Assembly (NCBI GenBank): GCA_003157485.1
Contig: PMJQ01000101.1
Location: 11,443-75,442, forward strand
DNA length: 64,000 bases
Direction of reading: 5' to 3'
Source of the DNA: Ignavibacteriota bacterium
GTDB lineage: Bacteria > Bacteroidota > Ignavibacteria > UBA10030 > UBA6906
The position numbers were made by a program, and so were the translations under genes. Numbering within the stretch: the first letter of the stretch is position 1; the number at the start of each line of letters is the position of its first letter. This document shows positions 1 to 64,000 of the stretch, one piece after another. The notes under the pieces are model-generated. The model searched no databases, was not told where the DNA came from, and was given only the letters and a program-made list of their open reading frames with translations.

Positions 1-193
1 AGAAATGCGTCGCCTGAATCGGGGACGCTCCTCCGACGAGGTTCTGCGTCCTGCGCCGCGCGGGGTATTTCCGCCCGGCGATTGTCGTGAGATCAGCGGT
101 TGTCATGTGTGTGATCGCTGTGAACGCTGTTTGTGTGCCGGAAGTTCTCCTGAGGAGGTGTTCCTCAGTCCATACTCTTCTTCAGCATATCCT

Positions 194-589
194 TCATAGA
201 GAGCGTGATGTCCTGCAGGTCGGCCACAGGGGTGCGGGACCGCGGGAGACGGGGACGCCGTGCCGCCGGGACAGGGCGAGGGCTTCGCGAAAGAGTGCGA
301 GGTTCTCGTCCTTCGAGAACGTGTCCTTTCCCGTGTGACAGTTGATATGAACAGGGGCGCAGCGGGCGGCCAGGGCGAACCGTCCGGCCAGGGAGGTACA
401 GTGCTCCTCCGGCGTCCGGCTTTCGCTCGTGATCCGTGCGTGGAGGGCTCTCGTCTCCTCCGGCGACTCCCGGAGCGAGGGAATGTGAATATCCGAAGCA
501 TCAAACCCGGCGGCGGCGATCGTCTCAAGGAACCTGTCGAGCGGAAGGGTCTCGAACTCCCACGTTGACCGCGCGATGCGCAGGCGCAT
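194..589 (-). CDS. xylose isomerase-like TIM-barrel (sugar phosphate isomerase/epimerase family) protein, N-terminal ~130 aa only; probably truncated or frameshifted
   Basis: The 131-aa ORF 'MRLRIARSTWEFETLPLDRFLETIAAAGFDASDIHIP...VHINCHTGKDTFSKDENLALFREALALSRRHGVPV' looks like the first half of an AP_endonuc_2/xylose-isomerase-like barrel. Family members are normally about twice this length. The tail 'SRGPAPLWPTCRTSRSL' looks non-native. I found no convincing continuation in the other minus-strand frames. Confidence 0.45.
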   Translation of the reverse strand: MRLRIARSTWEFETLPLDRFLETIAAAGFDASDIHIPSLRESPEETRALHARITSESRTPEEHCTSLAGRFALAARCAPVHINCHTGKDTFSKDENLALFREALALSRRHGVPVSRGPAPLWPTCRTSRSL

Positions 590-602
590 GGTCGACTTTC
601 AG

Positions 603-618
603 GTTTCATTTATGAAAC
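603..618. promoter_or_regulatory. perfect 7-2-7 inverted repeat GTTTCAT-TT-ATGAAAC (candidate operator) in the divergent intergenic region
   Basis: Read directly: gtttcat tt atgaaac. It lies 14 nt upstream of the minus-strand ATG at 589 and about 75 nt upstream of the + strand promoter candidate. Confidence 0.3.
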
Positions 619-693
619 GACAGTTCCATGCATGATCTGCGGGACAACATAGGCAATGGACCGGCAAACCGCAACGGCGGAAGAAAAAAAAAC

Positions 694-722
694 TTGACAA
701 AGCACCGGCATTGTGGTATTTT
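694..722 (+). promoter_or_regulatory. sigma70-like promoter: TTGACA, 17-nt spacer, TATTTT, preceded by an A9 tract
   Basis: TTGACA at 694-699, spacer 700-716, TATTTT at 717-722, A-run at 684-692 (UP-element-like). This is the only AT-rich patch upstream of the receptor gene and leaves a leader of about 230 nt before the ATG at 952. Confidence 0.5.
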
Positions 723-951
723 CACTCTGGTAAAACGCCATTCCAATAGTGAAACGCAGGCTTCCCCGGCAATCCGCCTGACGCATTCACACACGGTTGC
801 AGACTCACTTCTCATCCTGTTCATTCCAAAATCACGCGCGTGCGGCCGGCCCCATCCGGGGCGGCGGCAGAATGCAGTTGCGCATAGTTCTCGCAATTCA
901 TCGGATCACTATTCACCGAACCACTCACCACAGAAGTAAGGGAGGAACCAT

Positions 952-3900
952 ATGAGGCAACGATGGTACCATTTCCTGTGTCTTTTGCTGCTCATTGCCG
1001 CGGCCGCCACGCCGCCGGCACTCGCGGCAAACGGCAAGATCGTGGGGATTGTTCGTGACGCTTCCACCAAGGATGTCATCCCCGGCGCGAACGTGCTGGT
1101 GGTCGGGACGACCCTCGGCGGCGCTGCGGACGCGCAGGGACGCTACTATATACTGAACGTTCCCCCGGGAACGTACTCGCTGCAGGCCTCGGCCGTCGGT
1201 TACGGCAAGCTGCGGATCGATGGGATCGACATCGTGCAGGATCAGACGGTGGAGATGAACGTCACGCTGACGAGTCAGGACGTCCAGATCGGCGAGATGG
1301 TCATCACCGCCGAGCGGCGCGTCGTGGACAAGAACCGCACGTCCACGAAGACGACGGTCACCTCCGATGAAATCCAGAATCTGCCGACGGTCACCGTGAT
1401 CGACCTCCTGAACTCGACACCGGGAGCGTTCAACGGGTTCGTGCGCGGCGGGCGCATCACGGAGACGAAGACGATCGTCGAAGGCGTCGATATCACAAAC
1501 CAGTTCTACGAAAACATTACGGAGCAGTCGAACCAGGGTATCCTTCAGTCGACAGGTCACCTCACCCGCCACAACGTCGGTGAGATGAACACGACGACCG
1601 ATATGAACTTCGCGGCAATCGAGCAGTTCTCGCTGAATACGGGCGCATCGGGTGCGGACGTCCAGTCTGCAACCGCGGGAACGATCAACTATTCTCTCAA
1701 GGAAGGAACCGGGCCTCTCTCGGGGAGCATCCAGGCGCGCCTGAGCCAGTTCAACGGACTCCACCACGCCGGTCCCGACGTCTACAACCTCGACTATGTT
1801 TACTTCGCCGACGAGAACACGGTGAACACGCGCCTCGGGTCCAACCGCCATGTGAGGGACTCCCTCGTCAGCGGACACTTCTCGCTCCCGACGTCGCTCA
1901 CCGGTGCCATAACCACCGACAGCATCCGGTCGGGGAAGTACTCGTACTACCCCGGCAAGTACATCAACGGCAACCATCCTCTTCTTGATTTCAGCGGATC
2001 GGTCGGCGGAGCCATTACGGATGAATGGCGTTTCTTCCTGACGGGAAAATACCTGGATTCGCACGGCTATTTCCCGAACGACAGGAGCCGCGAGGCCGAC
2101 ATCACGCTGAAAACATCGTACAACCTCACGAACGCGATGAAGCTGAACGTGTTCGGCATCGTCAACGACAAGGGGAAACTCTTCAACTGGAAGAACTCCA
2201 CGTACAACGACGATGCGCGGTATTTCCTTGAAGGCGTTCCGCAGAACCAGGGACTCGACTACACGGGAAGCGTCAAGCTGACGCACGTGCTGACGCCTGC
2301 CACGTTCTACGAAGTCCAGGTGAGCCAGGTCTATCATAACCTCATCTACGGGTTCACGGACGGCAACGGGGACGGGTACTGTGCGCTGAACGAAAGCGGC
2401 GACTTCCTGACGATGTCCGACACCGCCTCGATAAGCAAATACATCTCCCAGTCGGGCGGGGATCTCAGCAAGTTCTTCCGTATCGGGGATGAAGCCGGCC
2501 CGAGCCAGATCGCCGCTCCCCTGAACATCGGCAACAGGCAGGCCGATATCACGCGCCCGATGTTCATCTATGAGAACTCCAAATCGATCGCCCGCACGGT
2601 CAGGGCTGACCTGACGAGCCAGGTCGATTACCACCATCAGATCAAGACCGGATTCCTGTTCAAGTTCAACGAGGTCTCGTACATCAACAGGAACACAATG
2701 CTCGGCGCCGACGGGATGGACACGCGTTCCCGCCTGATCGTGGATAACTGGAAGTTCTTCCCGACGGAAATGTCCGTGTATGCGTCCGACAGGATGGAGT
2801 TCGGCGGGCTCGTGATCAACCTGGGCCTCCGCGGCGACAGGTGGGATCCGAAAGCCCCCGATTACGCAAATTACTTTTCGCAGTTCACGCCCGACACGAT
2901 CATGATCGACGGCCAGCTGCGCCGTGCGAACTCGATCCTGCGGCAGACCAAGAACATCGACCCGATGTACTTCGTGTCGCCCCGCATCGGCGTGTCGCAT
3001 CCTATCTCCGAGACCGCGGCGCTCTTCTACAGCTATTCGCGCCAGGCGATTCCTCCCCCGTATTCACGGATGTACTCGAGCTTCTACACCGTGTTCGGGA
3101 CAAGCCTCCCGAGCTTCACCGCGCTGAACGAGCCGCTGACGAAATCGTCCAACTATGAACTCGGTGCACAGTGGGAATTCCTCCCCGGGAAACTGGGACT
3201 GAATTTCACGGCGTACATGCGCGACGTGGAAAACTACAATCCGAACACATCGGTCGCAATATTCCCGCCCGCGGGCGGACAGACGCAGATGTATTTCGAC
3301 GCCCAGTATGCGGATGCGCGCGGCGTGGAAGTGAGCATCCAGGCGGCCCGGCAGCGGTACTTTGATATTGCCACCGTCAGCGGGCGCCTGAATTACGCCT
3401 ACACGTACATCAAGGCATCAAGCTGGACGGGAAGCGACGCCACAAAGACGAATGTGACGTCATTCCAGGCTGCGGACTCCGCGAAATACAACAACACGCT
3501 TCCGTTCGGCGACTTTGTGTACTATAACAAGGTGCAGACCGACGTTGCGGGCGGCGCGAGCACGCTGACCGGCGGATATGACCGGACACACAGGATCACA
3601 TACCTGCTGTCCATTGAATTTCCCGAGGACATCATCCTCTCGTCGCTCGGAACGTTCCAGAGCGGGTTCTTCTACCCCATCTACTACCCCCTGGATGCGC
3701 GCGTGGCGGGAAGGGAGCTCGCGAACGCTCCGTGGAACAAAATGGTCGACGTGAAGCTGGAGAAGGGTTTCCGCTTTGAGAACATCCGCTTTGCGGTGTT
3801 CGCGGAAGTGAAGAACTTCTTCAACTGGACGAACATCATCGGCTACGACAATACGGCCAGCGGCGCCGCCCTGTGGGAAGCCACGAACGGCAACGGCACG

Positions 3901-4044
3901 ACGCTGTCGAACCCGTACTACGCGGGGACGGCTGCGACGGGTCCGGATCCCACGGGTCTCTACAAGCGGTCGATGAATTCTGATGGAAGCTGGTTCTATG
4001 ACATCCCGCGCGAATATTACTTCGGGATCCGGGTTGACCTCTAA
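952..4044 (+). CDS. TonB-dependent outer-membrane receptor with N-terminal carboxypeptidase-regulatory-like domain
   Basis: Signal peptide 'MRQRWYHFLCLLLLIAAAATPPALA'. CarboxypepD_reg-like 'GKIVGIVRDASTKDVIPGANVLVVGTTLGGAADAQGRYYILNVPPGTYSL'. Plug-like 'TSDEIQNLPTVTVIDLLNSTPGAFNG'. Long beta-barrel-like C-terminus ending 'YYFGIRVDL'. SD AAGGGAGG sits 6 nt before the ATG. Confidence 0.85.
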   Translation: MRQRWYHFLCLLLLIAAAATPPALAANGKIVGIVRDASTKDVIPGANVLVVGTTLGGAADAQGRYYILNVPPGTYSLQASAVGYGKLRIDGIDIVQDQTVEMNVTLTSQDVQIGEMVITAERRVVDKNRTSTKTTVTSDEIQNLPTVTVIDLLNSTPGAFNGFVRGGRITETKTIVEGVDITNQFYENITEQSNQGILQSTGHLTRHNVGEMNTTTDMNFAAIEQFSLNTGASGADVQSATAGTINYSLKEGTGPLSGSIQARLSQFNGLHHAGPDVYNLDYVYFADENTVNTRLGSNRHVRDSLVSGHFSLPTSLTGAITTDSIRSGKYSYYPGKYINGNHPLLDFSGSVGGAITDEWRFFLTGKYLDSHGYFPNDRSREADITLKTSYNLTNAMKLNVFGIVNDKGKLFNWKNSTYNDDARYFLEGVPQNQGLDYTGSVKLTHVLTPATFYEVQVSQVYHNLIYGFTDGNGDGYCALNESGDFLTMSDTASISKYISQSGGDLSKFFRIGDEAGPSQIAAPLNIGNRQADITRPMFIYENSKSIARTVRADLTSQVDYHHQIKTGFLFKFNEVSYINRNTMLGADGMDTRSRLIVDNWKFFPTEMSVYASDRMEFGGLVINLGLRGDRWDPKAPDYANYFSQFTPDTIMIDGQLRRANSILRQTKNIDPMYFVSPRIGVSHPISETAALFYSYSRQAIPPPYSRMYSSFYTVFGTSLPSFTALNEPLTKSSNYELGAQWEFLPGKLGLNFTAYMRDVENYNPNTSVAIFPPAGGQTQMYFDAQYADARGVEVSIQAARQRYFDIATVSGRLNYAYTYIKASSWTGSDATKTNVTSFQAADSAKYNNTLPFGDFVYYNKVQTDVAGGASTLTGGYDRTHRITYLLSIEFPEDIILSSLGTFQSGFFYPIYYPLDARVAGRELANAPWNKMVDVKLEKGFRFENIRFAVFAEVKNFFNWTNIIGYDNTASGAALWEATNGNGTTLSNPYYAGTAATGPDPTGLYKRSMNSDGSWFYDIPREYYFGIRVDL

Positions 4045-4085
4045 TGATATTCCACCCTCACTTTCAAGGGACGAAAGGTATTCGT

Positions 4086-6677
4086 ATGAATAACCGACTG
4101 AAGATATTGATCGCATGCGCGTTCGTCGCGCTGGCGATCGTCCCGACGTCGCTCATGGCGCAGGTCATCACTCCGACAACCGTGTTCAACTACGGTGGAG
4201 CGGGTGTGATCTGTGCGGGCGACGTCTGGGAATCGTTTCTCCCCCAGGGGACCACGCCCTACTACGGCGAGGCGACGACCGCCGCAACACTCGGCGTGCG
4301 CACGTTCTTCCGTATGGGGAACTTTGACCGCGCCTGGTCGACACCGGGGACGCACTTCCCCGCGGCGTTTCCCATAACGCCGTACTGGAACAAAGACGCG
4401 TGGGTGCTCGTCTACGATCCAGACTCCACGTGGAACCGCGGGCCCGCGAGCGGGAATCCGAGCTTCTTTCCGATCTCTGCCGAAAACGGAGGGGTCGCAA
4501 ATTACTCCTACTTCGCGCAGCTGACGTACAAGTCGACGCTCGCCGGCGCCGGCGACCCGACCCGGAAATACGCAAACGATCCGATCTGGGCCGACGGGAC
4601 GACGCGCCAGCATGCCGTGTACGAGGCGGCATGGCCGACGAATCTCGGCGTCGACGTCAAAATGCGCGCGCACGGGTTTGCCGCGCCGAACTGGGACAAC
4701 CTGAACGACTTCGTCATCGTCGAGATTCAGTTGAAGAACACCGGATTCCTCGACATGAATATGGACGGCAAGCCTGACACGGCGACCTATCCCAATGCCC
4801 TGAAGCACGACATCAAGGCGCTCGCGTTCCAGGTTCAGGAGCAGTCGTACATGTCGATTTCCAGCTACGCGTGCGGCGGCCGGTGCGTCAACGACGTCGT
4901 CCCCACGATCTACGCGCGCCAGGCGGGGTGGGTGGATGATCCCGATAGTGCGGGGAATCCCTGGGCGTTCAGCATGATGTTCCCGAGCGCGACAACGCTG
5001 AATGCGGTCCCTGGGAGCGGGAACGTCGATATCGGGTTCAACGGCGGCACCACGAAGAACTACATGGACCTGCACCACGGATGGGTGATGATCGACGTCA
5101 AGAGCGGCGGACTGCCGTCTTCACCGCTCCACAGCACGGGGAGCCTTCCGTCAAAGCAGACGATATTCGGGACCCACCCGATCGGCACGGGCGCCCAGCG
5201 CGGCTGGTACATGTCGGGCGGAAGCAGCTGGTTCGTCGGTTCGGCCTCCGATCCGAGGAAGATGTTCTATATTACGACGGGCGTCTGGTACGCCAACGGC
5301 GGCCAGCTCTCGCACAACACGGACTTCAATGCGCTCAACCTCGCCCCGAATCCCAATTACTTCGCTTCGGGCACATCGGGCCTTCCGCTCACGTTCGTTC
5401 CGAAGGGATCTCCCACGCGTCCGAACGGCGACTACAAGAGCACGGGCCACATGGACCAGACGTCGTATGAGGACGGTTCTGCGAATGCTACGACATCGTA
5501 TCCGACCGGCTGGGGAAAGTGGACCGCCGGCGTGGCAGGGATGCTCGGTTGCAGCCATACGGAGAATTTCGACGACGACATGTTCACGGGCGTCGGCCCC
5601 TTCGACCTGAAGAAGGACTCGACGATAACGATCGTGTTCGCCACTGTGGCGGGGTACAGGCTCGAAGGGATACAGCGCGCCGTCCGCGCGGCCCGGTGGG
5701 CATATGAGAACGACTACCAGATCCCGAAGACGCCTCCGCTCCCGAACATGAAGGTGTCGAACACGCTGAACAAGAGCGTCGCGCTCGAATGGGACGCGGC
5801 TGCCGAGACCGATGCCGGGTTTGCGGGATACAAGATCTGGAAATCGTCGCAGTTCAAAAAACTCCGGTGGCTGGACGAGGGGATGCGGGTTGTCGACTAC
5901 TATCAGGACCAGATGACGGTCGGACCGCGTCCGGCGAACCTCTACAAGCCGGTGAACCCGAAGTTCGATGCGTTCACGAAGACAAACACGAATTCGTCGC
6001 AGGGGACGTACCAGCCCGACACATGGGGAACCTGGGACCTCCTTGCGGTAATCCCCAAGGCGAACGTCCCGTCTCTTACAAAGTCGACGACAACGGGATA
6101 TGCCTACAGGTACGAAGACAAGGACGTGATCCTCGGCTTCCAGTACTGGTACTATATCTCGGCGTACAAAACGGGGACGTTCACAGGGCCGGGCGGCGAC
6201 CAGACAACCCAGATCGAGACGCACTCGACGAACCGGAACGGCGCCACGGGTCTCTGGCTCAATACGTTCCCCTTTGCGTACACGAACGCGAACTATCCGG
6301 CGAACAACGCGACGCTCCTGAAAAACCTCGGCGGCGCGCAGGTCGTCACGTCCGCGCTCGCCCCGAGAGGGGACCTGAGCAAGGTCGGCGTCAGGCCGAA
6401 CCCGTACAAGAGGGCGGCCCTGTTTGACAACCGATCACAGGTGTACGATCACAAGCTCGTGTTCTACAATCTTCCGCCCCAGTGCAAGATCACGATACTC
6501 GATGTTGCCGGCCAGATCATCGATGTCATAAACTTCGTGTCGAACGATCCCAGCAAGGGAAGCGTGTTCTGGGATATGTTCTCGAAGGACGGCATCGAAG
6601 TGGCGAGCGGCGTGTATATCTATGTGGTGGAATCGCCCACGATGAAGCATGTGGGTCAGTTTGCGATTCTCCGATAA
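4086..6677 (+). CDS. large secreted protein of unknown function with FN3-like region and T9SS/FlgD-Ig-like C-terminal sorting domain
   Basis: Start chosen at 'MNNRLKILIACAFVALAIVPTSLMAQ' (Sec signal); the track ORF begins 14 codons earlier at 4044. FN3-like 'SVALEWDAAAETDAGFAGYKIWKS'. C-terminal 'VRPNPYKRAA...LVFYNLPPQCKITILDVAGQIIDVI...GVYIYVVESPTMKHVGQFAILR' resembles Por-secretion-tail/FlgD-like CTDs. Confidence 0.7.
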   Translation: MNNRLKILIACAFVALAIVPTSLMAQVITPTTVFNYGGAGVICAGDVWESFLPQGTTPYYGEATTAATLGVRTFFRMGNFDRAWSTPGTHFPAAFPITPYWNKDAWVLVYDPDSTWNRGPASGNPSFFPISAENGGVANYSYFAQLTYKSTLAGAGDPTRKYANDPIWADGTTRQHAVYEAAWPTNLGVDVKMRAHGFAAPNWDNLNDFVIVEIQLKNTGFLDMNMDGKPDTATYPNALKHDIKALAFQVQEQSYMSISSYACGGRCVNDVVPTIYARQAGWVDDPDSAGNPWAFSMMFPSATTLNAVPGSGNVDIGFNGGTTKNYMDLHHGWVMIDVKSGGLPSSPLHSTGSLPSKQTIFGTHPIGTGAQRGWYMSGGSSWFVGSASDPRKMFYITTGVWYANGGQLSHNTDFNALNLAPNPNYFASGTSGLPLTFVPKGSPTRPNGDYKSTGHMDQTSYEDGSANATTSYPTGWGKWTAGVAGMLGCSHTENFDDDMFTGVGPFDLKKDSTITIVFATVAGYRLEGIQRAVRAARWAYENDYQIPKTPPLPNMKVSNTLNKSVALEWDAAAETDAGFAGYKIWKSSQFKKLRWLDEGMRVVDYYQDQMTVGPRPANLYKPVNPKFDAFTKTNTNSSQGTYQPDTWGTWDLLAVIPKANVPSLTKSTTTGYAYRYEDKDVILGFQYWYYISAYKTGTFTGPGGDQTTQIETHSTNRNGATGLWLNTFPFAYTNANYPANNATLLKNLGGAQVVTSALAPRGDLSKVGVRPNPYKRAALFDNRSQVYDHKLVFYNLPPQCKITILDVAGQIIDVINFVSNDPSKGSVFWDMFSKDGIEVASGVYIYVVESPTMKHVGQFAILR

Positions 6678-6703
6678 CCACACCAATTGATGAGGACTGA
6701 ACA

Positions 6704-7744
6704 ATGAAACGTAACTATGTCATACCGCTTATCGCTGTTCTCCTGCTGGCGGTCGGCGCGACCCTCGGGGTGGCGCAGACGCAGAAGGCGGGGATCAACA
6801 GCGCCGCGTTCCTCAAGGTTGGTGTGGGGGCCCGCCAGGTTGCTCTCGGTTCGGCCGTCACGTCTCTGAACGGGGACGCAACGAACATGTTCTGGAACCC
6901 CGCCGGTGTCGCGCTCAGAGATGAGTCGGCACAGGCGTCATTCACCTACAACAACTGGATAGGGGGTCTCTCCCAGGAGGCGGTCGCCGCCAGCTACAAC
7001 TGGAGCGACATCGGCACGATCGGGATCGGGTTCCAGTCGTTCGGCATCAACGGCATCACCGCCGACAGGGACAACGGGTACTCCGATCCCACGCTGCAGG
7101 CGCAGGTGACGGACAACAACACGTCCTCCACGTACAACTACCAGGACCTCTGCACGCAGATCACGTACTCCCGGTATATCACCGACTACCTTACGCTGGG
7201 CGCGTCGGTGAAGTACATACACGAGAGCATTGACGGCGTCGGGACGGGGACGGTCGCGTTCGATATGGGGACGGTGTACAACATCGGCCTCCTGGGATGG
7301 AGCGTGGGGGCGCGGATCTGCAATCTCGGGGGCGACATGAAGTTCTACGATTACTCCTCCCCGATCCCGCTGACCTTCTCCATCGGCACCTCCATGGCGC
7401 CCGTGGATGCGGGGATCACCAAGTGGATTCTCGCCCTCGACATCGTGAAGCCGCAGGACGGGACGCAGTACTATTACGCGGGGACGGAGCTCGGGTTCAA
7501 CCAGACGTTCTTCGTCCGGGCCGGCTGGAAGTTCAACTACAGCTGGTTCGGCCTTTCGGGGAGCGGCATTGATGCCGGGGCAACGTACCGGGCGCCGATA
7601 CAGACGACCCTCGAACGGGGATCGTTCGGCGCGGGTGTGCGGGTGCCGTTCGACACGTACGTGATCAATGTCGACTATGCGTACACCGTCTTCTCGGCGC
7701 TGAACGACGTTCATCGATTCACGATAAGCTTTGCCATGAAATAG
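6704..7744 (+). CDS. PorV/PorQ-family outer-membrane beta-barrel protein
   Basis: Signal peptide 'MKRNYVIPLIAVLLLAVGATLGVAQ'. Family-typical N-terminus 'GINSAAFLKVGVGARQVALGSAVTSLNGDATNMFWNPAGVA'. SD GAGGA upstream. Confidence 0.7.
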   Translation: MKRNYVIPLIAVLLLAVGATLGVAQTQKAGINSAAFLKVGVGARQVALGSAVTSLNGDATNMFWNPAGVALRDESAQASFTYNNWIGGLSQEAVAASYNWSDIGTIGIGFQSFGINGITADRDNGYSDPTLQAQVTDNNTSSTYNYQDLCTQITYSRYITDYLTLGASVKYIHESIDGVGTGTVAFDMGTVYNIGLLGWSVGARICNLGGDMKFYDYSSPIPLTFSIGTSMAPVDAGITKWILALDIVKPQDGTQYYYAGTELGFNQTFFVRAGWKFNYSWFGLSGSGIDAGATYRAPIQTTLERGSFGAGVRVPFDTYVINVDYAYTVFSALNDVHRFTISFAMK

Positions 7745-7778
7745 CCGTACCGCGGTTTCCGTTCGATTGAGAAACAAT

Positions 7779-7811
7779 AGTCAGGGTGAGCAACCCCCTG
7801 ACTATTTTTTT
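7779..7811 (+). terminator. rho-independent terminator after the PorV-like gene
   Basis: Stem AGTCAGGG (7779-7786) pairs with CCCTGACT (7796-7803) around a 9-nt loop, followed by A and T7 (7805-7811). Confidence 0.8.
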
Positions 7812-7837
7812 CCCGGGTTGCGCCACGGAGCACAGAC

Positions 7838-8863
7838 ATGGACAGGCTACCGCTTCTCCCGACGACGGTCATAGGCAGCTATTCCCTCCCCCCGTGGCTC
7901 GAAAAGGCACGGGATCTCGCCCGGCAGGGCGGCTTCGCCCCGGCCGATCTGGCGGAGGCGCACGATAACGCCGTGCGGTCCGCCGTCATGGACCAGGAGG
8001 TTGCGGGGGTGGACGTTGTCACCGACGGCGAGCTCCGCCGCGAGACCATGGTCAATTTCTTCTCCATGCGGATCGGCGGGTTCGACATGGCCGGAAAGTT
8101 GAAACCGATAGGGAACCTGGACCCGTCCATACAGATGCTCGATCCGGTCGTCCGGGAAAAGGTGAGCCGGAAAGGCCCGCTCGGGATGGACACGCACTTC
8201 CGTTTCCTCAAAGGGTGCGCGCGCGCCCGGACGAAGGTCTGCGTGACCGGCCCCCAGATGCTCGCAAAGAGGGCGACGAACGAGTTTTACGCGACGGACA
8301 GGGAGCTTGTCTTCGACCTGACGGACATCTTGAACGCGGAGCTCAAGGGGCTGGTGGCCGCCGGATGCGATTTCATACAGATCGACGAGCCGGTCTGGGT
8401 CGGCTACCCGCAGGACATGGGCTGGCTTGTTGAATCATTCAACAGGCTTGTGGAGGGCGTCGGCGCAAAAATCGCGCTGCATACCTGCTACGGCAACTAC
8501 AAGCTCAGGAAGCTGTTCAAGGGGCAGTACGACGAGCTTTTCCCGGCGATCCTTGAGTCGCGCACCGATCAGATAAGCATGGAATTCGCCGTGTCCGGCG
8601 GGGCGGGACTCGATCTCTTCTCCCGGTATCCATCCGACAGGGAGATCGTTGTGGGCGTCATCGACGTGAAGGACGAACAGATCGAAACCCCGGACGTCGT
8701 CGCCGCGCGGATCCGGAAGGCGCTCGAACATGTCCGGGCGGAAAAACTCTGGATCAGTCCGGACTGCGGAATGAAGTTCATGCCTCGCGACCGCGCGTTC
8801 GGGAAGCTGAAAGCGATGGTCGACGGGACCCGGATTGTCCGGACGGAGCTCGGCGCTCCCTGA
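7838..8863 (+). CDS. short cobalamin-independent methionine synthase-like protein (MetE C-terminal domain / Meth_synt_2 family, UROD/MetE-like fold)
   Basis: 'LPTTVIGSYSLPPWLEKA', 'VVTDGELRRETMVNFF', 'DFIQIDEPVW'. Putative Zn ligands 'ALHTCYGN' (H-x-C) and 'WISPDCGMK'. Confidence 0.8.
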   Translation: MDRLPLLPTTVIGSYSLPPWLEKARDLARQGGFAPADLAEAHDNAVRSAVMDQEVAGVDVVTDGELRRETMVNFFSMRIGGFDMAGKLKPIGNLDPSIQMLDPVVREKVSRKGPLGMDTHFRFLKGCARARTKVCVTGPQMLAKRATNEFYATDRELVFDLTDILNAELKGLVAAGCDFIQIDEPVWVGYPQDMGWLVESFNRLVEGVGAKIALHTCYGNYKLRKLFKGQYDELFPAILESRTDQISMEFAVSGGAGLDLFSRYPSDREIVVGVIDVKDEQIETPDVVAARIRKALEHVRAEKLWISPDCGMKFMPRDRAFGKLKAMVDGTRIVRTELGAP

Positions 8864-8885
8864 CCATGAAGACCGGCCCGAATCA

Positions 8886-11114
8886 ATGACAGCGCACGAA
8901 GGTTCCTCCCCGGGGAGGACGCTGCGTGAGGCGTTCAGCGCCATACGGGTGGTGACGTACGCGCCGGATGCACCCCTTGTCGTGCAGACCGTTGCCGCCT
9001 GCGCGGCGGAGGAACTGGCGCCGGGAGCGGCGGTCGTGTGCCTCCGCACCGGAGAGCGCGCTCCGGACGGACCCCGTCTCCACATCGAGGCGGGATTTCC
9101 CCGCGCCGGAGGCGATGACCTCCGCATGGAGCTTCGCATGGAGGCCGAAGGTCTTTGGGTCCTCTCGGCGCCGCGTGCGAATTCTCTCTACGCGCTCTTC
9201 TGCCTCGTCCGCGACGAGTGGCTTGACGGGACCGTGGCCGGATTCGCTCATGTGCGCGCCGTCCGACCATCCTTCCCATGGCTGAGAAACCTGAGCGATT
9301 TTCTTGTCGGGAGTCTCCGCACGTCCCGCGGTTTTTCCGGCGAGAATTACGTCCGTCATGCCGCACGGCTCGGGTTCACACACTGCACAGTCAATGGCCT
9401 TGCGGAGGGCCCTCCGTTTGAAAGCGGGCCTCCCGGGGACGTCTACTCCTGGTTTTACGATTACAGCCCGGATCTCGACCAGTTCGTCGACAGCGCACTC
9501 CTCCGCGGGTATTACCCGGCGGAGTACCTCCGGGCGAACCTCGCCGCGCTGAAGGCGAATGCCGCGCTCGCCGAACGCTACGGGCTCGTCCCGGGCCTCC
9601 ATATCAACTCCCCCCGGTCAATGCCCGAGGCGTTCTGGGAACGGTATCCGTACCTCAGAGGCGCGCGCGTCGACCACCCGCGCGAATCGTTCCGCCCCCG
9701 CTACACGCTCGCACTGGCCCATCCCACCGTCCGGGAGCATTACCGGGAGCTCCTCCGGAACATCCTGCGGGAGGTCCCCGCGATCGGCTTCATCCATCTC
9801 TGGACGAATGACAGCGGTGCGGGGTTTGAATTCGTCTCGTCGCTCTATGCGGGGAGGAACGGTGGGCCGTACCTGATACGCGAATGGAAGAGCGACGCGG
9901 ACATCGCGCGGGCCGCGGCGGGGAATGTCCTCGCGTATCTCGGTCTCCTGCGCGATGAATGCGCGGCCGTGAATCCCGAATTCCGGCTGATATGCGACGT
10001 CGCCTCGTTCGGGGCGGAGCGCCGGTACATCGTTTCGTCCCTTGGCAGCGGCATCGATGCCGGTGAATTCGGCTCGTTCGCCGGAGGGGTCTCGCGCCGG
10101 GAAAAGAGTATACTCGGGTTTGTCGGCGCGTGGATGCACGGGAGGGAGGATCCCGGGTGCCCGTGCGTGATCGGGGTCCCGTCGCCTGTTCTTCTTCATG
10201 AACGGCTCTCGCGCGCGCTCCGCGAGGGGATGCCCGGCCTCCTTGCATCCCCCGCTCCGGCGTCTCTTGCTCCCTATGACGTCAACAGCGAGGTCATCCG
10301 GTCTTTCCAGTTTGCCCCCTCACGGCCGCTCGGGGAGATACTCGCGCGCGCGGCGATTGCGTGGGCGGGAGAGGGGGGTGCGCGCGACCTCGTCGCGATC
10401 TGGCTTCTCGCGGACGAGGCGGTCCGTTCGGTCCCGCCCGGCGTCCCTCTCGGCACGTTTGCCTACCCCTGGTTCAGGCTCAGCGTCCGGCCCTTTGTCC
10501 CTGACATCGGGGCGATACCGGAACGCGAGCGCGAGTACTACGAGCGGTACATGCTTGCGACGTTCAACAACCCGGCCCGTGTGGATCTGAACAATGATAT
10601 GCTCTGGAACTTCCTGACCGTGGAGGAAGCGCTGGAGAAAATGCGCGCATTCGACATTGCGGTCTTTCCCCCTCTGGAGAAGGCCGTCGCCGGTGCGGGG
10701 GACTCTCTGCGGCGTTCCGCGTCCGCGGAGGCCGGGCGCGTATTTGCCGACGTCCGCGACAGGCTGCGAGCCTGGCGGTCTTATGCCATGACGCTCCGGA
10801 ACATGCTTGCGTGGACCGCCTCCGTCCACGGATACATCAACGCGGTGCCGGGGCCCGCGAAGGACCGGTTCAGAACGCTCTGCCGGGAGATGGTGCAGAG
10901 TGAGCTCGGGAATGCGCGGGATCTCCTTGAGCTATGGCGGGAATCGGACGTGACATTCATGCCGGTTGCCGCGCGGGGGGAGACGCTCCACACGTACGGG
11001 ACGAATTTCGGCGGCCTTCTTGAGGAGAAGATCCGCCTGATGGAGCTTCACGCAGGGGACGAACCGCATATCGATCCCGGCTTCATGTGGAGAATGCAGC
11101 GCATGTCGCACTGA
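8886..11114 (+). CDS. uncharacterised ~740-aa cytoplasmic protein, family A copy 1 (paralog of 52143..54467); possibly glycosidase-like
   Basis: Clear paralogy with 52143..54467: 'RYPYLRGARVDHPRESFRPRYTLALAHPTVREHY...WTNDSGAGFEFVSSLYAGRNGGPYLIREW' versus 'RYPVLRGARVDHPMRSFHPRYNLSVAHPVVLEHY...WSNDSGAGFEYTSSLYVGRNGGGYLVREW'. No signal peptide. Start at 'MTAHEG' (the track ORF starts 17 codons earlier and overlaps the upstream gene). The functional guess is only an impression. Confidence 0.6.
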   Translation: MTAHEGSSPGRTLREAFSAIRVVTYAPDAPLVVQTVAACAAEELAPGAAVVCLRTGERAPDGPRLHIEAGFPRAGGDDLRMELRMEAEGLWVLSAPRANSLYALFCLVRDEWLDGTVAGFAHVRAVRPSFPWLRNLSDFLVGSLRTSRGFSGENYVRHAARLGFTHCTVNGLAEGPPFESGPPGDVYSWFYDYSPDLDQFVDSALLRGYYPAEYLRANLAALKANAALAERYGLVPGLHINSPRSMPEAFWERYPYLRGARVDHPRESFRPRYTLALAHPTVREHYRELLRNILREVPAIGFIHLWTNDSGAGFEFVSSLYAGRNGGPYLIREWKSDADIARAAAGNVLAYLGLLRDECAAVNPEFRLICDVASFGAERRYIVSSLGSGIDAGEFGSFAGGVSRREKSILGFVGAWMHGREDPGCPCVIGVPSPVLLHERLSRALREGMPGLLASPAPASLAPYDVNSEVIRSFQFAPSRPLGEILARAAIAWAGEGGARDLVAIWLLADEAVRSVPPGVPLGTFAYPWFRLSVRPFVPDIGAIPEREREYYERYMLATFNNPARVDLNNDMLWNFLTVEEALEKMRAFDIAVFPPLEKAVAGAGDSLRRSASAEAGRVFADVRDRLRAWRSYAMTLRNMLAWTASVHGYINAVPGPAKDRFRTLCREMVQSELGNARDLLELWRESDVTFMPVAARGETLHTYGTNFGGLLEEKIRLMELHAGDEPHIDPGFMWRMQRMSH

Positions 11115-11130
11115 GGAGGGAGGGAATCCT

Positions 11131-11922
11131 ATGGAACAGTACCCGCTCACGGAGGATCACGTCGCGTTTTTCCGGGACAACGGATATGTCCGGCTGGACG
11201 GGGTCCTGAGCGTTCAGGAAGTGGAAGCGCTGCGTGTGGCGCTCGATGTGGCGGTGGAAGACCGCCGCAGGTACGAGGGGAACGAAGGACCGCGCACCGA
11301 CCCGGGCTATGCAAAGGTGTTCCTTCAGATGGTGAACCTCTGGGAGCGCTATCCCGCCTTCCGAACCCATGCGCTGAACCCCCGCATCGGCGGGATCGCG
11401 CGCAGGCTCGCACGGGCCGGCAGCGTACGCCTGTGGCACGACCACGCGCTCATCAAGTACCCGAAAGACAGCAAGCCGACGGTCTGGCATCAGGACTGGG
11501 TCTACTGGCCAATGCACGAGACGGGAGCCCTCTCCTGCTGGATGGCGCTCGACGACGTCACGGTCAAAAACGGCTGCATGTCGTTCATCCCCGGCTCGCA
11601 CAGGCTCGGACCGTGCGACCCGATCGACCTGGGGAATGCGACGGAAGAGACGCTGCTGGCGAAGTTTCCGCCGGAGCAGAGGAAGAAATTCCTTCCCGTC
11701 GCCGTCGAGATGAAGGCGGGGAGCTGCACATTTCACGACGGACTGACGTTTCACTACGCCGGGCCGAACACGTCGGAAAGCCCCCGCCGCGCGATGGTGA
11801 CGATCTACATGCCGGGGGGGACAAGGTACAAAACGCTGGAGCATATTATCGGCGACAGGTCGGGGCTCAGAGAGGGAGAGGAGTTTCACGGCCCGCTCTT
11901 CCCCGTCGTGGCGGGGGAGTGA
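11131..11922 (+). CDS. phytanoyl-CoA dioxygenase (PhyH) family Fe(II)/2-oxoglutarate-dependent oxygenase
   Basis: 'FFRDNGYVRLDGVLS', 'VWHQDWVYWP' (H-x-D), 'ALSCWMALDDVTVKNGCMSFIPGSHRLG', 'GSCTFHDGLTFHYAGPN'. SD GGAGGGAGGG upstream. Confidence 0.8.
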   Translation: MEQYPLTEDHVAFFRDNGYVRLDGVLSVQEVEALRVALDVAVEDRRRYEGNEGPRTDPGYAKVFLQMVNLWERYPAFRTHALNPRIGGIARRLARAGSVRLWHDHALIKYPKDSKPTVWHQDWVYWPMHETGALSCWMALDDVTVKNGCMSFIPGSHRLGPCDPIDLGNATEETLLAKFPPEQRKKFLPVAVEMKAGSCTFHDGLTFHYAGPNTSESPRRAMVTIYMPGGTRYKTLEHIIGDRSGLREGEEFHGPLFPVVAGE

Positions 11923-11925
11923 GCC

Positions 11926-13533
11926 ATGCGCCCCTCACACACAGGCGGCACAACGCTCCGCTCGGGGAACCCGTCGCTCGATGCGCTCGTCCCCCGGGTC
12001 CGGGATTTCCTCTCACGCGACGTCAGCTCGTACGTGATGTTCGGCCGTTCCGTCAGGGGGTACCGTTCTCCGGACACCCCGGCCATCTGGATCCGCGATC
12101 ATTCCGACATGCTGCGGGGGGCGAAGTACTGGGAGCGCGACATGAAGAGCGCCGTCGATCATTTCGCGGAGATGCAGTCGGAGGCGGGGTGGCTCTTCGA
12201 CTATTTCACGATGACGCCGGAGAAAGTGCCGTGCGAGAAGGAGAACTGGGCCAAGTACGTGCGTGTCCCGGTGGAGGCCGACGTCGAATACCGGTTCATC
12301 AAGGCCGTGTACCTGGCGTGGCAGGCGACGGGAGACGATCGGTGGATGAAGGGGATGATCCCGCGCATGGAGAAGGCGCTTCGCTACGTGATGACCGATC
12401 CCTGGCGGTGGGACCGGAAGCTCAGGCTCGTGAAACGCGCCTACACGATCGATACGTGGGATTTTGACTATACGGCCGGGCGTTACCCCTGGCTGAATTT
12501 CCGGGTGGACGATGAGACGTACTGGGGGATCATGCACGGAGACAGCTCCGGGTATTACGAGGCGTTCATGAATCTCGCCGCCATGCACGCGCACGCACAC
12601 GGCCGCGCTGCCTCCCTCAGGTGGAGAAGGTTCGCCGCCGCATTTCGCGCTCGAGCGAACAGGGCGTCGTTCAACGGCAGGTTTTACCGCCACCGCGTAC
12701 CCATCACGCCGGTGGAGATACCGGGGGTGGACCCCGAATCGCAGCTCACGATAAGCAACCCGATGGACATCAACAGGGGACTGGCGGCACACCCGATGGC
12801 GCTCTCCATCATAGAAGAATACAGGCGGCGCGGCGCGGCGAACGGGTTCGCCGCCGACTGGGTGAGCGTCGACCCCCCGTTTCCCGCGGGGATCTTCGGC
12901 GAGCCGAAGCTTGTTCCCGGTTCGTACTGCAACGGCGGGCTCATGCCCCTTGTGGGGGGCGAACTTGCGCGCGCGGCGCTGGAGCACGGAAGGGAGGCCT
13001 ACGGCGTGGCGCAGCTCCTCCGGTACGAGGAACTCACGCGGGGGAACGAAACGTACCTCTGGTATTTCCCGGACGGGCGGCCCTCCTCGATCGAGACCAG
13101 CACGAGTCCCGATGCCTCGCCGAGCGACGGATGGGGCTCCTCGGCGATGCTCTTCGCTCTCCTGGAGGGCCTCGGCGGCGTCGTTGACGCGTCGTCCCTG
13201 TACAGGGACGTCCGGCTCTCGCCGCGCTGGGCTGCCGCGGAATGCGACGATGTTTCCCTGTCGGTTTCATATGCCGCATCGGGAGCCGGTATCGGTTACC
13301 GCTACACGCACGATGCGGCGAAAAAGACAATTGTCCTCGGCATTCACGCCCGGGCGGCAATCGACATGCACCTCCTTCTTCCGGATGCCGCGCGCGTGCT
13401 CACGGTACGCGTCAACGGAAAGACCGTGCGGCACATGGATGTGAGCGTGGAACAGAGCTCATATGCAGATGCCCGGTTCCCCGTCCGGGGGAATGCGGAA
13501 GTCGTCGTTCACTATGATGAAAAGAGGAAATGA
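11926..13533 (+). CDS. six-hairpin (alpha/alpha)6 glycosidase-like protein, family not assignable by eye
   Basis: 'PAIWIRDHSDMLRGAKYW', 'EADVEYRFIKAVYLAWQATGDDRWM' and 'YCNGGLMPLVGGELARAALEHG' are typical of GH63/GH15/debranching-type toroids. No signal peptide. Confidence 0.55.
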   Translation: MRPSHTGGTTLRSGNPSLDALVPRVRDFLSRDVSSYVMFGRSVRGYRSPDTPAIWIRDHSDMLRGAKYWERDMKSAVDHFAEMQSEAGWLFDYFTMTPEKVPCEKENWAKYVRVPVEADVEYRFIKAVYLAWQATGDDRWMKGMIPRMEKALRYVMTDPWRWDRKLRLVKRAYTIDTWDFDYTAGRYPWLNFRVDDETYWGIMHGDSSGYYEAFMNLAAMHAHAHGRAASLRWRRFAAAFRARANRASFNGRFYRHRVPITPVEIPGVDPESQLTISNPMDINRGLAAHPMALSIIEEYRRRGAANGFAADWVSVDPPFPAGIFGEPKLVPGSYCNGGLMPLVGGELARAALEHGREAYGVAQLLRYEELTRGNETYLWYFPDGRPSSIETSTSPDASPSDGWGSSAMLFALLEGLGGVVDASSLYRDVRLSPRWAAAECDDVSLSVSYAASGAGIGYRYTHDAAKKTIVLGIHARAAIDMHLLLPDAARVLTVRVNGKTVRHMDVSVEQSSYADARFPVRGNAEVVVHYDEKRK

Positions 13534-15773
13534 AACGTAGAGAGTTTCTCGTTGCCCCCGTATTCTCTCTCGCAGCTCCCGCGTTTGCCCGCATCGGTCC
13601 GCTCCTCCCCGGTGACCCTGAAAATCCGGCCCCGGCTCCCGGAACGGCCGTGAACGTCCAGCAGCGCCTCCATCAGGATTTCATCACGTACGCCCCCGGC
13701 ATTGAATACTTCATGCTCGGCAACGGCGACATACAGGCGGTCGTGCAGTACTGCCCCGACCGCACCGGCGCCCTTCCGCAGACGTTTCTCGGGCTGACGG
13801 TATTCGATCCCGAGCGCTTCGGGCGGAAGTGGAGCACGTTTCTGTTCGATCCCGAGAGGGGGTTCGAAAGGACCCGCGTCTCTGTCATCGTGGGGGGAAA
13901 AGGAGGAGTCTCTGTGGCGCCGGAGAATTTCTCCTCGGTCGGGTGGACCTATCCCCGTGCGATTCCGACCGTCGAGTGCCGGTGGCACGCGGGGACCATC
14001 GGCGTCGTTGAGCGATTCTCCGTCCCCGCCTCAGGGGCGCTCCTCTTCCGGGAGGTGACGCTTGAAAACAACGGCGCTGCCCCCGCAGATCTGAAGCTCT
14101 TCGCGGCGCTTCTTCCGAACTTTGCGCTCTTTGATGAGATAGGGCCCGACGAGAAGTCGGCCGCGGTCCGGGGCCGCGGATTCGCCTCGATCTCGCTCCG
14201 GTCGCTCGACGGGGAGGTTGCCGTCTCGGGACGGTACGACATGACGGTCGCGCCCGGCACGATACCTGCGGGCAAAAGCGCGCGGGTACGGCTGGTGTAT
14301 TCCATCGATCCCGCCGGCGCGCTCATCGGCCCCGGCGCATACGACACGCTCGTCGACGGGACCGAAACATGGTGGAACGCCCGCTCCTCCGTCACGACAG
14401 GGCATGAAGTCCTCGACCATCTCTTCGGCGTCTCGCGCTCGGGCCTCCGCGCAATGCTTGCCAGGAGCGGAAAGAGGGACTCCGGGACGTGGATGTACAA
14501 CATGGAGTGGGTCAGGGACGACGTGATGGTCGTGATCGCGCTCCTCCAGTCCGGGATGGTCGCCGAAGCGAAGACGCTCCTCAAGAAGCTGCTGGAAAAA
14601 TCGGTCGGGCCCGATGGGAGAACGTTCGAATCGAGCCGCTGGGCGGGTTTCGACTACACGGAGCTTGACCAGAACGGCGAGCTCCTCTACGCACTCTGGA
14701 TGTATGCGGCGTGGACGGGAGATTTGGATTTCGTCAAGAATTACTGGACGCGGATCACGCACGTGGCCTCGTTCCCGCTGCAGGATCGATTCCGCGACGG
14801 GGATTCCGGTCTCATGCATAACAGGCGGGAATTCTGGGAGCGGAACGACTCGTTCGGCGTCGAAGACGGGTACGAACTGACATACCAGTTCTGGGTCTCG
14901 TTCGGGCTCGCGCATGCCGCGGAGCTCGCCGACGCAATCGGTGCGTCCGAGGGGAAGTCATGGAGGGAAGCCGCCGGGGGGTTGCGCGAGGCGATACTCA
15001 CCCACCCGAAATTCAGGCTTGTGGAAGAGGGGCATTTCATAAAGCGGAGAACCCGCGACGGGAGGTGGCAGCGGTTTATGATCCCTCCCGATCCGGCGCG
15101 TATGCCTCCGGGGTCGCCGCTCGCAGGGAACGCGAGGCCCGCGTGCGAGCCGGATCTCGGGAGCGTCATTCCGGTGATGTACGGTTTCGTCGAACCGGGG
15201 AGCGACATCGCCCTCGGCACGCTCCGCGACTGCGAAAGGCTCTGGAGCCAGGCGTGGGATTTCGGAGGCTATCCGCGCTACAACACGGAGAGCGAACCCG
15301 ACCCCCCGGCTCCCTGGCCTCTGGCAACGCTTTTCATGGCGAGAGCATATGCGGAGGCCGGGAACTGGCCGAAATTCTGGCAGTGCGTGAAGTGGGTAAG
15401 GACCATTCACGGCGGCCTCTCGGGGGGGTGGTTCGAGCGGTACGGGCCGAGCATTACTCCTCCCGCTCCCCCGGTCTGCGTGATCGGCTGGGCATGGGCG
15501 GAGATAACGTCTCTTCTTGTCCATCATGTCGCGGGGGTTCGCCCGGGCCTGGACGCTCTGACGGTCCGCCCGCGGCTCCCGGAAGGGGTCGATGCGTTGA
15601 CCGGATCGTTCCTGATCCGCGGCACCGTCTGCACGCTCTCCGTCCGCCGGACGCACGCGGCTCCCTCGGCACGCGTGAACGGCCGGAATGTCCCGGTGGC
15701 GAATGGCGCTCTCATTGTCCCGTATGGCGGCCTCACACCGGGAGGGGGAGTGATCGAGATGGAGGTCCCGTGA
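13530..15773 (+). CDS. GH15-like (glucoamylase/glucodextranase/trehalase-type) six-hairpin glycosidase with Tat-type signal
   Basis: 'MKRREFLVAPVFSLAAPAFA' (RR-x-F-L). 'GTWMYNMEWVRDDVMVVIALLQSG', 'TELDQNGELLYALWMYAAWTGD', 'HNRREFWERNDSFGVEDGYELTYQFWV'. ATGA overlap with the upstream stop. Confidence 0.75.
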   Translation: MKRREFLVAPVFSLAAPAFARIGPLLPGDPENPAPAPGTAVNVQQRLHQDFITYAPGIEYFMLGNGDIQAVVQYCPDRTGALPQTFLGLTVFDPERFGRKWSTFLFDPERGFERTRVSVIVGGKGGVSVAPENFSSVGWTYPRAIPTVECRWHAGTIGVVERFSVPASGALLFREVTLENNGAAPADLKLFAALLPNFALFDEIGPDEKSAAVRGRGFASISLRSLDGEVAVSGRYDMTVAPGTIPAGKSARVRLVYSIDPAGALIGPGAYDTLVDGTETWWNARSSVTTGHEVLDHLFGVSRSGLRAMLARSGKRDSGTWMYNMEWVRDDVMVVIALLQSGMVAEAKTLLKKLLEKSVGPDGRTFESSRWAGFDYTELDQNGELLYALWMYAAWTGDLDFVKNYWTRITHVASFPLQDRFRDGDSGLMHNRREFWERNDSFGVEDGYELTYQFWVSFGLAHAAELADAIGASEGKSWREAAGGLREAILTHPKFRLVEEGHFIKRRTRDGRWQRFMIPPDPARMPPGSPLAGNARPACEPDLGSVIPVMYGFVEPGSDIALGTLRDCERLWSQAWDFGGYPRYNTESEPDPPAPWPLATLFMARAYAEAGNWPKFWQCVKWVRTIHGGLSGGWFERYGPSITPPAPPVCVIGWAWAEITSLLVHHVAGVRPGLDALTVRPRLPEGVDALTGSFLIRGTVCTLSVRRTHAAPSARVNGRNVPVANGALIVPYGGLTPGGGVIEMEVP

Positions 15774-18046
15774 AACGGCGCGAGTTCATGGCAACGCCCC
15801 TGATAGGCGCGCTCCTCCCCGGCCTCGTGCGGTCGAAACCGCCCGGGCGCCCGGCGCGTCCGGAGGAGGACGGCGCACCCGGCACATCGAAGCCCCCGGA
15901 AGGCCTGCAGAGGCTGCACCCCGACTTCGTGACGTACGCGCCGGGGATTGAATATTTCTATCTCGGGAACGGAGACATACAGGGAGCCGTGCAGTATTCG
16001 CCGGAGCCCGGAGAAGAGTCGTTCATAGGGTTTACGCTGATGGATCCCGAGAACTTCTGCCGCAAGTGGAGCACATTCCTCTTCTCTCCCGAGCACGGGT
16101 TTGAAAACACGCGGCTTGGCGTCACTGTCGGTTCGGGAGGAGAACCGGGAGAAGCAAAGTCAGGGATGTACCCCGGCGTCAGGGGGTACGCCGTCGGGCG
16201 GGACAATTTCGTCCGGATCGCGTGGGAGTATCCGGACGGCGTCCCTGTCGTCGCGCTTGACTGGAACGCAGGGGAATGCGGCGTGAGGGAAGAGTTCTTC
16301 GTGCCGCATGAAGGCGCGCTCCTCTTCCGCCGCGTGCGGCTCACGAACCATTCGGCGGCCCCCCTGTCCGTGAGCCTCTCCCTCTCCCTGTACGCCAATT
16401 TCGGGCTCTTCACGGACATTCGCACCGTCGGGAAGAACCGCAGAGCCCGCGCCGACGGGCTTGCCTCCATGAGCCTTTTCTCGCTCGACCCTCTTGCGAC
16501 GGTGTTCGGCCGATACGATGTCCGTGTGGACGCCGGACGGATCGCCCCGGGAGAGGGGGCGGAACGGGTGTACGGATACGCCATCAGGGACGGCGAGCAA
16601 TCTCTCCGGAAGCGCACGTTTCCCGTCATCTGGCGAAAGACATCGGCGGTGTGGAAGAAGCGGAATTCTTTTGAAACGGGGAACGCGATTCTCGACAGGC
16701 TCTACAATGTCTCCCGCACCGGACTCCGGAGCGTCATCTCGCGGAGCGGAAGGATGGATGCGGGGACGTGGATGTACGATATGGAATGGCTTGGCGACCA
16801 TGCGATGGCATCCGAGGCCCTCCTGCGCGCAGGGTTCGTTGAAGAAGCGCGTCTCCTCATCGAGAAGAACCTGCGCGACTCGATCGGCCCCGACGGGAGG
16901 ACAATCGAGTCCGGAAGGTTTTTCGGGTATGAGTATACGGAGATCGTCCAGAACGGCATCATGATGTTCGCCGTCTGGAATTACCTCTGCTGGACGGGGG
17001 ACAGGACGCTCCTCCGGAAGTACTGGCCGAAAATCCGCCTGTGCGGCGACTTCCCTCTGGAGAAATACTTCCTCGACGGGAAGACCCATCTTGTCCACAA
17101 CAGGCGGGAGTTCTGGGAACGGAGCGACTCCCACGGCATCGAGGACGGATTCGAGCTTGCATACCAGTTCTGGGTTTCTTTTGGGCTCGCGAAAGGTTCT
17201 GCGCTGGCCCGTCTGGCCGGTGATGCCGCCGCGGCGGCCCGATGGGAGAAGGCCTCCCGTGCCATGCACGAGACCATGTTCTCCGATCCGGTCTACAGGT
17301 TCATCGAAGACGGTCACCTCATAAAGAGGCGGACGCGCGACGGCAGGTGGCAGAAAGAAGCGGTCCCGCCTGACAGGGGAAAGCTCCCTCCGGGTTCTCC
17401 CATCGCCACCGAAGCGCATTCGTATCTCGATCCGGACACGATCACGCTCCTGCCGATACTTCTTGAGATGATACCGCCGGGATCTCCCCTTGCCGCCGAA
17501 ACGCTGCGTTATGTGGACGGGATCTGGAACCAGCGCTGGGAGGGGGGAGGGTACCCCCGGTACAACGTCACCGGGGAAGACAACCCTCCGGCTCCCTGGC
17601 CGCTTGCGTCCATGCTCGTGGCGCGCGCGAGCGCGGCAGCGGGTGAATACGACCGTGTCTGGCGGGTCCTGGAGTGGCTGGACCGGCTCGCGGGACGGTC
17701 CGGGTCATGGTTCGAACGGTGCGCACAGTCCATCACTCCCCCCATGCCCCCCGTCGGGGTCGTGGGGTGGACCTGGTATGAAATAATCAATCTCTGCTCG
17801 CATCACATCGCGGGATTCAGGCCGGACGTCGACGCGCTTGTTGTCAGGCCCCGGCTTCCGGACCGGATCGACACGCTCGCGTCGTCTCACAAGGTGCGCG
17901 GCGCGGTTATTCATGTTGCCGTGCGCAGGGGGAGCGGGACTCCCCGTGCCGCCGTCAACGGCAAAGCATCCCCGCTTACGGACGGCGCTCTTCGCGTTCC
18001 TTATCCGCAGCGCGGGTCGGCACTCACACTGGAGTTTACGCTATGA
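15770..18046 (+). CDS. GH15-like six-hairpin glycosidase with Tat-type signal (paralog of 13530..15773)
   Basis: GTG start overlaps the upstream TGA (GTGA). 'VKRREFMATPLIGALLPGL'. 'GTWMYDMEWLGDHAMASEALLRAG', 'HNRREFWERSDSHGIEDGFELAYQFWV'. The 270-codon upstream extension in the track overlaps the previous gene and is rejected. Confidence 0.75.
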   Translation: MKRREFMATPLIGALLPGLVRSKPPGRPARPEEDGAPGTSKPPEGLQRLHPDFVTYAPGIEYFYLGNGDIQGAVQYSPEPGEESFIGFTLMDPENFCRKWSTFLFSPEHGFENTRLGVTVGSGGEPGEAKSGMYPGVRGYAVGRDNFVRIAWEYPDGVPVVALDWNAGECGVREEFFVPHEGALLFRRVRLTNHSAAPLSVSLSLSLYANFGLFTDIRTVGKNRRARADGLASMSLFSLDPLATVFGRYDVRVDAGRIAPGEGAERVYGYAIRDGEQSLRKRTFPVIWRKTSAVWKKRNSFETGNAILDRLYNVSRTGLRSVISRSGRMDAGTWMYDMEWLGDHAMASEALLRAGFVEEARLLIEKNLRDSIGPDGRTIESGRFFGYEYTEIVQNGIMMFAVWNYLCWTGDRTLLRKYWPKIRLCGDFPLEKYFLDGKTHLVHNRREFWERSDSHGIEDGFELAYQFWVSFGLAKGSALARLAGDAAAAARWEKASRAMHETMFSDPVYRFIEDGHLIKRRTRDGRWQKEAVPPDRGKLPPGSPIATEAHSYLDPDTITLLPILLEMIPPGSPLAAETLRYVDGIWNQRWEGGGYPRYNVTGEDNPPAPWPLASMLVARASAAAGEYDRVWRVLEWLDRLAGRSGSWFERCAQSITPPMPPVGVVGWTWYEIINLCSHHIAGFRPDVDALVVRPRLPDRIDTLASSHKVRGAVIHVAVRRGSGTPRAAVNGKASPLTDGALRVPYPQRGSALTLEFTL

Positions 18047-19368
18047 AACGGAATGAGTTTCTCCGCTTCTCCGCCTCCGCCGCTTTCGGCGCGGCGGTGT
18101 TCCCCTCCCTGCTCGGCGGCCGGAGGCCGCCGGAGGGAGCGCATCGGGCGCCCGCGACTGCCCCCGGTGCGCTCCCCGGGATGCCCTCCTATACGCCCCC
18201 CGATGCGGAAGAAGAACGGTACTGGGAATTCGTCCGCGCGCAATTTCCCCTCGAGACGACGCGCGCCTATCTCAACACCGGAGGGCTCGGCGCGTCCCCG
18301 TATCCGGTCATCGACGCCGTGACGGGGAAGATCGAGGAGCTTGAGAAGATATGCGAAACCGGTCACGCGGATTCCGTCCTGGACGAAATCCGGAGGGATG
18401 CGGGCGCCCTCCTGGGGTGCGACGGCGCGGAGCTCGCATTCACGCGGAACACGACGGAAGGAATCAACATCGTCGCCAACGGGCTCCCCTTCCGCAGGGG
18501 GGACGAGGTCATACTGACGACGCAGGAGCATATCGCAAACGTGTTCACGTGGCTCGCGCTGGCGAAGCGCGAGGGGATTGTGCTCCGCCTGTTCGAGCCC
18601 TCCACGGTCTCCGATGCGGAGAACATCGACGCCCTGACCCGCTGCATCACGCAGCGGACCCGCCTCATCAGCATCCCGCACGCGCTCACGACGACGGGAA
18701 TGATCATGCCCGTCGCGCAGATCGCGCGCATCGCCAGGGAAAAGAAGATCTGGTTTTTCGTGGACGGGGCGCAGACCGCCGGGATGTTCCCGTTCAGCCT
18801 GCATGAGATCGGGTGCGACGCCTACGCCACGAGCGGCCACAAGTGGCTCCTGGGGCCGAAGGAAACGGGACTCCTGTACGTCCGCAGGGAGATGCTCGAC
18901 ACGATCGCCCCGAAATTCGTGGGGGCCTACTCCGGGGGCGACTTCGACATTCAGAAAGGGACGGTGTCATTCAACCCGGCGGCACAGCGCTACGAATACG
19001 GAACCGTGAGCATGCCGCTGCGCGTGGGACTCGGCGCGGCGATTGCGTTCATCAGGAGCATCGGGATCCGGAGGATTTGGGACCGCGACAGGATGATGGC
19101 GGACTCCCTTGTCGCCGGGCTCGGGGCGCTCCCCGACATCATTCTCGTCTCCCCGGCGCGGGCCGAAATGCGGACGGCGATGGTGACGATTCAGCACCGG
19201 ACGCTGCCTCACGAGAAACTCCAGGCGCACCTTGACACGTACAATCTGCGCACGCGCTCCGTGACCGAAGGAGGCATGCATGCTCTCCGGCTCTCGTTCC
19301 ACCTGTACAACACGCCGGGGGAGGTCGCCCGGGTCCTCGAAGCACTCCGCACCGCCCCGAAAGGATGA
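18043..19368 (+). CDS. class V aminotransferase-fold PLP enzyme (cysteine desulfurase / isopenicillin-N epimerase-like) with Tat-like N-terminus
   Basis: 'MKRNEFLRFSASAAFGAAVFPSLLGG', then 'AYLNTGGLGASPYPVIDAV', 'FTRNTTEGINIVANGL', 'DAYATSGHKWLLGPKETGLLYV' (PLP lysine context). ATGA overlap upstream. Confidence 0.75.
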   Translation: MKRNEFLRFSASAAFGAAVFPSLLGGRRPPEGAHRAPATAPGALPGMPSYTPPDAEEERYWEFVRAQFPLETTRAYLNTGGLGASPYPVIDAVTGKIEELEKICETGHADSVLDEIRRDAGALLGCDGAELAFTRNTTEGINIVANGLPFRRGDEVILTTQEHIANVFTWLALAKREGIVLRLFEPSTVSDAENIDALTRCITQRTRLISIPHALTTTGMIMPVAQIARIAREKKIWFFVDGAQTAGMFPFSLHEIGCDAYATSGHKWLLGPKETGLLYVRREMLDTIAPKFVGAYSGGDFDIQKGTVSFNPAAQRYEYGTVSMPLRVGLGAAIAFIRSIGIRRIWDRDRMMADSLVAGLGALPDIILVSPARAEMRTAMVTIQHRTLPHEKLQAHLDTYNLRTRSVTEGGMHALRLSFHLYNTPGEVARVLEALRTAPKG

Positions 19369-19374
19369 CCCTGC

Positions 19375-21291
19375 ATGAAATCGGTCAACATATTCGATGT
19401 GGGCTTTATCTTCGTCTACTTCCTCATCATCATGGGGATCGGGCTGTATTTCATGAAGGTCAACAAGGGGGGAAAAGAGTACTTCACGGGGGGGAGCATG
19501 ATTCCCTGGTGGATGTCGGGGATCTCGCTCTACATGGGGAACTTCAGCGCCTGGATTTTCACGGGTGCGGCCGGGTTTGCCTACACCTCCGGCTGGTTCA
19601 CGATACTGTATCTTGCCGTCGGCCCCGTTGCGTATCTCGTCGGATCACACCTCACGGCGAAGCTGTGGCGCCGGACCCGCTCGATCTCCCCTCTCCAGTA
19701 CATCCAGACCCGGTACAACCTGAGCACGCAGCAGCTGATGAGCGGCGTGATCGCGACAAATTTCATACTCTCGGCGGGCGTCCAGCTTGCCTCCACGTGC
19801 AAGCTCTTTGCGCCGATCATCGGCATCGACATGACGACAATCGTGCTCATCATCGGCAGCATCGTCCTCCTGCACAACATGCTGGGCGGCCTCTGGGGGG
19901 ACATGGCGATGGACGTCGTGCAGGGGGTCGTGCTCCTGGGGATCACGTTCACCGTGATGCCGCTGAGCCTGGGGCTCATCGGGGGTTTCGGGGAGCTCCT
20001 GAAGGCGATGCCCCCCGTGTCGTTCGACCAGACGTACAACGGCGTTCACTACACGCAGCACTGGCTTGTTGCGATACTCATAATCACGAGCATCGGGTTC
20101 GCGGCAGGTGGCGCGCAGCGGTTCTACTCCGTCAGGGACGAGAAGAGCGCAAAGCGGGTCGGCAGGCTCGCCGCGCTCCTTGCGTGCTCCGTGCCGCTCG
20201 TGTTCGGGATCCCGCCCCTCGTCGCGAAGGTGTACTGGCCCGACCTCTCCCAGGTCGATTTCTTCAAACCCTTCATCGGGAAGAACCCGCAGGACCTCGT
20301 GTTCGTCGGACTCGTGTTCAGGCTCCTCCCGCACGGCCTTATCGGTGTGTTTATCGCCGCGATGCTCGCCGCGACGATGACGACGCTCAGCACGGTGTAC
20401 AATATGGTCTCGTCGATCATCTCCCACGACATGTACAAGGGGGTCATCAAACCCGATCTGTCGGACAGGGCGCTTCTGAAGGTCGGCCGCATCACGTCGC
20501 TCTGCCTCGGACTCATCGTGATGGGACTGGCGATCACGTTCATACACAGCACGTTCGGGCTCTTCAATCAGATGCAGGCCTTCTTCACGCTCTTTAACAT
20601 CCCGGTGACGGTCCCTCTCGCTTTCGGGCTCATATTCCGCCGCATCCCGAAGTGGGCGGCGCTCGGGTCGATACTCTGGAGCCTGATCATGGGGTCGGTG
20701 GCACGGTACCTTCTCGGATGGGACATCGGTCCGCAGGTGTACCTCTCGACGATTCTCTCGTTCGGCGTCCTGCTTTCCTCCTCCTTCGTGGCGGACCTGT
20801 ACAGAACGCGGAAGCCCCTTCTCTGGACGATAAGCATTCTCATAAGCGCGGTCCTCGCCGTGATATTCGCGCTCTCTCCCGGAGCGAACGCGGCTCCGTG
20901 GCAGATCGCGGCGTCCATCGCCTGCGCGGTCGTGCTCGGGCCCACGCTCGTCCCGCTGGCCCGGCTTTTTGCGCGCGACACGGACGAGGAAAAGAAGGAG
21001 ATTCTCCGGTTCTACGAGAAGCTCGACACGCCCGTTGATGTCCAGGCGGAAGTGTTCGCGGCGGGACGCAAGCAGGTGGCGACTCTCCCCGTTGTGGGAA
21101 GGACGATCGTGTTCCTTGGCGTCCTCGTCGGACTGGCATTCCTCAACACGCTCGGGACGGACGAGACGATCGCCGTGATCGCGATGATGACGATCCTTCT
21201 CGGGTTCGGGGGGACGCTCTGGATTGCCGGGAAAAGGGTGCAGATGCGCGAGGCAAGGGAGATGGGTGTCTCACCCAACCCTGTTCAGTAG
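19375..21291 (+). CDS. sodium:solute symporter (SSS) family transporter
   Basis: Polytopic membrane protein. 'GGKEYFTGGSMIPWWMSGISLYMGNFSAWIFTGAAGFAY'. Paralog of 55641..57425. Confidence 0.85.
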   Translation: MKSVNIFDVGFIFVYFLIIMGIGLYFMKVNKGGKEYFTGGSMIPWWMSGISLYMGNFSAWIFTGAAGFAYTSGWFTILYLAVGPVAYLVGSHLTAKLWRRTRSISPLQYIQTRYNLSTQQLMSGVIATNFILSAGVQLASTCKLFAPIIGIDMTTIVLIIGSIVLLHNMLGGLWGDMAMDVVQGVVLLGITFTVMPLSLGLIGGFGELLKAMPPVSFDQTYNGVHYTQHWLVAILIITSIGFAAGGAQRFYSVRDEKSAKRVGRLAALLACSVPLVFGIPPLVAKVYWPDLSQVDFFKPFIGKNPQDLVFVGLVFRLLPHGLIGVFIAAMLAATMTTLSTVYNMVSSIISHDMYKGVIKPDLSDRALLKVGRITSLCLGLIVMGLAITFIHSTFGLFNQMQAFFTLFNIPVTVPLAFGLIFRRIPKWAALGSILWSLIMGSVARYLLGWDIGPQVYLSTILSFGVLLSSSFVADLYRTRKPLLWTISILISAVLAVIFALSPGANAAPWQIAASIACAVVLGPTLVPLARLFARDTDEEKKEILRFYEKLDTPVDVQAEVFAAGRKQVATLPVVGRTIVFLGVLVGLAFLNTLGTDETIAVIAMMTILLGFGGTLWIAGKRVQMREAREMGVSPNPVQ

Positions 21292-21380
21292 CGGCGGAAT
21301 CGGGCGGCTTCAGGCCGGACCCGCGTGAAGAATTCTGCCGCATTCGTCCGGCAAGGCTTCCCTCCGGCCTTACCGGAGAC

Positions 21381-21409
21381 TTGTGCGGTGGGGTGTTTTT
21401 TTGTATACT
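21381..21409 (+). promoter_or_regulatory. candidate promoter TTGTGC, 17 nt, TATACT upstream of the IclR-type gene
   Basis: TTGTGC at 21381-21386, 17-nt spacer, TATACT at 21404-21409, in a 166-nt intergenic gap. Confidence 0.4.
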
Positions 21410-21417
21410 TATAAATC

Positions 21418-21442
21418 ACTAATAAAACAACGTTTTATTAGT
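21418..21442. promoter_or_regulatory. perfect 11-3-11 AT-rich inverted repeat ACTAATAAAAC-AAC-GTTTTATTAGT; candidate IclR operator
   Basis: Read directly. It sits just downstream of the candidate -10 box and 16 nt upstream of the IclR ATG, and it stands out in a GC-rich background. Confidence 0.55.
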
Positions 21443-21457
21443 CACACGAAGGCACCT

Positions 21458-22237
21458 ATGGCCAGGGACTACTCGGTTCCCGCAATTCACAGGGCGGTGC
21501 AGGTGATAGAACTGCTCGCCGCCTCTCACAGCGGCTTCTCGCTGGCGGAAGTGTCGCGCCAGACCGGCATTCCGAAAAGCTCGCTCTTCCGCATTCTCGC
21601 CGCACTCGAGCAGCACTCGATCGTCCTCCAGGATCACGAAAGGAAGATCTTCCGCCTCGGGATGAAACTCCTCGACTGGGGGAACGCCGCGCTCGAAAAA
21701 ATCGACCTCAAAACGATCGTCCATCCGCATCTCATACGGATGGCGCATGAAACGCGCGAGAGCTATTACCTGACGATTCTCGACGGTTTTGAGGTCATCA
21801 TCATCGACCGCGCCGACAACCCCGAGATGTGGTCGATCGTGGCCCGCCTCGGGGCGCGCTCCCCGGTGCATGCCACCGCCTCGGGTCAGGTGCTCATCGC
21901 GGACCTTCCCGAGGAGACGCTCCACCGGATCATCGGACAGAGCGGCATGAAAAAGTTCACCGCGAAGACAATCACGAGCGAGCTGCGTCTGAAGAAACGG
22001 CTCCGCGAGATCGTGCGCGACGGGTTTTCCGTCGCCGATGCGGAGTACAAGCCGGATCTCTGCGCGATCTCGGTCCCCATTTACGATCACAACGGGAAGG
22101 TGGTGGCCGCGCTCATGACGGGGATCCAGTCCGAGCGGAAGAAGAAAGAGGAGTCGATCGCCCGGATCATCCGCACCCTGAAGAAGGAGGCCGCGCTGAT
22201 CTCCCATGCCATCGGCTTCGTGGAGGCGGCCGCGTGA
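21458..22237 (+). CDS. IclR family transcriptional regulator
   Basis: wHTH 'VPAIHRAVQVIELLAASHSGFSLAEVSRQTGIPKSSLFRILAALEQHSIV', followed by an IclR effector domain 'SPVHATASGQVLIADLPEE'. Confidence 0.9.
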   Translation: MARDYSVPAIHRAVQVIELLAASHSGFSLAEVSRQTGIPKSSLFRILAALEQHSIVLQDHERKIFRLGMKLLDWGNAALEKIDLKTIVHPHLIRMAHETRESYYLTILDGFEVIIIDRADNPEMWSIVARLGARSPVHATASGQVLIADLPEETLHRIIGQSGMKKFTAKTITSELRLKKRLREIVRDGFSVADAEYKPDLCAISVPIYDHNGKVVAALMTGIQSERKKKEESIARIIRTLKKEAALISHAIGFVEAAA

Positions 22238-22248
22238 GCGCCTCCGGA

Positions 22249-23070
22249 ATGAAGCCCCTGGAGCTGGGGATCGTCAGTGACGAGATCGCGGCCGATTTCC
22301 GGACGGCGGCGGGCCACGGGATTGCTTGGGGGATCACGCGGTACGAAATCCGGTGCCTGGCGAGCGGCCGGGTGCCGGACGTGCACATGGCCGAATGGGA
22401 AGACGCGGTCGCCGCCGCCCGGGAACACGGGCTCACGATTACCGCTCTCTCTCCCGGCATACTGAAGCACTCGCTCGACAGGTACGCCGACCTGGAGAGA
22501 GAACTGCGCGAGACCCTCCCGCGCACAATCGATTGCGCGTGGCAGTGCGGCGCGGGCCTGATCATCGTGTTCGGCGTCCAGAGGAGAAAAGGTGACACCG
22601 CCGCCGATCACGCGCGGGTCGTCGAGCTTCTGCGCCGTGCGGCTGATGCGGCGGGGAGCGCAGGGGTGAAGATTGCCATAGAGAACGAACCCGGGTTTCA
22701 CTGCGACACGGGGGCGGCAACACGGGCGATCATCGACGAGGTGGGCTCGCCGGCGCTCGGTGCAAACTGGGATCCGTGCAACGCCTACGGGACGGACGAG
22801 ATCCCGTACCCGGATGGGTACGCGGCGCTCAAACCCGTGATCCTGAACGTCCATGCCAAGGATACCGCCCGCGGATCCCTCATCCAGTGCGTTCCGATCG
22901 GCGAGGGGGCGATCGACTGGGAAGGACAGATCAGGGCGCTTGTCGCCGACGCGATAGTGCCGCACGTTACGATCGAGACCCACTGCCTGCCGCTCGTTGA
23001 GCAATCCGCGAAGAACGTCCGGACGCTCCGCGCGCTCCTCGGGAAGGCAGTCCTGGCGGCGGGCGTATAA
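22249..23070 (+). CDS. sugar phosphate isomerase/epimerase (xylose isomerase-like TIM barrel)
   Basis: 'VKIAIENEPGFHCDTGAATRAIIDEVGSPALGANWDPCN', 'VHAKD', 'TIETH'. A GTG at 22234 that overlaps the IclR stop is an alternative start. Confidence 0.8.
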   Translation: MKPLELGIVSDEIAADFRTAAGHGIAWGITRYEIRCLASGRVPDVHMAEWEDAVAAAREHGLTITALSPGILKHSLDRYADLERELRETLPRTIDCAWQCGAGLIIVFGVQRRKGDTAADHARVVELLRRAADAAGSAGVKIAIENEPGFHCDTGAATRAIIDEVGSPALGANWDPCNAYGTDEIPYPDGYAALKPVILNVHAKDTARGSLIQCVPIGEGAIDWEGQIRALVADAIVPHVTIETHCLPLVEQSAKNVRTLRALLGKAVLAAGV

Positions 23071-23086
23071 TAGGAACCGGTGTCCG

Positions 23087-24157
23087 ATGCCCTCACTTTT
23101 CGGCCGGGATATCGGGAGGAACGACCTCCTGAAACGGGTAGGCGATCTTTCGCAGGTCGCCGGCATCCGCATGATGACGCTCGCGGACGGGGCGGAACGG
23201 GGGGTGAGGATCGCGGACGTGCGAACCGGATCGGGCCTCCGTTTTCAGGTCACGCTTGACCGGGGGATGGATCTCTCCGTTGCCGAATACCGCGGCATAC
23301 CGCTTGCGTACAGGAGTCCGGCGGGAGATGCGCACCCCGCACGGTTCGAGCCGGAGGGGAGGGGCTGGCTCAGGACGTTCGCCGGTGGACTGATGACAGG
23401 GTGCGGCATGACGTACCTCGGCTCCCCGTGCACCGATGAAGGGGAGAGCCTGGGCCTCCACGGTCGGCTCTCGCATCTCCAGGCAGCCGCCGCGGCCGCA
23501 TCGGAGCGCTGGGAGGGGGACGAATGTACGCTTCGTCTCTCGGGATCGCTCAGGGAATGCGTGATGTTCGGGGAGAACATACTCCTCTCACGCGTCATCG
23601 AAACGGCGGTCGGCAGCTCGCGCATTACGCTGAGGGATGCGGTGCGGAACGAAGGAAACGCGCGGTCCCCTCTGATGATGCTCTATCATGTCAACGCCGG
23701 CTGGCCGCTCATCGACGCCGGGACGCGCCTTCTCCTCGGAGGTGCGAAAACGACTCCGCGCGATCCGATTGCCGCAGCGGGACTGGAGTTCGCCCGGTCA
23801 TTTACCGCCCCCGTCGCCGGTTTCGAAGAACAGGTGTTCTATCACGAGCCCGCGGCGGACAGCGAGGGATATGCCGCCGCGCTTCTCGAGAACGGAAGGC
23901 TCGGCCTCGCCCTCATGGTCCGGTTTCGTCCGGGCCAGCTCCGCCGTCTCGTCGAGTGGAAGATGATGGCCGAAGGATCGTACGTCGTGGGGCTCGAGCC
24001 CGCCAACTGCGGCGTTGAAGGAAGGGATGCCGAACGGCGGGCGGGGACGCTGGAATTCCTTGAACCGGGGGAAGAGCGTCATTTTGAGGTGCAGATCGAA
24101 GTCATCGACGGCGCGGAAAAGATCGCATCGGCGATTGCACGAAACCGCCTGGCCTGA
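23087..24157 (+). CDS. aldose 1-epimerase-like protein (DUF4432 family)
   Basis: 'LFGRDIGRNDLLKRVGDLSQVAGIRMMTLADGAERGVRIADVRTGSGLRFQVTLDRGMDLSVAEYRGIPLAY' and 'LMMLYHVNAGWP' match my memory of DUF4432/mutarotase-like proteins. Confidence 0.65.
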   Translation: MPSLFGRDIGRNDLLKRVGDLSQVAGIRMMTLADGAERGVRIADVRTGSGLRFQVTLDRGMDLSVAEYRGIPLAYRSPAGDAHPARFEPEGRGWLRTFAGGLMTGCGMTYLGSPCTDEGESLGLHGRLSHLQAAAAAASERWEGDECTLRLSGSLRECVMFGENILLSRVIETAVGSSRITLRDAVRNEGNARSPLMMLYHVNAGWPLIDAGTRLLLGGAKTTPRDPIAAAGLEFARSFTAPVAGFEEQVFYHEPAADSEGYAAALLENGRLGLALMVRFRPGQLRRLVEWKMMAEGSYVVGLEPANCGVEGRDAERRAGTLEFLEPGEERHFEVQIEVIDGAEKIASAIARNRLA

Positions 24158-24200
24158 CCCCCCTTAAGACGGCGCTGCCGGGCACCGGTACATAGTGAGA

Positions 24201-26312
24201 ATGGACATGCCTACTTCACGAAGGGATTTCCTGAAGGCCGGTGCGCTTGCAGCAGCCGGATTACCGATCATCCCCGCTCTCCGGGTTCCCGCTGCGCCCC
24301 CGCCGGCACAGACGCACCCGGCAGGACTGAAAGTCCCGCCTTCTGTGGCGGGACTGAAAGTCCCGCCTTCTGTGGCGGGGGGAGGTCTCTTCTTCGACGA
24401 CGCGGATATTCCGCGCATGCGCCGGGCGATCGAACACCCCCACGTCGCCTCATACTGGAAGTCGATAACCGGGGCCGACCTGTCCGCAGACGCGGAATTC
24501 ATCCGGAGCGGGGCGAAGCTCAACAACCACTCGAAGGACATGCTCCGGGTGCGCCAGATACTGGAGCGGACCTCGTTCGTCTATGCGCTGACCGGGGATG
24601 CCGCACAGCGCGACGTTGCGCGGCGTGCCGTGGATAAGATGCTCGAATATCCGAAGTGGGATTATTTCCTCGAAGGGGGAAAGGACGTGATCGGCTTCCA
24701 GCGGGCCCCCGAGGCGACGATCGCAATGTCATGTGCGCGCCAGTGGCTCAGGGGCGCCCTGTCGGATGAGACCGCACGCGAGATCGAGACTCAGATCGGC
24801 GAGAAGGGAGCCCCCGCCTGCTTCCGCACCCTGTACGGCATGAAGTATCCCGACCGGGTGCAGGGGTGGGGATTTGACCCGGAAGACGACTACCCGTTCC
24901 ATGTCGACCTGCGGAGGTGGCCGCTCATACTGAATTCCACAAACCTGAAGGCGATCCCGATCGCGGGTCTGGGGATCGCCGGGTGTCTCCTGCGCGGCAA
25001 ACATCCGCAGGCCGAGCGGTGGATAGCGATGGCGGAACAGAGCGCGCGCGCGTTCGCGCTCATGTACGGGCCGGACGGCGCGTATGACGAAGGGGTGGGA
25101 TACTGGGGGTACACTTCCACGCACATTACGCTCCTTGTCGAAGTCCTCCGCAGGACGCTGGGGAGGGATATCGCCGGGATCATCAACTATCCCGGGACGG
25201 TCAGGTACGGCCTCAGGATGTGGATGCCGGGTGCCGGCCGGCCGAACGACTGCGTCAATTTCAGCGACGCATGGGCGATGGGGGACATGTCGATCGCCGC
25301 ATGGACTGCAGGCCGGTTCAGAGACGGCGTCGCTCAGTACGTGGCCACGCACGCGGGGGAACTCTCCAGCCCCTGGTCCGTTATCTGGCTGGATCCCGCG
25401 CTGAGGGAGGAAAAGCCCGGGGCCGATCTGTTTGACGTCCGTTTCTCGAACGACTGGGTGGTCGCGCGGAGCGGATGGGACGAGTCGGACGGCGTCGTCG
25501 CGCTCAGGAGCGGCGGACCGTCGAATCACGAACACGCCGACCGGAACAGCGTGATATTCAAGGTGCATGGGGAACGGATCTACCATGACCCCTATCATGC
25601 CGCCTACCCGAACACCGACCCGCTCTGGGTCCTCCGCCTGACGAAATCGCATTCCTCGGTCCTCATCGGGGGACAGGGGCATCAGTACCACGACGGTCAC
25701 GAGGGGACGAACGCATCATTTGCCGAGGCGCATGTCGTGGAGTACCGGGCGGACGACCGTTCGATGGTCGTTACAAGCGACGCCACGGCGGCCTACGCTC
25801 TTGTGAATCCCGACGTCACGCTTGTCCGGAGAACTCTCGTCTTCCTGAAGCCGGACGTGCTTGCGGTGCTCGATCGCGTGAGGCTTGCCAGGAATCCCCT
25901 CCCGGTGCAGGTGCGGTTCCAGATCGACAACTCCGACGGCAGGGGATCCGTCGCCGCCGCGCAGTCGGGGTTCACCGTCTCCCGCCCGAATGCGGCTGCG
26001 TACGCGGCCGTTCTCGGCGGCGGGGAGGTGCGCGTGAGATGCGCGAATCTCGAGATCCCCGCCGACAAAGGGGTCTTCCCGTACGCGGAGGCGGAATCCG
26101 CCCCCGCACTTGATCACCTCATACTCACTGTGTGTGACGCCTGCGGCACCTGTGGCGCCGGAGGCGCCACCGGAGGCGCCGCCGGTACGGCGAAGGGCCG
26201 GTCGCTCCGCACGACGCGTGAGGGGAACGTGTGGCGCATCGCCGGCGGGGGCGGCGTTCCCGCCGTGGCAATCGACACGACGACAGACACGCCGGCAGTG
26301 ACAATCGGATGA
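24201..26312 (+). CDS. heparinase II/III-like polysaccharide lyase family protein with Tat signal
   Basis: 'MDMPTSRRDFLKAGALAAAG'. C-terminal 'GGPSNHEHADRNSVIFKVHGERIYHDP' (Hepar_II_III-type H-x-H-x-D). GTG 24195 or ATG 24207 are alternative starts. Contains the 27-bp tandem repeat and a GGCGCC-rich element. Confidence 0.75.
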   Translation: MDMPTSRRDFLKAGALAAAGLPIIPALRVPAAPPPAQTHPAGLKVPPSVAGLKVPPSVAGGGLFFDDADIPRMRRAIEHPHVASYWKSITGADLSADAEFIRSGAKLNNHSKDMLRVRQILERTSFVYALTGDAAQRDVARRAVDKMLEYPKWDYFLEGGKDVIGFQRAPEATIAMSCARQWLRGALSDETAREIETQIGEKGAPACFRTLYGMKYPDRVQGWGFDPEDDYPFHVDLRRWPLILNSTNLKAIPIAGLGIAGCLLRGKHPQAERWIAMAEQSARAFALMYGPDGAYDEGVGYWGYTSTHITLLVEVLRRTLGRDIAGIINYPGTVRYGLRMWMPGAGRPNDCVNFSDAWAMGDMSIAAWTAGRFRDGVAQYVATHAGELSSPWSVIWLDPALREEKPGADLFDVRFSNDWVVARSGWDESDGVVALRSGGPSNHEHADRNSVIFKVHGERIYHDPYHAAYPNTDPLWVLRLTKSHSSVLIGGQGHQYHDGHEGTNASFAEAHVVEYRADDRSMVVTSDATAAYALVNPDVTLVRRTLVFLKPDVLAVLDRVRLARNPLPVQVRFQIDNSDGRGSVAAAQSGFTVSRPNAAAYAAVLGGGEVRVRCANLEIPADKGVFPYAEAESAPALDHLILTVCDACGTCGAGGATGGAAGTAKGRSLRTTREGNVWRIAGGGGVPAVAIDTTTDTPAVTIG
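24324..24377 (+). repeat. perfect 2 x 27-bp tandem direct repeat inside the CDS (encodes AGLKVPPSV twice)
   Basis: ggactgaaagtcccgccttctgtggcg at 24324-24350 is repeated exactly at 24351-24377. The junction forms a 9-bp stem GGCGGGACT-GAA-AGTCCCGCC (24347-24367). Confidence 0.95.
26139..26180 (-). repeat. GGCGCC-rich 42-nt element, copy A (reverse orientation relative to copy B at 35114)
   Basis: The reverse complement ggcgcctccggtggcgcctccggcgccacaggtgccgcaggc matches 35114-35155 at 39 of 42 positions by my manual alignment. It is in frame and encodes 'ACGTCGAGGATGGA'. Confidence 0.8.
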
Positions 26313-27565
26313 ATGCCATGAAGCCGTCCGACGCCTATTTTGAAGAGGCCCTCCGCTACATCCCGTGGGGGACGCAGACAAACGCGAAGCGCCCGATCCC
26401 GTTCTTCTCCGGAACGATGCCGAAATTCATCGTGAGGGGGAAAGGGTGCAGGATATGGGACATGGAAGGGAAGGAGTACATCGACTACAGGCTTGCGCTC
26501 GGGCCTGTGACGCTCGGGTACTGCTTCGACGAAGTCGACGACGCCGTCAGGGAGCAGATGACGAAGGGGGTGCTCTTCAGCATGGCGAGCCCGATCGAGC
26601 TTGAGCTCGCACGGAGAGTCTGCGCCATGGTGCCGAACGCCGACATGGTCCGGTTCATGAAGACCGGCGAGGACGCCAACTCGTGCAACGTCCGGATCGC
26701 GCGGGCGTACACGAAACGGGATATGATACTGATAAGCGGGTATCACGGGTACCCCGACTGGTTTGCGGCGGAAGAGGGCCCGGCCAACGGCGTCCCCCGG
26801 TTCATGAGGGAGTACGTCAGGCCGATTCCCTGGGGTGATTGCGAGGCGGCGGAAAAACTGATACGCCTCTACGGCGAACGTATCGCATGCGTCGTGTCGA
26901 TCGGATACGATTTCAACGAGGAGACCGGGGGCGCGTACCTCCGCCACCTGAGAAAACTGACCCGCCAGTGCGGTGCCCTTCTCGTGCTTGATGAAATCCT
27001 CACCGGATTCCGCCTGGCGCCGGGGGGGGCGCAGCAGTACTACGGGGTCGACGCGGATCTCGCAGGGTACGCAAAGGCGATCGCCAACGGCTACCCGCTC
27101 TCGGCGTACTGCGGGAAGAGGAAATACATGGAGACGCTCAACTCGTTCAAGATCACGACGACGTACGCCGGAGAGACGCTCTCCATGGCGGCGGCGATCG
27201 CGACGCTCGACTGCATGACCCGGGAGAAAGTCCACGAGCACATCTGGGCGATGGGGAGGCGGCTCATGGACGGGTTCGACAGGATCGCCGCGGAGCTAGG
27301 CGTCGCAGGACATGCGTCCGGCCTTCCTCCGGCATCATGGCTCAAATTCGAACACGCGGATCCGACCTATCCACCCCGGCTGGAATACCTCTGGCACCGG
27401 GAGCTCTACAGGGAGGGGATATTCGCCAACCCGCGCTGGTTCATCTCCTTCTCCCACCGTGCGTCGGACATCGATGAAACGCTCGCGAGGGCCCGCACCG
27501 CGCTCCGGCGCGCACTCGATGCTGAGGTGAAGGAACGGGACAGCGTGAAGCCGTTCTGGTGGTAG
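26309..27565 (+). CDS. class III aminotransferase (glutamate-1-semialdehyde 2,1-aminomutase-like)
   Basis: 'IVRGKGCRIWDMEGKEYIDYRLALGPVTLGY', 'ACVVSIGYDFNEE', 'LLVLDEILTGFRLAPGGAQQYYGVDADLAGYAKAIANGYPLSA'. ATGA overlap upstream. Confidence 0.8.
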   Translation: MNAMKPSDAYFEEALRYIPWGTQTNAKRPIPFFSGTMPKFIVRGKGCRIWDMEGKEYIDYRLALGPVTLGYCFDEVDDAVREQMTKGVLFSMASPIELELARRVCAMVPNADMVRFMKTGEDANSCNVRIARAYTKRDMILISGYHGYPDWFAAEEGPANGVPRFMREYVRPIPWGDCEAAEKLIRLYGERIACVVSIGYDFNEETGGAYLRHLRKLTRQCGALLVLDEILTGFRLAPGGAQQYYGVDADLAGYAKAIANGYPLSAYCGKRKYMETLNSFKITTTYAGETLSMAAAIATLDCMTREKVHEHIWAMGRRLMDGFDRIAAELGVAGHASGLPPASWLKFEHADPTYPPRLEYLWHRELYREGIFANPRWFISFSHRASDIDETLARARTALRRALDAEVKERDSVKPFWW

Positions 27566-27566
27566 T

Positions 27567-29363
27567 GTGAACCGAAACCGTGTGATACTCCCTGCTCTCG
27601 CTGCAACGCTTCTCGGTCTCCCCGTGTCTGCCGGCGGTGCCTCCGGCACCGCCGCCGACGCGCGGTCGAACGTCAGCCGGGCGGAGTATCTCAGGGGGTA
27701 TCAACAGAGGGCGCAGGTCATCGCTTCATATTACGACACATCGATGGCCGGGGATTATTACTGCGCGGCGGCCCGGTATGCAAGCGGCAAAGACATTCGG
27801 ACGGCCGACAGCATGTTCGTCGCGGCACTGAAACGGCCGGGCGGAGACATGTTCTGGATGTTCTCCTGCATCGGGGCATACCTGAACGGGAAAGACAGGA
27901 TGTCTCCGGAAACGAAAGCCGCGGTGCGGAACGCCTGGAAGACGTACGCGCCGTACAGGGGAGACACGGAAAATCACTGGGCGATGTACTATTCGTCCCT
28001 GTTCCTGGCAAGTGAGCAGTGGCCGGGGCTGCCCGGATCAGAATGGTACAACGGGAAAAGCTCTGAAGAGAACAGAGCAGACGCAAAGGATTACCTGATC
28101 CACTGGATGGAGATCGCCACGACGATCGGGCAGGGTGAATTCGATACGCCCCATTATTTCACCGAGTACGCGGTCTCGATGTCCCTCCTTGCGGATTTTG
28201 CGAAAGACCCCGACATGAAACAGCGGGGGAAGATGATGCTCGATTATCTCCTCGTCGATTTTGCCGATGAGCAGCTCGACGGGCAGTACCTTGGGGGGTA
28301 CAGCCGCATATACCAGCCGGAAGTGTATATGCCGATCACCTGCCCGGCATCCGCGTTTGCGTGGCTCTATTTCGGCACAGGAGAACCCGTTGTTTCGTAC
28401 TGGGTCCTTCTTCCTGCCATCGGTGAGTACCGGCTTCCGCAGATAATTCACAGGATTGCCACCGACCGGTCCCGCTCCTATGTCGAGCGTGAGAGGAAGC
28501 GGGTGCGCAACGTCATCCGGTTCGGCAAAGAGAAGAACCCCCCCGTGTACAAGTACACGTACGTGACGAAAGAGTACGGGATCGGCTCGCTCCAGGGGGG
28601 ACTCCTCCAGCCGATACAGCAGCACACCTGGGGAATCCAGTACACATACGGGCGCCCGTTTACGACGATATTCGGTCTTCATCCCTACTGGTCAAGCTAT
28701 GAACTCGGCATGTTCTTTCCCGAAGAGATCAAGCCCCTCATCGCCGACGTCGTCGGATCGAAGGGGACATATAATAACCCCGACAAATGGACGGGAGGGT
28801 CTCCCTTCGAAAGGACGTTCCAATACCGGAACACGCTGATCGTGCTCTACGATATCGAGCCGGGGACGATGACCGAGCACATCGACGGGTTCTTCCCCCG
28901 CAATCTCCAGGAGCGCGTCGCCGACTCTTCAGGGTGGGTATTCTGCAAGGCGGGTGACACGTACATCGGCTGGTATCCTCTGCAGGCAGGAGTGTGGACC
29001 CAGGAAGCCGATAACTGGCGCTTCCGAAGCAACCACCTCCGCAACGGCGAGGTCGTTGAAGTCCGCTCGAAATCCGAGATCGGTTCTTTCGAGAAGTTCT
29101 GCGGCGCCCTCCGCCTGAGGAGGCCCGGGGCGGAACTGGAACCCGGGAATGTCGCCGTTGAATACACGACGCTCGGCGGCGACAGGATGAATTTCCGCTT
29201 CCCCGGGCGCAGAACGCTCAACGGAAAGAACGTCGACCTCACAAAGACCCCGCTCTTCGACGGGCCGTTCCTGCATGCCGCGGTGGGGAGCCAGAAGCTC
29301 TCGATCACGTACGGAAAGGAGAAGCTCAACCTCGACTTCAAACAGCTGACGATTACCGAATGA
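27567..29363 (+). CDS. secreted protein of unknown function, family B copy 1
   Basis: GTG start 1 nt after the upstream stop. Signal-like 'MNRNRVILPALAATLLGLPVSAGG'. Long identical runs with 31490..33349, e.g. 'CIGAYLNGKDRMSPETKA', 'VRNAWKTYAPYRGDTENHWAMYYS', 'RKRVRNVIRFG', 'EKNPPVYKYTYVTK'. Confidence 0.65.
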   Translation: MNRNRVILPALAATLLGLPVSAGGASGTAADARSNVSRAEYLRGYQQRAQVIASYYDTSMAGDYYCAAARYASGKDIRTADSMFVAALKRPGGDMFWMFSCIGAYLNGKDRMSPETKAAVRNAWKTYAPYRGDTENHWAMYYSSLFLASEQWPGLPGSEWYNGKSSEENRADAKDYLIHWMEIATTIGQGEFDTPHYFTEYAVSMSLLADFAKDPDMKQRGKMMLDYLLVDFADEQLDGQYLGGYSRIYQPEVYMPITCPASAFAWLYFGTGEPVVSYWVLLPAIGEYRLPQIIHRIATDRSRSYVERERKRVRNVIRFGKEKNPPVYKYTYVTKEYGIGSLQGGLLQPIQQHTWGIQYTYGRPFTTIFGLHPYWSSYELGMFFPEEIKPLIADVVGSKGTYNNPDKWTGGSPFERTFQYRNTLIVLYDIEPGTMTEHIDGFFPRNLQERVADSSGWVFCKAGDTYIGWYPLQAGVWTQEADNWRFRSNHLRNGEVVEVRSKSEIGSFEKFCGALRLRRPGAELEPGNVAVEYTTLGGDRMNFRFPGRRTLNGKNVDLTKTPLFDGPFLHAAVGSQKLSITYGKEKLNLDFKQLTITE

Positions 29364-30406
29364 ACTTTACCGGCATTTCACGTCCCGGGTGGACATTGAT
29401 CCTCCGCATGCTGTTCGGGCCGGCTCTCGCACTCATGTTCTTCGATCCTCTTGTGGCGCAACCTGCGCCCCCGAAGGCGGAAGGAAGCCGGCTTTTTGCG
29501 GCCGTGTTCATTGTCCGGGGGAGCGTCTCAGGGAATGCCACGGGAGGTTACGGCCTCTATGTCGGGGCGCAGAACGACACGGTGTGGACGCGCATATCGA
29601 GGTCCTCCACGCTCACGTTCGGGCTTGCGCTTTTTGACAACGGGCGGACCCGGAGGTACTATATGGCCGCCGGGAACGGTGTCCACCGCTCGACCGACGG
29701 GGGGAAGAGCTGGAAGATACTCACGTCGTGGCGCACGGAGGAGATACTCTGCGTGGTTCCCGACCCCGTTGATTCATCCGTCATCTACGTTGCGACGCCG
29801 TTCGGCGTGTTCAAGACGGTCGACGACGGAGCGACGTGGGAAAAGAAAATGAACGGGATCCCTGCTTGGTTCATCCAGCGGATCCTCATGGACCCGCGGG
29901 ACAGGAGGACGCTCTACGCGGCCGCGCAGACAGACGTGTTCAGGACCACCGACGCCGGGGAACACTGGCAGGCAATGGGCTCGGGGCTCGAGCAGGTGCT
30001 CGCTCTCATGCAGATGCCTCAGGACCCCGGAGTGATGCTTGCCGCCGGGGAGCTGAAGGGGATCCGGCGGACGACGGACGGCGGAAAGACCTGGTCCGCG
30101 GCGCGCGGAGTTGATTCGGCGATTATATACACGTTCCGCTCGTCCCGCGACGGAAATGAAGTATATGCCGCGGGCTGGAAGACGGGACTGCTCGGGAGCT
30201 CCGATCAGGGTGCTTCGTGGCATCAGGTCTGGCCTGCGCCGGGGATCGATGCGATATATTCCCTCTTTGTCTATCCCGATGATCCGGCCCATCTCCTCGT
30301 CGGGACAGTCGGGGACGGCATAGAGGAGTCGCTCGATCATGGCGTCACGTGGCGGAGCGCGGGACTTCCGGGGACGCAGGTGAAACAGATCGAGCTGTAT
30401 CCGTAG
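29360..30406 (+). CDS. BNR/Asp-box repeat beta-propeller protein (Ycf48/sortilin-like), family C copy 1
   Basis: Repeated S/T-x-D-x-G-x-(S/T)-W motifs: 'STDGGKSW', 'TVDDGATW', 'TTDAGEHW', 'TTDGGKTW', 'SSDQGASW', 'SLDHGVTW'. Hydrophobic N-terminus. ATGA overlap upstream. Confidence 0.75.
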   Translation: MNFTGISRPGWTLILRMLFGPALALMFFDPLVAQPAPPKAEGSRLFAAVFIVRGSVSGNATGGYGLYVGAQNDTVWTRISRSSTLTFGLALFDNGRTRRYYMAAGNGVHRSTDGGKSWKILTSWRTEEILCVVPDPVDSSVIYVATPFGVFKTVDDGATWEKKMNGIPAWFIQRILMDPRDRRTLYAAAQTDVFRTTDAGEHWQAMGSGLEQVLALMQMPQDPGVMLAAGELKGIRRTTDGGKTWSAARGVDSAIIYTFRSSRDGNEVYAAGWKTGLLGSSDQGASWHQVWPAPGIDAIYSLFVYPDDPAHLLVGTVGDGIEESLDHGVTWRSAGLPGTQVKQIELYP

Positions 30407-30468
30407 AGTTCCGGCCCCCGGAGTGCGGGGCACACGATGTCCAACGATCACACATCCGAACCGACACA

Positions 30469-31476
30469 ATGCACGGAATGAATACGATCCGAACGCTCGC
30501 CGTTGTCGTCATACTTGCAGCGCTTCTCCCTCCGTGTGTCCCGGCACAGTCGACGGTCTACTCTTCCGTCCTGGCCACGCACCTGTTCGTCGTGGGGGCT
30601 GCCAACCCGCAGACCGGCGTCTTCTTCCAGCACCCCGGAGACGACACGGTATGGTCCCACACGGGCTCGAAGACGATTCGCGCGTTTAACGTCGCCCTCG
30701 GACCCGGCTCGCACGGGCGTGTCATCTATATCGCCGGAGGAAACGGCGTCCATCTCTCGCGGGACGGCGGGCGGACGTGGAAGATCACGACCGGGTGGCA
30801 GATCACCGAGGTGATGTGCGTGGCCCCGGACCCCGCGGACACGAACACAGTCTATTGCACGACCCCGTACGGAGTGTTCAAGACGACGGACGGATGCTCG
30901 ACCTGGCGGGAGATGAACACCGGCCTGACGGCACTGTACATCCCCTCGCTGATCGTGGAAAAGGGGGGCCTGCTCTGCTGCGTCTCGGAGGACGGCCTCT
31001 TCAGAAGCACCGACGGCGGGGGCCGCTGGGACAGGATGGCCCTGAGTGTCTCAGGGACGCGCATTCTTGCTCAGAGCCCGGCCGATCCCTCGTTCCTCAT
31101 CGCCGGGACTGAAAACTACGGGCTGTATGTCTCGCACGACGGGGGAACGATATGGACCCGGAGCGAATCGGGGGTCGACCACCTGACGTTTTATGCCGTC
31201 GCGTTCGATCCCGTGAACCCCGATATCGTCTACGCGGGGGGATACGTTACGGGTGTGTACAAATCCCTCGACGGGGCGAAAACCTGGAAAAGGACGAACG
31301 AAGGGCTTGCCAATCTGAACGTCCACGCGATCGCCGTCGATCCGCTTGATCACAACCGGGTGTACGCAGCGACGCTGTGGGGAGGCGTGTTCTCGTCCGT
31401 GGACGGCGGCGCACACTGGAAAAGCGCCGGACTCAGCGGCTCGCAGGTGTGGAGCATTGTCATACACACTCTCTGA
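30469..31476 (+). CDS. BNR/Asp-box repeat beta-propeller protein, family C copy 2
   Basis: Signal 'MHGMNTIRTLAVVVILAALLPPCVPAQS'. 'SRDGGRTW', 'TTDGCSTW', 'STDGGGRW', 'SHDGGTIW', 'SLDGAKTW', 'SVDGGAHW'. Confidence 0.75.
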   Translation: MHGMNTIRTLAVVVILAALLPPCVPAQSTVYSSVLATHLFVVGAANPQTGVFFQHPGDDTVWSHTGSKTIRAFNVALGPGSHGRVIYIAGGNGVHLSRDGGRTWKITTGWQITEVMCVAPDPADTNTVYCTTPYGVFKTTDGCSTWREMNTGLTALYIPSLIVEKGGLLCCVSEDGLFRSTDGGGRWDRMALSVSGTRILAQSPADPSFLIAGTENYGLYVSHDGGTIWTRSESGVDHLTFYAVAFDPVNPDIVYAGGYVTGVYKSLDGAKTWKRTNEGLANLNVHAIAVDPLDHNRVYAATLWGGVFSSVDGGAHWKSAGLSGSQVWSIVIHTL

Positions 31477-31489
31477 TCGGAACGGGCTC

Positions 31490-33349
31490 ATGAAACGAAT
31501 CGTTTTTCCCTTTGTTGTCTCCGCGTGCGTTGCTGCTCTCCCGATATTTCATGCCGGGGGGAGCGGCCCGGCAGGCACCGCCGGATCAACAGCGACCCGC
31601 GAGGAATACCTCGGGGGATATGAGCAGAGGGCAGCGTACATAAGCTCGTACTACGACACGTCGATGGCCGGGGGGTACTACTCGGCGGCGGCCCGGTACG
31701 CGCACGGAAAGGATCTCCGCACCGCCGACAGCATGTTCGCCGCCGCGCTCAAAGAACCCAGGGGGGATATGTTCTGGATGTTTCCCTGCATCGGGGCGTA
31801 CCTGAACGGGAAAGACAGAATGTCCCCGGAGACGAAGGCGGTCGTGCGGAATGCCTGGAAGACGTATGCGCCGTACAGGGGGGACACGGAAAATCACTGG
31901 GCGATGTACTATTCCACGCTCTTTCTGGCGGCCGAACAGTGGCCGGATCTCCCCGGATCCGAGTGGTACAACGGAAAGAGCTCGGACGAGAACAGGACCG
32001 ACGCGAAGGAGTACCTGATACACTGGATGGAGATCGCAACGACGATCGGACAGGGGGAATTCGATTCACCCGATTACTTCGCGGAGTACGCGATATCGAT
32101 GTCCCTCCTTGCGGATTTTGCGAGTGACCCCGGCATGAAACAGCGGGGGACAATGATGCTCGACTATCTGCTGGCGGATTTTGCCGACGAGCAGCTCGAC
32201 GGGCAGTACCTGGGAGGGTTCAGCCGCATCTACCAGCCGGCGGTCTTCAAGCCGCTCCTCTCTCCCGCCTCCGCGTATGCGTGGCTCTACTTCGGGACGG
32301 GCGAGCCGTCGCAGTCGGGGTGGGTGCTTCTGCCGGCTCTCGGCAAATACCGTCTTCCGCAGATCATCGGGGATATCGCGACCGACCGGTCGCATGCGTA
32401 CGTGGAGCGTGAAAGGAAACGCGTGCGGAACGTCATCCGGTTCGGGAATGAGAAGAACCCCCCCGTCTACAAATACACCTATGTGACGAAGGACTACGGG
32501 TTGGGGTCCCTTCAGGGGGGCCTCCTCCAGCCGATACAGCAGCACACGTGGGGTCTCCGGTACACGTACGGCCGTCCCTACACGACGATATTCGGGCTTC
32601 ATCCCTACTGGTCAAGCGAGGAGCTCGGGATGTTTTTCCCTGAAGAGATCAAGCCCCTGATCGCGGACGTCGTGGCGTCGAAGAGCACGTACAACAACCC
32701 CGACAAGTGGACGGGAGGCTCCCCCTTCGAGAGGACGTTTCAGAACAGGAACACGATCATCGTGCTGTATGACATAAGGCCCGGGACGAGCACCGAGCAC
32801 ATCGACGGATTCTTTCCCCGGAATCTCGAGGAGCGCATCATCGACCCTTCGGGATGGATATTGTGCAAGGCGGGGGACACCTATTGCGGGTGGTATCCCC
32901 TCGAGGGGGGGGAGTGGACCGAGGAGCATGACACTCCGGGGCAGGTGAAGAACGCGATCGGGAGACCGGAGGATATCGCCAGGAGCGGGGAGACGGGGAA
33001 CTGGCGCTTCCGGAGCACCAACCTCCAGAACGGCGAGGTCGTCGAGGTCCGCTCAAGAGCCGAGATCGGTTCCTTCGGGAAGTTCTGCGCCGGCCTCCGC
33101 GCTCGCCGCCCGAGGGCGGTGCTGAAGCCCGGCGCGGTCAGCGTCGACTACACAACGCTCGCCGGCGACAGGATGAGGTTTGCCTTCCCCGACACCCGCG
33201 TGTTGAACGGGAAGACGATCGACCTGACGACGACCCCGCTGTTCGACGGGCCGTTCCTTCACGCCGCGGTGGGGAGCCGGAAGCTCTCGATCACGTACGG
33301 GAAACGGAAGCTCGACCTCGACTTCACGAAACTGACAATCACGGAGTAG
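31490..33349 (+). CDS. secreted protein of unknown function, family B copy 2
   Basis: Signal 'MKRIVFPFVVSACVAALPIFHAGG'. Highly similar to 27567..29363 along the whole length. Carries an extra 22 codons (32933-32998, 'TPGQVKNAIGRPEDIARSGETG'). Confidence 0.65.
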   Translation: MKRIVFPFVVSACVAALPIFHAGGSGPAGTAGSTATREEYLGGYEQRAAYISSYYDTSMAGGYYSAAARYAHGKDLRTADSMFAAALKEPRGDMFWMFPCIGAYLNGKDRMSPETKAVVRNAWKTYAPYRGDTENHWAMYYSTLFLAAEQWPDLPGSEWYNGKSSDENRTDAKEYLIHWMEIATTIGQGEFDSPDYFAEYAISMSLLADFASDPGMKQRGTMMLDYLLADFADEQLDGQYLGGFSRIYQPAVFKPLLSPASAYAWLYFGTGEPSQSGWVLLPALGKYRLPQIIGDIATDRSHAYVERERKRVRNVIRFGNEKNPPVYKYTYVTKDYGLGSLQGGLLQPIQQHTWGLRYTYGRPYTTIFGLHPYWSSEELGMFFPEEIKPLIADVVASKSTYNNPDKWTGGSPFERTFQNRNTIIVLYDIRPGTSTEHIDGFFPRNLEERIIDPSGWILCKAGDTYCGWYPLEGGEWTEEHDTPGQVKNAIGRPEDIARSGETGNWRFRSTNLQNGEVVEVRSRAEIGSFGKFCAGLRARRPRAVLKPGAVSVDYTTLAGDRMRFAFPDTRVLNGKTIDLTTTPLFDGPFLHAAVGSRKLSITYGKRKLDLDFTKLTITE

Positions 33350-33354
33350 ACGGC

Positions 33355-34317
33355 ATGAACCTTCCCCCTCCTTCATCGGTGCGCGATCTCGACGTCGTTG
33401 TTGCCGGCGTCTCCGTTGTGGACGTCATCGGCCGCCCGATGGACCTCGCAGCGCCGCCGAAGCCCGGCGGCATGCAGCCGATCGATTCGATCACGATGAC
33501 GACCGGCGGGATCGTGCCGAACGTGGGAATCGACCTGGGGAAGCTCGGCTTCCGGGTCGGTGCGGTAACGCGCGTGGGGAACGACACGTTCGGCGGATTT
33601 CTGAGGAGCCAGCTCGACATGCACGGCATCACGTCCGCGGGGCTCATTCTCGATGATTCCAGCCAGACCTCCTCCACGATCGTGGGGGTGGACGGAAACG
33701 GCGAGAGGACGTTCTTCCACACGCGGGGATGCATGGAGAATTTCCGGGTGGAGGACCTGCTCGCCCACGTCGACGTCGTCCGGCGGGGGAGGCTGCTGGT
33801 GTTCGGGTACTACGGCCTCCTCCCGGAATGCGACAGGCATCTCGGGAGGCTGTTCCGGGCGATCCACGTGAGAACAGGCACCCCCGTCCTCCTCGATACG
33901 GCGGGCGCCCCGCGCCGCGACGACAGACTGCTCCGTTCGTTTCTTCCCCACGTGGACTACTTCTTCCCGAGCTACGATGAAGCCGCCGTCATTACGGGGG
34001 AATCCGAGCCGGAGCGGATCGTGCACGCGCTTCTCGAAGCCGGCGCGCGGGGCCCCGTCGGCATCAAGCTCGGTGCCGGGGGATGTCTTGTGTCATGGCG
34101 CGGGAAAACAAAACGGATTCCGGCGCGCAAAGTCCGCCGCGTCGTCGACACGACGGGCGCCGGGGACGCATTCATCGCCGGCTTCGTCGCAGGGCTCCTC
34201 GGGGGCGCCGACCCGTTTGCCGCCGCGAAGCTCGGGAACGCGGTGGCGGCTTCCAGTCTCTCGGCCGTCGGCGCCTCGACGGCGATCAGGCCGGTCAACG
34301 AATACAGGAGAGCATGA
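33355..34317 (+). CDS. PfkB-family carbohydrate kinase (ribokinase/2-keto-3-deoxygluconokinase-like)
   Basis: 'DVVVAGVSVVDVIG', 'GGIVPNVGIDLGKLG', C-terminal 'VVDTTGAGDAFIAGFVAGLL'. Confidence 0.8.
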   Translation: MNLPPPSSVRDLDVVVAGVSVVDVIGRPMDLAAPPKPGGMQPIDSITMTTGGIVPNVGIDLGKLGFRVGAVTRVGNDTFGGFLRSQLDMHGITSAGLILDDSSQTSSTIVGVDGNGERTFFHTRGCMENFRVEDLLAHVDVVRRGRLLVFGYYGLLPECDRHLGRLFRAIHVRTGTPVLLDTAGAPRRDDRLLRSFLPHVDYFFPSYDEAAVITGESEPERIVHALLEAGARGPVGIKLGAGGCLVSWRGKTKRIPARKVRRVVDTTGAGDAFIAGFVAGLLGGADPFAAAKLGNAVAASSLSAVGASTAIRPVNEYRRA

Positions 34318-37070
34318 AACCGACGTATCATATCGTCTCCCACTCGCACTGGGACAGGGAATGGTACAAGAGCTTCGAGCAGTTCCGTGCGATGCTCGTC
34401 GCGATGATCGACGATCTTCTCGACATCCTCAGGCGCGACCCGGAGTTCCTGCATTTCACGCTCGACGGGCAGACCGTCGTACTGGAAGACTATCTCGCGG
34501 TCCGTCCGGAAAAGCGGGACGAGATCCGGCGTCTCGTCGGCGAGGGACGCATCGTGACGGGGCCGTGGTATGTCCTCCCCGACGAATTCCTCGTCAGCGG
34601 CGAATCGACGGTGCGGAATCTCATGACCGGCACGCGCATGGCGGCGTCGTTCGGCAGGATGATGCCCGTGGGATATATCCCCGATTCATTCGGCCACATT
34701 GCGATGATGCCGGCGATACTTCGCGGGTTCGGCATCGGGACGGCTCTCGTCTACAGGGGGTTTGGGGGGGAGCCCGGCCAGCAGATGTCGGAGTACTGGT
34801 GGGAGGCTCCGGACGGGACGCGCGCGCTCATGATCCACCTCTTCCGTCACGGGTACAGCGCGGGGTATTTTCACGGGGAGACTGACGGGGAGATCCTGAA
34901 GAGGTTTGCCTCCCTCAAGGAGGAGCTTGACCGATGCGCCTCGACGTCGCACCGGCTCTTGATGAACGGCGGGGACCACCACTGGCCCGACCCGCACATC
35001 CCCGCCACCCTGGATCTTCTCCGGAGATCGTTCGAGGGGACGTTTGAGCACAGCACCGTCGAGCGCTACGCCCGCGCAGTGCGCGCTGAGATACTTCCAT
35101 CCGGAGCGGAGATGGCGCCTGCGGTGGCGCCTGCGGCGCCACAGGCGCCGCAGGCGCCAATCCCCGTTGTCGAGGGGGAGCTCAGGTTCGGGTACAGGTA
35201 CGCTTTTGCCGTCCTGGGGGGGGTCTATTCCAGCAGGATGTACGTCAAGCAGGCGAACTGGAAATCGGAGATGCTCCTCGAACGGTATGCGGAGCCCCTG
35301 AACGCGCTCGCCCGGGCGTCGGGGAAGCGCTCCCAGTTGCCCCTCCTGCGCCATGCCTGGCGTTCGCTCATGAAAAATCATCCCCATGACAGCATCTGCG
35401 GCTGTTCGATCGACGCGGTGCACAGGGAAATGATGACCCGCTTCGCGGCGGTGGAGCAGACCGGCGGAGCCGTTGTCGATGCCGCGCTCGGTCACATTCT
35501 CCCGTACGACGATGCCGCCTCCGGCGACGACACGCACCTGTTCCTGTTCAATCCCTCCCCCTTCCCGCGGACGGAGACCGTGGAGGCCGAAGTCCGCTTC
35601 TTCCGCAGGGACGTTGTCGTCGGGTTGAATCCCGACGTGGTTGTGGACCCGGAGATTCCTCCCGTGAAAGGTTTTGCACTCATCGATTCCTCCGGAAGCG
35701 AAGTCCCCTTCCAGCTTCTCCGCAGGGAGAAAACGTACGATATCACGTACAGTCACTACAACTATCCCCGCCAGACGCTTGCCGACAGGTTCAGCATCCT
35801 CGTCGGCGCGAAAGACGTCCCCCCTCTCGGCTTCAGGGGTTTCCGCGTCGAGAAGAGAGCGCAACTTCCCGCTCCCCCGCCCGCCGTGAAGGCCGGGAAG
35901 AATTACATCGAGAACAGGTATCTCCGTGTCTCGGTCAGCCCGGGGGGTGCTCTGACGGTGCAGGACAGGATCAGGGGGAAGAAATACCGGGGGCTGAACG
36001 TGTTCGAGGATTCCGGAGACGTCGGGGACGAGTACAATTATTCCTACCCCGGGCATGACAAGGTTGTCCGGTCGGGGAAGGGCGGCGCGCGCGTGAGCGT
36101 TCTTGAGCGCGGCCCGCTGAGGGCATCGCTCCTCGTTGCGGCGACGCTCCGGATCCCCGGGGAGGCCTCCGCCGACAGGAAGCGGAGGGGGACAAAGACG
36201 GTTGCGCTTCCGGTGAAGACGCGAATCTCCCTGGGAGAGCACTCCCGGTTCGTGGAGTGCGAGACCACGGTGGAGAACAGGGGACGGGATCACCGCCTCC
36301 GGGTCCTCTTTCCTCTGGGGACCCGGACCGACCGCGTGCTCGCCGACTCGCAATTCTGCATTGTGGAGCGGGTGCAGAGAACGTATGACCTCCGGAGTTT
36401 CACGATCGAACATCCGGCGCAGGTCGCCCCGATGCAGCGGTTCGTCACAGTGAACGGACCGGACCGTTCGCTGACGCTCCTTGCGTACGGACTTCCGGAG
36501 TACGAATTGATCCTGGACGGGAAGGGGACGCTGGCGCTTACGCTTCTCCGCTGCGTCGGGCTTCTCGCCGGGGACGATCTCATCACGCGCCCCGGAGGGA
36601 AGGCGGGCTGGCACAACGAGACGCCCGATGCGCAGTGCCAGGGGCTCCACGTGTTCCGTTATGCGCTTCTTCCCCACGGTCCCGAAGATCCCGCGTGGGG
36701 GGAATTCGTCACGCGTGAAAGCGAAAGCTTCCATCTCCCGATCCTTCCGTTCAGGAGGAAGAACGTCTCGCCGCTCCCCCTGGAGTCCTCGCTCTTCGCG
36801 CTGGAGGGGGCCCCGCTCGTCCTGAGCGCACTCAAGGAGTCCGAGGACGGGACGGGAATTGTCGTCCGCGTCTACAATCCCGGACCCGCGGCCGTTGAAG
36901 GAACACTGCGGTGCGCGCGTCCGGTGAAGGAAGCGCAATTCGTGAACCTGAACGAGGAGCCCTCCGCCCGGGCGGAGGTAGCCGGCGATCCGTGCGGGTC
37001 GGCGATTCCGCTCCGCGTTCCCTCCGGCGGGATCGTCACCGTCTGCGTCAGGTTCGAGAGGACGTCATGA
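34314..37070 (+). CDS. GH38 family alpha-mannosidase / mannosylglycerate hydrolase-like, cytoplasmic
   Basis: 'MKPTYHIVSHSHWDREWYKSFEQFR', 'GPWYVLPDEFLVSGESTVRNL', 'GYIPDSFGH', 'LMNGGDHHWP'. No signal peptide. ATGA overlaps on both sides. Confidence 0.9.
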   Translation: MKPTYHIVSHSHWDREWYKSFEQFRAMLVAMIDDLLDILRRDPEFLHFTLDGQTVVLEDYLAVRPEKRDEIRRLVGEGRIVTGPWYVLPDEFLVSGESTVRNLMTGTRMAASFGRMMPVGYIPDSFGHIAMMPAILRGFGIGTALVYRGFGGEPGQQMSEYWWEAPDGTRALMIHLFRHGYSAGYFHGETDGEILKRFASLKEELDRCASTSHRLLMNGGDHHWPDPHIPATLDLLRRSFEGTFEHSTVERYARAVRAEILPSGAEMAPAVAPAAPQAPQAPIPVVEGELRFGYRYAFAVLGGVYSSRMYVKQANWKSEMLLERYAEPLNALARASGKRSQLPLLRHAWRSLMKNHPHDSICGCSIDAVHREMMTRFAAVEQTGGAVVDAALGHILPYDDAASGDDTHLFLFNPSPFPRTETVEAEVRFFRRDVVVGLNPDVVVDPEIPPVKGFALIDSSGSEVPFQLLRREKTYDITYSHYNYPRQTLADRFSILVGAKDVPPLGFRGFRVEKRAQLPAPPPAVKAGKNYIENRYLRVSVSPGGALTVQDRIRGKKYRGLNVFEDSGDVGDEYNYSYPGHDKVVRSGKGGARVSVLERGPLRASLLVAATLRIPGEASADRKRRGTKTVALPVKTRISLGEHSRFVECETTVENRGRDHRLRVLFPLGTRTDRVLADSQFCIVERVQRTYDLRSFTIEHPAQVAPMQRFVTVNGPDRSLTLLAYGLPEYELILDGKGTLALTLLRCVGLLAGDDLITRPGGKAGWHNETPDAQCQGLHVFRYALLPHGPEDPAWGEFVTRESESFHLPILPFRRKNVSPLPLESSLFALEGAPLVLSALKESEDGTGIVVRVYNPGPAAVEGTLRCARPVKEAQFVNLNEEPSARAEVAGDPCGSAIPLRVPSGGIVTVCVRFERTS
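35114..35158 (+). repeat. GGCGCC-rich 45-nt quasi-palindromic element, copy B, inside the GH38 CDS
   Basis: ggcgcctgcggtggcgcctgcggcgccacaggcgccgcaggcgcc. Contains a perfect 11-bp stem CCTGCGGCGCC-ACA-GGCGCCGCAGG. It is in frame and encodes 'APAVAPAAPQAPQAP'. Confidence 0.8.
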
Positions 37071-38194
37071 ACGCGCTCAGAGATATCGTCCGTGCGCCGA
37101 TCCGTCTTCTCCCCAATCGCGTCTGGCGGATGTACAGCGGAGGGGCGATGATCGGACTCATGCAGGGGGCGGGGGGGAGGACGGACACCGAGTTCCCCGA
37201 AGAATGGGTGGGATCCTCGGTCCAGGCGCGGAATCCCGGGTCACACTTCAGGGCGGGAGAAGGGCTGGCACTCTTCAGTCCCGGACAGGGCGATCCGGTG
37301 ACGCTCAAATCCGCGCTCGAGGCCTTTCCCGCCGAGATGCTCGGACCGTCCCATGTCAGGGAATTCGGCACAAACGCGGCGCTCCTTGTCAAGCTTCTCG
37401 ATGCAGCGGTGCGGCTCATGGTCCATGCCCACCCGTCGAAAAAATTCGCCGCAGAACACCTGGGGAGCTGCTTCGGCAAGACCGAGGCGTGGTTTGTCCT
37501 GGGGACGCGCCCGGACCAGGAAGACCCGTTCGTCCTGATCGCATTCCGGGAAGAGGTGAGCCGCGGGCGTTTCCGTGCGATGATCGACGCGCAGGACGTC
37601 GACTCCATGATCGGCGTCCTGCACAGGGTTCCTGTCAGGGCGGGGGACGTCGTCTATGTCAGGGCCGGGCTCCCCCACGCAATCGGCGGGGGGGTGTTCA
37701 TGGTGGAACTCCAGGAGCCCACCGACTACTCGATCATGCTCGAGCGGCGGGCCCCCAACTACACGTTCAGCGCGAAGGAGTCGTTTCTCGGCCTCGATCA
37801 GTCGCTTACCCTCTCCGTCATCGACCACCGGGTCTACTCCGCGGAGGACATCGCACGGGAACTGCTCATCCGCCCGCGGCTCGTCCGGAGCGAGGGGGAA
37901 AGCGCGGAGGTCGAGCTTCTCGGGTATGACACAACGGAGTGCTTCGCGGGACGGAGACTCACAGTCAGAGGGAGCCTCGCCGGAGACACGGAGGGGCGCT
38001 ACTGCCTTCTTGTTGTCCTTGAAGGGGAAGGTTCGATGAATCACGCGGGGGGGGAGACGCGCCTTGTGCGGGGGATGGAGCTTTTTGTCCCGGCCTCCGT
38101 CGGCACACATGAGTTCAGAAGCAGGGAAGGCCTCGTCATGTTCAAGAGCCTCCCCGCCAGGATTACTGGAAAAGAACCCGTACAGGGAGCATGA
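37067..38194 (+). CDS. manA: class I mannose-6-phosphate isomerase
   Basis: 'RVWRMYSGGAMI', 'LLVKLLDAAVRLMVHAHPSK', 'GKTEAWFVLG', 'VYVRAGLPHAIGGGVFMVELQEPTDYS'. ATGA overlap with the GH38 stop. Confidence 0.8.
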   Translation: MNALRDIVRAPIRLLPNRVWRMYSGGAMIGLMQGAGGRTDTEFPEEWVGSSVQARNPGSHFRAGEGLALFSPGQGDPVTLKSALEAFPAEMLGPSHVREFGTNAALLVKLLDAAVRLMVHAHPSKKFAAEHLGSCFGKTEAWFVLGTRPDQEDPFVLIAFREEVSRGRFRAMIDAQDVDSMIGVLHRVPVRAGDVVYVRAGLPHAIGGGVFMVELQEPTDYSIMLERRAPNYTFSAKESFLGLDQSLTLSVIDHRVYSAEDIARELLIRPRLVRSEGESAEVELLGYDTTECFAGRRLTVRGSLAGDTEGRYCLLVVLEGEGSMNHAGGETRLVRGMELFVPASVGTHEFRSREGLVMFKSLPARITGKEPVQGA

Positions 38195-38430
38195 TGACGT
38201 TTCCGAAAAAACCCGGAATGACGGAGGGGCACGACGAGCGCTCGGTCCAGCTCCTGGAGTTCCTTCTCGCCGACGAGGTGAACCATGTTCTTTACGGCAT
38301 TCACTGGATCGACGATCTGACGAAGGACGACCCCGAACGCCGCGCCCATGTCCTCGCGTGCCCGAATCAGGTGCTCACAGCGCAGCATCCGGTCGGCGGC
38401 CGGTTCAACGAAACGATCAATGTCCGCTGA
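38191..38430 (+). CDS. 79-aa ORF resembling only the C-terminal end of a DUF455/ferritin-like protein (probable gene remnant)
   Basis: 'LLADEVNHVLYGIHWIDDL...GGRFNETINVR'. The GC3-rich codon pattern is consistent with coding sequence. ATGA overlap with the manA stop. Full-length family members are several times longer. Confidence 0.4.
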   Translation: MMTFPKKPGMTEGHDERSVQLLEFLLADEVNHVLYGIHWIDDLTKDDPERRAHVLACPNQVLTAQHPVGGRFNETINVR

Positions 38431-38438
38431 GGCCTCCC

Positions 38439-39335
38439 ATGCACGTCGCGCAGTTTGAAGACCGCTCCGGTCCTTTTGTCGGGATCCGGGAGGGGAAAAA
38501 GTGGATCAACTACGGGAAGGCGGAGCGCGTCATGTACATGCTCCGCCACGGGGTCGTGGCCGCGGGAACGGAGACGATCGAAGATCTGTTCGCCCGCGGG
38601 CTGTTCGAGCCGGCCCTCTTCCGGGAGGTGCTCGGCTACATACGCCGGGAGCGTCTGGAGAGATTCGTCTCCGCGAGCCGTGATGCCCGGCTCGTCGCCC
38701 CCCTGAGATCCCCCCGCAAGATCATCGCGCTGGGACTCAACTACGCGCTCCACGCGAAGGAAGGGGCTCTCCCCGTTCCGGACGAGCCGATCATATTCAT
38801 GAAAGCGGGATCCTCCGTGATCGGGCCGGACGAACCCGTGCGGCTCCCCCGCGGCATGGGGAGGATGGATCACGAGGTCGAGCTGGCGGTCGTCATCGGA
38901 CGGAAGGCCGTCGCCGTCCGCGAGAAAGACGCCTGGGGCCATGTCGCCGGGTATACGATCTGCAACGACATCAGCGCGCGCGATATCCAGACGGCTGATC
39001 TCGGCAAAAAACATCCCTGGTTCCGTTCGAAGAGCTTTGATACGTTCACGCCGCTCGGGCCATGGATTGTCACTGCGGATGAGATCAGGCCCCCCGTCCA
39101 CCTCGATCTCGAATGCCGCGTGAACGGCAGAATCCGGCAGAAGGCGAACACGCGGGATCTCATCTTCGGGATTGCAGAGGTCATCTCCTGGATCTCACGG
39201 ACGATCACGCTGGACCCGGGGGACGTGATTTCCACGGGAACGCCGGAGGGGATCGGACCCGTGAAGGGGGGAGATCTGATTGTCTGCCGGATACAAGGGA
39301 TAGGCGAACTCCGCAATCCGGTGCGCTGGCGATGA
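38439..39335 (+). CDS. fumarylacetoacetate hydrolase (FAH) family protein
   Basis: 'KIIALGLNYALHAKE', 'IIFMKAGSSVIGPDEPVRLP', 'DHEVELAVVIGRK', 'GYTICNDISARD', 'PGDVISTGTPEGIGPV'. Confidence 0.85.
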   Translation: MHVAQFEDRSGPFVGIREGKKWINYGKAERVMYMLRHGVVAAGTETIEDLFARGLFEPALFREVLGYIRRERLERFVSASRDARLVAPLRSPRKIIALGLNYALHAKEGALPVPDEPIIFMKAGSSVIGPDEPVRLPRGMGRMDHEVELAVVIGRKAVAVREKDAWGHVAGYTICNDISARDIQTADLGKKHPWFRSKSFDTFTPLGPWIVTADEIRPPVHLDLECRVNGRIRQKANTRDLIFGIAEVISWISRTITLDPGDVISTGTPEGIGPVKGGDLIVCRIQGIGELRNPVRWR

Positions 39336-40438
39336 AGCTTGAGCGGATAACGCTGACGCATGTCCGGATCCCCCTTCTGGAGCCGTTCCGGATCAGCAAC
39401 GGGGAGGTGAGCGAGAAGGACGGCATACTCGTTCGCGTCGAAGCCGGTGGGATCGCCGGGATGGGGGAGGCGTCCCCCATGGCCGGGACGTTTTACTCGG
39501 ACGACACCCCGGCGTCGGTGTGGAAGTTCCTGACGGAACGGCTGATACCGGCCGCGTTTGCGGCCAAGGCGGTCTCTGTCGCCTCGATCAACAGGGTCCT
39601 CGACAGGGCGGGCGGGAGCCCCTTCGCGCGCGCGGGACTCGAGACCGCGTTCTGGGATCTTGAGGCCCGCGCCGCCGGAAAGCCCCTGTACGAAGCGCTC
39701 GGCGGGTACAATGTCCCCGTCGAATCGGGTCTTGCGGTCGGCATTACGAAGGGGATCCCTGCGCTCATCGCCACGATCGAGAAGTACCTGGCAGAGGGAT
39801 ACAAGCGGGTCAAAATCAAAATCGAACCGGGGTGGGATGTCGGGCCGCTCGGTGAGATACGGCAGCGGTTCGGCGACATCCCCCTGATGGTCGATGCGAA
39901 CGGAGCGTACGGGAGGGAGGATAGTGCGCATCTCCGGCTTCTTGACGCATTCGGGCTCATGATGATCGAACAACCCCTCCCGCGCAGTGATCTGAAGGGC
40001 CATGCGGACCTCCAGGCGGTGATGAGAACCCCCCTCTGCCTTGACGAGGGAGCGGAAGACTCCGCTGCCGTGAGGCGTGCAATCCGCATGAAGAGCTGCA
40101 GGATCATCAACATCAAAATACAGCGCGTCGGCGGGCTGGCAAATGCCAGGGCGATCCACGACATCTGTGCGAAGGCGGGGATGCCGGTCTGGGCGGGCAC
40201 GATGCCGGAACTCGGGATCGGCGCGGCGCAGACGCTGCACATGGCGACGCTTCCGAATTTCGCGTACCCGACGGACGTCGAATCATCCGCCCGGTGGTTC
40301 CTCGACGACGTCATCGAACCGCTCATCACGGTGCAGGGGGGAAAAATCTCCATACCGGCGGGGACCGGCAACTGCTATGAACCGTCTGAACGGACAATCG
40401 GCCGTTTCCGGGTCGCCGAACGGGTCTTCACGCCGTAG
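39332..40438 (+). CDS. enolase-superfamily MLE-subgroup enzyme (o-succinylbenzoate synthase / N-acylamino-acid racemase-like)
   Basis: 'GMGEASPM', KxK 'YKRVKIKIEPG', 'LMVDANGAY', 'MMIEQPL', 'LCLDEG', 'CRIINIKIQRVGG'. ATGA overlap upstream. Confidence 0.8.
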   Translation: MKLERITLTHVRIPLLEPFRISNGEVSEKDGILVRVEAGGIAGMGEASPMAGTFYSDDTPASVWKFLTERLIPAAFAAKAVSVASINRVLDRAGGSPFARAGLETAFWDLEARAAGKPLYEALGGYNVPVESGLAVGITKGIPALIATIEKYLAEGYKRVKIKIEPGWDVGPLGEIRQRFGDIPLMVDANGAYGREDSAHLRLLDAFGLMMIEQPLPRSDLKGHADLQAVMRTPLCLDEGAEDSAAVRRAIRMKSCRIINIKIQRVGGLANARAIHDICAKAGMPVWAGTMPELGIGAAQTLHMATLPNFAYPTDVESSARWFLDDVIEPLITVQGGKISIPAGTGNCYEPSERTIGRFRVAERVFTP

Positions 40439-40452
40439 GAGGAAGGAGTCAC

Positions 40453-41463
40453 ATGTCACTTCGGACATCGTTCCTGGGGCTGGACCTCCAGAGTCCCGTC
40501 ATCGTGGCTTCCGGTCCTGCCAGCCACGACGTCAACCAGGTCCGCACCGCGGAGGAACAGGGGGCGGGTGCTGTCGTTCTGAAGACTGCATGTTCCGACC
40601 GATACGCTGAAATGCGTTCCTGGCCCAGGCCCAGGTACAAGCTGCTGGACTGGGACAGGCAGATCAGGGGCCGTTCGAAAGCCTTCTCGCTCTACTCGTA
40701 CGAACAGGGGTACAGCGGGACGCTCGGAGATTACTGGGAGTTCATACGCGCCTGCAAAAGCCGCACGTCACTGCCGGTGATCGGGAGCATATTCGCCGGC
40801 CCCCCGGGGGAGTGGGAAGACCTCGCCGGGCATGTGGAATCAAACGGCGCCGACGCGGTCGAGCTTGATATCTCCTCCCCGCACCGCCCGGGGAGCCTCG
40901 CATTCGAATCGACGTTCGTCGCGGCGATACGGGCCGTTGCAAGGGGGGTGAAAATACCCGTACTCGTGAAGCTCGCCCCCGGTCCCGACGTGCCGGACCA
41001 GTGCGTTGCCGCAGAGCAGGCGGGAGCCTCGGCCCTTACCCTGTGCAACAGGCTGCGGGGGATCGACGTGGATTGCGAATCGCAGCGTCCGATACTTCAC
41101 GGTTCGTACGGGGGGATCGGCGGTCCGTGGGCAAAGTACTACACGATGAGGCACGTGGCCGAGGCTGCGCAGCGGATCAGCGTCCCCATCAGCGCAACGG
41201 GGGGCGTGATGACGGGGGAAGACGCCGTCAAGTACATCCTGCTCGGTGCATCGACCGTTCAGGTGCTCTCCGTCATACTCGTGAACGGGTGGGAATCCAT
41301 AGGGAGAATCAACGACAGTGTCCTATCATATTGCGACAGGAAGCAGGTTCACGCTGTCCGTGAACTGTGCGGCAGGGCGCTGGAGCACCTGACCCCTCCG
41401 GGAGAGATCACGCGCTGGTCAGGAGAACCGATTGACGGACCGCGAAATGACTGGAAAGAGTGA
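40453..41463 (+). CDS. dihydroorotate dehydrogenase-like / PreA-like flavoprotein domain
   Basis: 'FLGLDLQSPVIVASGP', 'AGAVVLKT', 'ADAVELDISSPH', 'IPVLVKLAP', 'ISATGGVMTGEDAVKYILLGASTVQV'. SD AGGAGGAAGGAG upstream. Confidence 0.75.
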   Translation: MSLRTSFLGLDLQSPVIVASGPASHDVNQVRTAEEQGAGAVVLKTACSDRYAEMRSWPRPRYKLLDWDRQIRGRSKAFSLYSYEQGYSGTLGDYWEFIRACKSRTSLPVIGSIFAGPPGEWEDLAGHVESNGADAVELDISSPHRPGSLAFESTFVAAIRAVARGVKIPVLVKLAPGPDVPDQCVAAEQAGASALTLCNRLRGIDVDCESQRPILHGSYGGIGGPWAKYYTMRHVAEAAQRISVPISATGGVMTGEDAVKYILLGASTVQVLSVILVNGWESIGRINDSVLSYCDRKQVHAVRELCGRALEHLTPPGEITRWSGEPIDGPRNDWKE

Positions 41464-41749
41464 TAAATATCCCGGACTCTCCCCGCTCCCCCCGCCGTTC
41501 GCAGGAGAGGATCCTCCGATCGCGGAGGTCATCGTGGAGAAGTGCATCGGGTGCGACAGGTGTCCCCCGCTCTGTTTCTTCGATTCGCTCTTTATGGAAG
41601 AAGCGCCGGGACACCCGTTCGGGCGCGTCGCCCTGGTCGTTCCCGGAAAATGCACCGGGTGCGGCCTCTGCTTTGAAGCATGCCCCGTGGATGCGTTCCG
41701 GTGGGTTCCCGGCCCGCGTCCTGCCCGCGGGGGGAGGGAGGACAGATGA
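41432..41749 (+). CDS. 2x[4Fe-4S] ferredoxin-domain protein
   Basis: 'CIGCDRCPPLC' and 'CTGCGLCFEACP'. Overlaps the end of the DHOD-like gene in another frame; ATG 41447 is an alternative start. Confidence 0.65.
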   Translation: MTDREMTGKSDKYPGLSPLPPPFAGEDPPIAEVIVEKCIGCDRCPPLCFFDSLFMEEAPGHPFGRVALVVPGKCTGCGLCFEACPVDAFRWVPGPRPARGGREDR

Positions 41750-42375
41750 AAATCATCGACCTGACGCACCCCGTCAGAGAATCGATCCCGGCGTATTTCC
41801 CATGGCATCCCCCCACGGTGCTTGAGCGGACCGCCAGCTACGCCGAGAACTCCTGCGTCGTGACGCGCCTGAGCATAGGGACGCACACCGGCACGCACAT
41901 CGACGCGCCGAGCCACATTTTCGAGGGGATGCATACAATTGACGGTTACGATCCCTCCCTCTGGTACCTCGATGCGCGGGTCCTCGATTTCACGCCGCGC
42001 TCTCCGCGCCAGGAGATAACGCTCGCCGATTTGAAACGAAAACGTCTCCGGAAGGGGGGGGCGGTGATTCTCAAAACCGGGTGGGACAGATATTTCGGCC
42101 GTCCGGACTATTACGCGACGTATCCTCCGCTCGGAACTGAAGCGGCGCAGTATCTCGTCAGGTGCGGGGTCCGTGCGGTGGCCTCAGACACGCCGTTCAC
42201 GCTTGATGTGCACAGGATACTCCTGAAGGAGGGAATTCCCCTCATCACGAACCTGAACAATACAGCCCGGCTGAATGCCGGGACCGTTCGCCTTGTCGCC
42301 GCCCCTCTTCTTATAGAGGGGGGAGATGGTGCGCCCGCCCGGGTCTTTGCCGTCGTGAACGGGAGTGGGAAATGA
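41746..42375 (+). CDS. cyclase family protein (kynurenine formamidase-like)
   Basis: 'SIGTHTGTHIDAPSH' (HxGTHxDxPxH), 'GAVILKTGWD'. ATGA overlap upstream. Confidence 0.8.
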   Translation: MKIIDLTHPVRESIPAYFPWHPPTVLERTASYAENSCVVTRLSIGTHTGTHIDAPSHIFEGMHTIDGYDPSLWYLDARVLDFTPRSPRQEITLADLKRKRLRKGGAVILKTGWDRYFGRPDYYATYPPLGTEAAQYLVRCGVRAVASDTPFTLDVHRILLKEGIPLITNLNNTARLNAGTVRLVAAPLLIEGGDGAPARVFAVVNGSGK

Positions 42376-43505
42376 ACTCCGATCCGCTGCTCCGGCTTCT
42401 TGCCGACCTCGTCGCCATACCGAGCGTGAATCCTATGGGACGCGGCAGGACCGGGGCGGGGTACTCGGAGAATGACGTCGCTGTGTGCGTCGAGGCATAT
42501 CTCCGCGCTCACAGGGTTGATTGCCGCCTGACGGAGGTTGCGCCCGGGCGCCCCAACGTGACGGCGTTTGTCGACGCCGGGGCGGACACGACGCTCCTCC
42601 TGGAAGCTCACACGGACACCGTGAATGCGGACTCGATGACGATTCCTCCGTTTATCCCTGAGGTGAAGAACGGGAGGTTGTACGGGAGGGGATCGTGCGA
42701 CACGAAGGGATCGCTGGCCGCGTTCCTTCACGGCGTCTGCTCGCATCTCGATGCGGGGTGCCGGCTGAGGTTCAATGTCATGATCGTGGCGGCCGCCGAC
42801 GAAGAATATCAGTTCAGCGGCGCTCTGCATGCCGTCGCCGGCGGGCTGAAGGCCGACTTCGCCGTCGTGGGGGAGCCGACGCTTCTTCATATCGTCCGCG
42901 CGCACAAGGGGGTTACCCGCTGGCGCATCGTTACGCGGGGTGTTGCAGCCCATTCCGCGTACCCCGAGAGGGGGGAAAATGCGATATACGCGATGGGACG
43001 AGTTCTCGGGAGGCTCGAGGCGTACGGGACATCTCTGAGAGGTTCCCCGCCCCATCCTCTCCTGGGGCCCCCCTCGTTCAGCGCGGGGGTCATTGAAGGA
43101 GGGGAGGCGGTCAATATCGTCCCCGGCCGGTGCACGCTGGAAGTGGACAGGCGGACGCTCCCCGGAGAGACCGCCGCGCAGGTTCTCGGTGAAGCGGCAG
43201 GCGTGCTTGGAGGCCTCGGCGGGTGGTCGTTCGACCCTCCCCACCTCTCTGTCCCGGGAATGGAAGTGTCCGTGGAGAGCCCGGCTGTCCGTTTCCTTTC
43301 CCTTGCCCTACGTGACGTGTGCGGGGAGACGCAGGTGGAGGCGGCGCAATATGCCACGGACGCGGGGGTGTACAACGGTGCGGGAATACCCGCGGTTGTG
43401 TTCGGGCCCGGCGACATCGCGCAGGCTCACACCGCGGAGGAGTGGATCGATATTGAGAACCTGCACGCGGCTGCGGCCGTGATTCGCAGACTTATTCAAC
43501 ACTAG
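42372..43505 (+). CDS. M20 family metallopeptidase / deacylase (ArgE/DapE-like)
   Basis: 'LVAIPSVNP', 'LLLEAHTDTV', 'GRLYGRGSCDTKGSLAA', 'VAAADEEYQFSG', 'AHTAEEWIDIENL'. ATGA overlap upstream. Confidence 0.85.
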   Translation: MNSDPLLRLLADLVAIPSVNPMGRGRTGAGYSENDVAVCVEAYLRAHRVDCRLTEVAPGRPNVTAFVDAGADTTLLLEAHTDTVNADSMTIPPFIPEVKNGRLYGRGSCDTKGSLAAFLHGVCSHLDAGCRLRFNVMIVAAADEEYQFSGALHAVAGGLKADFAVVGEPTLLHIVRAHKGVTRWRIVTRGVAAHSAYPERGENAIYAMGRVLGRLEAYGTSLRGSPPHPLLGPPSFSAGVIEGGEAVNIVPGRCTLEVDRRTLPGETAAQVLGEAAGVLGGLGGWSFDPPHLSVPGMEVSVESPAVRFLSLALRDVCGETQVEAAQYATDAGVYNGAGIPAVVFGPGDIAQAHTAEEWIDIENLHAAAAVIRRLIQH

Positions 43506-43527
43506 CAATCGAAGGACGAACGAAGAC

Positions 43528-44910
43528 ATGGACGAAACAACGATGGCCTATGATACGCTTCTCATACCGGACACATCAGGATTCACGTTTGGCAGGGCCC
43601 CGAAGCCGGTCGAGTGCGGATCGGGTCTGAATGTCGGGGGCGGGAAGGTCTTTCCCGAGCTGAACTTCACGCTCCCCCCGATGGCGATTACGGCGGGGAC
43701 ATGGCAGTCCGTCATGGCCGAATACAGGGAGATCGGAGAGATGATACTGCGCGCGGCCCCGAGGCTCCGTCTCCCGGGCCTCATGGTGGAATTCGAGCTC
43801 CTTCCCCCGATGACTGAGACGCCGGAGTGGGGGGCGGAGATTGTGACGCTCCTGCACGAGACGCTCCGGCGCCTGCATGAAGAGAGCGGTATTCCCTGCG
43901 CGCTCCGCGTGACGCCGACCGACATAAGGGACATGGAACGCCCCCCGCTCCTCCGCCGGGGGCGCTCGTGGGAGGCGCTGTGCGTTTCTCTCACCTCGTG
44001 CGCGCGCGCGGGTGCGGATCTCCTTTCGATCGAATCGGTCGGCGGCAAGGAAGTGCACGACCAGTCTCTCCTCTACGGGGACGTGCACGGAATGATCTTC
44101 GCCCTGGGCGTCCTTGCTCCGCGTGACATGGAATTTCTCTGGGACGCGATCGTGCGGATCTGCAAAGAGACTGGGGTCGTCCCCGGTGCCGACTCGGCGT
44201 GCGGATTTGCGAACACTGCGATGCAGCTGGCTGGACAGGGGATGCTCCCCGAGGTCCTGGCTGCCGTCGTACGCGCCGCCTCCGCGGTCAGGAGCCTCGT
44301 CGCATTCTCGCGCGGGGCCGTGGGCCCTTCCAAGGATTGTGCGTACGAAGGACCTGTGATCAAGGCCATCACCGGAGCTCCGATCTCCATGGAAGGGAAA
44401 TCGGCGTCATGCGCGCATTTCAGCCCGGTGGGGAATATCGCCTCCGCGCTGTGCGACCTCTGGAGTAACGAATCGGTCCAAAACGTCAGGCTCCTCTCCG
44501 GATCCGCCCCCGAAGCGTTTCTGGAATCTCTTGCGTACGACTGCCGGGTCATGAACCAGGCGCTCCGCAGTGGGCGTGAGAGGGAGTACCGCGACCTCCT
44601 TGTCGAATCTGATGTCCATCTGAGCCCACAGGCGCTTGTCCTCTCCCCGGATTCCACGATCAGGATTGCGGAGTCTATCGTCCGGGAAACGACGCCGTAT
44701 CGTCAGACATGCTCCGCGGCCCGTGAGGCGGTCACGCTGATCCGGGATGCGATACGCGAGGAGAGGCTCGTTATCCCGAAGCGGGAGTCGCAGTGGCTCG
44801 ACAGGATAGAATCCGCTCTCGATTCTCTTCCTGAAAAGGAAGAGGAGCTGATCGCGCCCATGATCGGGAGCTACGGCAGCCTGTTCACCCCGTCGAGTTA
44901 CGGACTCTGA
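43528..44910 (+). CDS. mtaB: MtaB-family methyltransferase (methanol:corrinoid methyltransferase homolog)
   Basis: Full-length collinear similarity to my recollection of Methanosarcina MtaB: 'ADLLSIESVGGKEVHD', 'GADSACGFANTAM', 'AVGPSKDCAYEGPVIKAITGAPISMEGKSASCAH', 'CDLWSNESVQ', 'LAYDCRVMNQAL', C-terminal '...PSSYGL'. Confidence 0.8.
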   Translation: MDETTMAYDTLLIPDTSGFTFGRAPKPVECGSGLNVGGGKVFPELNFTLPPMAITAGTWQSVMAEYREIGEMILRAAPRLRLPGLMVEFELLPPMTETPEWGAEIVTLLHETLRRLHEESGIPCALRVTPTDIRDMERPPLLRRGRSWEALCVSLTSCARAGADLLSIESVGGKEVHDQSLLYGDVHGMIFALGVLAPRDMEFLWDAIVRICKETGVVPGADSACGFANTAMQLAGQGMLPEVLAAVVRAASAVRSLVAFSRGAVGPSKDCAYEGPVIKAITGAPISMEGKSASCAHFSPVGNIASALCDLWSNESVQNVRLLSGSAPEAFLESLAYDCRVMNQALRSGREREYRDLLVESDVHLSPQALVLSPDSTIRIAESIVRETTPYRQTCSAAREAVTLIRDAIREERLVIPKRESQWLDRIESALDSLPEKEEELIAPMIGSYGSLFTPSSYGL

Positions 44911-44918
44911 GTGAGACC

Positions 44919-45869
44919 ATGAGCGCGTCGGCGGCCCTTGGAGAGTGGATCATGGGACTGGATATCGGCGGGACAAAGACCGCCGTTGTCGCAGGAGACT
45001 CACTCGGCGGCGTCCTCCACCGTGATCAGTTTCCCACAGAACCGGCGCGGGGGTTCAGTGACGTCTATGCCCGGATACAGAGATCGATGGCCCGGGTTGC
45101 GTCGCACATGGGGAGTTCCCCGCACGCGGTGAGCGTCTCCATCGGCGGCCCTCTCGATGTCCGGCGGGGGATCATCAAGTCACCGCCGAACCTCCCGGGG
45201 TGGACGGACATCCCGCTTAAGGAGATGCTCTCCCGGGAGTTCCCTGTCCCCGTGTTCGTCGAACACGACGGGAACGCGGGTGCGCTGGCTGAATGGTACT
45301 TCGGGGCCGGAAAGGGGTTCAGGAACATCGTGTTTGTGACAATGGGGACGGGGTTCGGGGCGGGACTGATACTGGACGGGAGGCTTTACAGGGGGACGAG
45401 CGATGTGGCCGGGGAGATCGGTCATGTGCGCGTTGCCGAGGAAGGGCCCGACTGCTACGGCAAAGCGGGCTCGCTTGAAGGATTCGGCAGCGGAACGGGG
45501 ATCGCGCGCCTCGCCCGGACGATGTACCCCGCTCTCTGGGGCGAAGACTCCACGGTCATCGACGTTGAGGAATCGTACAGGGGGGGATCGCGCGAGGCGG
45601 CGTCTGTTTTTTCAAGGGCCGCGATCGGTCTGGGGCGCGGACTGGCGATCGTGGCCGATATGCTGAATCCCGAGCGGATCATACTCGGCGGGCTCGGCAT
45701 GCGTCTCTCGGAGTCGCTCGTCAGACCCGCTATGAGGATCTATGAGGCCGAGGCTCTTCCCGGGGCTCGGAACGTGTGCGAGATCGTCCCGGCCGGCCTG
45801 GGTGAGAGGATCGGCGACATCGCCGCTCTCTGCGCTGCATACGACCAGGGCGCACTCCTCGCGCCCTGA
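44919..45869 (+). CDS. ROK family sugar kinase
   Basis: 'MGLDIGGTKTAVV', 'VFVEHDGNAGALAEW', 'GTGFGAGLILDGRLYRG', 'AGEIGHVRV...CYGKAGSLE'. The start may be the internal 'MGLDIGG' at 44952. Confidence 0.85.
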   Translation: MSASAALGEWIMGLDIGGTKTAVVAGDSLGGVLHRDQFPTEPARGFSDVYARIQRSMARVASHMGSSPHAVSVSIGGPLDVRRGIIKSPPNLPGWTDIPLKEMLSREFPVPVFVEHDGNAGALAEWYFGAGKGFRNIVFVTMGTGFGAGLILDGRLYRGTSDVAGEIGHVRVAEEGPDCYGKAGSLEGFGSGTGIARLARTMYPALWGEDSTVIDVEESYRGGSREAASVFSRAAIGLGRGLAIVADMLNPERIILGGLGMRLSESLVRPAMRIYEAEALPGARNVCEIVPAGLGERIGDIAALCAAYDQGALLAP

Positions 45870-45908
45870 TGTGCCGCCGGGGAAAATTCACATGACACGG
45901 AGATTCAC

Positions 45909-47048
45909 ATGAGAGAGCTTGCGATCCCCCTGGATCACCCTTCACCCGACGGGGGCGAATTCATCGACATACTCTCGGGGCGGTCCCCTTCACACAGGGT
46001 CCCTCTCGTCGAATATCTCGTGGACGACGCAGTGATGAAGCCGGTCCTGGAGGAGATGCTCGGACGGCGGTGGGTCAACCCCGGCAGTGACAGGGAGTCG
46101 CAGCGGGCCTCTCTCGACAACCGCATTGAATTCTGGTACCGGATGGGATACGATTTCATCCGGCACGAGGAGAGCCTCCCGCTGCCGGAGAAAAAACTCA
46201 TGGGGCATGATCCGGCGATGCCCGTGGCGCAGAAGGCGCCGCCGGATGCGCCGGCTCGTCTGTGGGCGGACGAGCATCAGGGTGCGATCATGTCATGGGA
46301 GGATTTTGAGAAGTATCCCTGGCCTGCCGTGGAAGAATTTGATTTCTTCGGATACGAGTACCTGAGCCGGAACCTCCCGGAGGGGATGGGGCTCGTCGCC
46401 TGCCACGCCGGAGGGGTGTTCGAACATCTCTCATGGATCATGTCTCTCGAGGGGCTCTCTGTGGCGCTTCACGAAGATCCGGAGCTCGTCAGAGCGGTCG
46501 CAGACAGGCTGGGGCATCTGATGGAGGGGTTCTACAGGCACGTCCTTGATCTCGATAACCTCATCGCCGTCTTCCCCGGGGACGACATGGGGTACAAGTC
46601 GGCGACGCTCGTGGCGCCCGGGATTCTCCGGACGTATGTTCTCCCCTGGCATGCGAGGTTTGCGGCGATGACGCACGCGAAGAATCTTCCCTATTACCTC
46701 CACTCCTGCGGCAGGGTGGATGCGGTCATGGAGGACCTGATCACGGACGTGGGAATCGACGGAAAACATTCGTTCGAGGACGGCATCGTCCCCGTCCAGG
46801 ATTTCCAGGCCAGGTACGGCGGCAGGATCGCTGTCCTCGGGGGGATCGACATCAACATACTCGCAGGCCCTTCCCCTGATGACGTGCGGCACGCGACGAG
46901 CCGGCTGATCACCGTGTGCGGATCGCGCGGCCGCTACGCCGTCGGATCGGGGAACTCCATCCCGAGTTACGTCCCATGCGGAAATTATCTCGCCATGATC
47001 GACGAGGCGCACCGCGCGAACAATGATATGCTCTCTCCCCGGAGATAA
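45909..47048 (+). CDS. uroporphyrinogen decarboxylase (UROD) family protein, MtaA/CmuA-like, with H-x-C-G motif
   Basis: 'VFPGDDMGYKSATLVAPGILRTYVLPWHARF', 'YYLHSCGRVDAVMEDLITDVGIDGKHSFED', 'AVGSGNSIPSYVPCGNYLAM'. Confidence 0.75.
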   Translation: MRELAIPLDHPSPDGGEFIDILSGRSPSHRVPLVEYLVDDAVMKPVLEEMLGRRWVNPGSDRESQRASLDNRIEFWYRMGYDFIRHEESLPLPEKKLMGHDPAMPVAQKAPPDAPARLWADEHQGAIMSWEDFEKYPWPAVEEFDFFGYEYLSRNLPEGMGLVACHAGGVFEHLSWIMSLEGLSVALHEDPELVRAVADRLGHLMEGFYRHVLDLDNLIAVFPGDDMGYKSATLVAPGILRTYVLPWHARFAAMTHAKNLPYYLHSCGRVDAVMEDLITDVGIDGKHSFEDGIVPVQDFQARYGGRIAVLGGIDINILAGPSPDDVRHATSRLITVCGSRGRYAVGSGNSIPSYVPCGNYLAMIDEAHRANNDMLSPRR

Positions 47049-47057
47049 GGAGGTCAA

Positions 47058-49316
47058 GTGAAGGTTCGCCTGACGATGGTCCTGCTCTGCGCGCTCGCGT
47101 TTCAGGTTGTGCAGGCACAGAAGCGGGAGTACCTGGAGGACATACGCGCCGCGGCGGAAAAAGGGTGGAATGACGACCCCGCTGTTGTCGCCGCGTGGAA
47201 GAAGCACGCGGATCCGAACGTCCTCTGGGGATACAACCCGCCGGCGCATCCCGTCTATTGTGCGGCCGTGTCCGGCTTCCTCTTTGAACAGACGCACGAG
47301 CGTGTGTACGCCGAGAGAGCGGCCGCGCTTCTCAGTTCGTACGGCGATCTCCGGGCCTCGATCCCTCACGGGTACGCCGGGTCGCGCATCGAGTACGAAA
47401 ACGGCGTCCCGTCCCTCACGAACTTCTTCTTCCTTCCCCCGTACGTCCGAGCATATCTCGCGATCCGGTCAAGCGACGCGCTTGACGCACGCCAACGCGC
47501 GAATATCGAAGGAGAGATCGCGGAGAGCGTCGACTTCATATTCCGCTTCCCCGAGTGGGGGGCACACAACCGCGCCATGCTCAGGGCAGAGGCCCTTGCG
47601 TACGCCGCGCTGGCGCTCCCGTCCCATCCGCATGCGGCGAAGTGGAGGCAAATGGCGCAGGTCCTCGCCTCGGACAATATCCGTTCCTGGGAGATCGAAG
47701 ACGCGTCGAACTACAACCCGGTCTGGCTTCACGCCCTCTTCTCGTATGCCTCCGCCGCGGGGGATTCGGGGGTGTACACCTCGGCGGTGATGAGATACTA
47801 CATGGAGTACTACACGAGGCTCATCTCCCCCGCCGGGACCGTTCCCGATTTCGGAGACGCGGGATGGAATAACGCCTCCGGAGGGCTCCGTCTCGTGGCG
47901 GTGTTCGAGAAAGGCGCGGCGGTGTTCCGCGATCCCGCATTGAAATGGGCCGCACAGTCCGTGTACAACACCGCGAAGAGGAGAGAGAGCATTCTCGGGA
48001 TAGACGAGGCATATCACCTCGCGGATGCGTTCCGCTGGGCCGCGGAGTCCGTTTCCCCGGTCGTCCCTTCCGGCGGGAGCCAGGAGGTTCTGGACGATGT
48101 CGTGGGGAAGAAGGTGGTCTTCCGCGGGGGGTGGGATTCTTCCGCGTCGTATCTCCTTCTCAACTACAGGGACGAGGGGGACGGAGGATGGCTCTCCCGG
48201 CAGTACCTTCGTCAGACGATCACCGTCGAGGAGGAAAAGATGACGCACGGCCATGCCGACGAGAATTCGATCGTGCTCCTGATGGACAGGGGATCCGTCC
48301 TGCTTCACGACGGGGGGTACAGAGATTCCCTCCCGAGCGGCCGGTTCGGCGCGTGGAGGCAGGATTACTTCCACAATCGGATTGTCGCGCGGAAGAACAA
48401 GCGCGACATGAGCCAGTCGCTCCTTGCATTCGTGCGGAACTCCGGAGCGTACCGCCGCGTGAAAACCGAAAAGATCGATTTTCTTGCGCTTCGCTCGGTC
48501 GACATGAGCCGGACGCGGCTCGTGGACGAGGAACTCGGGTATCGCTGGGACCGCGTGATCACGTGGGTGAGGGACCCGGGGTACTATGTCGTTGTTGACG
48601 GCATACAGGCCATCCGCCCGGAGTATTTCACGTTTGCCTCGCTCTGGCACGCGCAGAACGTCCTGGAGCGGGGGGAGCATTACTTCGACATTGCCACGGA
48701 TTCCGTCCCGGGATACAGGTTTCCGCCGGGGCGGTCTCTCCTCGTCTTCTTCCCGGAGACATACGCGAAAACCGAGGGGGTGGAGGATGAGCGGAGGCAC
48801 TCCCAGCAGGAGCACGTCGTGTTCCAGACGATCTCGAGCCAGTACAAGGCGCTCGACATGGAGCTCTTCGTCACCGTTCTCGTGCCGCACGACCGTTCGG
48901 TCTCACCCCGTTCGTTCATCCCCGCCTTCCGGCTTCTCCCGACGTCCGCCCCCTACCGCGCCGTGGCGCTTGAGGTCACGCGGGGAAACCTCAAGAGCAC
49001 GCTCTTTGTGAAGCTCGACCTTGAAATGGAAATTGCGCGCGAGAACATCCGCCCGCGGTATCTCTACGATGCCGGCAGGGTCAGGTTCGGGGACTTTGAG
49101 ACCGACGCCCACTTCCTCTACGCGGAGGAGACCCCCGACTCGATCCGGTATTCCGCTTCGAACATGCTGAAAGTCGTCTACAGGGGGAAAGCGCTCATGG
49201 AGGCGCTTCCGAACACGCACGGGCTCCAGCCCGACGGCGGGCCGGACAACCACGTCGGGTACTCGAAATGGCGGTACTGGGAAGAAGCGTTCTCACTCAA
49301 GGAAAAGGGACAATGA
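47058..49316 (+). CDS. secreted heparinase II/III-like polysaccharide lyase family protein
   Basis: GTG start with SD AAGGAGG 5 nt upstream. Signal 'MKVRLTMVLLCALAFQVVQAQ'. 'EWGAHNRAMLRAEALAYAALAL', 'THGHADENSIVLLMDRGSVLLHDGGY'. Confidence 0.7.
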   Translation: MKVRLTMVLLCALAFQVVQAQKREYLEDIRAAAEKGWNDDPAVVAAWKKHADPNVLWGYNPPAHPVYCAAVSGFLFEQTHERVYAERAAALLSSYGDLRASIPHGYAGSRIEYENGVPSLTNFFFLPPYVRAYLAIRSSDALDARQRANIEGEIAESVDFIFRFPEWGAHNRAMLRAEALAYAALALPSHPHAAKWRQMAQVLASDNIRSWEIEDASNYNPVWLHALFSYASAAGDSGVYTSAVMRYYMEYYTRLISPAGTVPDFGDAGWNNASGGLRLVAVFEKGAAVFRDPALKWAAQSVYNTAKRRESILGIDEAYHLADAFRWAAESVSPVVPSGGSQEVLDDVVGKKVVFRGGWDSSASYLLLNYRDEGDGGWLSRQYLRQTITVEEEKMTHGHADENSIVLLMDRGSVLLHDGGYRDSLPSGRFGAWRQDYFHNRIVARKNKRDMSQSLLAFVRNSGAYRRVKTEKIDFLALRSVDMSRTRLVDEELGYRWDRVITWVRDPGYYVVVDGIQAIRPEYFTFASLWHAQNVLERGEHYFDIATDSVPGYRFPPGRSLLVFFPETYAKTEGVEDERRHSQQEHVVFQTISSQYKALDMELFVTVLVPHDRSVSPRSFIPAFRLLPTSAPYRAVALEVTRGNLKSTLFVKLDLEMEIARENIRPRYLYDAGRVRFGDFETDAHFLYAEETPDSIRYSASNMLKVVYRGKALMEALPNTHGLQPDGGPDNHVGYSKWRYWEEAFSLKEKGQ

Positions 49317-50155
49317 AAACAACGACGGTGAATTCGGGCCGCACGATACGCATACAGAGGATCTGGAAACACCCCCGTGCGGTCATCATCCCCTATGATC
49401 ACGGCACCTACTCGGGAGTTGTCAAAGGACTCGAGGACCCCCTGCGCCTCACGGAGAGGATCGCCCGTTCGAAGGCCGACGCGGTTCTCGTGACGCCGGG
49501 CGTCCTCAGGATCATCGCCCCGGCCGTCGGAAATCTCGGCGTCGTCCTCAGGATCGACGGCGCGTATACGTCATACGCCACTGCCCCGACTGATTTCCTC
49601 TCGATGATAACGCCGGAGGACGCCCTGCGGCTCGGCGCGGATGCGGTGATCGTCTTCACGTTCATCGGCATTCCGGACGAGGCGTCTTCACTCCAACGGC
49701 TGGGGCGGACCTCCGCGGACGCCGGGCTGTGGGGGATCCCTCTCATCGCGGAAGTCCTCGCTCCCGGCTACCTGAACAATCACTTCGGCACGGATATATT
49801 CCCCCGTGCGGGGCGGAAGACGGATATGGTCGCCGACACGAGGAATGTCTCGCGCATCGCCATGGAGGCGGGGGCGGAGATCATCAAGACGAGGTACACG
49901 GGGGACGTCGCCGGGTTCCGCTCCGTCGTGGAAACCTGCGGGGCGCCCGTGATCGTCGCCGGGGGGCCGAAACTGGACGGGACGGACGAATCCCTTCTCC
50001 GGCTCGCGCACGATTGCATGGGCGCGGGGGCCGCCGGGATCATATTCGGCCGGAACGTCTGGCAGCACCCGAAAATGGAACGCCTGATCAACGCGATCTG
50101 CGCGATCGTCCATGAGGAGGAGAGCGTCCAGTCCGCCCTGAAACTGCTCAGATGA
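49313..50155 (+). CDS. class I aldolase of the DhnA/FbaB (DeoC/LacD superfamily) type
   Basis: 'AVIIPYDHG', 'DAVLVTPG', 'AEIIKTRYTGD' (Schiff-base Lys context), 'APVIVAGGPK', 'AGIIFGRNVWQHP'. ATGA overlap upstream. Confidence 0.75.
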   Translation: MKTTTVNSGRTIRIQRIWKHPRAVIIPYDHGTYSGVVKGLEDPLRLTERIARSKADAVLVTPGVLRIIAPAVGNLGVVLRIDGAYTSYATAPTDFLSMITPEDALRLGADAVIVFTFIGIPDEASSLQRLGRTSADAGLWGIPLIAEVLAPGYLNNHFGTDIFPRAGRKTDMVADTRNVSRIAMEAGAEIIKTRYTGDVAGFRSVVETCGAPVIVAGGPKLDGTDESLLRLAHDCMGAGAAGIIFGRNVWQHPKMERLINAICAIVHEEESVQSALKLLR

Positions 50156-51078
50156 TACTGACGGTCACGCTGAACCCGATGCTGGACAAGACGGTCTCCG
50201 TCGGCGCACTGCGCCGGGGGGCCGTCACGCGTGCCTCCGGCGTGTCGATGATCGTCGGGGGAAAAGGGGTCAATGTGTCACGGCAGCTGCGCACGCTTGG
50301 AGAGGAGACGCTCGCCACCGGGTTTGTCGGGGGCGAAATTGGCTCGCTCCTGGAGAGGCTCCTTGACGGCGAGGGGATTGCGCACCGGTTCATCCGCACA
50401 GGGGGGATGACCCGGGAAGGCGTTACATACCTGGAGCCGGACGGTACGATGACGTCCGTGTTCGAGCCCCCCGGTGCGGTGACCCGCGCGGAAGTGGAGC
50501 GCCTCCTGGAAACGTGCGATGCGCTCGCCGGGAAGAGCGACTGGGTTGTCTGCAGCGGAAGCTCCCCCGCGCCTGATGCGGACGACGTATTCCGGACAAT
50601 CGCCGCGTCGTGCCGATCGCGCGGCGTTCCCGTGGTCCTCGATTCGTACGGCAACGCGCTCGTGCGGGGCCTCGAGTCCGTTCCCGACATACTGAAGCCG
50701 AACAGGGAGGAATACGAGCAGGCGTTCGGGACGCACATTTCGGGGGAAAGCGGCATGATCGCCGCGGCGCGGGACCTCGTCGGCCGCGGGGTCCGGTATG
50801 CAATCGTGACCGACGGGGCGCGCCCGTTTGCGGCCGCTGACGCGGACGGAGCGTGGATCGTCACACCGCCGCGTGTGACATCCGTCGACCCGACGGGGTC
50901 GGGGGACAGCATGATTGCGGGTATGCTCTACGGGCTCAGAAGGTCCTGGCCGTTCGCCGACTGTGTGCGGTTCGGGGCAGCCTCCGGCGCCGCCAATGCC
51001 CGGGTCCGGGAGGTCGCGCGCTCCTCCCGGGAGGTGATCGAGCCGCTCCTCCCGGACGTCGTCATGAAACGCATATAA
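50152..51078 (+). CDS. 1-phosphofructokinase / tagatose-6-phosphate kinase-type PfkB hexose-phosphate kinase
   Basis: 'MILTVTLNPMLDKT', 'GGKGVNVSRQL', 'DILKPNREE', 'VDPTGSGDSMIAGMLYGL'. ATGA overlap upstream. Confidence 0.8.
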   Translation: MILTVTLNPMLDKTVSVGALRRGAVTRASGVSMIVGGKGVNVSRQLRTLGEETLATGFVGGEIGSLLERLLDGEGIAHRFIRTGGMTREGVTYLEPDGTMTSVFEPPGAVTRAEVERLLETCDALAGKSDWVVCSGSSPAPDADDVFRTIAASCRSRGVPVVLDSYGNALVRGLESVPDILKPNREEYEQAFGTHISGESGMIAAARDLVGRGVRYAIVTDGARPFAAADADGAWIVTPPRVTSVDPTGSGDSMIAGMLYGLRRSWPFADCVRFGAASGAANARVREVARSSREVIEPLLPDVVMKRI

Positions 51079-51088
51079 CTCTTCCCGG

Positions 51089-52117
51089 ATGCCGAACCGT
51101 TTTCTCCGCGCCGTGAATCTCGAACCCTCCGACGGGGTCCCGTTTGTCCCCGCGGTGTACGAGCACAAAGCCTGGTTCATCGGCAGGACCCCTTCGGAGG
51201 TCTGCCGCGAAGGCTCGCTTCTCGTCGAGTCCGTCCTCGCGGAATACGAAGCGCTCCATCCCGACGCACTCGTCGTGGGGATTGACGTGTACAACGTGGA
51301 GGCGGAGGCCTGCGGATGCCCCGTGACGTATTTCGAACCGCCGGATTCGTCAATCCCGTCACTGGCGCCCGGCTCGGAGGTCATCACGGAAGAGAGGCGT
51401 CCCCGCACGCTCGTCCTCCCGGATCCTTCGGATGCGGGAAGGATGCCCATGATTCTCGAATCGACGGCAAGAGCGAGGGACGCTCTGGGACCGGAAGTCG
51501 AAGTCATGGGGGCGCTCTCTGCGCCGTTCAGCCTTGCGGCCTCGCTGATGGGGGGGGCGAACCTCTTCATGGCAATGGCGGCGGAACCCGCCGCCGCGCA
51601 CAGCGCAATCAGCTTTGCCGCGGATGTCGTTACACGGTACGGGCAGGCATTCGCCCGGCGGGGGCTCCAGGCGGCGCTCTTTGACTCCCAGGCCTCTCCC
51701 GGACTCATCTCTCCGCGCTCGTACAGGGAATTTGTCCTCGGACCCACTCAGAGGGTCGTGAGGGACCTCACAAGCGCGGGGATGAGCTACGTCCCCCTCG
51801 TTATCGGGGGAAACACCGATCCGATCGTGGAGGCGTATGTCGAGACGGGGGGGAACTACCTCCTGTGCGACGGCGGGGGGTCGGTGGAACGGTTTCTCCC
51901 GGCGTGCTGCGCTGCGAAGCGCGCATTCAGGAGGAATATCCCCGCCCCGTTCCTCCTCTCCGCATCCGTACCGGAAATTGAACAGAGGGTCCGGGAGGAG
52001 ATAGAATCCGCCGGGGGGTACGAGGGATTCATGCTCGGCACGGGGATCGTTCCGTACGGCATACCGACGGAGAAAATACTTGCCGCGCGCCCTGCGCGAT
52101 CGCAGAATCATTCATAA
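51089..52117 (+). CDS. UROD family protein, MtaA/CmuA-like, lacking the H-x-C motif
   Basis: 'FLRAVNLEPSDGVPFVPAVYEHKAWFIG', 'YNVEAEACGCPVTYFE', 'MGALSAPFSLAASLMG', 'LFDSQASPGLISPRSYREFVL'. 'LVIGGNT' occupies the position of H-x-C-G. Confidence 0.7.
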   Translation: MPNRFLRAVNLEPSDGVPFVPAVYEHKAWFIGRTPSEVCREGSLLVESVLAEYEALHPDALVVGIDVYNVEAEACGCPVTYFEPPDSSIPSLAPGSEVITEERRPRTLVLPDPSDAGRMPMILESTARARDALGPEVEVMGALSAPFSLAASLMGGANLFMAMAAEPAAAHSAISFAADVVTRYGQAFARRGLQAALFDSQASPGLISPRSYREFVLGPTQRVVRDLTSAGMSYVPLVIGGNTDPIVEAYVETGGNYLLCDGGGSVERFLPACCAAKRAFRRNIPAPFLLSASVPEIEQRVREEIESAGGYEGFMLGTGIVPYGIPTEKILAARPARSQNHS

Positions 52118-52142
52118 CCGAACAACAACGACAGGACACGAG

Positions 52143-54467
52143 ATGCCCACGCTCCGCCAGTTTCTCTCAACGATGAACGTCATCGCATGCACACCTTCCG
52201 GCCCGCTCGTCGAAAAGACCGTCGCACGCGCCCTCCTCGCCTCCGCCCCGGGGGCGGAGATCCGTGAATCCCCGGGTCTCGGCGCCCCCTCCGGGACCAT
52301 ACGCGTCGCCGTCGTCCCGGATGGAACGCGAGGGGAGTCGATTCACCCCGCGCTTGCGGGGAAGACAGGCTGGATGATCATCCGGGTGAAGGGGGGGGTC
52401 GAGATCCTCACGGACAGGGAGCATCTCCTCTACGGGCTCTACACGCTTGTCGATGAGGAATTGCATGCGGCCGACGCCGCCTCGCTCCGCGAAGGGCGGA
52501 TATTCACAAGTGCGTTCCCCGAGGTGCGTCCGGTGTTTGACTTATTTCTGACGCAGTGGGGGCGCACCGTCGGGAAATTCGACAGGGAAGAGCATATCCG
52601 GACAATGGCGCGCATGGGAAATTCCCACGTCGAGGTGAACGGGCTTGCCTTTCACGTTCCGTTCGAGAGGGGGCCGAAGGGGGAGCTCCTCCACCGCTTT
52701 TATACGTATGCGCCGGCGCTCGATCAGTTTGTGACAAGCCGCCTGAACAAGGGGTCTTACGACGATGATTACCTGCAGGCGAACCTGAATTATCTCAGAA
52801 CCAACGCGGCGCTGGCGGAGAAATACGGCCTGACGCCGGGGATTGTCTGCTTTGAGCCGAGGTCTGTCCCCGACGGGCTCCTGGAGCGCTACCCTGTGCT
52901 GCGCGGCGCGCGCGTCGATCATCCGATGAGGAGCTTCCATCCCCGCTACAATCTTTCCGTGGCGCATCCGGTGGTGCTTGAACACTACGCCGAAATGATG
53001 GAGAATCTGATGAAAGAGGTCCCCCGTCTCGGGTACATGTCGGTCTGGTCCAACGACAGCGGCGCCGGATTCGAGTACACGAGTTCCCTCTACGTGGGAA
53101 GGAACGGGGGAGGATACCTTGTCCGGGAATGGCTTGCGGCGAAGGACATCGCCGCCGCCGCCGCGTTCAATCTCGTCCGGTTCATGAAAACGCTCCGGGA
53201 CGCGGGAAGGAAGACCAATCCACGGTTCCGCACGCTCATCCGGCTCGAACCGTTCTGGGAGGAGCTGGACCACATCTGGAAGCTCCTCGAGGACGGGCTC
53301 GACGTCGAGGTGTCATCCCTTCTGACACGGGGGTGGGAGCTCTCATACAAGCACCCGAAGTACGAGGAGGTTCCCCAGATACACGGTACCGCCCTGTTCA
53401 GCCAGTTTGCGGAGTCGGAGAAGCCGGTCATGCAGGAGCTCGTGGCGAAGGGCGCACGTGCCGACATCTATTTCGTTCCGGAGATACTCGGGAACCACGA
53501 GCCGCTCATGGGGATCCCATTCCCGCGCCTGGTCCATGAAAAACTGGCGGCCATGCGGCGGGCCGGGGTGGCCGCCGCGGCGTATCAGGGAGGGCCGACC
53601 CCTCCGTCGTTCGTTCCGTACAACATCAACCAGGAGATCGTCCGCGCGTATCAGTTCGATCCGGGCATGGATCTCGACGCATTCATGAGGCGGAAGGCGG
53701 AGGAGTGGGCGGGGCGCTCGCTCGCCGGAGATCTCGTGAAGCTCTGGGAACTCTCCGACGACGCGTTCCGTTCGTTCCCCATACCGATCTGGATTTATGC
53801 GGGATGGGGCGTCTGGTACCGCCTGTTCATCCGTCCCATCGTCCCGAACATCGAAGCAATCCCGGAAAAGGAGCGGGAATATTACGAGAACTTCCTCCTG
53901 GCAACGACGCACAACAGGACGCGCGTGGATTTCCGGTACGACGTCGGGTTCGATCTCATTGAGCCTGAACGCGCGTGGAAGGCCGTCGCGCACATGGACG
54001 GGGACCTCCTCCCGGCGATGGCGAATATACTCGATCTCGTGGCGGCGATGGAGAAGAGGGCCGTGACGCCCGCGGAGAGGGCGCTCGTGGAGGACCAGCG
54101 CGACCGGATGGTCGCGCTCAAATGCTGGTACAGGACGGAGCGGAACGTCACGGCATGGGTCGCGGGCGTTCACGGGTACATGGAATCGAAGGACGAATCG
54201 TTCCGGAAGAAATGCCGCGCCCTGCTGAAGGGGATGGTCCTGGACGAAATCGACAACACAAAGGATCTGATCAGGCTCTGGGAGACGGCCCGGACGAACT
54301 GGATGATGGTTTCGGATGTGGGTGAAACGACGTTCGTCTACTATAAGAACATGGGGGAGCTCATGAAGAAGAAAATTGCCCTTATGCAGGGGCATGAAAA
54401 CGATGAGCCGTATGTGGATCCCGACTTTCAGTGGCGCGTCCCCGGGTTCACACCGGAAAGCAGGTAG
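52143..54467 (+). CDS. uncharacterised ~770-aa cytoplasmic protein, family A copy 2 (paralog of 8886..11114)
   Basis: See 8886..11114. The N-terminal 'GWMIIRVKGGVEILTDREHLLYGLYTLVDE' is reminiscent of GH20b/GH67N-type N-domains (impression only). No signal peptide. Confidence 0.6.
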   Translation: MPTLRQFLSTMNVIACTPSGPLVEKTVARALLASAPGAEIRESPGLGAPSGTIRVAVVPDGTRGESIHPALAGKTGWMIIRVKGGVEILTDREHLLYGLYTLVDEELHAADAASLREGRIFTSAFPEVRPVFDLFLTQWGRTVGKFDREEHIRTMARMGNSHVEVNGLAFHVPFERGPKGELLHRFYTYAPALDQFVTSRLNKGSYDDDYLQANLNYLRTNAALAEKYGLTPGIVCFEPRSVPDGLLERYPVLRGARVDHPMRSFHPRYNLSVAHPVVLEHYAEMMENLMKEVPRLGYMSVWSNDSGAGFEYTSSLYVGRNGGGYLVREWLAAKDIAAAAAFNLVRFMKTLRDAGRKTNPRFRTLIRLEPFWEELDHIWKLLEDGLDVEVSSLLTRGWELSYKHPKYEEVPQIHGTALFSQFAESEKPVMQELVAKGARADIYFVPEILGNHEPLMGIPFPRLVHEKLAAMRRAGVAAAAYQGGPTPPSFVPYNINQEIVRAYQFDPGMDLDAFMRRKAEEWAGRSLAGDLVKLWELSDDAFRSFPIPIWIYAGWGVWYRLFIRPIVPNIEAIPEKEREYYENFLLATTHNRTRVDFRYDVGFDLIEPERAWKAVAHMDGDLLPAMANILDLVAAMEKRAVTPAERALVEDQRDRMVALKCWYRTERNVTAWVAGVHGYMESKDESFRKKCRALLKGMVLDEIDNTKDLIRLWETARTNWMMVSDVGETTFVYYKNMGELMKKKIALMQGHENDEPYVDPDFQWRVPGFTPESR

Positions 54468-54468
54468 C

Positions 54469-55644
54469 GTGCGGCTCGATCCGGGCCGGATACTTGTCGC
54501 CCCCGATTCGTTCAAGGGGACGTTGACCGCGTCGGAAGCCGCGATGGCGATGGGAAAAGGGGTCCGGCGCGCCCTTCCGGGCGCTTCCGTGAGGCTGTTC
54601 CCCGTCTCTGACGGCGGGGAGGGGTTTATCGATGCGCTCGTCCCTCCCGCGCGGGGGACACAGGAGTGGACCGAAGTCCGCGGACCGCTCCCCTCCCAGC
54701 GTGTCCGGGCCCGGTGGGCGCTCGTGGCGAAGGGAACGACGGCGGTGATCGAGATGGCGGCTGCGTCGGGACTGGCGCTTGTCCCTCCGGACCGGCGCGA
54801 TCCATGCGTGACAACCACGTTCGGCGTCGGCGAGCTCATACGGCACGCGCTCGATCGCGGTGTCGGGTCAATGCTCATCGGGATCGGCGGGAGCGCGACA
54901 AACGACGGGGGGACCGGCATGGCGTCCGCACTCGGCGTGAAGTTTCTGGATTCCTCGGGCGGCCTTCTTGCGCAGGGAGGGAGCGCGCTCGCCGGACTCC
55001 GCCGGATTGACGCGGGCGGTCTCGACGCGCGCCTTGCGAGGACCGTCGTGACGGTCGCCTGCGACGTGACAAGCCCGCTCACTGGGCCCGGAGGGGCATC
55101 ACGAGTGTTCGCCCCGCAGAAGGGGGCCGGCCCGGCCGACGTCGAGATCCTCGAGCGCGCGATGATTCGTTACACGGATGTACTCAGCGAACAGCTCGGC
55201 ATCGATGTCGGCAGTATTCCCGGAAGCGGAGCTGCGGGGGGACTCGGGGCCGGACTTGTTGCGTTCTGCGGCGCGGCGCTTGAATCCGGGATCGACGTCG
55301 TTCTCGACGCCACCGGGTTCGACGCCGCTCTCTCTTCGTGCGATCTCGTCCTGACGGGTGAGGGACGGGTCGATTCCCAGACCCGGCACGGCAAGGCGCT
55401 CGCCGGGATCCTCCGCCGCGCCGCAGGAGCGCGCGTCCCCGTTGCGTGCGTTGCCGGGAGCGTCCAGGGCCCGCACGCGGAGTACACCGGGGAGAAGGGG
55501 TTTATCGCGCTGGAGTCGCTCGCGGACGGCCCCGGCGGCCCGGATGCTGCAATGGCGAACGCGGCGCGTACACTCGAGGAAAGGACCCGATCGATGCTGC
55601 TCACGCTCACCGCCCGGAAGGCGGCGGAAGGCTCACACGGATGA
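54469..55644 (+). CDS. glycerate kinase (GlxK/GarK family)
   Basis: GTG start 1 nt after the upstream stop. 'ILVAPDSFKGTLTASEAA', 'FPVSDGGEGF', 'IGIGGSATNDGGTGMASALG', 'SGAAGGLGAG', 'DLVLTGEGRVDSQT'. Confidence 0.85.
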   Translation: MRLDPGRILVAPDSFKGTLTASEAAMAMGKGVRRALPGASVRLFPVSDGGEGFIDALVPPARGTQEWTEVRGPLPSQRVRARWALVAKGTTAVIEMAAASGLALVPPDRRDPCVTTTFGVGELIRHALDRGVGSMLIGIGGSATNDGGTGMASALGVKFLDSSGGLLAQGGSALAGLRRIDAGGLDARLARTVVTVACDVTSPLTGPGGASRVFAPQKGAGPADVEILERAMIRYTDVLSEQLGIDVGSIPGSGAAGGLGAGLVAFCGAALESGIDVVLDATGFDAALSSCDLVLTGEGRVDSQTRHGKALAGILRRAAGARVPVACVAGSVQGPHAEYTGEKGFIALESLADGPGGPDAAMANAARTLEERTRSMLLTLTARKAAEGSHG

Positions 55645-57425
55645 TCGACCAGATCAAGCACGTCAACGTCGTCGACTACTGCGTCATCGCGGGCTATCTG
55701 CTCATGCTGACGGGGACCGGGTTGTACGTCACGAAGTTCAACAAGAACGCCGACGACTATTTCAAGGGGGGCGGGAAGATCCCGTGGTGGATCTCCGGAC
55801 TTTCGACGTTTGTCGCCGGGTTTTCGGCGTTCATGTTTGTCGGGGCCGCGGGGTATACGTACAGGAAGGGGATCGGATCGGCCGTCCTCTTCACGAGCGC
55901 GTTCTGGGGGTACGGCATGGGGTATTTTCTGTACGCCGTGCGCTGGAAGAGGGCACGTCTCTCCTCGCCGATGGAGTTCCTGACCCGCAGGTTCTCCCAG
56001 GGAACGACGTATTACTATACGCTGCTGTCGATCGTCCCCGCGGTGATGGGGCTCGGGCTCGGGATCTACATCCTGTGCATATTCGTTGCCACCGCGATGG
56101 GGATCATGGACCTCTCGGTGACGATCGGCTTTCTCACGCTGAGCGGGCTCGAGCTTTCGATGGTTGTCACGGGGATCGTCCTCCTGATTTACACGAGCGC
56201 CGGCGGCCTGTGGGCGGTGATGATAACCGATGTCATGCAGTTCTTCATTATCCTCATCGTCACGCTTCTCATTTCCCCCCTCGCGTTCTTCGCGCTGGGG
56301 GGGAGCGGGGGGTTCTTCCATGCGTTTGCGCGGATCGCACACGAGACGCCCCCCGGGTACCTCAGTTTCGCCGATGTGCTGCGGAACCCGCTCTTCTATC
56401 TCGCGTACCTGTTCAGCACGTTTATCGGGTACAACGCGGCATGGCATATCGGGCAGCGGTACTACAGCGTGCCGACGGAACGCGACGCCAGGAAGATCTC
56501 GGTCCTCTGCGCGCTCCTGATGCTGACGGTACCGCTCTTCTGGCTTGCGCCGACGATGGCCGCGCGCGTCCTGTTCCCCGACATGGCCCGCCTCTGGCCG
56601 CAGCTCTCGGAGCCGTCGGAGGCGTCGTTCGTGACACTGGCCCTCTCCCTCCTCCCCAACGGGCTGATCGGGCTGACGATATCGGCGATCCTGGCGGCGA
56701 CGATGACGCATACGGACACTGCTTTGAACTACCTCGCCTCCATACTCGTCCGGGACGTCTACATGAAGCTCAGGAAAACGTTCTCTCACTCGGTGCCGGG
56801 AGAGCGCCGCCAGCTCTTCGTCGCGCGCGTGACGACGTTCACGCTCGGGTTCCTCGCGATCGCGACGGCGATCATCGTCCAGCGGACAAAGGGGGTCTTC
56901 GATTTCGCCCTGCTCTATTATTCGTGGTTCGGCCCGTCTATGATGACCCCCGTCATGCTCGGATTTCTCTACACGAAGACCCCTTCCTGGTCGGCGAGCG
57001 CCGCGGCCACCGTGAGCCTTGCCGTCGTCCTGGCATGCAACACGGTGATCGACGTGCGTCCCTACCAGTACGAGGTGAACATATTCGGCGGGATACTCGT
57101 CTCGGCCGCGGTGTTTTTCCTCTCCGCTTTCTGGCCGGAGAAAAATCCGGCCTCGCGCGCGAGGATCGAGGCATTTGCGGCCGATCTCAGGACTCCCGTG
57201 ACGGGGACGAGCTCCGTGTGGGACAGGAACGCGCTCCACTCCTATCTCGTCGTCGGCGTCCTGACCGTGATCATCGGCTGTGCGCTTCTTGCGCTCACGA
57301 TCGTTCCCGCCGGCATCGAAGTGCGGACGCTGACGCTTGTCATGGGAATCGCGACGATGGCGCTCGGCGGCGGTATGCTCCTCTATTTCCGGAGTCAGCT
57401 TGCGAAAGGGACAGAAAATGGATAA
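55641..57425 (+). CDS. sodium:solute symporter (SSS) family transporter
   Basis: 'NADDYFKGGGKIPWWISGLSTFVAGFSAFMFVGAAGYTY'. Polytopic. ATGA overlap upstream. Confidence 0.85.
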   Translation: MIDQIKHVNVVDYCVIAGYLLMLTGTGLYVTKFNKNADDYFKGGGKIPWWISGLSTFVAGFSAFMFVGAAGYTYRKGIGSAVLFTSAFWGYGMGYFLYAVRWKRARLSSPMEFLTRRFSQGTTYYYTLLSIVPAVMGLGLGIYILCIFVATAMGIMDLSVTIGFLTLSGLELSMVVTGIVLLIYTSAGGLWAVMITDVMQFFIILIVTLLISPLAFFALGGSGGFFHAFARIAHETPPGYLSFADVLRNPLFYLAYLFSTFIGYNAAWHIGQRYYSVPTERDARKISVLCALLMLTVPLFWLAPTMAARVLFPDMARLWPQLSEPSEASFVTLALSLLPNGLIGLTISAILAATMTHTDTALNYLASILVRDVYMKLRKTFSHSVPGERRQLFVARVTTFTLGFLAIATAIIVQRTKGVFDFALLYYSWFGPSMMTPVMLGFLYTKTPSWSASAAATVSLAVVLACNTVIDVRPYQYEVNIFGGILVSAAVFFLSAFWPEKNPASRARIEAFAADLRTPVTGTSSVWDRNALHSYLVVGVLTVIIGCALLALTIVPAGIEVRTLTLVMGIATMALGGGMLLYFRSQLAKGTENG

Positions 57426-58212
57426 TCAGGTTCCGGTTGTCATCGTAACGGGCGCCAGCCGCGGGCTCGGACGGGGTATCGCGCTCCGGCTCGCGGACCT
57501 CGGCTATTCTGTCGCAATCAATTACGCGGGAAATGCAGCGGCGGCGGCGGAGACCGCCGCTCTGTGCGACAAAAAGCGGATTCTCCCGGCGCAGAAATTT
57601 CTCCCCGTGAAGGCGGACGTGGGGTCCGGAGCGGACAGGGCCGCGCTCGTCGAGCGGACGCTCGGGGAGTTCGGGCGGATCGACGCGCTTGTCAACAATG
57701 CCGGCGTCGGGCCTGGCACGAGGGCCGATATCACGGAAGCGTCCCCGGCGGTATTCCGGGAGGTCATGTCGACGAACCTCGAAGGCCCGTACTTCCTCAC
57801 ACAGGCGGTGGCGAACTACTGGCTGAAGGAGAAGCCCGCCCCCCTGCTGCGGCGCGGGTTTGTCGTGGTATTCAATACCTCGATATCGGCGCTCACGGCG
57901 TCGCTCAACAGGGGAGAGTACTGCGTGTCGAAAGCCGGGCTCTCCATGGGGGCGAAGCTCTGGGCGCTCCGGCTGGCGGGGGAAGGGATACAGGTGTTCG
58001 AGCTCCGCCCCGGCATCATGGCGACGGACATGACGGCGGGTGTGAAAGGAAAATACGACGCCATGATTGCCTCCGGGGGAGTGCCGATGAAACGCTGGGG
58101 GACGCCGGAGGATGTGGGGTTTGCTGTCGGCGCCATCCTGTCCGGCGATTTTCCCTACTCGACCGGCGAAATCATCTACGTTGACGGCGGGCTGCACCTG
58201 CCGGGACTGTGA
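57418..58212 (+). CDS. short-chain dehydrogenase/reductase (SDR), 3-oxoacyl-ACP reductase / KduD-like
   Basis: 'VVIVTGASRGLGRGIA', 'LVNNAG', 'YCVSKAG' (YxxxK). 8-nt overlap with the symporter gene. Confidence 0.85.
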   Translation: MDNQVPVVIVTGASRGLGRGIALRLADLGYSVAINYAGNAAAAAETAALCDKKRILPAQKFLPVKADVGSGADRAALVERTLGEFGRIDALVNNAGVGPGTRADITEASPAVFREVMSTNLEGPYFLTQAVANYWLKEKPAPLLRRGFVVVFNTSISALTASLNRGEYCVSKAGLSMGAKLWALRLAGEGIQVFELRPGIMATDMTAGVKGKYDAMIASGGVPMKRWGTPEDVGFAVGAILSGDFPYSTGEIIYVDGGLHLPGL

Positions 58213-58218
58213 GGAATT

Positions 58219-59598
58219 ATGATCGCGATTGACACATCGATTGACGCGGGGGATCTCCGTGCCCCGCTTGAGAACCTCTTTGCCCTCTCCGGCGCCAAAA
58301 TCATGTCGCTCCGGAGGAGATGGAATCCTTCGAAGGGAGCCCCGGTATTCACGGTGGACGGGCTCTACACGTCGCGGGGGTGGACCGAATGGACTGAAGG
58401 GTTCATGTTCGGGTCCGCTCTCCTGCAGTTCGACGCGACGGGGGAGAAGGAATTCCTGGAGATCGGCCGCACGGGCACGGTGAACGAAATGGCGCCCCAT
58501 GTCAGTGCAACGGGGGTGCATGACCACGGGTTCAACAATGTGAGCACGTACGGTAATCTCCACAGGATGATGCGCGAGGGGCTCATCCCGCATAACGCAT
58601 GGGAAATGGATTTTTATGCGCTCGCGCTCAAGGTGAGCGGCGCCGTCCAGGCCTCCCGGTGGACGGACTTGGCGAAGGGTGGGGGGTACATCTGTTCATT
58701 CAACGGTCCTCATTCCCTCTTCGCAGACACTGTCCGCTCGCTCCGTTCGCTCGCGCTCGCCCACCAGCTCGGCCACGTGCTCGCGGGGGAAAGGGACGTG
58801 AAGATATCGCTCCTCGGGCGTCTGATCGCCCATGCGGAGGCGACAGCGAAATACAACGTCTACTTCGGGGAAGGTCGCGATATATACGACGTGCGTGGCC
58901 GCGTGGCCCACGAGTCGATATTCAACACGAGGGACGGTTCCTACCGGTGCCCCTCATCGCAGCAGGGATATTCCCCCTTCACGACGTGGACCCGCGGGCT
59001 GGCCTGGATCATCTGCGGATTTGCCGAGGAGGCCGAGTTCCTTGCCTCCCTCCCGGAGGGCTCGTTCGGGGAGTACGGGGGGAAATCGAATGTGCTGGGC
59101 GCCTTCCTGAGAACTGCGGAGGCGACAGCCGACTTCTACATCGAGAACACTCCCGCCGACGGCGTCCCCTACTGGGATACCGGCGCGCCGGGGCTCGCGC
59201 GGCTGGGCGACTACCTCGCGCGCCCCGCCGATCCGTTCAACGGGGAGGAGCCCGTGGACAGTTCGGCTGCGGCGATTGCCGCGCAGGGGCTCGTCAGGCT
59301 CGGTATGCATCTGAAGTCCGCGGGACGCGGGGCCGACGGTAACAGGTACCTCCGTGCGGGGCTCACGACTGCGCGGACCCTTTTCTCCGACCCGTACCTG
59401 AGCCGTGCGGAGTCGCACCAGGGACTCCTGCTCCACTCGGTGTATCACCGTCCCAACGGATGGGATCACGTAGGTGCAGGGAGGAGAATCCCCTGCGGCG
59501 AATCCTCCATGTGGGGGGATTACCACGCCAGGGAACTCGCGCTCCTCGTAAGAAGGATGGGAGAGAAGAAGCCGTACTACAGGTTCTTTATCGGCTAG
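58219..59598 (+). CDS. GH88/GH105-type unsaturated uronyl hydrolase
   Basis: 'GVHDHGFNNVSTYGNL', 'TTWTRGLAWIICGF', 'DSSAAAIAAQGLVRLG', 'GESSMWGDYHARELALL'. No signal peptide. Confidence 0.75.
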   Translation: MIAIDTSIDAGDLRAPLENLFALSGAKIMSLRRRWNPSKGAPVFTVDGLYTSRGWTEWTEGFMFGSALLQFDATGEKEFLEIGRTGTVNEMAPHVSATGVHDHGFNNVSTYGNLHRMMREGLIPHNAWEMDFYALALKVSGAVQASRWTDLAKGGGYICSFNGPHSLFADTVRSLRSLALAHQLGHVLAGERDVKISLLGRLIAHAEATAKYNVYFGEGRDIYDVRGRVAHESIFNTRDGSYRCPSSQQGYSPFTTWTRGLAWIICGFAEEAEFLASLPEGSFGEYGGKSNVLGAFLRTAEATADFYIENTPADGVPYWDTGAPGLARLGDYLARPADPFNGEEPVDSSAAAIAAQGLVRLGMHLKSAGRGADGNRYLRAGLTTARTLFSDPYLSRAESHQGLLLHSVYHRPNGWDHVGAGRRIPCGESSMWGDYHARELALLVRRMGEKKPYYRFFIG

Positions 59599-59614
59599 GG
59601 GAGTGTGCGTGCGG

Positions 59615-59641
59615 CCTCGCGGAAGAACGCGTCGAGGTTTT
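59615..59641 (+). terminator. weak candidate terminator after the GH88-like gene
   Basis: CCTCG(CG)...(CG)tCGAGG imperfect stem followed by TTTT (59638-59641), in the 96-nt convergent gap. Confidence 0.3.
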
Positions 59642-59694
59642 CGTGCGGCGCATCGCCAGAGGCCTCTGCGCGTTTCTGACAATCTCTGAGAGGG

Positions 59695-61212
59695 TCATCG
59701 ATCTCCGGTTTCCGTGGGGAATCTCATTTCTTCGACGTAGACATCCTGGAAATCGCCGTCGGAGTCAAGCGCGATATGGCGCACGCCGGAGGCGAGTTCG
59801 TCGTAGGCCCCGGGCTCGTCGAAGAGCGCCCGCTTTGCCCCCCGCAGCGCGGTATTCCCCGAAGGGACGATCCTGTCGGGGGGGAAATTCACAAGCCCGA
59901 TTGTTTTCGCGCTCGCGGTGTTGACGTAGTTGCCGAAAGCGCCCGCCAGGTAGACGCGCGCGATATCCCCCTCCGCAAGTCCGGACTTCCCGAGCAGTAT
60001 GCGGACCCCTGCCGCTATCGCCCCCTTTGCAAGCTGGAGCTCGCGGATGTCCGTCTGCGTCAGTGCCACCGGGTCCGCAATCATGATGGACGGCTCGCGC
60101 CCGGTGAACCGGCCCCCCGGAGTGATGCGCCCCAGGCGCAGGAGGACCGCCGCGGCGTCCACAAGCCCGCTTCCGCAGATCCCCCGCGGTGCGACGTCGC
60201 CGAGCGTCCTGCACGCGAGTCCTCCCCCCGGACCTGGCTCGACTTCCGCGATCGCCCCCGTCGCTGCCCGCATTCCCATGGAGATCCTCGCTCCTTCAAA
60301 CGCGGGGCCTGCCGCTGTGGAGCAGCAGAGTAGTCCTCCCCGGGATCCGATCACGATTTCGCCGTTCGTCCCGAGGTCGATCAGGCAGAGGGGGACGTCG
60401 CTCCTGTGGAGGTTGACCGCGAGTATCCCCGCGAGTATGTCGCTCCCCACGAACCCTCCAAGGCAGGGGAGAAACCGTATGCTCCCTCCGGCGCTCCACC
60501 CGAGATCCTCCGCGCGGAATGGCTCCATGCCGTCGCGGACCGGCTCGAACGGGTAACGGGAGAGCGGCGTGCAGTCGATCCCGCAGAAGAGGTGATGCAT
60601 CACCGTGTTGCCGACGAGAACGACGTCCGTGAGCGACGCGGGGTCCGCCTTCCCCTTCCGGAGGAGTTCGCCGATCATTGCGCCTGTCTGGGTACGTATC
60701 AGCGCGGTGAGGAGCTCCTGTTTTTTCTCGTTGACGGCGAACCCGACGCGGCTCATGACGTCCGCGCCGTGCCTGGCCTGTGCATTGAGCGCAGTGGCGA
60801 CGGCGAGGACGTCGGCGGTGCGGAGATCAAGGAGCTGGGCCACGAGCGTTGTTGTCCCCACGTCGATGGCGATGCCGAGCCCGCTCCGCGGCGTGAATGC
60901 GAATGGCGATTCGTCGGAGAGTATCGCCGCTTCCCACTGGGCGAGCTCGAGCGTGAGGTCTTCCTCCGCCCGGCAGTGGCATGCAAGGCGCCAGCCGGCG
61001 TCGAGCTCCCCGGGCGAGAGTATCCGCTCCTGCTCGGCCGTGACCGGGAGCGTTCCTTCGAGAACGCGCACGCGGCAGCCCTTGCAGCGGGCGCGCCCGC
61101 CGCAGGGGAATTCCACGCCGTACGGGAAGAGGACCTCCTGCAGCGGCGAACCGCGGGGGACCTCGAACGCGGCGCCGAGCGGCCGGAGCGTGATGCGGAC
61201 GCTCGCCGTCAT
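59695..61212 (-). CDS. RACo-type reductive activator of corrinoid proteins (2Fe-2S ferredoxin domain + ASKHA/DUF4445 ATPase)
   Basis: N-terminal 'FPCGGRARCKGCRVRVLEG...WRLACHC'. ASKHA 'GIAIDVGTTTLVAQLLDL', 'LIDLGTNGEIVIG', 'STAAGPAFEGARISMGMRA'. Confidence 0.85.
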   Translation of the reverse strand: MTASVRITLRPLGAAFEVPRGSPLQEVLFPYGVEFPCGGRARCKGCRVRVLEGTLPVTAEQERILSPGELDAGWRLACHCRAEEDLTLELAQWEAAILSDESPFAFTPRSGLGIAIDVGTTTLVAQLLDLRTADVLAVATALNAQARHGADVMSRVGFAVNEKKQELLTALIRTQTGAMIGELLRKGKADPASLTDVVLVGNTVMHHLFCGIDCTPLSRYPFEPVRDGMEPFRAEDLGWSAGGSIRFLPCLGGFVGSDILAGILAVNLHRSDVPLCLIDLGTNGEIVIGSRGGLLCCSTAAGPAFEGARISMGMRAATGAIAEVEPGPGGGLACRTLGDVAPRGICGSGLVDAAAVLLRLGRITPGGRFTGREPSIMIADPVALTQTDIRELQLAKGAIAAGVRILLGKSGLAEGDIARVYLAGAFGNYVNTASAKTIGLVNFPPDRIVPSGNTALRGAKRALFDEPGAYDELASGVRHIALDSDGDFQDVYVEEMRFPTETGDR

Positions 61213-61958
61213 GTGTCGGCCTTCTCCGCGCGTATCAGATCATTCGTATAGTCCGGGGCGATTCTGAACCCGGGGGGGACGGTGAGGAACTCCCGTTCAT
61301 CCCACGGCCCGTTGACGAGGGCGCGGAGAAGCCGGATGTCCCCCTGTTCGGTTGTGAACTCCAGCCCTTTTTCCCCGGCCCGCTTCCTCGCCGTGGCAAG
61401 GAACGAGCCGTCGGGTTCCAGTCCCATGGCGATGAACGTCAGCTTCTTGTAGTGTTTTGTCTGGTCGCAGAGCTGGTCGTAGAGGTACTGCGCGTTGTCT
61501 TCGCCGTATTTTTCGACGAGCTCCCCGTATGTCATGTCCATCCCGTTGGCGTGCTGTATCGAAAGCTGGCGGAGGTCTCCGGTCGCTTCCCCCCGTTCGA
61601 TCCACCCGGTCGTGAGGAAATACGTCCCCGGATTTTTCCGGAAATACTCTTCGTAGCGCTCCCTGCTCCCGAAGAAGAGCGTCATGCAGTCGTGTGCGCG
61701 GGGGACGACAAGAGGCAGCCCGCGGGCGGCGAGCCCGGCGATCCCGTTGTTGCAGAGCCCGTAGCCGAGGAGGATCATGTCGCAGAGCGATTCGTCCACG
61801 CGGTCGACGGCGGCCTGGAGCCGCTCGCGCATGCCGGAGCATCCGATGTCGTGGAGACCCTTGGGGAGAAACACGAGGTCCACCTGGTGGGGAGAGCGCG
61901 CGGCCGTCTCGCAGAGCTCGCGCGTAAACACTTCGCAGCTGATGAGCGTGAGTCGCAT
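61209..61958 (-). CDS. DUF1638 domain protein (typically linked to corrinoid methyltransferase operons)
   Basis: 'MRLTLISCEVFTRELCE', 'ILLGYGLCNNG', 'VVPRAHDCMTLFFGS'. 4-nt overlap with the RACo start. Confidence 0.7.
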   Translation of the reverse strand: MRLTLISCEVFTRELCETAARSPHQVDLVFLPKGLHDIGCSGMRERLQAAVDRVDESLCDMILLGYGLCNNGIAGLAARGLPLVVPRAHDCMTLFFGSRERYEEYFRKNPGTYFLTTGWIERGEATGDLRQLSIQHANGMDMTYGELVEKYGEDNAQYLYDQLCDQTKHYKKLTFIAMGLEPDGSFLATARKRAGEKGLEFTTEQGDIRLLRALVNGPWDEREFLTVPPGFRIAPDYTNDLIRAEKADT

Positions 61959-61982
61959 GCGCGTGCGGCCTCTCCTGTTCGT

Positions 61983-62861
61983 CTAGCGGGCCGGGTGGAG
62001 CGCCGCCGCAAGGGCGCGGATGAATTCCGGTGTCGTGCCGCAGCAGCCGCCGATGAAGTCCGCGCCCGCCCGGCGCAGCGCGAGGGACCCGGCGCTGAAC
62101 TCCTCCGGCGTCGTCCGGTACGTGATATGTCCCTCCGCCATCTCCGGCATCCCCGCGTTCGGCTTGATCCAGAGGGGGAGGGTCGTCGCTTTTCTGAGGC
62201 GTGTGCAGACGGGGATGTATCCTTCGATGCCGAGTCCGCAGTTGGCGCCGATGGCGTCGGCGCCTGCGTCGGCAAGGGCGGCGGCGACCTGTTCGGGGGT
62301 CGTACCCATCATCGTCCGGTCATGCTCTTTGCCCGAATCGAAGACCATGCTCGCGATGACCGGCAGCCCGGTGGTCCGGGCGGCGCGGAGGGCGATCCGC
62401 GCCTCTTCAATATCGGACATCGTCTCGATGAGTATCGCGTCGGCGCCGGCGACGGCGAGCGCATGGCATTGCTCGGCGAATGCCTCCGTGAGCTCGTCCT
62501 CCGTCACTTCCCCGGACATGAGCATTTTCCCGCTCGGCCCGACGGAGGCGAACACCCGCGCCCGCCCGCGGGCGGCCTTCCGCGATATGCCGACTCCGGC
62601 GGCGTTGAGCGCCGCGGCGTCCACCCCCCCTCCGTGGGAGGCGAGCGCGATCCGGTTCGACCGGAACGTGTTCGTCAGGATCACGGCGCTCCCCGCCTCG
62701 ACGTAACGGGAAGCGACCTCTTCCACCCGGTCCGGATGGGAAAGGTTCCAGAGGTCGGGATGCTCTCCCGGTGCCAGGCCCTGTTTCTGAAGCTCGGTCC
62801 CCCATGCGCCGTCCGTGACGACGGGGGCGTGTGCGAGAAGGGACGTGAGAAGGGGATGCAC
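61983..62861 (-). CDS. homocysteine S-methyltransferase domain protein (MetH N-terminal module / BHMT-like)
   Basis: GTG start chosen 10 nt downstream of the corrinoid-protein stop. 'VVTDGAWGTELQK', 'ILTNTFRSN', 'ADAILIETMSD'. Zn-ligand contexts 'IGANCGLG' and 'IGGCCGTTPEFI'. Confidence 0.8.
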   Translation of the reverse strand: MHPLLTSLLAHAPVVTDGAWGTELQKQGLAPGEHPDLWNLSHPDRVEEVASRYVEAGSAVILTNTFRSNRIALASHGGGVDAAALNAAGVGISRKAARGRARVFASVGPSGKMLMSGEVTEDELTEAFAEQCHALAVAGADAILIETMSDIEEARIALRAARTTGLPVIASMVFDSGKEHDRTMMGTTPEQVAAALADAGADAIGANCGLGIEGYIPVCTRLRKATTLPLWIKPNAGMPEMAEGHITYRTTPEEFSAGSLALRRAGADFIGGCCGTTPEFIRALAAALHPAR

Positions 62862-62871
62862 CGGCGTGGCC

Positions 62872-63507
62872 CTACGCCGCGACAAGCCTGCGGGCCAGCG
62901 CGACGGCCGCGTTCGCGTTGCTCGAGTAGCCGTCCGCGCCGATTTCATCGGCGTATTTCTGCGTGACCGGCGCGCCCCCGATCATCACCTTGACGCCGGG
63001 GCGCATCCCCGATTCGTTCAGCTTCTCCACGACGCCCTTCATGGAATGCATCGTCGTCGTCAGGAGGGCGGAGAGCGCGACGAGCGTCGCGTGCTTCTCT
63101 TTTGCCGCGTTGATGAATTTTTCGGGGGAGACGTCGACGCCGAGGTCGATGACTTCGAACCCGGCCCCCTCGAGCATCGCGCCGACGAGGTTCTTGCCGA
63201 TGTCGTGCAGGTCCCCTTGTACCGTGCCGATAACCACCCGTCCGACGGGCTCCGACCCGCGTGCGGACAGAAGAGGCCGGATGAGTTCGAGGGAGGCTTT
63301 CATCGCCCGTGCGGCGATGAGAAGCTCGGGGACGAAATACTCGTTTGCCTCGTAGCGGCGGCCGACTTCGTTCATCGCGGGGATCATCGTGTCGTCAACG
63401 AGGGCCTGGGGGTTCACCCCGGAGGCGAGGCTCGTCTGTGTGATTTCTTTCGCGGCTTTGGCGTTGCCGTTGAGTATCGCGTCGTAGAGCGTCTGGATCA
63501 CTGGCAT
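62872..63507 (-). CDS. cobalamin-binding corrinoid protein (MtaC/MtbC/MetH-B12-domain-like)
   Basis: B12-binding-2 cap 'AILNGNAKAAKEITQTSLASGVNPQALVDDTMIPAMNEVGRRY'. 'GTVQGDLHDIGKNLV' (DxHxxG), 'ALSALLTTTM', 'VMIGGAPV'. SD GAGGAG upstream. Confidence 0.9.
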   Translation of the reverse strand: MPVIQTLYDAILNGNAKAAKEITQTSLASGVNPQALVDDTMIPAMNEVGRRYEANEYFVPELLIAARAMKASLELIRPLLSARGSEPVGRVVIGTVQGDLHDIGKNLVGAMLEGAGFEVIDLGVDVSPEKFINAAKEKHATLVALSALLTTTMHSMKGVVEKLNESGMRPGVKVMIGGAPVTQKYADEIGADGYSSNANAAVALARRLVAA

Positions 63508-63527
63508 GGCGTTCTCCTCTCGTTGGG

Positions 63528-64000
63528 TTACAGCGCACCGTATTCGTGAATGGTGTCGTACATTGTGACAATGTTGAGCGTCGGCGTGACAGGCTGGAGA
63601 TTGTGGCAGGGGGCGCAGACCCATCGCGCGCTTCTGAAGATCTCGATGTTCTGGAGAACCTCCCGTCTGACGTCCCCGGCGGACCCGAACGGGAGCGTCT
63701 GCTGGTTGTCCATCGCTCCGTGAAACACGACCCTCTTCCCGAAGTCGCGCACGAGGCCTTCCCGTTCCATTCCCGGACACCGCCATTGTATCGGATTGAG
63801 AAGCTCGATCCCGGTGACGTCGAGAAGATCCGGGATGACCGGGCGCACCGCGCCGTCCGTGTGGTAGAACACGTGGATGCCGTAGCTGCGCGCCAGGTCC
63901 GCCATCTTCTTCTGGTTCGGGAGAAAGAACCTCCGGATCTGCGGGAGGCTCATGAGGAGCGACGTCTGCCCTCCGAGGTCCTCCGCGATGTACGTCACGC
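63528..64000 (-). CDS. UROD family (MtaA/CmuA-like) methyltransferase-type protein, C-terminal part only (runs off the window)
   Basis: 'IAEDLGGQTSLLMSLPQIRRFFLPNQKKMADLARSYGIHVFYHTDGAVRPVIPDLLDVTGIELLNPIQ', 'APCHNLQPVTPTLNIVTMYDTI'. Stop TAA at 63528-63530. Confidence 0.7.
   Translation of the reverse strand, partial: VTYIAEDLGGQTSLLMSLPQIRRFFLPNQKKMADLARSYGIHVFYHTDGAVRPVIPDLLDVTGIELLNPIQWRCPGMEREGLVRDFGKRVVFHGAMDNQQTLPFGSAGDVRREVLQNIEIFRSARWVCAPCHNLQPVTPTLNIVTMYDTIHEYGAL

Follow-up and report, generated by a model that had tools for sequence, protein, structure and literature searches.

A glycosidase-like protein family beside URO-D/MetE-fold proteins in a glycan-utilisation locus of an Ignavibacteriota bacterium

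Why should two members of one uncharacterised protein family, here called family A, each lie directly downstream of a gene for a URO-D/MetE-fold protein? We analysed this question in a 64,000-nucleotide stretch of DNA from an Ignavibacteriota bacterium (the window), for which the original prediction had proposed a functional couple. All four paired open reading frames were confirmed on the + strand, with the predicted coordinates and gaps (Table 1). In the first pair, the MetE-like gene ends with TGA at 8861-8863 and family A copy 1 begins with ATG at 8886, 22 nt later; in the second, the URO-D gene ends with TAA at 52115-52117 and copy 2 begins with ATG at 52143, 25 nt later. Family A is encoded exactly twice in the window and a MetE-like protein once, alongside three URO-D genes of which one is truncated by the window end. 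Assuming about 4 URO-D/MetE genes in about 45 genes, the chance that both family A copies are directly preceded by one is approximately (4/44)x(3/43), about 0.006.

Table 1. Features of the window, with positions counted from its first nucleotide.
Feature	Position	Strand	Basis
Outer-membrane uptake genes, head of copy-1 operon	952-7744	+	Pfam
CarboxypepD_reg receptor-like	952-4044	+	
877-aa protein	4044-6677	+	
PorV/FadL-like barrel, putative	6704-7744	+	label from sequence reading
MetE-like single-barrel protein, 341 aa	7838-8863	+	Pfam Meth_synt_2, E 1.8e-44
Family A copy 1, 742 aa	8886-11114	+	glycosidase-like three-domain architecture (predicted)
PhyH-family Fe(II)/2-oxoglutarate dioxygenase	11131-11922	+	Pfam PhyH, 6.5e-40
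unk535	11926-13533	+	no family match
unk747, weakly GH15-like	13530-15773	+	TreH1, 1.5e-13, far under cutoff
MtaB-like methyltransferase, methanol:corrinoid methyltransferase fold	43528-44910	+	Pfam MtaB, 3e-156
URO-D family protein 3	45909-47048	+	Pfam URO-D, E 1.2e-13, C-terminal half only
Exported protein, heparinase II/III-type polysaccharide-lyase fold	47058-49316	+	AF2 and Foldseek
DeoC/LacD-family aldolase	49268-50155	+	Pfam
PfkB sugar kinase	50152-51078	+	Pfam
URO-D family protein 2, 342 aa	51089-52117	+	Pfam URO-D, E 1.6e-41
Family A copy 2, 774 aa	52143-54467	+	AF2 model, Foldseek matches
Glycerate kinase, then SSF transporter, downstream in copy-2 operon	within 54376-59598	+	Pfam; starts uncertain
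GH88-like unsaturated glucuronyl hydrolase	58219-59598	+	PDB 1vd5, 6.7e-10
Corrinoid methyl-transfer operon, five genes	59695-63998	-	Pfam
RACo reductive activase	59695-61212	-	Pfam
DUF1638	61209-61958	-	Pfam
Homocysteine S-methyltransferase (PF02574)	61983-62948	-	Pfam
Corrinoid protein	62872-63507	-	Pfam; L014 homolog match, 2e-60
URO-D, partial	63528-63998	-	Pfam

The two family A copies are 38% identical across their full length (E 1e-164), with 976 homologs for copy 1 and more than 1415 for copy 2, every one of the latter annotated 'hypothetical'. Neither copy matched Pfam or NCBIfam, and a family profile retrieved no PDB sequence at E <= 1. An AF2 model of copy 2 (pLDDT 81.5, pTM 0.87) was closest in Foldseek to GH138 (6hzf; E 6e-15, TM 0.53), followed by GH20, GH89, GH67, GH84 and GH115 (E 1e-12 to 1e-8). 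The predicted architecture runs from a GH20b-like domain at the N-terminus through a (beta/alpha)8 barrel to a helical bundle at the C-terminus, and resembles the N-terminal alpha/beta domain, (beta/alpha)8 catalytic barrel and C-terminal helical bundle of the GH138 alpha-galacturonidase (BT0997/BP0997, PDB 6hzf) and of GH20, GH67, GH84, GH89 and GH115. Like GH67, GH115 and GH138, family A occurs in uronic-acid glycan loci. However, it differs from the GH138 group in its low identity (8-15%, and no hit in Pfam, NCBIfam or PDB sequences), its predicted cytoplasmic location and its catalytic residues, which are not identifiable.

Numerous arginines are invariant in family A, whose conserved loops (LRGARVDHP, WxNDSGxGFE and GRNGG) lie at barrel strand ends; the best-conserved loops coincide with low-confidence regions of the AF2 model. 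In one subgroup, with proteins of about 610 aa, the N-terminal domain is missing. Inspection of both copies revealed no signal peptide, and the best explanation of family A is a cytoplasmic enzyme of glycosidase type with a presumptive glycosidase activity. That the family is carbohydrate-related, as had been proposed, was borne out by its glycosidase-type fold and by sugar-related neighbours in every context seen.

The MetE-like protein has 3rpd as its best PDB match (1.4e-42). Its zinc ligands (H215, C217, E249 and C310) and homocysteine-binding residues (I12, S14, E65, M71 and D276), whose roles we took from PMC539065, are invariant across 43 homologs, and the folate-binding N-domain is absent. 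Because all zinc and homocysteine ligands are kept, we assign it to the 'core methionine synthase' type; conservation at these positions gives good support to a predicted zinc-dependent homocysteine S-methyltransferase, for which the original label 'methyl-handling' is apt. Core methionine synthases without the folate domain use non-folate methyl donors, probably corrinoid proteins (PMC7857596, PMC7005905). The window protein shares with MesA to MesD and core-MetE described there a length of ~340 aa, a lone Meth_synt_2 barrel, all four zinc ligands and Ser, Glu and Asp as homocysteine ligands; 3rpd, its closest solved relative, is a MesD protein. However, the window gene lies within a glycan-utilisation operon immediately before family A, it is not beside CoFeSP, MtrA or DUF1852 (MesX), and its product scores below the NCBIfam methionine-synthase cutoff (PRK04326, 310 vs 406 bits).

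URO-D 2 is a different case. Its best PDB match is MtaA (4ay7, 8e-17), with HemE (3cyv) at 4e-9, and it scored 37 bits against a hemE model whose cutoff is 303. The MtaA zinc positions H240, C242 and C319 are V, G and T in URO-D 2 and I/V, G and T in 19 homologs. Lacking these ligands, URO-D 2 was ruled out as an MtaA-type thiol methyltransferase. True URO-D is a decarboxylase. The missing zinc site, together with a pathway that handles uronic acids, could then point to URO-D/MetE-fold chemistry on a sugar other than methyl transfer, for example cofactor-free uronic-acid decarboxylation or thiol addition. We regard this as very improbable, as URO-D 2 is much nearer to MtaA than to HemE, the homocysteine site is kept in the MetE-like protein, and in 13 genomes the genes run contiguously in the order URO-D 2, corrinoid protein, MtaB-like, family A.

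In URO-D 3 the H-x-C motif is kept (H265 and C267 invariant across 11 homologs) with serine in place of the third cysteine, and no PDB sequence matched this protein. Among the members of the URO-D superfamily are corrinoid O-, S- and halogen-demethylases (PMC10418091). The same source places MetE-like and URO-D proteins in a common superfamily, in agreement with the original prediction, although pairwise comparison of these proteins of the window detected no similarity.

To ask how far the arrangement extends, we surveyed 159 related loci, a non-random sample made up of the 80 closest loci from each scan plus 7-kb flanks, in which Pfam confirmed all MetE-like (n=42) and URO-D (n=61) calls. In the copy-1 clade, MetE-like was directly upstream of family A in 45/63 cases and URO-D directly downstream in 20/61. 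Within the operon, the MetE-like gene follows an outer-membrane gene and precedes family A, with a median gap of 49 nt and frequent overlap; its placement persists to about 53% family A identity, and the order CarbReg, 877-aa protein, PorV-like, MetE-like, family A is kept in metagenome loci. In the copy-2 clade, URO-D lay within three genes in 27/47 loci, frequently in the four-gene order given above. The gene directly upstream was MtaB-like in 14 loci, PfkB in 13 and URO-D in 6, making the arrangement around window copy 2 a minority one among its relatives. By cluster, URO-D or MetE was found within three genes in 36/42 (cluster 1), 27/47 (cluster 5), 3/7 (cluster 10) and 1/4 (cluster 11) loci. 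The adjacency thus spans at least four URO-D/MetE subfamilies and 4/11 family A subfamilies, including loci of Acidobacteriota/Aminicenantes, 'Eubacteriales' and Cytophagia.

The recurrence in other genomes supports the conclusion that the adjacency is not due to chance. However, the link is clade-specific: no URO-D/MetE gene lay within three genes of family A in 7/11 subfamilies (Opitutales, 0/11), and family A therefore does not need either protein nearby. Two clades of a single lineage account for the strong signal, so inherited synteny, and not repeated selection, explains part of it. It could be argued that synteny is all there is, with a housekeeping core methionine synthase and URO-D proteins of general corrinoid metabolism sharing no pathway with family A. 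The homocysteine-binding residues are all retained, as they are in authentic methionine synthases (PMC7857596), and outside related clades of Ignavibacteriota and Bacteroidota no strong association is seen, other family A subfamilies lacking it. We nevertheless consider this unlikely, as four URO-D/MetE subfamilies stand beside four family A subfamilies in several phyla, the MetE-like gene keeps its tight intra-operon position at the divergence noted above, and a separate system for homocysteine methylation is encoded elsewhere in the window.

The short gaps in the window, and gaps of -4 to 20 nt upstream of family A in many relatives, might also suggest an obligate heteromeric enzyme of family A and the upstream protein, a true two-component system. 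The best-conserved loops of family A are poorly modelled alone, which could mean a missing partner or ligand. However, the partner varies (MetE-like, three URO-D subfamilies, MtaB-like, PfkB) and is absent in most subfamilies, and no fusion protein was found among 637 clusters, apparent long proteins resembling frameshifted gene calls. There is only a slim chance that such a heteromer exists, and of the proposed couple the non-random association stood while the dedicated pairing did not.

A third pair had been proposed between URO-D 3 and a lyase, and here the adjacency (a 9-nt gap) and a predicted lyase fold were recovered. The lyase-like gene is only weakly heparinase-like by sequence (Pfam E 0.0063, under cutoff), and its AF2 model (pLDDT 79.7) matched PL39 (6jp4; E 7e-18, TM 0.60), then PL17, PL12, PL15 and PL21 in Foldseek. 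Because its N-terminal signal peptide, seen on inspection, marks it as exported and URO-D 3 is cytoplasmic, no physical couple is possible, and the pair is an operon neighbourhood.

Other genes place family A in a carbohydrate context. Elsewhere in the window are GH38, BNR, a second Hepar_II_III protein and SSF transporters; family A neighbours include lyase-like proteins, GH38, BNR, sugar kinases and sugar transporters, and, in distant phyla, Hepar_II_III, AP_endonuc_2, GFO oxidoreductases and SSF transporters. The genes unk535 and unk747 recur alongside family A across several phyla. The next position downstream of family A is taken by URO-D in 20 loci and by PhyH in 16, and PhyH fills it at window copy 1.

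Methyl handling by the locus as a whole was upheld by the MtaB-like, corrinoid and RACo genes. The MtaB-like protein matches 2i2x at 4e-94; by residue count E164 and C220 are conserved, and we take its conserved KDC motif to contain C269. As in MtaABC of methanogens and in the bacterial O-demethylase and quaternary-amine systems that have a RamQ/RACo activase (PMC8604678, PMC3727330), the window and related loci have an MtaB-like MT1, a B12-binding corrinoid protein, URO-D-family methyltransferases and an ATP-dependent reductive activase. In contrast to those three-component systems, the genes lie in polysaccharide-degradation operons of non-acetogenic, non-methanogenic Bacteroidota/Ignavibacteriota, URO-D 2 lacks the zinc site that serves CoM, and no pterin-binding MT2 was seen in the window system. 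Homocysteine is the likely methyl acceptor, and the donor may be a sugar. No corrinoid protein was found within 7 kb of copy-1 loci.

The donor could instead be methanol, released from uronic-acid methyl esters by an esterase or by beta-elimination, with no ether demethylation. MtaB-like, corrinoid protein and URO-D would capture it, homocysteine methyltransferases would pass the methyl group to methionine, and family A would be an ordinary glycosidase. The MtaB-like match and its kept zinc ligands fit this route, as do the order MtaB, corrinoid protein, URO-D, which matches the MtaABC trio, and the lyase-fold and GH88-like genes, which suggest uronic-acid polymers. Pectin-derived methanol is a common substrate in anoxic sediments (PMC13391211). 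However, no carbohydrate esterase was recognised in the scanned window genes, the 425 bits of the MtaB-like protein fall short of the NCBIfam MtaB equivalog cutoff of 720, and copy-1 loci have MetE-like and URO-D genes without an MtaB-like gene. We therefore doubt that methanol salvage accounts for the locus.

The original interpretation is thus partly supported, and we give about an even chance to a reading in which adjacent genes are pathway neighbours and not subunits, encoding consecutive steps of one cytoplasmic uronic-acid glycan pathway with a corrinoid-dependent demethylation add-on. From the gene content, folds, ligand conservation and conserved neighbourhoods established here, we infer a methylated sugar as the substrate, as well as the direction and partners of methyl transfer. 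Heparinase II/III-fold lyases would cut a uronic-acid-containing glycan in the periplasm, and family A would act on the imported oligosaccharides in the cytoplasm, freeing the methylated sugar together with other glycosidase-like enzymes. An MT1 (MtaB-like or H-x-C URO-D) would move the methyl group to a Co(I)-corrinoid, and the MetE-like or PF02574 protein would transfer it to homocysteine, with methionine as the methyl sink; the demethylated sugar would enter kinase and aldolase steps. Against this reading, no enzyme known for methylated sugars is present, and we found no paper linking corrinoid methyltransferases to methyl sugars.

Work by Reisky and colleagues from 2018 is said to show that a cytochrome P450 oxidatively demethylates 6-O-methyl-D-galactose in marine porphyran degraders. 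There, as proposed here, demethylation inside a polysaccharide-utilisation locus lets a methylated sugar reach central metabolism. However, that system depends on oxygen and a P450, whereas the window system would be corrinoid-dependent and oxygen-independent; the PhyH dioxygenase in the URO-D slot after copy 1 may be an oxic, oxygen-dependent alternative. The methyl-removal module of URO-D-family and MtaB-like methyltransferases, corrinoid carrier, RACo activase and homocysteine methyltransferases may have been gained by the catabolic operon in Ignavibacteriota and their Bacteroidota relatives, with sporadic cases elsewhere. Although gene context does not prove it, these data suggest an oxygen-free route for sugar demethylation.

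The four paired genes lie where the original prediction had placed them, with the upstream barrel gene and the family A gene of each pair on the same strand and separated by 22 nt (MetE-like gene and family A copy 1) or 25 nt (URO-D 2 and copy 2). The genes of a pair occupy different reading frames, and the two copies of family A, an unannotated protein family, share 38% identity end to end (E 1e-164). Profile searches of the window recovered family A exactly twice, the MetE-like type once and URO-D three times, with one URO-D gene cut by the window end. With about four barrel genes among about 45 window genes, the chance of finding a barrel directly upstream of both family A copies is approximately 0.006. 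A third family A copy near the gene for a 598-aa protein and its BNR neighbor, an arrangement seen in other genomes, was ruled out, as the window has two copies only. A scan of positions 600-18100 found no terminator between the paired genes, and for promoters and terminators together it returned fewer sites than shuffled sequence and is uninformative for Bacteroidota promoters. The barrels of the two pairs had been assigned to one superfamily; the literature does place them together (PMC10418091), but pairwise similarity between the MetE-like protein and the URO-D proteins of the window was not detectable.

Window features discussed in the text, with window-relative positions
Feature	Position	Strand	Description
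877-aa protein	4044-6677		family-less
MetE-like	7838-8863	+	341 aa; Pfam Meth_synt_2 (MetE catalytic domain) E 1.8e-44
Family A copy 1	8886-11114	+	742 aa; ATG at 8886
PhyH Fe/2OG dioxygenase	11131-11922		slot right after copy 1; slot compared across loci L081-L137
unk535 (535 aa)	11926-13533		family-less
unk747 (747 aa)	13530-15773		family-less
598-aa protein	27567-29363		family-less
667-aa protein	31346-33349		family-less
Four-gene stretch	39113-43505		directly upstream of MtaB-like
MtaB-like	43528-44910		2i2x at 4e-94
URO-D 3	45909-47048		
HepA, lyase-fold protein	47058-49316		
URO-D 2	51089-52117	+	342 aa; Pfam URO-D E 1.6e-41
Family A copy 2	52143-54467	+	774 aa; ATG at 52143
GH88-like unsaturated glucuronyl hydrolase	58219-59598		no Pfam match; 1vd5 E 6.7e-10
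Corrinoid operon	59695-63998	-	URO-D (partial), corrinoid protein, PF02574 homocysteine methyltransferase, DUF1638, RACo reductive activase

The closest solved relative of the MetE-like protein is 3rpd (E 1.4e-42), which Price et al. placed among the MesD core methionine synthases (PMC7857596). Its zinc ligands H215, C217, E249 and C310 align to those of MetE and are invariant in 43 homologs, as are I12, S14, E65, M71 and D276 at the homocysteine-binding positions of MetE. The roles of the MetE zinc and homocysteine residues have been described (PMC539065), those of the homocysteine-binding Ser, Glu and Asp also in PMC7857596. The protein is not a full-length MetE; that enzyme has two barrels in about 750 aa, the N-terminal one a folate-binding helper and the C-terminal one catalytic, whereas the MetE-like protein has a single Meth_synt_2 barrel of 341 aa, lacks the folate-binding domain and scores 121 bits against TIGR01371 (cutoff 930). 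Its score against the NCBIfam methionine-synthase model was 310 bits (cutoff 406). Core methionine synthases (MesA-D) likewise consist of a single barrel with His/Cys/Glu/Cys zinc ligands and the homocysteine Ser/Glu/Asp, and they use non-folate methyl donors (PMC7857596, PMC7005905), with a corrinoid protein, MtrA or MesX/DUF1852 as the partner. Because the ligands are kept and the folate-binding domain is missing, the MetE-like protein is, as judged from its sequence, a homocysteine S-methyltransferase that would require a non-folate methyl donor. No corrinoid protein or DUF1852 gene was found within the 7-kb flanks of family A in copy-1 loci; a corrinoid protein is encoded elsewhere in the window.

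URO-D 2 and URO-D 3 both match Pfam URO-D, and URO-D 2 has its closest PDB match in MtaA, a methylcobalamin:CoM methyltransferase (4ay7, 8e-17). In MtaA and CmuA a zinc site, H-x-C...C, activates the thiol acceptor. This site is incomplete in URO-D 3, where H265 and C267 of H-x-C are kept and the third position is Ser, and absent in URO-D 2, where the positions that we take to be the MtaA zinc ligands are occupied by V, G and T (I/V, G and T throughout its family). Against TIGR01463 (MtaA/CmuA; cutoff 235), URO-D 2 scored 74 bits and URO-D 3 33 bits. Two assignments of URO-D 2 were rejected, that of an MtaA-type thiol methyltransferase because the zinc-ligand positions are replaced, and that of HemE because the score against TIGR01464 was 37.5 bits (cutoff 303).

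Family A had no match in Pfam or NCBIfam, and PDB sequences searched with a 29-member family A profile gave nothing at E <= 1. The homologs retrieved, more than 1415 for copy 2 and 976 for copy 1, are all labelled hypothetical. In a library of 1.84 billion proteins the family forms 637 clusters at 50% identity; it occurs in at least 533 species-level genomes, from Ignavibacteriota/Bacteroidota, Opitutales/Puniceicoccaceae, KSB1, Acidobacteriota/Aminicenantes, Kryptonia and others. True fusions to URO-D or MetE were not found among the 637 representative clusters; the long proteins considered as candidates (P0284, P0265, P0340 and P0373) carry low-complexity, frameshift-like stretches. Two family A genes stand in tandem in locus L039 (6971-11788), and in each of L089 and L135 two genes from different subfamilies lie at a distance of about 5 kb. 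It is therefore common for a genome to have several paralogs.

An AlphaFold2 model of copy 2 (pLDDT 81.5, pTM 0.87) comprises an N-terminal alpha/beta domain, a (beta/alpha)8 barrel and a C-terminal helical bundle. Its best whole-length Foldseek match was the GH138 alpha-galacturonidase 6hzf (E 6e-15, TM 0.53), followed by GH20 hexosaminidases, GH89, the GH67 and GH115 alpha-glucuronidases and GH84, with E values for this group from 6e-15 to 1e-8. In its predicted structure, family A shares the three-domain architecture of the GH20/GH67/GH84/GH89/GH115/GH138 glycosidases, although these structural matches are at 8-15% identity and at the level of sequence (Pfam, NCBIfam, PDB), on which the definition of CAZy families rests, it is a member of none of them. 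The invariant motifs LRGARVDHP, WxNDSGxGFE and GRNGGxYxxREW fall in loops after the barrel strands of the model. Many arginines are invariant, as are the acids E175, D194, D259, D305, E311, E329 and E374, in loops modelled at pLDDT <50; N304-D305 directly follows a barrel strand, also in a loop of pLDDT <50. Glycosidases of this architecture have two catalytic carboxylates where barrel strands end, and these acids may include such a pair. Neither copy has a signal peptide. We read family A as a putative cytoplasmic glycosidase-type enzyme, possibly with an acidic sugar as its substrate.

The survey covered two sets of loci with 7-kb flanks, both made up of the most similar loci and not drawn at random: 80 from species-representative genomes, for which copy 2 was the reference of the similarity ranking, and 79 from metagenomes, for which copy 1 was. 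Locus ORFs were labelled with the window proteins and with URO-D and MetE profiles, and Pfam confirmed 42/42 MetE-like and 61/61 URO-D calls. The gene order in the copy-1 clade is receptor-like, 877-aa protein, PorV-like, MetE-like, family A, PhyH or URO-D, unk535, unk747, aminotransferase and SSF. The MetE-like gene lies directly upstream of family A in 45/63 cases (median gap 49 nt, overlaps frequent), and a URO-D gene lies directly downstream in 20/61. In 16 loci the slot 3' of family A is filled by PhyH, and family A there is full-length (about 739 aa); in 20 loci it is filled by a URO-D with an H-M-C motif, and family A there has about 609 aa and no N-domain. This alternation of PhyH and URO-D is what one would expect if the two were the oxic and the anoxic alternative for a single step.

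All five family-less proteins of the window, large and without a Pfam family, recur in several phyla beside family A. A BNR protein always comes after the 598-aa protein. A weak resemblance to GH15 is seen in the 747-aa protein; unk535 and unk747 had no match among PDB sequences.

The copy-2 clade has the order (MtaB), ROK, (URO-D 3), lyase-like, (DeoC), PfkB, (URO-D 2), (corrinoid protein, MtaB), family A, glycerate kinase and transporter. Here URO-D takes the place directly upstream of family A in only 6 loci, against 14 for an MtaB-like gene and 13 for PfkB, and a URO-D gene lies within three genes of family A in 27/47 loci. Clustering of family A at about 52% identity gave 11 subfamilies. 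A URO-D or MetE gene stood within three genes of family A in 36/42 members of cluster 1 and 27/47 of cluster 5, two strongly associated clades that are related, so that their counts are not independent. The corresponding figures were 3/7 for cluster 10 (Aminicenantes, 'Eubacteriales'), 1/4 for cluster 11 and zero in the remaining seven subfamilies (Opitutales 0/11). A Pfam scan of 116 immediate neighbors in distant loci found URO-D four times and Meth_synt_2 never; the neighbors there were instead AP_endonuc_2, FG-GAP/ASPIC, GFO oxidoreductases, SSF transporters, Hepar_II_III and BNR. The proposed adjacency of a barrel and family A does recur in other genomes, but it is absent from seven of the 11 subfamilies. 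Given this recurrence with several barrel subfamilies, and zero in the seven, the link is real and arose with several barrel subfamilies, yet it is optional.

Among Opitutales/Puniceicoccaceae (L049-L064, marine Verrucomicrobiota), family A is found with Hepar_II_III-like, FG-GAP/ASPIC, xylose-isomerase-like TIM barrel, GFO, TonB receptor and LacI genes. Methyl-transfer genes are absent from these loci, which represent a methyl-free version of the family A locus.

The methyltransferase kit of the window comprises an MtaB-like protein, three URO-D proteins, a corrinoid protein, a PF02574 homocysteine methyltransferase and RACo. By residue count, the zinc ligands E164 and C220 are conserved in the MtaB-like protein, and its conserved KDC motif presumably holds C269. 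Corrinoid multi-component systems combine a substrate methyltransferase, a B12 carrier, a second methyltransferase and an activase, and the window, judged by its genes, contains all of these types. URO-D, corrinoid protein, MtaB-like and family A genes are contiguous in 13 genomes, with PfkB preceding URO-D. The MtaB-like gene lies in a non-methanogenic Bacteroidota/Ignavibacteriota genome and has relatives in loci L009-L025, L034 and L044. The corrinoid operon looks like a split MetH-like methionine-forming system, with URO-D where a pterin-binding module is expected. In loci L001, L005, L010, L018 and L021 a minus-strand URO-D gene likewise stands downstream of family A, at an equivalent position, and in L001 it adjoins a RACo gene.

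A third pair had been proposed, of URO-D 3 and the lyase-fold protein HepA. HepA has a signal peptide and matches Pfam Hepar_II_III at E 0.0063, below the cutoff. Its AF2 model (pLDDT 79.7) has the predicted (alpha/alpha) toroid and beta-sandwich of heparinase II/III-type lyases, and Foldseek matched it to PL39, PL17, PL12, PL15 and PL21 (E 7e-18 to 1e-10, TM up to 0.60). Comparison by hhalign with a Hepar_II_III-positive alignment gave a probability of 2.8%, PF16889 or PF07940 occurred in 3/120 homologs, and BLASTP against the second Hepar_II_III protein of the window was not significant. It is by its predicted fold only that HepA is placed with these lyases. URO-D 3 does directly precede the lyase-fold gene, as it does in 10 of about 25 related loci, but because one protein is cytoplasmic and the other exported, the third pair is an operon neighborhood only.

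The GH88-like gene probably encodes a divergent enzyme of this type that would complete the lyase pathway. The window also encodes PfkB, a DeoC/LacD aldolase, an enolase-superfamily dehydratase, glycerate kinase, GH38, BNR and the second Hepar_II_III protein, and by gene content it can be read as a single large region dedicated to a glycan that contains uronic acid. The four-gene stretch upstream of the MtaB-like gene encodes an MR_MLE dehydratase, a DHO_dh-like flavoenzyme, a 'putative cyclase' hydrolase and an M20 peptidase, which hints at acyl or amino-acid decorations on the glycan. The M20 and cyclase genes recur in copy-2-clade loci.

The original prediction had read the recurrent pair as a functional couple. 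Gene content, predicted folds, ligand conservation and conserved neighborhoods were observed. Our conclusion is that family A and the barrels catalyze successive steps of a single catabolic route in the cytoplasm. We infer the glycosidase activity, the order of transfer, and a methylated sugar (or methanol from a methyl ester) as the methyl donor. In such a route, the glycosidase-type family A would act on imported oligosaccharides, with homocysteine as the likely methyl acceptor. The corrinoid-based methyl-removal module may be an add-on in some lineages, and PhyH a possible O2-dependent substitute.

Plant, algal and microbial glycans commonly carry methylated sugars, for example 4-O-methyl-glucuronic acid, 2-O-methyl-fucose, 2-O-methyl-xylose, 6-O-methyl-galactose and methyl-mannose. 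To our knowledge, the sole demethylation route inside a polysaccharide locus is an O2-dependent P450. In the literature that we searched, the fate of sugar methyl groups in anaerobes is undescribed; we found no description there of corrinoid- or cobalamin-dependent demethylation of sugars, nothing relevant on 4-O-methyl-glucuronate catabolism or MtaB in Ignavibacteria, and no description of family A or of such a GH family. We tentatively propose, as a reading that is more doubtful than the route itself, that family A is a new GH family which, with the URO-D, MtaB-like and core-methionine-synthase-type genes, forms a new O2-independent, corrinoid-dependent sugar demethylation pathway that passes the methyl group to methionine, with PhyH as the oxic counterpart. 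Such a pathway would remove ether- or ester-linked methyl groups while polysaccharides are degraded in anoxic soils and sediments.

If this is true, family A would be a new glycosidase family of about 640 clusters at 50% identity in several phyla, and the associated genes would be the first sugar-linked corrinoid demethylase system. The pathway would also supply the physiological methyl donor for a new branch of the folate-independent 'core' methionine synthases, and in the communities of peat, fen and lake sediment it would tie the turnover of glycans to the demand for B12 and the flow of methyl groups. Even read conservatively, family A offers enzyme discovery a well-defined candidate whose genomic context is clear.

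Follow-up and report, generated by a model that had tools for sequence, protein, structure and literature searches.

A corrinoid methyl-transfer system in a glycan-catabolic locus of an Ignavibacteriota bacterium suggests salvage of methyl groups shed from glycans

Genes of the locus

The window, i.e. the whole stretch of 64,000 nucleotides that was analysed, belongs to an Ignavibacteriota bacterium from soil or wetland (features in Table 1). Genes between 43528 and 59598 are co-directional on the plus strand, with gaps of about 1-39 nt and several overlaps of 4-8 nt. Five minus-strand genes constitute one separate operon that converges on this sugar array. All methyl-transfer genes listed by a sequence-only reading of the window lie where it had placed them and Pfam profile scores confirmed their families; judged by families, the toolkit is complete, as that reading had claimed, and comprises an MT1 (MtaB), a corrinoid protein (CP), an activase and an MT2 that methylates a thiol. 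Tight packing among sugar genes also held, with kinases, an aldolase and a GH88-like hydrolase as neighbours, but the proposed "lyase" proved to be only a distant relative of the heparinase type: its own Pfam match is sub-threshold, Hepar_II_III_C was found in 14 of 53 family representatives and the family profile matches PL17 and PL12 at about 3e-4.

Table 1 Features of the window, with positions counted from its first nucleotide
Feature	Position	Strand	Basis
Core-MetE, Meth_synt_2 catalytic domain only, 341 aa; candidate methyl-corrinoid:homocysteine methyltransferase	7838..8863	+	Pfam E 2e-44
unk759, GH20/67/115-like, no signal peptide, start codon uncertain	8835..11114	+	Paralogue of unk774
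MtaB-family zinc methyltransferase, candidate MT1 / candidate methanol:corrinoid methyltransferase	43528..44910	+	Pfam, 2i2x match, NCBIfam
ROK-family sugar kinase	44919..45869	+	Pfam E 8e-51; NCBIfam ROK glucokinase family 160 bits, below cut-off
UROD_A, divergent MtaA/UROD-superfamily protein	45909..47048	+	Pfam URO-D E 1e-13, C-terminal half only
Secreted 752-aa protein, distant heparinase II/III-like (PL12/PL17-type) superfamily member	47058..49316	+	Signal peptide
DhnA/LacD-type class I aldolase	49313..50155	+	Pfam DeoC E 4e-32; NCBIfam ADH-synthase/FBP-aldolase-like
1-Phosphofructokinase-type hexose-phosphate kinase (PfkB family)	50152..51078	+	TIGR03168 267 bits, above cut-off 216
UROD_B, MtaA-like	51089..52117	+	Pfam URO-D E 2e-41
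unk774, cytoplasmic, 774 aa, GH20/GH67/GH84/GH89/GH115-type architecture, undescribed family	52143..54467	+	AF2/Foldseek
Glycerate kinase	54469..55644	+	Pfam E 2e-131; TIGR00045 434 bits, above cut-off
Sodium:solute symporter (SSF)	55641..57425	+	Pfam E 3e-37; gene call in L009-L011
Short-chain dehydrogenase (SDR)	57418..58212	+	Pfam/NCBIfam
GH88-like hydrolase (unsaturated glucuronyl hydrolase type), no signal peptide	58219..59598	+	PDB 1vd5 E 7e-10
RACo/RamA-type reductive activase of corrinoid proteins	59695..61212	-	Fer2 + Raco_middle + RACo_C_ter (ASKHA)
DUF1638 protein	61209..61958	-	Pfam E 6e-36
MetH-type homocysteine S-methyltransferase module (HcyMT), candidate MT2	61983..62861	-	Pfam S-methyl_trans E 4e-67
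Corrinoid protein (CP), 211 aa, His-on DxHxxG	62872..63507	-	Pfam B12-binding_2 + B12-binding
UROD_C, first gene of the minus-strand operon	63528..64000 (cut by window end)	-	Pfam URO-D E 3e-12

CP matches 1y80 (E 5e-56) and carries a GDLHDIG motif, while HcyMT matches 1q7m (E 4e-45) and keeps the zinc cysteines of MetH. Genetic work has defined DUF1638 as a partner of activases of the RamA type (Price 2018, PMC5764234), and the present locus resembles the split MetH/RamA/DUF1638 systems of roseobacters. Identity to Acidobacteriota homologues is 58-66% for CP (the compared proteins being those that adjoin MtaB), 57-60% for HcyMT, 49-53% for RACo and 39-44% for DUF1638. Core-MetE, upstream of the array, has its zinc ligands (HxC..E..C) preserved in alignment with 3rpd and scores 310 bits with NCBIfam, below the equivalog cut-off of 406. 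Sequence searches of Pfam, NCBIfam and PDB with unk774, which shares 38% identity with unk759, gave no match; its AF2 model (pLDDT 81) yielded Foldseek matches at E 8e-14 to 1e-8.

Best NCBIfam matches of the three UROD proteins are MtaA/CmuA, not HemE, albeit with scores far below the MtaA/CmuA cut-offs. Of the zinc motif of MtaA, UROD_A keeps HxC but has Asn in place of the third Cys. UROD_B has MtaA (4ay7) as its best PDB match (E 8e-17). UROD_C, 349 aa at full length in the identical contigs L009-L011, has HxD and CxxCH in place of the MtaA zinc motif, and the top structural match of its AF2 model is MtaA 4ay7 (TM 0.7, E 4e-14), ahead of HemE. The HemE identity, which would have contradicted the sequence-only reading, is ruled out: UROD_B scores 37.5 bits with the hemE model against a cut-off of 303, and UROD_A and UROD_C do not match it.

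MtaB and its neighbourhoods in relatives

MtaB matches its Pfam profile at full length (521 bits, E 3e-156) and PDB 2i2x with E 4e-94, with E164, C220 and C269 conserved and the zinc ligands thus intact. Its NCBIfam score of 425 bits lies below the equivalog cut-off of 720, and its identity to the archaeal enzyme that has been characterised is just 37%. The zinc-site motifs are the same in MtaBs from sugar and non-sugar contexts, and no residue is diagnostic of either group; this makes methanol the simpler substrate, and its capture seems more likely than direct demethylation of methyl-sugars. No corrinoid protein adjoins MtaB in the window. The candidate partner is encoded in the convergent operon, at a distance of 18 kb, and we assume that MtaB uses it.

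The claim that the linkage to glycan genes would be shared by relatives was borne out. Among 43 loci from Ignavibacteriota, Bacteroidota, Kryptoniota and KSB1 genomes (FCB-group/KSB1), the window's MtaB clade resides within homologous sugar loci in 31, at three insertion points: between M20 and ROK; as CP-MtaB between PfkB-UROD_B and unk774 (type 2); and as UROD_B-CP-MtaB between PorV and unk759-core-MetE (type 3). The usual order is UROD_B–corrinoid protein–MtaB followed by the new GH20/67/115-like protein, and core-MetE adjoins UROD_B-CP-MtaB in 6 Kryptoniota/Bacteroidota loci. These arrangements support a co-localisation that is conserved and was acquired repeatedly. The other 12 of the 43 have MtaB without sugar-gene neighbours, as expected of a general methanol enzyme. 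In Acidobacteriota all 37 loci of the same clade are outside a sugar context; corrinoid protein–MtaB–DUF1638–RACo occurs in 19 of them, in some cases preceded by a UROD gene, which places these parts in a single operon in some Acidobacteriota. Only 2 of the 37 Acidobacteriota-type loci (L056 among them) have HcyMT within 10 kb of MtaB, hence homocysteine is not established as a general acceptor.

A proposed route from glycan methyl groups to methionine

Taken together, gene content and neighbourhoods suggest a vitamin-B12-type methyl-transfer system wired into a large locus for sugar-polymer breakdown, salvaging methyl groups shed by the glycan, which would most likely end in methionine. We tentatively propose, at somewhat below even confidence, that a modular corrinoid system is functionally coupled to the glycan-catabolic locus and passes methyl groups from methanol via CP to homocysteine. 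A methyl-esterified or O-methylated acidic glycan would release methanol when broken down by a set of proteins that comprises the secreted lyase-like one, an importer of the SSF family, two types of cytoplasmic hydrolase (GH88-like and GH20/67/115-like), kinases and an aldolase. MtaB would then move the methyl group of methanol, its presumed substrate, to the Co(I) of CP, its presumed partner. From methyl-Co(III), judging by module content, HcyMT and possibly the upstream core-MetE would methylate homocysteine to methionine, while RACo and DUF1638, by homology to the genetically defined system, would restore Co(I) in carrier protein that has been oxidised to Co(II). The three UROD/MtaA-like proteins may be further methyltransferase modules on the same carrier: UROD_B apparently takes the place of MtaA beside CP-MtaB in relatives, and UROD_C that of the folate module in a split MetH.

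Near these systems the acceptor modules of known function are HcyMT or core-MetE, with UROD-family proteins also present, and no pterin-binding module was found in any Pfam-annotated neighbourhood, here or in precomputed tables. Since the recognisable acceptors are thus homocysteine methylases, methionine is probably the output, a consequence beyond what the sequence-only reading had claimed. Besides the split MetH of roseobacters there are further precedents: in Ruegeria one corrinoid protein serves both demethylation and methionine synthesis (PMC12478193), corrinoid proteins feed core methionine synthases (PMC7857596) and MTI enzymes have a carrier protein and MTII in common (PMC13391211). 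Other points, besides those given above for MtaB and HcyMT, count against the scheme. The window yielded no recognisable methyl-esterase, whether of CE8 type or of another kind, and if the methyl flux from the glycan is large, methionine alone would be a small sink.

The idea that the glycan itself is the methyl donor stands in part: methanol released from it fits best, and nothing points specifically to demethylation of O-methyl sugars. That MtaB and/or UROD-type proteins would demethylate an O-methyl sugar directly (4-O-methyl-glucuronate, O-methyl-mannose or O-methyl-fucose, delivered by the GH20/67/115-like hydrolase) and load its methyl group onto the corrinoid protein we consider unlikely. 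It would agree with unk774 and unk759 following MtaB directly in type-2 and type-3 loci, respectively; with their predicted fold, common to the α-(4-O-methyl)glucuronidases GH67 and GH115; with the occurrence of UROD_B, among the loci surveyed, only inside these sugar loci; and with the ether-cleaving O-demethylases known among UroD-superfamily proteins (PMC10418091). The zinc-activated alcohol leaving group of MtaB chemistry would also in principle suit alkyl methyl ethers. A characterised corrinoid methyl-sugar demethylase was not found in the literature, in line with the sequence-only reading, which was aware of none, and this can be listed in favour of a new activity of this kind. However, besides the lack of group-specific residues in MtaB, the sugar loci of some genomes dispense with an in-locus MtaB, and UROD_B lacks all three zinc ligands in the motif table, and with them a metal site able to activate an ether. 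Of 43 metagenome loci (of at least 8 kb) with a member of the UROD_A family, 34 place it outside a sugar locus, its sugar and non-sugar members not splitting into separate clades, and among the structural matches of unk774 GH20 outranks both GH67 and GH115, with identities of about 10% throughout.

It is equally improbable that the minus-strand operon is a housekeeping split cobalamin-dependent methionine synthase, with UROD_C as its methyl-tetrahydrofolate module, MtaB scavenging environmental methanol and the sugar neighbourhood being without mechanistic meaning. Apart from the folate module, the operon has the composition of the Phaeobacter split MetH, which goes with a RamA-like protein and DUF1638 (PMC5764234); UROD_C is shared by many Ignavibacteriota and Bacteroidota with 64-85% identity, a degree of conservation expected of a core function; the solitary and non-sugar MtaB loci described above would fit; and both peat methanol and bacterial expression of mtaB are on record (PMC10805028). 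Against this stand the independent recruitment of MtaB to three positions of homologous glycan loci, the ~30 kDa size of acetogen MTII (PMC13391211) and the UROD_C-CP-HcyMT-DUF1638-RACo operon abutting GH88-like/SDR/SSF genes in three genomes, not all equally related, one of which has its MtaB elsewhere. Moreover, the surroundings of the operon yielded neither a SAM nor a cobalamin riboswitch. We know of no methyl-folate module of the UroD family.

Very unlikely are UROD-like proteins that act as cofactor-free decarboxylases or other TIM-barrel enzymes of sugar pathways, leaving methyl handling to MtaB and the minus-strand operon only. The missing metal ligands of UROD_B, the half-length Pfam match of UROD_A, its frequent lack of a corrinoid protein within 10 kb and the low family scores of all three would allow it, but UROD_B is fixed directly upstream of CP-MtaB in about 20 loci, UROD_C opens a corrinoid operon and the family and structural matches favour MtaA/CmuA. 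Hardly credible is a transfer of methyl groups by the MtaA-like proteins between thio- or seleno-ethers and thiols via the corrinoid protein: extra UROD proteins of relatives (UROD_E) do have a full HxC..C zinc motif and MtaB adjoins Cys/Met PLP enzymes in one Ignavibacteriae locus, but the window UROD proteins lack the full thiol-activating motif, the window holds no sulfur or selenium genes, and the published account of gene clusters of that kind describes no MtaB, DUF1638 (a name it does not mention) or MetH-type module for them and reports their type 1 only from obligate anaerobes, mostly Firmicutes (PMC10418091).

Gene content of the glycan locus

The window has a G+C content of 63% and carries one long co-directional array of plus-strand genes (952-59598), followed by a convergent operon of five minus-strand genes. 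Comparisons with family profiles and the PDB confirmed that all genes named in the sequence-only reading are real and correctly placed. The methyl-transfer genes and the two paralogous unk genes, whose products have a predicted GH20/67/115-like fold, are listed in the table below.

Methyl-transfer genes and associated hydrolase-like genes of the window (CP, corrinoid protein; HcyMT, MetH-type homocysteine S-methyltransferase; RACo, reductive activase)
Feature	Coordinates	Strand	Assignment
core-MetE, 341 aa	7838-8863	+	MetE catalytic domain alone; HxC..E..C zinc site intact
unk759	8835-11114		paralogue of unk774
MtaB	43528-44910	+	full-length; Pfam PF12176 521 bits, model positions 7-460 of 460
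UROD_A	45909-47048	+	MtaA/UROD superfamily
UROD_B	51089-52117	+	MtaA/UROD superfamily
unk774	52143-54467		predicted GH20/67/115-like fold
RACo-type activase	59695-61212	-	2Fe-2S ferredoxin PF00111, middle PF17651, ASKHA ATPase PF14574
DUF1638	61209-61958	-	Pfam domain
HcyMT	61983-62861	-	PF02574; T. maritima MetH E 4e-45
CP, 211 aa	62872-63507	-	B12-binding cap PF02607 and Rossmann PF02310; GDLHDIG (DxHxxG) aligned with 1y80
UROD_C	63528 to beyond 64000	-	MtaA/UROD superfamily

Next to MtaB, a ROK kinase and UROD_A are followed by a secreted 752-aa protein, a class I aldolase and a 1-PFK-type kinase, and these in turn by UROD_B, unk774, a glycerate kinase, an SSF transporter, an SDR and a GH88-like hydrolase. 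Upstream in the array lie GH38, BNR proteins, a clearer heparinase-like gene with a TAT signal, two aminotransferases, an IclR regulator, a second SSF transporter, a TonB-receptor-like/PorV-like uptake set and a module of dihydroorotate-dehydrogenase-like, ferredoxin, cyclase, ArgE/DapE deacylase and OSBS/NSAR-like genes. The array evidently targets a complex, acidic glycan.

The heparinase II/III match of the secreted 752-aa protein itself is sub-threshold; among 53 representatives of its family, 14 match Hepar_II_III_C and 7 match Hepar_II_III_N, and the family profile reaches ~3e-4 against PL17 and PL12 lyases. Given these weak heparinase-type family matches, the designation "lyase-like" is plausible but weak. 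Profile comparison of this protein with the clearer heparinase-like gene of the window was not significant. The GH88-like hydrolase matches 1vd5 (E 7e-10) in an alignment confined to residues 231-445 and has no Pfam match at E 0.01.

The TonB-dependent-receptor-like protein (CarboxypepD_reg domain, weak Plug) is followed by a secreted 877-aa protein and a PorV/PorQ-family outer-membrane protein; this triad (952-7744) is conserved in Kryptoniota and Bacteroidota loci, and family profiles recognised no SusD-like partner for it in the window. A class V aminotransferase-fold protein with a TAT-like signal peptide (MKRNEFLRFSASAAFGAAVF...) is encoded at 18043-19368, which suggests a periplasmic PLP enzyme inside the glycan locus.

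A sugar-acid (fuconate-type) pathway built on the upstream enolase-superfamily and FAH genes is not supported: by profile score the enolase-family gene is OSBS/N-acylamino-acid-racemase-like, and the M20 gene is of the ArgE/DapE deacylase type. Both genes flank or belong to a conserved module (40453-43505: dihydroorotate-dehydrogenase-like protein, small 4Fe-4S ferredoxin, "cyclase", ArgE/DapE-type M20 deacylase), which always stands just upstream of MtaB/ROK, occurs also in loci L001, L005, L006, L024, L034 and L041 of relatives, and has the OSBS/N-acylamino-acid-racemase-like gene and the FAH-family gene on its 5' side. Immediately upstream of the FAH gene, four of the related loci carry a DUF455 (ferritin-like) gene (L001 3698-4903, L003 5604-6659, L005 3681-4898 and L006 4096-5292); the window seems to lack the space for such a gene between 36911-38194 and about 38439-39335.

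Recruitment of MtaB to related glycan loci

The closest MtaB (92% identity) comes from an Ignavibacteriota MAG. Members of the clade (59-92% identity) occur in Ignavibacteriota, Bacteroidota, Kryptoniota, KSB1, Acidobacteriota and NC10 as well as in one Roseiarcus, and many originate from fen, bog and soil samples. Searching all window proteins against 80 species-level genome loci distinguished four types of context.

Context types of MtaB in 80 species-level genome loci
Type	Loci	Gene arrangement
1	7 loci, 71-92% MtaB identity	M20-MtaB-ROK-UROD_A-lyase-like-aldolase-kinase-UROD_B-unk774-GlyK, the window's own order
2	~15 loci	type-1 sugar genes; UROD_B-(UROD_D)-CP-MtaB inserted between kinase and unk774
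3	6 loci	homologues of window 952-21291; UROD_B-CP-MtaB inserted between PorV-like gene and unk759-coreMetE
4	37 loci, Acidobacteriota and others	without sugar genes

MtaB lies inside sugar loci in 31 of the 43 FCB-group/KSB1 loci and has no sugar-gene neighbours in 12, while homologous sugar loci devoid of an in-locus MtaB also occur. From the varied insertion points and the MtaB-less loci it follows that related glycan loci acquired the MtaB module at three or more different positions, and such repeated recruitment argues for selection on co-expression rather than an inherited accident. The linkage of corrinoid methyl-transfer genes to sugar genes, originally noticed in the window by itself, is kept in relatives (31/43), and comparative genomics gives good support to a coupling between corrinoid methyl transfer and glycan catabolism. 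In three genomes the minus-strand operon adjoins the GH88-like/SDR/SSF genes: that of the window, that of an 83% relative and a distant one in which MtaB is 1.8 Mb away.

CP does not adjoin MtaB in the window or in L012-L018; it does so in ~50 other loci of the clade. Within type 4, CP is next to MtaB in 26/37 loci, joined by DUF1638 and RACo in 19 and additionally by HcyMT in two, the order in L056 being UROD-CP-MtaB-DUF1638-RACo-HcyMT. On the 3' side of the operon of this Terracidiphilus MAG (L056 7967-19358) lies a tRNA and, beyond it, the ergothioneine genes EgtB and EgtD, whose products use SAM-derived methyl groups.

A sugar-1-kinase (GHMP, galactokinase signature) and a nucleotidyltransferase recur beside the loci (L041 15023-19260, L092 364-2333, L009 529-822), accompanied in L041 by an EamA transporter and a GFO/IDH/MocA oxidoreductase; the pair suggests salvage of the released sugar into an NDP-sugar. 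A fatty-acid-hydroxylase-family gene is found just past the window end (L009 4914-5564).

The methyl donor of MtaB

MtaB aligns with M. barkeri MtaB (2i2x) at E 4e-94 and shares 37% identity with the archaeal enzyme, belonging to a separate bacterial clade; its score against the NCBIfam equivalog NF040651 (425 bits) is under the cut-off of 720. The zinc ligands Glu164, Cys220 and Cys269 (M. barkeri numbering) are identical in the window MtaB and across 57 members of the clade. Like the MtaB/MtaC/MtaA systems of methanogens (M. barkeri MtaBC, 2i2x) and acetogens (Moorella, Acetobacterium), the present system combines a full-length MtaB bearing the same Glu/Cys/Cys zinc site with a His-on CP and an ATP-dependent reductive activase. 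Unlike them, it resides in a glycan-degrading Ignavibacteriota bacterium rather than a methanogen or acetogen, has no CoM-type or ~30-kDa folate-type MT2 (the enzyme that unloads CP to an acceptor), its recognisable acceptors being homocysteine methylases, and in the window keeps MtaB apart from the carrier protein, within a sugar operon. The UROD_B-CP-MtaB order of the relatives mirrors the Moorella order mtaA-mtaC-mtaB (PMC13391211).

The sequence-only reading had suggested that the methyl group may originate in the imported glycan, either as methanol released from methyl esters or as O-methyl sugars. The neighbourhoods of the zinc ligands follow one consensus across the MtaBs of types 1-4, and none of 448 aligned columns sets the sugar-locus MtaBs apart from both the Acidobacteriota enzymes and M. 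barkeri MtaB, while residue changes of this kind would be expected in an enzyme retooled for a bulky sugar ether. Previous work interpreted the expression of mtaB by peat Acidobacteriota as a sign of methanol use (PMC10805028). With this precedent, the sugar-free type-4 operons and the lack of residues specific to the sugar group, methanol is the most economical donor. Neither a methyl-esterase was recognised in the window nor a P450 among its genes.

We propose that MtaB, acting as MT1, would transfer the methyl group of methanol to the CP of the neighbouring operon, from which it would pass to homocysteine to yield methionine. Four of the minus-strand genes are orthologous to genes of the Acidobacteriota MtaB operons (58-66%, 57-60%, 49-53% and 39-44% identity for CP, HcyMT, RACo and DUF1638, respectively), which ties the window MtaB to this operon. 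Methanol salvage with methionine as its product is our best current reading of the locus, offered with slightly less than even confidence.

The other half of the earlier proposal fared worse, direct demethylation of methyl sugars having gained no positive evidence. It appears unlikely that the corrinoid system demethylates O-methyl sugars of the glycan (alkyl methyl ethers), directly or after the action of a hydrolase, and passes the methyl to homocysteine; equally doubtful, as part of the same scheme, is the proposal that the GH20/67/115-like family would be the hydrolase releasing O-methyl sugars before demethylation. Literature searches found nothing relevant on a corrinoid-dependent methyl-sugar demethylase or on the fate of 4-O-methyl-glucuronate, and no description of MtaB systems inside polysaccharide loci. 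The cytochrome P450 demethylation of 6-O-methyl-galactose in marine Bacteroidota is oxidative, requires oxygen and yields formaldehyde. It resembles the present case in that a methyl-removing enzyme is placed in a polysaccharide-utilisation locus, enabling full use of a methylated glycan, and differs in that corrinoid methyl transfer would conserve the methyl group. Were methyl sugars the donor after all, the locus would encode an oxygen-independent, methyl-conserving counterpart of P450 sugar demethylation and, moreover, a glycan-fed, folate-independent methionine synthase. The array that houses the oxygen-sensitive Co(I) system also includes an oxygen-requiring enzyme, a PhyH-type Fe(II)/2-oxoglutarate dioxygenase (11131-11922).

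The minus-strand operon and the methyl sink

The order of the operon is UROD_C-CP-HcyMT-DUF1638-RACo, UROD_C being the first gene according to the window and the contigs that extend it. HcyMT retains the zinc cysteines: in the alignment with T. maritima MetH, the Cys of GANC and both Cys of GGCCG are conserved. In all Pfam-annotated neighbourhoods, the acceptor modules of known function are homocysteine methylases: the window operon and two Acidobacteriota operons contain HcyMT, and core-MetE occurs in the window and in each of the six type-3 loci. A pterin-binding (methyl-tetrahydrofolate) module was found neither in the operon, the window and the extended loci nor in the other Pfam-annotated neighbourhoods, and in the operon its place is occupied by the UroD-family gene UROD_C. 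HcyMT is near MtaB in only 2 of the 37 type-4 loci, and methionine would be a small sink if the methyl flux were high. Neither the window nor four further loci gave a riboswitch at Rfam gathering scores, and the 350 nt around the UROD_C start gave none at E <= 1. In an Ignavibacteriae MAG (L007 7347-11374), a solitary MtaB directly follows a Cys/Met-metabolism PLP enzyme and a PALP-family enzyme, an arrangement that hints at a link to sulfur amino acid metabolism.

To make methionine, Phaeobacter inhibens requires a MetH split into three pieces together with a RamA-like protein and DUF1638 (Price 2018, PMC5764234), and in Ruegeria pomeroyi one CP is common to glycine betaine demethylation and methionine synthesis (MtgC/MtgD; PNAS 2025, PMC12478193). 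The window operon is similar to these systems in its separate homocysteine-binding and B12-binding proteins, its RamA/RACo-type activase, DUF1638 and a single carrier that may receive methyl groups from a substrate-specific MT1 and pass them on to homocysteine; carrier and MTII proteins are able to serve several MTI enzymes (PMC13391211). It differs from them in having UROD_C in the place of the pterin module and all five genes in one operon, in that the candidate donor enzyme is MtaB (methanol) and not MtgB (glycine betaine), and in its phylum and its linkage to a glycan locus.

Core-MetE, like the core folate-independent methionine synthases MesA/MesB/MesC (Price 2021), is confined to the MetE catalytic domain and keeps its zinc site intact. 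Corrinoid proteins have been proposed as the methyl source of core methionine synthases (PMC7857596), and the location of core-MetE beside CP and MtaB in six relatives fits such a methyl supply. MesA/MesB/MesC are tied to methanogenesis or to the Wood-Ljungdahl CP, whereas the neighbour of core-MetE is a candidate methanol MT1 in a glycan locus. The system differs from known ones in MtaB as the donor enzyme, in a UroD-family gene in the place of the folate module and in its glycan context.

Plant, algal and microbial glycans commonly carry methyl esters and methyl ethers, and methanogens of peat and sediments are fed by methanol from such glycan methyl groups. Should Ignavibacteriota, Bacteroidota and Kryptoniota, as abundant degraders of glycans, and Acidobacteriota of peat capture methyl groups via MtaB-type systems, they would compete directly with methylotrophic methanogens and would form methionine without methyl-folate. 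The loci offer a defined, testable set of about six proteins for this activity, and point in addition to an undescribed glycoside-hydrolase-like family and several unassigned branches of the MtaA/UroD superfamily.

A hydrolase-like family adjacent to MtaB

Unk774 and its paralogue unk759 (~770 aa each, 38% identity) have no Pfam, NCBIfam or PDB sequence match (for unk774, in sequence and profile searches against the PDB). The 1415 detected homologues of the unk774 family are all unnamed, and a member of the unk774/unk759 family stands directly 3' of MtaB in most related loci. The predicted structure of unk774 (pLDDT 81, pTM 0.86) matches GH20, GH67, GH84, GH89 and GH115 enzymes with Foldseek E values of 8e-14 to 1e-8 at about 10% identity, and shares with them an N-terminal alpha/beta domain, a TIM barrel and a helical C-terminal domain. 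Unlike these families, unk774 is without a match at the sequence level and is cytoplasmic. Going by this model, the unk774 family is a candidate new family of cytoplasmic glycoside hydrolases.

Three distant UROD-like subfamilies

That the UROD-like genes might be heme-pathway hemE was rejected on hemE equivalog scores: UROD_B obtains 37.5 bits with TIGR01464 against a cut-off of 303, and UROD_A and UROD_C have no match. Their best family matches are MtaA/CmuA-type methyltransferases, far under the cut-offs (33, 74 and 31 bits for UROD_A, UROD_B and UROD_C, respectively, with TIGR01463, cut-off 235). The three constitute separate, mutually distant subfamilies (~20-25% identity). Of the MtaA zinc motif HxC...C, UROD_A keeps HSC with Asn at the third site (two of three positions), UROD_B has none of the three positions, likewise in nine homologues, and in UROD_C (349 aa, from contigs identical to the window over the common stretch) an invariant HTD plus CxxCH replaces the motif. 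The AlphaFold model of UROD_C (pLDDT 88) has MtaA (4ay7) as its first-ranking match (E 4e-14, TM ~0.7), HemE following at ~1e-9; 4ay7 is also the best PDB sequence match of UROD_B.

UROD_B is seen only in these sugar loci, fixed beside CP-MtaB. Its identification as a known type of folate methylase was dropped because the acetogen MtaA (Moorella) is a 29.7 kDa protein and not UroD-sized (PMC13391211). UROD_A family members in metagenome loci of at least 8 kb have sugar-locus neighbours in 9/43 cases and unrelated contexts in 34/43, two annotated non-sugar loci placing it beside SAM methyltransferase or competence-type genes, and sugar-locus and other UROD_A proteins do not form separate clades; UROD_A therefore cannot be claimed as glycan-specific. 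UROD_A-like proteins of L120-L170 (61-65% identical, LHSCG motif kept) are commonly stand-alone, with no CP within 10 kb, and the one in L121 adjoins a SAM-dependent methyltransferase.

For clusters of MtaA-like proteins with CP and activase and no folate methylase, a function in methyl-sulfur or methyl-selenium metabolism has been proposed (Kountz and Balskus 2023, PMC10418091), and for the UROD proteins we regard it as a minor alternative. Compared with these type 1 mlp clusters, the present set has MtaB, DUF1638 and a MetH-type module added and is found in other taxa and another genomic context; the window UROD proteins, unlike those of type 1 mlp clusters and the UroD-family O-demethylases OdmB and VdmB, have no complete zinc motif. 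Extra UROD genes, absent from the window, that encode a complete MtaA-type HxC...C motif are present in L092 (14925-15887) and L093 (14907-15890 and 8777-9907), directly after RACo or divergently upstream of UROD_C.

What the first reader, a model, noticed from the sequence alone, without database searches (positions are those of the whole stretch)
43528..44910. Orphan MtaB-family gene with apparently intact metal-site motifs, lacking an adjacent MtaC and flanked by a peptidase and a sugar kinase
In methanogens and acetogens mtaB is normally adjacent to its corrinoid partner mtaC. Here it lies between an M20 deacylase and a ROK sugar kinase, about 18 kb from the only corrinoid protein gene and on the opposite strand. 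Motifs that I recall carrying the Zn ligands of Methanosarcina MtaB (a Glu in the xES-xGGKE motif and Cys residues in the D-x-x-C and KDC motifs) have counterparts here: 'SIESVGGKEV', 'GADSACGFANTAM' and 'PSKDCAYEG'. That argues for a functional enzyme. The substrate could be methanol or a different small methyl ether or alcohol derived from the glycan.
Basis: partly seen in the sequence, partly recalled or inferred. Interest (0 to 1): 0.65.

Follow-up and report, generated by a model that had tools for sequence, protein, structure and literature searches.

The report
Methanol methyltransferase inside a glycan operon
A peat bacterium (Ignavibacteriota) carries an intact, transcribed MtaB-type methanol:corrinoid methyltransferase inside a long sugar-breakdown operon, and its vitamin-B12 partner protein sits at the far end of the same locus, so the gene is a relocated part of a complete methyl-capture system rather than an orphan.

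Summary
ORF 43528-44910 (+) is a full-length MtaB-family protein (Pfam 521 bits). Its model superposes on M. barkeri MtaB at TM 0.93. The three Zn-ligand positions are conserved. M20 and ROK genes flank it, and the only corrinoid-protein gene lies 18 kb away on the other strand.

"Orphan" is misleading. MtaB sits in a tight co-directional operon with two URO-D (MtaA-like) genes. That operon ends convergently on URO-D–corrinoid protein–homocysteine methyltransferase–DUF1638–RACo.

Relatives support this partnership. Orthologues of this corrinoid protein (58-64% identity) lie directly beside MtaB in Acidobacteriota. In most Ignavibacteriota, Bacteroidota, Kryptoniota and KSB1 relatives the same sugar genes carry an adjacent MtaC-MtaB pair. 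The window lineage is therefore a rearranged version, under purifying selection (dN/dS about 0.1) and transcribed in wetland metatranscriptomes.

The protein belongs to a distinct bacterial clade: 37% identity to methanogen MtaB and 46% to Eubacterium MtaB. I found no clade-wide active-site changes.

Best reading: methanol is the donor, and the methyl group passes through the corrinoid protein to homocysteine or folate. Direct demethylation of a methylated sugar is not excluded.

Bacterial mtaB in this peatland is already published at survey level. I found no description of the glycan-operon coupling.

The parts
43528..44910 (+). MtaB-family methanol:corrinoid methyltransferase (MT1), 460 aa. 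Putative Zn ligands are E169, C225 and C271.
   Evidence: Pfam PF12176, 521 bits. PDB 2i2x_A at E 4e-94. AF2 model pLDDT 86; Foldseek TM 0.93 to 2i2x_A. Ligand columns conserved. dN/dS about 0.1. RNA contigs at 43485-43825 and 44395-44682.
42372..43505 (+). M20 ArgE/DapE-family deacylase, 22 nt upstream of mtaB
   Evidence: Pfam Peptidase_M20 plus M20_dimer. TIGR01910 scores above its cut-off. Conserved next to MtaB in window-type relatives.
44919..45869 (+). ROK-family sugar kinase, 8 nt downstream of mtaB
   Evidence: Pfam ROK, 174 bits. Best NCBIfam match is the ROK glucokinase subfamily, below its cut-off.
45909..47048 (+). URO-D superfamily, MtaA-like protein (UROD_a). It carries an HxC motif (H265, C267) and C337, so it is a candidate Zn-dependent methylcorrinoid:acceptor methyltransferase (MT2).
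   Evidence: Pfam URO-D, 51 bits. Weak MtaA/CmuA matches. Motif found.
47058..49316 (+). Secreted 752-aa protein with weak heparinase II/III-like similarity (hep752)
   Evidence: Pfam Hepar_II_III_C at E 0.006, below threshold. PDB 4fnv at E 0.23. An N-terminal signal-like sequence is visible in the translation. Conserved in type A and type B loci.
49313..50155 (+). DhnA-type class I aldolase (DeoC/LacD family)
   Evidence: Pfam DeoC. NCBIfam ADH-synthase and class I FBP aldolase matches.
50152..51078 (+). PfkB-family hexose-phosphate kinase (1-PFK / tagatose-6-P kinase type)
   Evidence: Pfam PfkB. TIGR03168 scores 267 bits, above its 216-bit cut-off.
51089..52117 (+). URO-D / MtaA-like methyltransferase (UROD_b). 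It lacks the HxC zinc motif.
   Evidence: Pfam URO-D, 143 bits. Nearest PDB sequence is MtaA 4ay7 at E 8e-17. Motif check.
52143..54467 (+). Conserved cytoplasmic 774-aa protein with no Pfam domain. Its predicted fold is glycoside-hydrolase-like (GH138/GH20/GH67/GH115-like). In most relatives it lies immediately downstream of MtaB.
   Evidence: No Pfam, NCBIfam or PDB sequence hit. 1415 homologues. AF2 pLDDT 80. Foldseek top hit is GH138 6hzf at E 2e-14. Synteny.
54469..55644 (+). Glycerate kinase
   Evidence: Pfam Gly_kinase, 439 bits.
55641..57425 (+). Sodium:solute symporter
   Evidence: Pfam SSF. Gene called as 594 aa on the source contig.
57418..58212 (+). Short-chain dehydrogenase
   Evidence: Pfam adh_short. 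NCBIfam matches.
58219..59598 (+). Unknown 459-aa protein, last gene of the plus-strand operon
   Evidence: No family hit. Conserved in relatives.
59695..61212 (-). RACo/RamA-like ATP-dependent reductive activase of corrinoid proteins, with a 2Fe-2S domain
   Evidence: Pfam Fer2, Raco_middle and RACo_C_ter.
61209..61958 (-). DUF1638 protein. This family is genetically linked to B12 reactivation in split methionine synthases.
   Evidence: Pfam PF07796. Price et al., bioRxiv 10.1101/192971.
61983..62948 (-). Homocysteine S-methyltransferase-domain protein, a candidate MT2 (called as 292 aa on the source contig). The Zn cysteines are present (GANCG, GGCCG).
   Evidence: Pfam PF02574, 228 bits. 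NCBIfam YitJ N-terminal and BHMT-like matches. Sequence.
62872..63507 (-). Corrinoid protein, 211 aa (B12-binding cap plus B12-binding domain, with a DLHDIG motif). It is the proposed partner of MtaB.
   Evidence: Pfam PF02607 and PF02310. NCBIfam MtgC-like / pyl_corrinoid matches. Orthologues at 58-64% identity lie adjacent to MtaB in Acidobacteriota.
63528..64000 (-). C-terminal part of a third URO-D family methyltransferase (349 aa on the source contig). It is the first gene of the minus-strand operon and is cut by the window end.
   Evidence: NCBIfam MtaA/CmuA weak match. Full gene seen on the window's own contigs.
7838..8863 (+). Core-MetE-like short methionine synthase with H215-x-C217 and C310. 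Orthologues sit next to MtaC-MtaB in Kryptoniota and Bacteroidota loci.
   Evidence: Pfam Meth_synt_2. NCBIfam PRK04326 at 310 bits, below its cut-off. Synteny in L015, L016, L018, L025 and L036.

Best explanation
The gene encodes a working MT1 enzyme of a corrinoid-dependent methyl-transfer system.

Proposed mechanism:
- Zn(II), held by E169, C225 and C271, polarises the C-O bond of methanol.
- The Co(I) of a corrinoid protein takes the methyl group.
- The partner is the 211-aa corrinoid protein at 62872-63507, at the other end of the same locus.
- RACo and DUF1638 keep that cobalt reduced.
- Methyl-Co(III) is then unloaded either onto homocysteine, by the PF02574 protein and/or the core-MetE-like protein, giving methionine; or onto tetrahydrofolate or a thiol, by a URO-D/MtaA-like enzyme such as UROD_a.

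The arrangement resembles a split methionine synthase used as a hub that accepts alternative methyl donors.

The system is built into a glycan-catabolic operon. The likely reason is that methanol, or methyl groups, are released while methylated or methyl-esterified plant or microbial glycans are degraded in peat.

Shown here: family membership, fold, ligand conservation, locus composition, synteny in relatives, purifying selection and transcription.

Inferred only: methanol as the donor, the identity of the partner corrinoid protein, the acceptor, and the source of the methanol.
For: Family and fold:
- Pfam 521 bits. TM 0.93 and rmsd 2.0 A over 460 columns to 2i2x_A, with no extra domains.
- Of 68 columns invariant in five reference MtaBs (M. 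barkeri clade plus Eubacterium clade), 55 are invariant and identical across the window clade. There is no clade-wide replacement apart from F439L.
- The motifs GDSACGFANTAM, GPSKDCAYEGP and CDLWSNESVQ are almost identical to those of Eubacterium maltosivorans MtaB.

Partner and toolkit:
- The locus has a corrinoid protein, RACo, DUF1638, a homocysteine methyltransferase and three URO-D genes.
- In Acidobacteriota the operon is CoP-MtaB-DUF1638-RACo-URO-D, with a homocysteine methyltransferase as well in L062. Its corrinoid protein is 58-64% identical to the window's. The neighbours there are unrelated housekeeping genes.
- A Chthonomonadales relative has CoP-MtaB-x-URO-D-HcyMT-DUF1638.
- Kryptoniota loci have URO-D-MtaC-MtaB-x-core-MetE.
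- The convergent adjacency of the two operons recurs in L091 and L092.

Selection and expression:
- dN/dS is 0.09-0.12.
- RNA contigs match the locus exactly.

Literature:
- Split methionine synthase with a RamA-like protein and DUF1638 (10.1101/192971).
- The same corrinoid hub serves glycine betaine demethylation and methionine synthesis in Ruegeria (PMC12478193).
- Core methionine synthases take methyl groups from corrinoid proteins (PMC7857596).
- Methanol was measured in Stordalen Mire, and bacterial mtaB is expressed there (PMC10805028).
Against: - No biochemical data exist for any member of this clade.
- The protein scores 425 bits against the NCBIfam MtaB_Meth equivalog, whose cut-off is 720.
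- It is only 37% identical to M. barkeri MtaB.
- The conserved embedding among sugar kinases, an aldolase and a GH-like protein in four phyla would also fit a sugar-derived methyl donor.
- No recognisable methanol-releasing esterase, such as CE8, was found in the window.
- No pterin-binding module was found in the window, so a route to folate rests on URO-D paralogues of unknown specificity.
- Conservation of the CoP-operon adjacency was shown only in fairly close relatives.
Confidence: 0.6

Rival explanations
1. The MtaB-family enzyme takes the methyl group directly from an O-methylated sugar or uronic acid released by the locus's glycan enzymes (for example 4-O-methyl-glucuronate, or 2-O- or 3-O-methyl hexoses or deoxyhexoses). 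It would then be an oxygen-independent sugar demethylase, and the free sugar would be phosphorylated by the adjacent ROK kinase.
For: - MtaB sits between a deacylase and a ROK kinase.
- The same sugar gene set accompanies MtaB or MtaC-MtaB in at least 22 of 80 loci from Ignavibacteriota, Bacteroidota, Kryptoniota and KSB1. The set comprises ROK, PfkB, a class I aldolase, the heparinase-like protein, the GH-like 774-aa protein, glycerate kinase and SSF.
- The gene immediately downstream of MtaB in most of these loci has a predicted fold like GH138, GH67 and GH115 uronidases. GH67 and GH115 act on 4-O-methyl-glucuronyl side chains.
- A methyl alkyl ether is chemically close to methanol as a substrate for Zn/Co(I) SN2 chemistry (inference).
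Against: - There are no clade-specific changes in family-invariant columns.
- There are no insertions relative to 2i2x (TM 0.93).
- As I recall the MtaBC structure, the corrinoid plugs the funnel and leaves room only for a small molecule.
- The same clade occurs in stand-alone methyltransferase operons without sugar genes in Acidobacteriota and as solo genes.
- The URO-D paralogues are at least as plausible as ether-cleaving MT1 enzymes, by analogy with aromatic O-demethylases.
Confidence: 0.2
2. MtaB uses another small methyl donor, such as a methoxylated C2-C3 acid or aldehyde left after aldolase cleavage of a methylated sugar, or a methyl ester or methyl glycoside aglycone. Alternatively it serves a housekeeping methionine synthase with no functional link to the sugar genes, the placement being a neutral rearrangement.
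For: - Glycerate kinase and a class I aldolase are conserved next to the methyltransferase genes. This would fit demethylation at the C3 level.
- Solo copies in unrelated contexts are common: 24 of 80 loci.
- Gene order differs between lineages.
Against: - The same arguments from active-site conservation favour methanol.
- The association with the sugar set recurs across four phyla in two different gene orders, which argues against pure chance.
Confidence: 0.15
3. The gene is a decaying or non-catalytic remnant left after loss of its adjacent MtaC.
For: No corrinoid-protein gene lies within 10 kb of it in the window lineage.
Against: - The ORF is intact and all ligand positions are present.
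- dN/dS is 0.09-0.12 within the lineage that lacks the adjacent MtaC.
- Exact-match metatranscriptome contigs lie on the gene.
- It is tightly spaced inside an operon, with gaps of 22 and 8 nt.
Confidence: 0.03

Closest known systems
MtaB of the MtaABC methanol:coenzyme M methyltransferase of Methanosarcina barkeri (PDB 2I2X)
   Same: Same Pfam family and the same TIM-barrel fold over the whole length (TM 0.93). The E/C/C zinc-ligand positions and the flanking motifs are the same. A separate corrinoid protein and a URO-D-family MT2 are expected, as in MtaABC.
   Different: Only 36-37% identical, and in a separate bacterial clade. It scores below the NCBIfam equivalog cut-off. It is not adjacent to its corrinoid protein. 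The host is a glycan-degrading Ignavibacteriota bacterium, not a methanogen. The acceptor cannot be coenzyme M in the methanogenic sense; homocysteine or folate is likely.
MtaB of methanol-using acetogens (Eubacterium limosum/maltosivorans group; Acetobacterium, Moorella, Sporomusa)
   Same: Closest named relative, at 46% identity to E. maltosivorans MtaB. The active-site motifs are almost identical.
   Different: Acetogens place mtaB beside mtaC and mtaA and feed the Wood-Ljungdahl pathway for energy. Here the gene sits in a sugar operon, no Wood-Ljungdahl genes are in view, and the nearby acceptor enzymes are homocysteine methyltransferases.
Split methionine synthase / MtgBCDE hub of Phaeobacter inhibens and Ruegeria pomeroyi (Price 2018; Mausz 2025)
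   Same: Both have a stand-alone B12-binding protein, a stand-alone PF02574 homocysteine-binding protein, a RamA/RACo-like activase and DUF1638. In both, one corrinoid protein is proposed to be shared by a catabolic MT1 and methionine synthesis.
   Different: The MT1 here is MtaB (methanol), not MtgB (glycine betaine). No pterin-binding (PF00809) module is in the window; a URO-D protein occupies that position in the operon. The host phylum is Ignavibacteriota, not Alphaproteobacteria.
Three-component aromatic O-demethylases of acetogens and Desulfitobacterium (MT1, corrinoid protein, MT2, activating enzyme)
   Same: The overall logic and parts list are the same, including URO-D-superfamily methyltransferases and a RACo-type activase.
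   Different: Those MT1 enzymes belong to the URO-D superfamily and act on phenyl methyl ethers. An MtaB-family MT1 is not part of them, and no aromatic-catabolic genes are present here.
Cytochrome P450 6-O-methyl-D-galactose demethylase of marine Bacteroidota (PMC6292453)
   Same: It is a functional analogue only if the locus removes methyl groups from sugars. Both would clear a methyl block in glycan catabolism within a polysaccharide locus.
   Different: The chemistry is unrelated. The P450 performs oxidative, O2-dependent demethylation to formaldehyde, whereas this system would perform corrinoid methyl transfer. There is no homology.

Membership tests
MtaB family (Pfam PF12176) | Full-length match to the family profile above the gathering score | tested here: met
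   521 bits against a 25-bit cut-off; residues 11-459 cover profile positions 7-460 of 460.
MtaB family (Pfam PF12176) | TIM-barrel fold of MtaB as in PDB 2I2X | tested here: met
   AF2 model pLDDT 86 and pTM 0.89. Foldseek to 2i2x_A gives E 2e-37, TM 0.93/0.94 and rmsd 2.0 A over 460 columns.
MtaB family (Pfam PF12176) | Zinc ligands Glu-164, Cys-220 and Cys-269 (M. barkeri numbering; ligand identity recalled from Hagemeier 2006) | tested here: met
   E169, C225 and C271 align to them. All 13 clade sequences in the family alignment (12 relatives plus the window) keep them. Of 115 full-length top hits, 112 carry all three motifs.
MtaB family (Pfam PF12176) | Gene adjacent to its corrinoid partner mtaC | tested here: not met
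   The nearest B12-binding gene is 17,962 bp away on the other strand. In the clade, 47 of 80 loci do have one within 2.6 kb.
MtaB family (Pfam PF12176) | Methanol-dependent methylation of Co(I)-corrinoid | not testable with these tools
   This needs an anaerobic enzyme assay.
Methanogen-type MtaB equivalog (NCBIfam NF040651 MtaB_Meth) | Score above the curated equivalog cut-off | tested here: not met
   425 bits against a 720-bit cut-off. It is 37% identical to M. barkeri MtaB and lies in a separate clade of the NJ tree.
Three-component corrinoid methyltransferase system (MT1 + corrinoid protein + MT2 + activase) | Corrinoid protein with a B12-binding cap, a Rossmann domain and a DxHxxG motif, in the same locus | tested here: met
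   PF02607 plus PF02310. The DLHDIG motif is in the sequence.
Three-component corrinoid methyltransferase system (MT1 + corrinoid protein + MT2 + activase) | ATP-dependent reductive activase (RACo/RamA type) | tested here: met
   Fer2, Raco_middle and RACo_C_ter at 59695-61212.
Three-component corrinoid methyltransferase system (MT1 + corrinoid protein + MT2 + activase) | A dedicated MT2 that unloads the methyl-corrinoid | tested here: inconclusive
   There are four candidates: UROD_a with an HxC motif, the PF02574 protein, the core-MetE-like protein and UROD_c. Which of them acts, and on what acceptor, is unknown.
Split methionine synthase (Price 2018 / Mausz 2025) | Separate B12-binding and homocysteine-binding (PF02574, Zn-Cys3) proteins together with a RamA-like protein and DUF1638 | tested here: met
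   All four are in one minus-strand operon. The motifs GANCG and GGCCG are present.
Split methionine synthase (Price 2018 / Mausz 2025) | Separate pterin-binding (methyl-THF) module | tested here: not met
   None of the scanned window proteins hits a pterin-binding family. The rest of the genome is not available.

The most novel reading that the evidence does not exclude
MtaB-family enzymes of this bacterial clade, alone or together with the URO-D paralogues, are the demethylating step of an undescribed oxygen-independent pathway for O-methylated sugars or uronic acids such as 4-O-methyl-glucuronate. One version has the methyl group taken directly from the sugar ether. Another has methanol generated inside the pathway, for example by beta-elimination through the heparinase-like protein or by the GH138/GH67/GH115-like 774-aa protein. 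In either case the methyl group is funnelled through a split-methionine-synthase-type corrinoid hub into methionine or folate. This would be the anaerobic counterpart of the P450 sugar demethylases.
Probability: 0.2. Interest if true: 0.85.

Novelty: new variant of a known kind. Interest (0 to 1): 0.55.

Why it matters
- Methyl ethers and esters on plant and microbial glycans are a large but poorly traced pool of C1 units in peat.
- Suppose common glycan degraders capture methanol or sugar-bound methyl groups with a B12 system wired into their polysaccharide operons, and use them for methionine or folate. They would then compete with methylotrophic methanogens for methanol. This would affect how methane production in thawing permafrost is modelled. 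The relevant degraders are Ignavibacteriota, Bacteroidota, Kryptoniota, KSB1, Acidobacteriota and Armatimonadota.
- The finding extends the idea that a split methionine synthase serves as a hub for alternative methyl donors. That idea was shown for glycine betaine in marine Alphaproteobacteria; here it would apply to methanol and to other phyla.
- It supplies a defined, testable enzyme set. That set includes a conserved GH-like family with no Pfam domain.

Tried and rejected
- The MtaBC structure paper (PMC1748152) could not be opened. The identity of the Zn ligands and the description of the pocket therefore rest on recollection.
- The sigma-70 promoter and terminator scan of 41000-60500 gave counts at shuffle level and says nothing about operon structure. 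These phyla also use other promoter types.
- PDB sequence searches for the 774-aa and 752-aa proteins and for two URO-D paralogues found nothing useful.
- Literature searches found no paper on this clade or on corrinoid-dependent sugar demethylation. The searches combined MtaB with Ignavibacteria, Acidobacteria and polysaccharide utilisation, and methylated sugar or methyl-glucuronic acid with corrinoid.
- The CdmB chloromethane system is URO-D-type, not MtaB-type.
- The mlp gene-cluster preprint concerns MtaA-like proteins and does not cover this locus.
- I considered a reductive-pyrimidine-like or N-acyl-amino-acid module as the source of the methyl donor. Its parts would be the DHO-dehydrogenase-like protein, ferredoxin, cyclase, M20 and the NSAR-type enolase. 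I found no link to methyl chemistry.
- I considered a pseudogene or remnant and rejected it on dN/dS and transcription.
- I could not inspect the substrate pocket, because model coordinates are not exposed.
- I could not check for a second mtaCB elsewhere in the genome, because only the window and its contigs are available.
Full report
**1. The observation**

The ORF 43528-44910 (+) is real, 460 aa, and starts with ATG. It matches Pfam MtaB (PF12176) end to end at 521 bits. It matches the only solved MtaB, M. barkeri 2i2x_A, at E 4e-94.

E169, C225 and C271 align with E164, C220 and C269 of the M. barkeri enzyme. I recall those residues as the Zn ligands from Hagemeier et al. 2006; the paper is not held.

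An AlphaFold2 model built on 22 clade sequences has pLDDT 86 and pTM 0.89. It superposes on 2i2x_A with TM 0.93 and rmsd 2.0 A over 460 columns, with no added or missing domains.

The flanking genes are an M20 ArgE/DapE-type deacylase and a ROK kinase. The window holds one B12-binding gene, at 62872-63507 on the minus strand, 17,962 bp away.

**2. What surrounds it**

Almost every gene from 952 to 59598 is on the plus strand. Around mtaB the spacing is operon-like. The order, with gaps or overlaps in nucleotides, is:

- FAH-type hydrolase, then NSAR/OSBS-type enolase (overlap 4)
- DHO-dehydrogenase-like protein, then 2x[4Fe-4S] ferredoxin, then cyclase
- M20 (overlap 4)
- MtaB (gap 22)
- ROK (gap 8)
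- URO-D 'a' (gap 39)
- secreted heparinase-like 752-aa protein (gap 9)
- DhnA-type aldolase
- 1-PFK-type PfkB kinase
- URO-D 'b' (gap 10)
- 774-aa unknown protein (gap 25)
- glycerate kinase (gap 1)
- SSF transporter, then SDR, then 459-aa unknown protein

Ninety-six nucleotides after the last gene, a convergent minus-strand operon ends. On the window's own contigs it reads URO-D (349 aa) – corrinoid protein (211 aa) – PF02574 homocysteine S-methyltransferase (292 aa) – DUF1638 – RACo.

Further upstream lie a SusC-like TonB receptor, GH38, BNR proteins, heparinase-like proteins, a core-MetE-like gene (7838-8863) and several large proteins with no Pfam domain.

The 18 kb between mtaB and the corrinoid gene is therefore filled entirely by genes of one locus. 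That locus contains every class of part a corrinoid methyltransferase system needs.

**3. Source and expression**

The window matches peat and permafrost metagenome contigs, namely a WOOD18 Stordalen Mire scaffold and JGI peat assemblies. The nearest species-level genome is an Ignavibacteriota MAG, with MtaB 92% identical.

Contigs from four wetland metatranscriptomes match without mismatch on mtaB (43485-43825 and 44395-44682). They also match M20, URO-D a, the 752-aa gene, PfkB, the 774-aa gene, SSF and the 459-aa gene. The caveat is that DNA carry-over in RNA libraries cannot be excluded.

**4. Relatives**

The protein has thousands of homologues. The 120 best are 66-100% identical, and those that carry a name are called Bacteroidota, Ignavibacteria or KSB1.

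A scan of 185,579 species genomes found 332 loci. The best 80 come from Ignavibacteriota, Bacteroidota, Kryptoniota, KSB1 (Zhuqueibacter), Acidobacteriota and Methylomirabilota.

In an NJ tree with 50%-identity cluster representatives of the family, these form one clade. It is 37% identical to M. barkeri MtaB and 46% to Eubacterium maltosivorans MtaB. The nearest outside representatives that could be named (P0121, P0125) are from Armatimonadota. The tree has no support values.

The protein scores 425 bits on NCBI's methanogen MtaB equivalog, whose cut-off is 720. It is a member of the MtaB family but not of the characterised methanogen subfamily.

**5. Context in relatives, the key result**

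- **Type A: eight loci (L008-L014 and the short-contig fragment L044), 71-92% identity.** The order is the window's, with MtaB between M20 and ROK and no corrinoid gene within 10 kb. Where longer flanks were fetched (L091, L092), the convergent URO-D–CoP–HcyMT–DUF1638(–RACo) operon follows the last sugar gene, as in the window.
- **Type B: about 20 loci at 64-68% identity, from four phyla.** The same genes are present, but with MtaC 0.7 kb upstream of MtaB. These genes are the DHO-dehydrogenase-like protein, cyclase, M20, ROK, the 752-aa protein, the aldolase, PfkB, URO-D b, the 774-aa protein, glycerate kinase and SSF. The order is ...PfkB–URO-D–MtaC–MtaB–774-aa protein. Kryptoniota have URO-D–MtaC–MtaB–x–core-MetE.
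- **Type C: Acidobacteriota, 61-64% identity.** The order is CoP–MtaB–DUF1638–RACo–URO-D(s), plus HcyMT in L062. The neighbours are unrelated housekeeping genes. Their corrinoid protein is 58-64% identical to the window's. The type-B MtaC is only 47% identical to it.
- **A Chthonomonadales relative** has ferredoxin–CoP–MtaB–x–URO-D–HcyMT–DUF1638.
- **Solo copies.** Twenty-four of the 80 loci have a solo MtaB.
- **Overall,** 47 of 80 loci have a corrinoid gene within 2.6 kb.

I draw three conclusions:

- An adjacent corrinoid protein is the common state in this clade, and the window lineage is a rearrangement.
- The window's corrinoid protein is of the kind that partners this MtaB clade elsewhere.
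- The link to a particular set of carbohydrate genes is conserved across phyla and in two different gene orders.

**6. Is the enzyme retooled?**

Of 68 alignment columns invariant in five reference sequences, 55 are invariant and identical in all 13 clade members examined. The references are M. barkeri with two cluster representatives near it, and E. maltosivorans with one near it. The remaining 13 columns vary only in some members, apart from F439L near the C-terminus.

The motifs around the ligands are almost the same as in the Eubacterium enzyme. dN/dS against two type-A relatives is 0.09 and 0.12.

Nothing points to a changed pocket, but I could not examine the pocket itself.

**7. Mechanism proposed**

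MtaB methylates the Co(I) form of the 211-aa corrinoid protein with methanol. RACo and DUF1638 restore Co(I) after oxidation.

Methyl-Co(III) is then unloaded onto homocysteine by the PF02574 protein and/or the core-MetE-like protein. Alternatively it is unloaded onto folate or a thiol by a URO-D paralogue. UROD_a keeps an HxC...C zinc-type motif, whereas UROD_b and UROD_c do not.

This follows three precedents:

- The split methionine synthase with a RamA-like protein and DUF1638 found in Phaeobacter (10.1101/192971).
- The shared corrinoid hub for glycine betaine demethylation and methionine synthesis in Ruegeria (PMC12478193).
- Core methionine synthases that take methyl groups from corrinoid proteins (PMC7857596).

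MtaB recurs in one operon with a homocysteine-methylating enzyme in four lineages: the window, Terracidiphilus L062, Chthonomonadales L095 and Kryptoniota. This recurrence is the main support for homocysteine as an acceptor. All of this step is inference.

**8. Where the methyl comes from**

Methanol is present throughout Stordalen Mire, and Acidobacteriota there express mtaB (PMC10805028). Free methanol is therefore a sufficient explanation, and the stand-alone acidobacterial operons fit it.

The conserved embedding in a sugar operon asks for more. The 774-aa protein has no Pfam, NCBIfam or PDB sequence match. Its model (pLDDT 80) resembles GH138, GH20, GH67, GH115 and GH89 enzymes: an N-terminal domain, a TIM barrel and a helical C-terminal domain, with top E 2e-14 and TM 0.55. 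Several of those families remove uronic acids, and GH67 and GH115 remove 4-O-methyl-glucuronic acid.

Heparinase II/III-like proteins accompany MtaB in type A, in type B and even beside a solo copy.

One possibility is that a locus enzyme releases methanol from a methylated uronic acid or ester. Another is that MtaB or a URO-D paralogue takes the methyl group from the sugar directly. I found no recognisable methylesterase in the window, and I cannot decide between these options.

**9. Comparison with the known, and novelty**

The protein is a new, uncharacterised bacterial subfamily of a known enzyme family.

That bacteria in this very peatland carry and express mtaB is already published at survey level (PMC10805028). 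That paper's main text does not mention polysaccharides, Bacteroidota, Ignavibacteria or methionine.

In the held literature I found no description of three things:

- the conserved placement of mtaCB inside glycan operons of the FCB group;
- the pairing with a split-methionine-synthase-type module;
- the 774-aa family.

I therefore rate it a new variant of a known kind, of moderate interest.

**10. Verdict**

The reading 'functional enzyme in a sugar-associated, non-methanogen clade' is supported. 'Orphan' is not supported.

The substrate is most likely methanol (about 0.6), with a sugar-derived methyl donor as the main alternative (about 0.2).

Noticed in passing
window 52143-54467 (+): Conserved 774-aa cytoplasmic protein with no Pfam, NCBIfam or PDB sequence match and 1415 homologues. 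Its predicted fold resembles GH138, GH20, GH67, GH115 and GH89. It lies directly downstream of MtaB in most Ignavibacteriota, Bacteroidota and KSB1 loci. It is probably an undescribed glycoside hydrolase family.
   Followed up: partly
window 59695-64000 (-): Operon URO-D–corrinoid protein–PF02574 homocysteine methyltransferase–DUF1638–RACo. It looks like a split methionine synthase in which a URO-D protein stands where the pterin-binding module would be.
   Followed up: partly
window 7838-8863 (+): Short core-MetE-like methionine synthase (341 aa, with HxC and a C-terminal Cys) near the SusC-like receptor. Orthologues at 64-66% identity sit 3.8 kb downstream of MtaC-MtaB in Kryptoniota and Bacteroidota loci L015, L016, L018, L025 and L036.
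   Followed up: partly
window 39332-43505 (+): A run of NSAR/OSBS-type enolase, DHO-dehydrogenase-like protein, 2x[4Fe-4S] ferredoxin, PF04199 cyclase and M20 ArgE/DapE deacylase just upstream of mtaB. It looks like N-acyl-amino-acid or cyclic-amide processing rather than sugar chemistry. Its role in the locus is unexplained.
   Followed up: no
window 45909-47048, 51089-52117 and 63528-64000: Three URO-D/MtaA-like paralogues in one locus. Only the first keeps an HxC...C zinc-type motif, while the other two lack it. This suggests different roles, either MT2 against zinc-free MT1-like, or a folate-handling enzyme.
   Followed up: partly
window 11131-11922 (+): A PhyH-family Fe(II)/2-oxoglutarate dioxygenase, which depends on O2, in the same gene string as oxygen-sensitive Co(I) chemistry. 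A catalase gene lies next to a solo MtaB in locus L005. The hosts may be facultative.
   Followed up: no
window 4044-6677, 8835-11114, 11926-13533, 13530-15773, 14960-18046, 27567-29363, 31346-33349 and 58219-59598: Many large ORFs with coding-type GC3 and no, or only sub-threshold, Pfam matches, inside what looks like a polysaccharide utilisation region. They are possibly novel carbohydrate-active enzymes. The ORFs 13530-15773 and 14960-18046 overlap, so one start is probably miscalled.
   Followed up: no
P0063 (Kryptoniota homologue, also L018): One clade member has Ser instead of the second zinc-ligand Cys (GDSASGFAN). Three of the 115 full-length top hits fail a simple three-motif check.
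   Followed up: no
L035/L045 and L061/L071: Some MAGs carry two MtaB copies of this clade on different contigs. Paralogy exists, so a second copy in the window's genome cannot be excluded.
   Followed up: no
L093 7354-8280: In one type-B relative the PfkB kinase upstream of URO-D–MtaC–MtaB is called as two fragments (140 and 79 aa). It is either a pseudogene or an assembly error.
   Followed up: no
L091 17435-19242: In the 92%-identity relative the RACo gene at the junction of the two operons is replaced by another URO-D gene and small ORFs. The activase must be encoded elsewhere in that genome.
   Followed up: no
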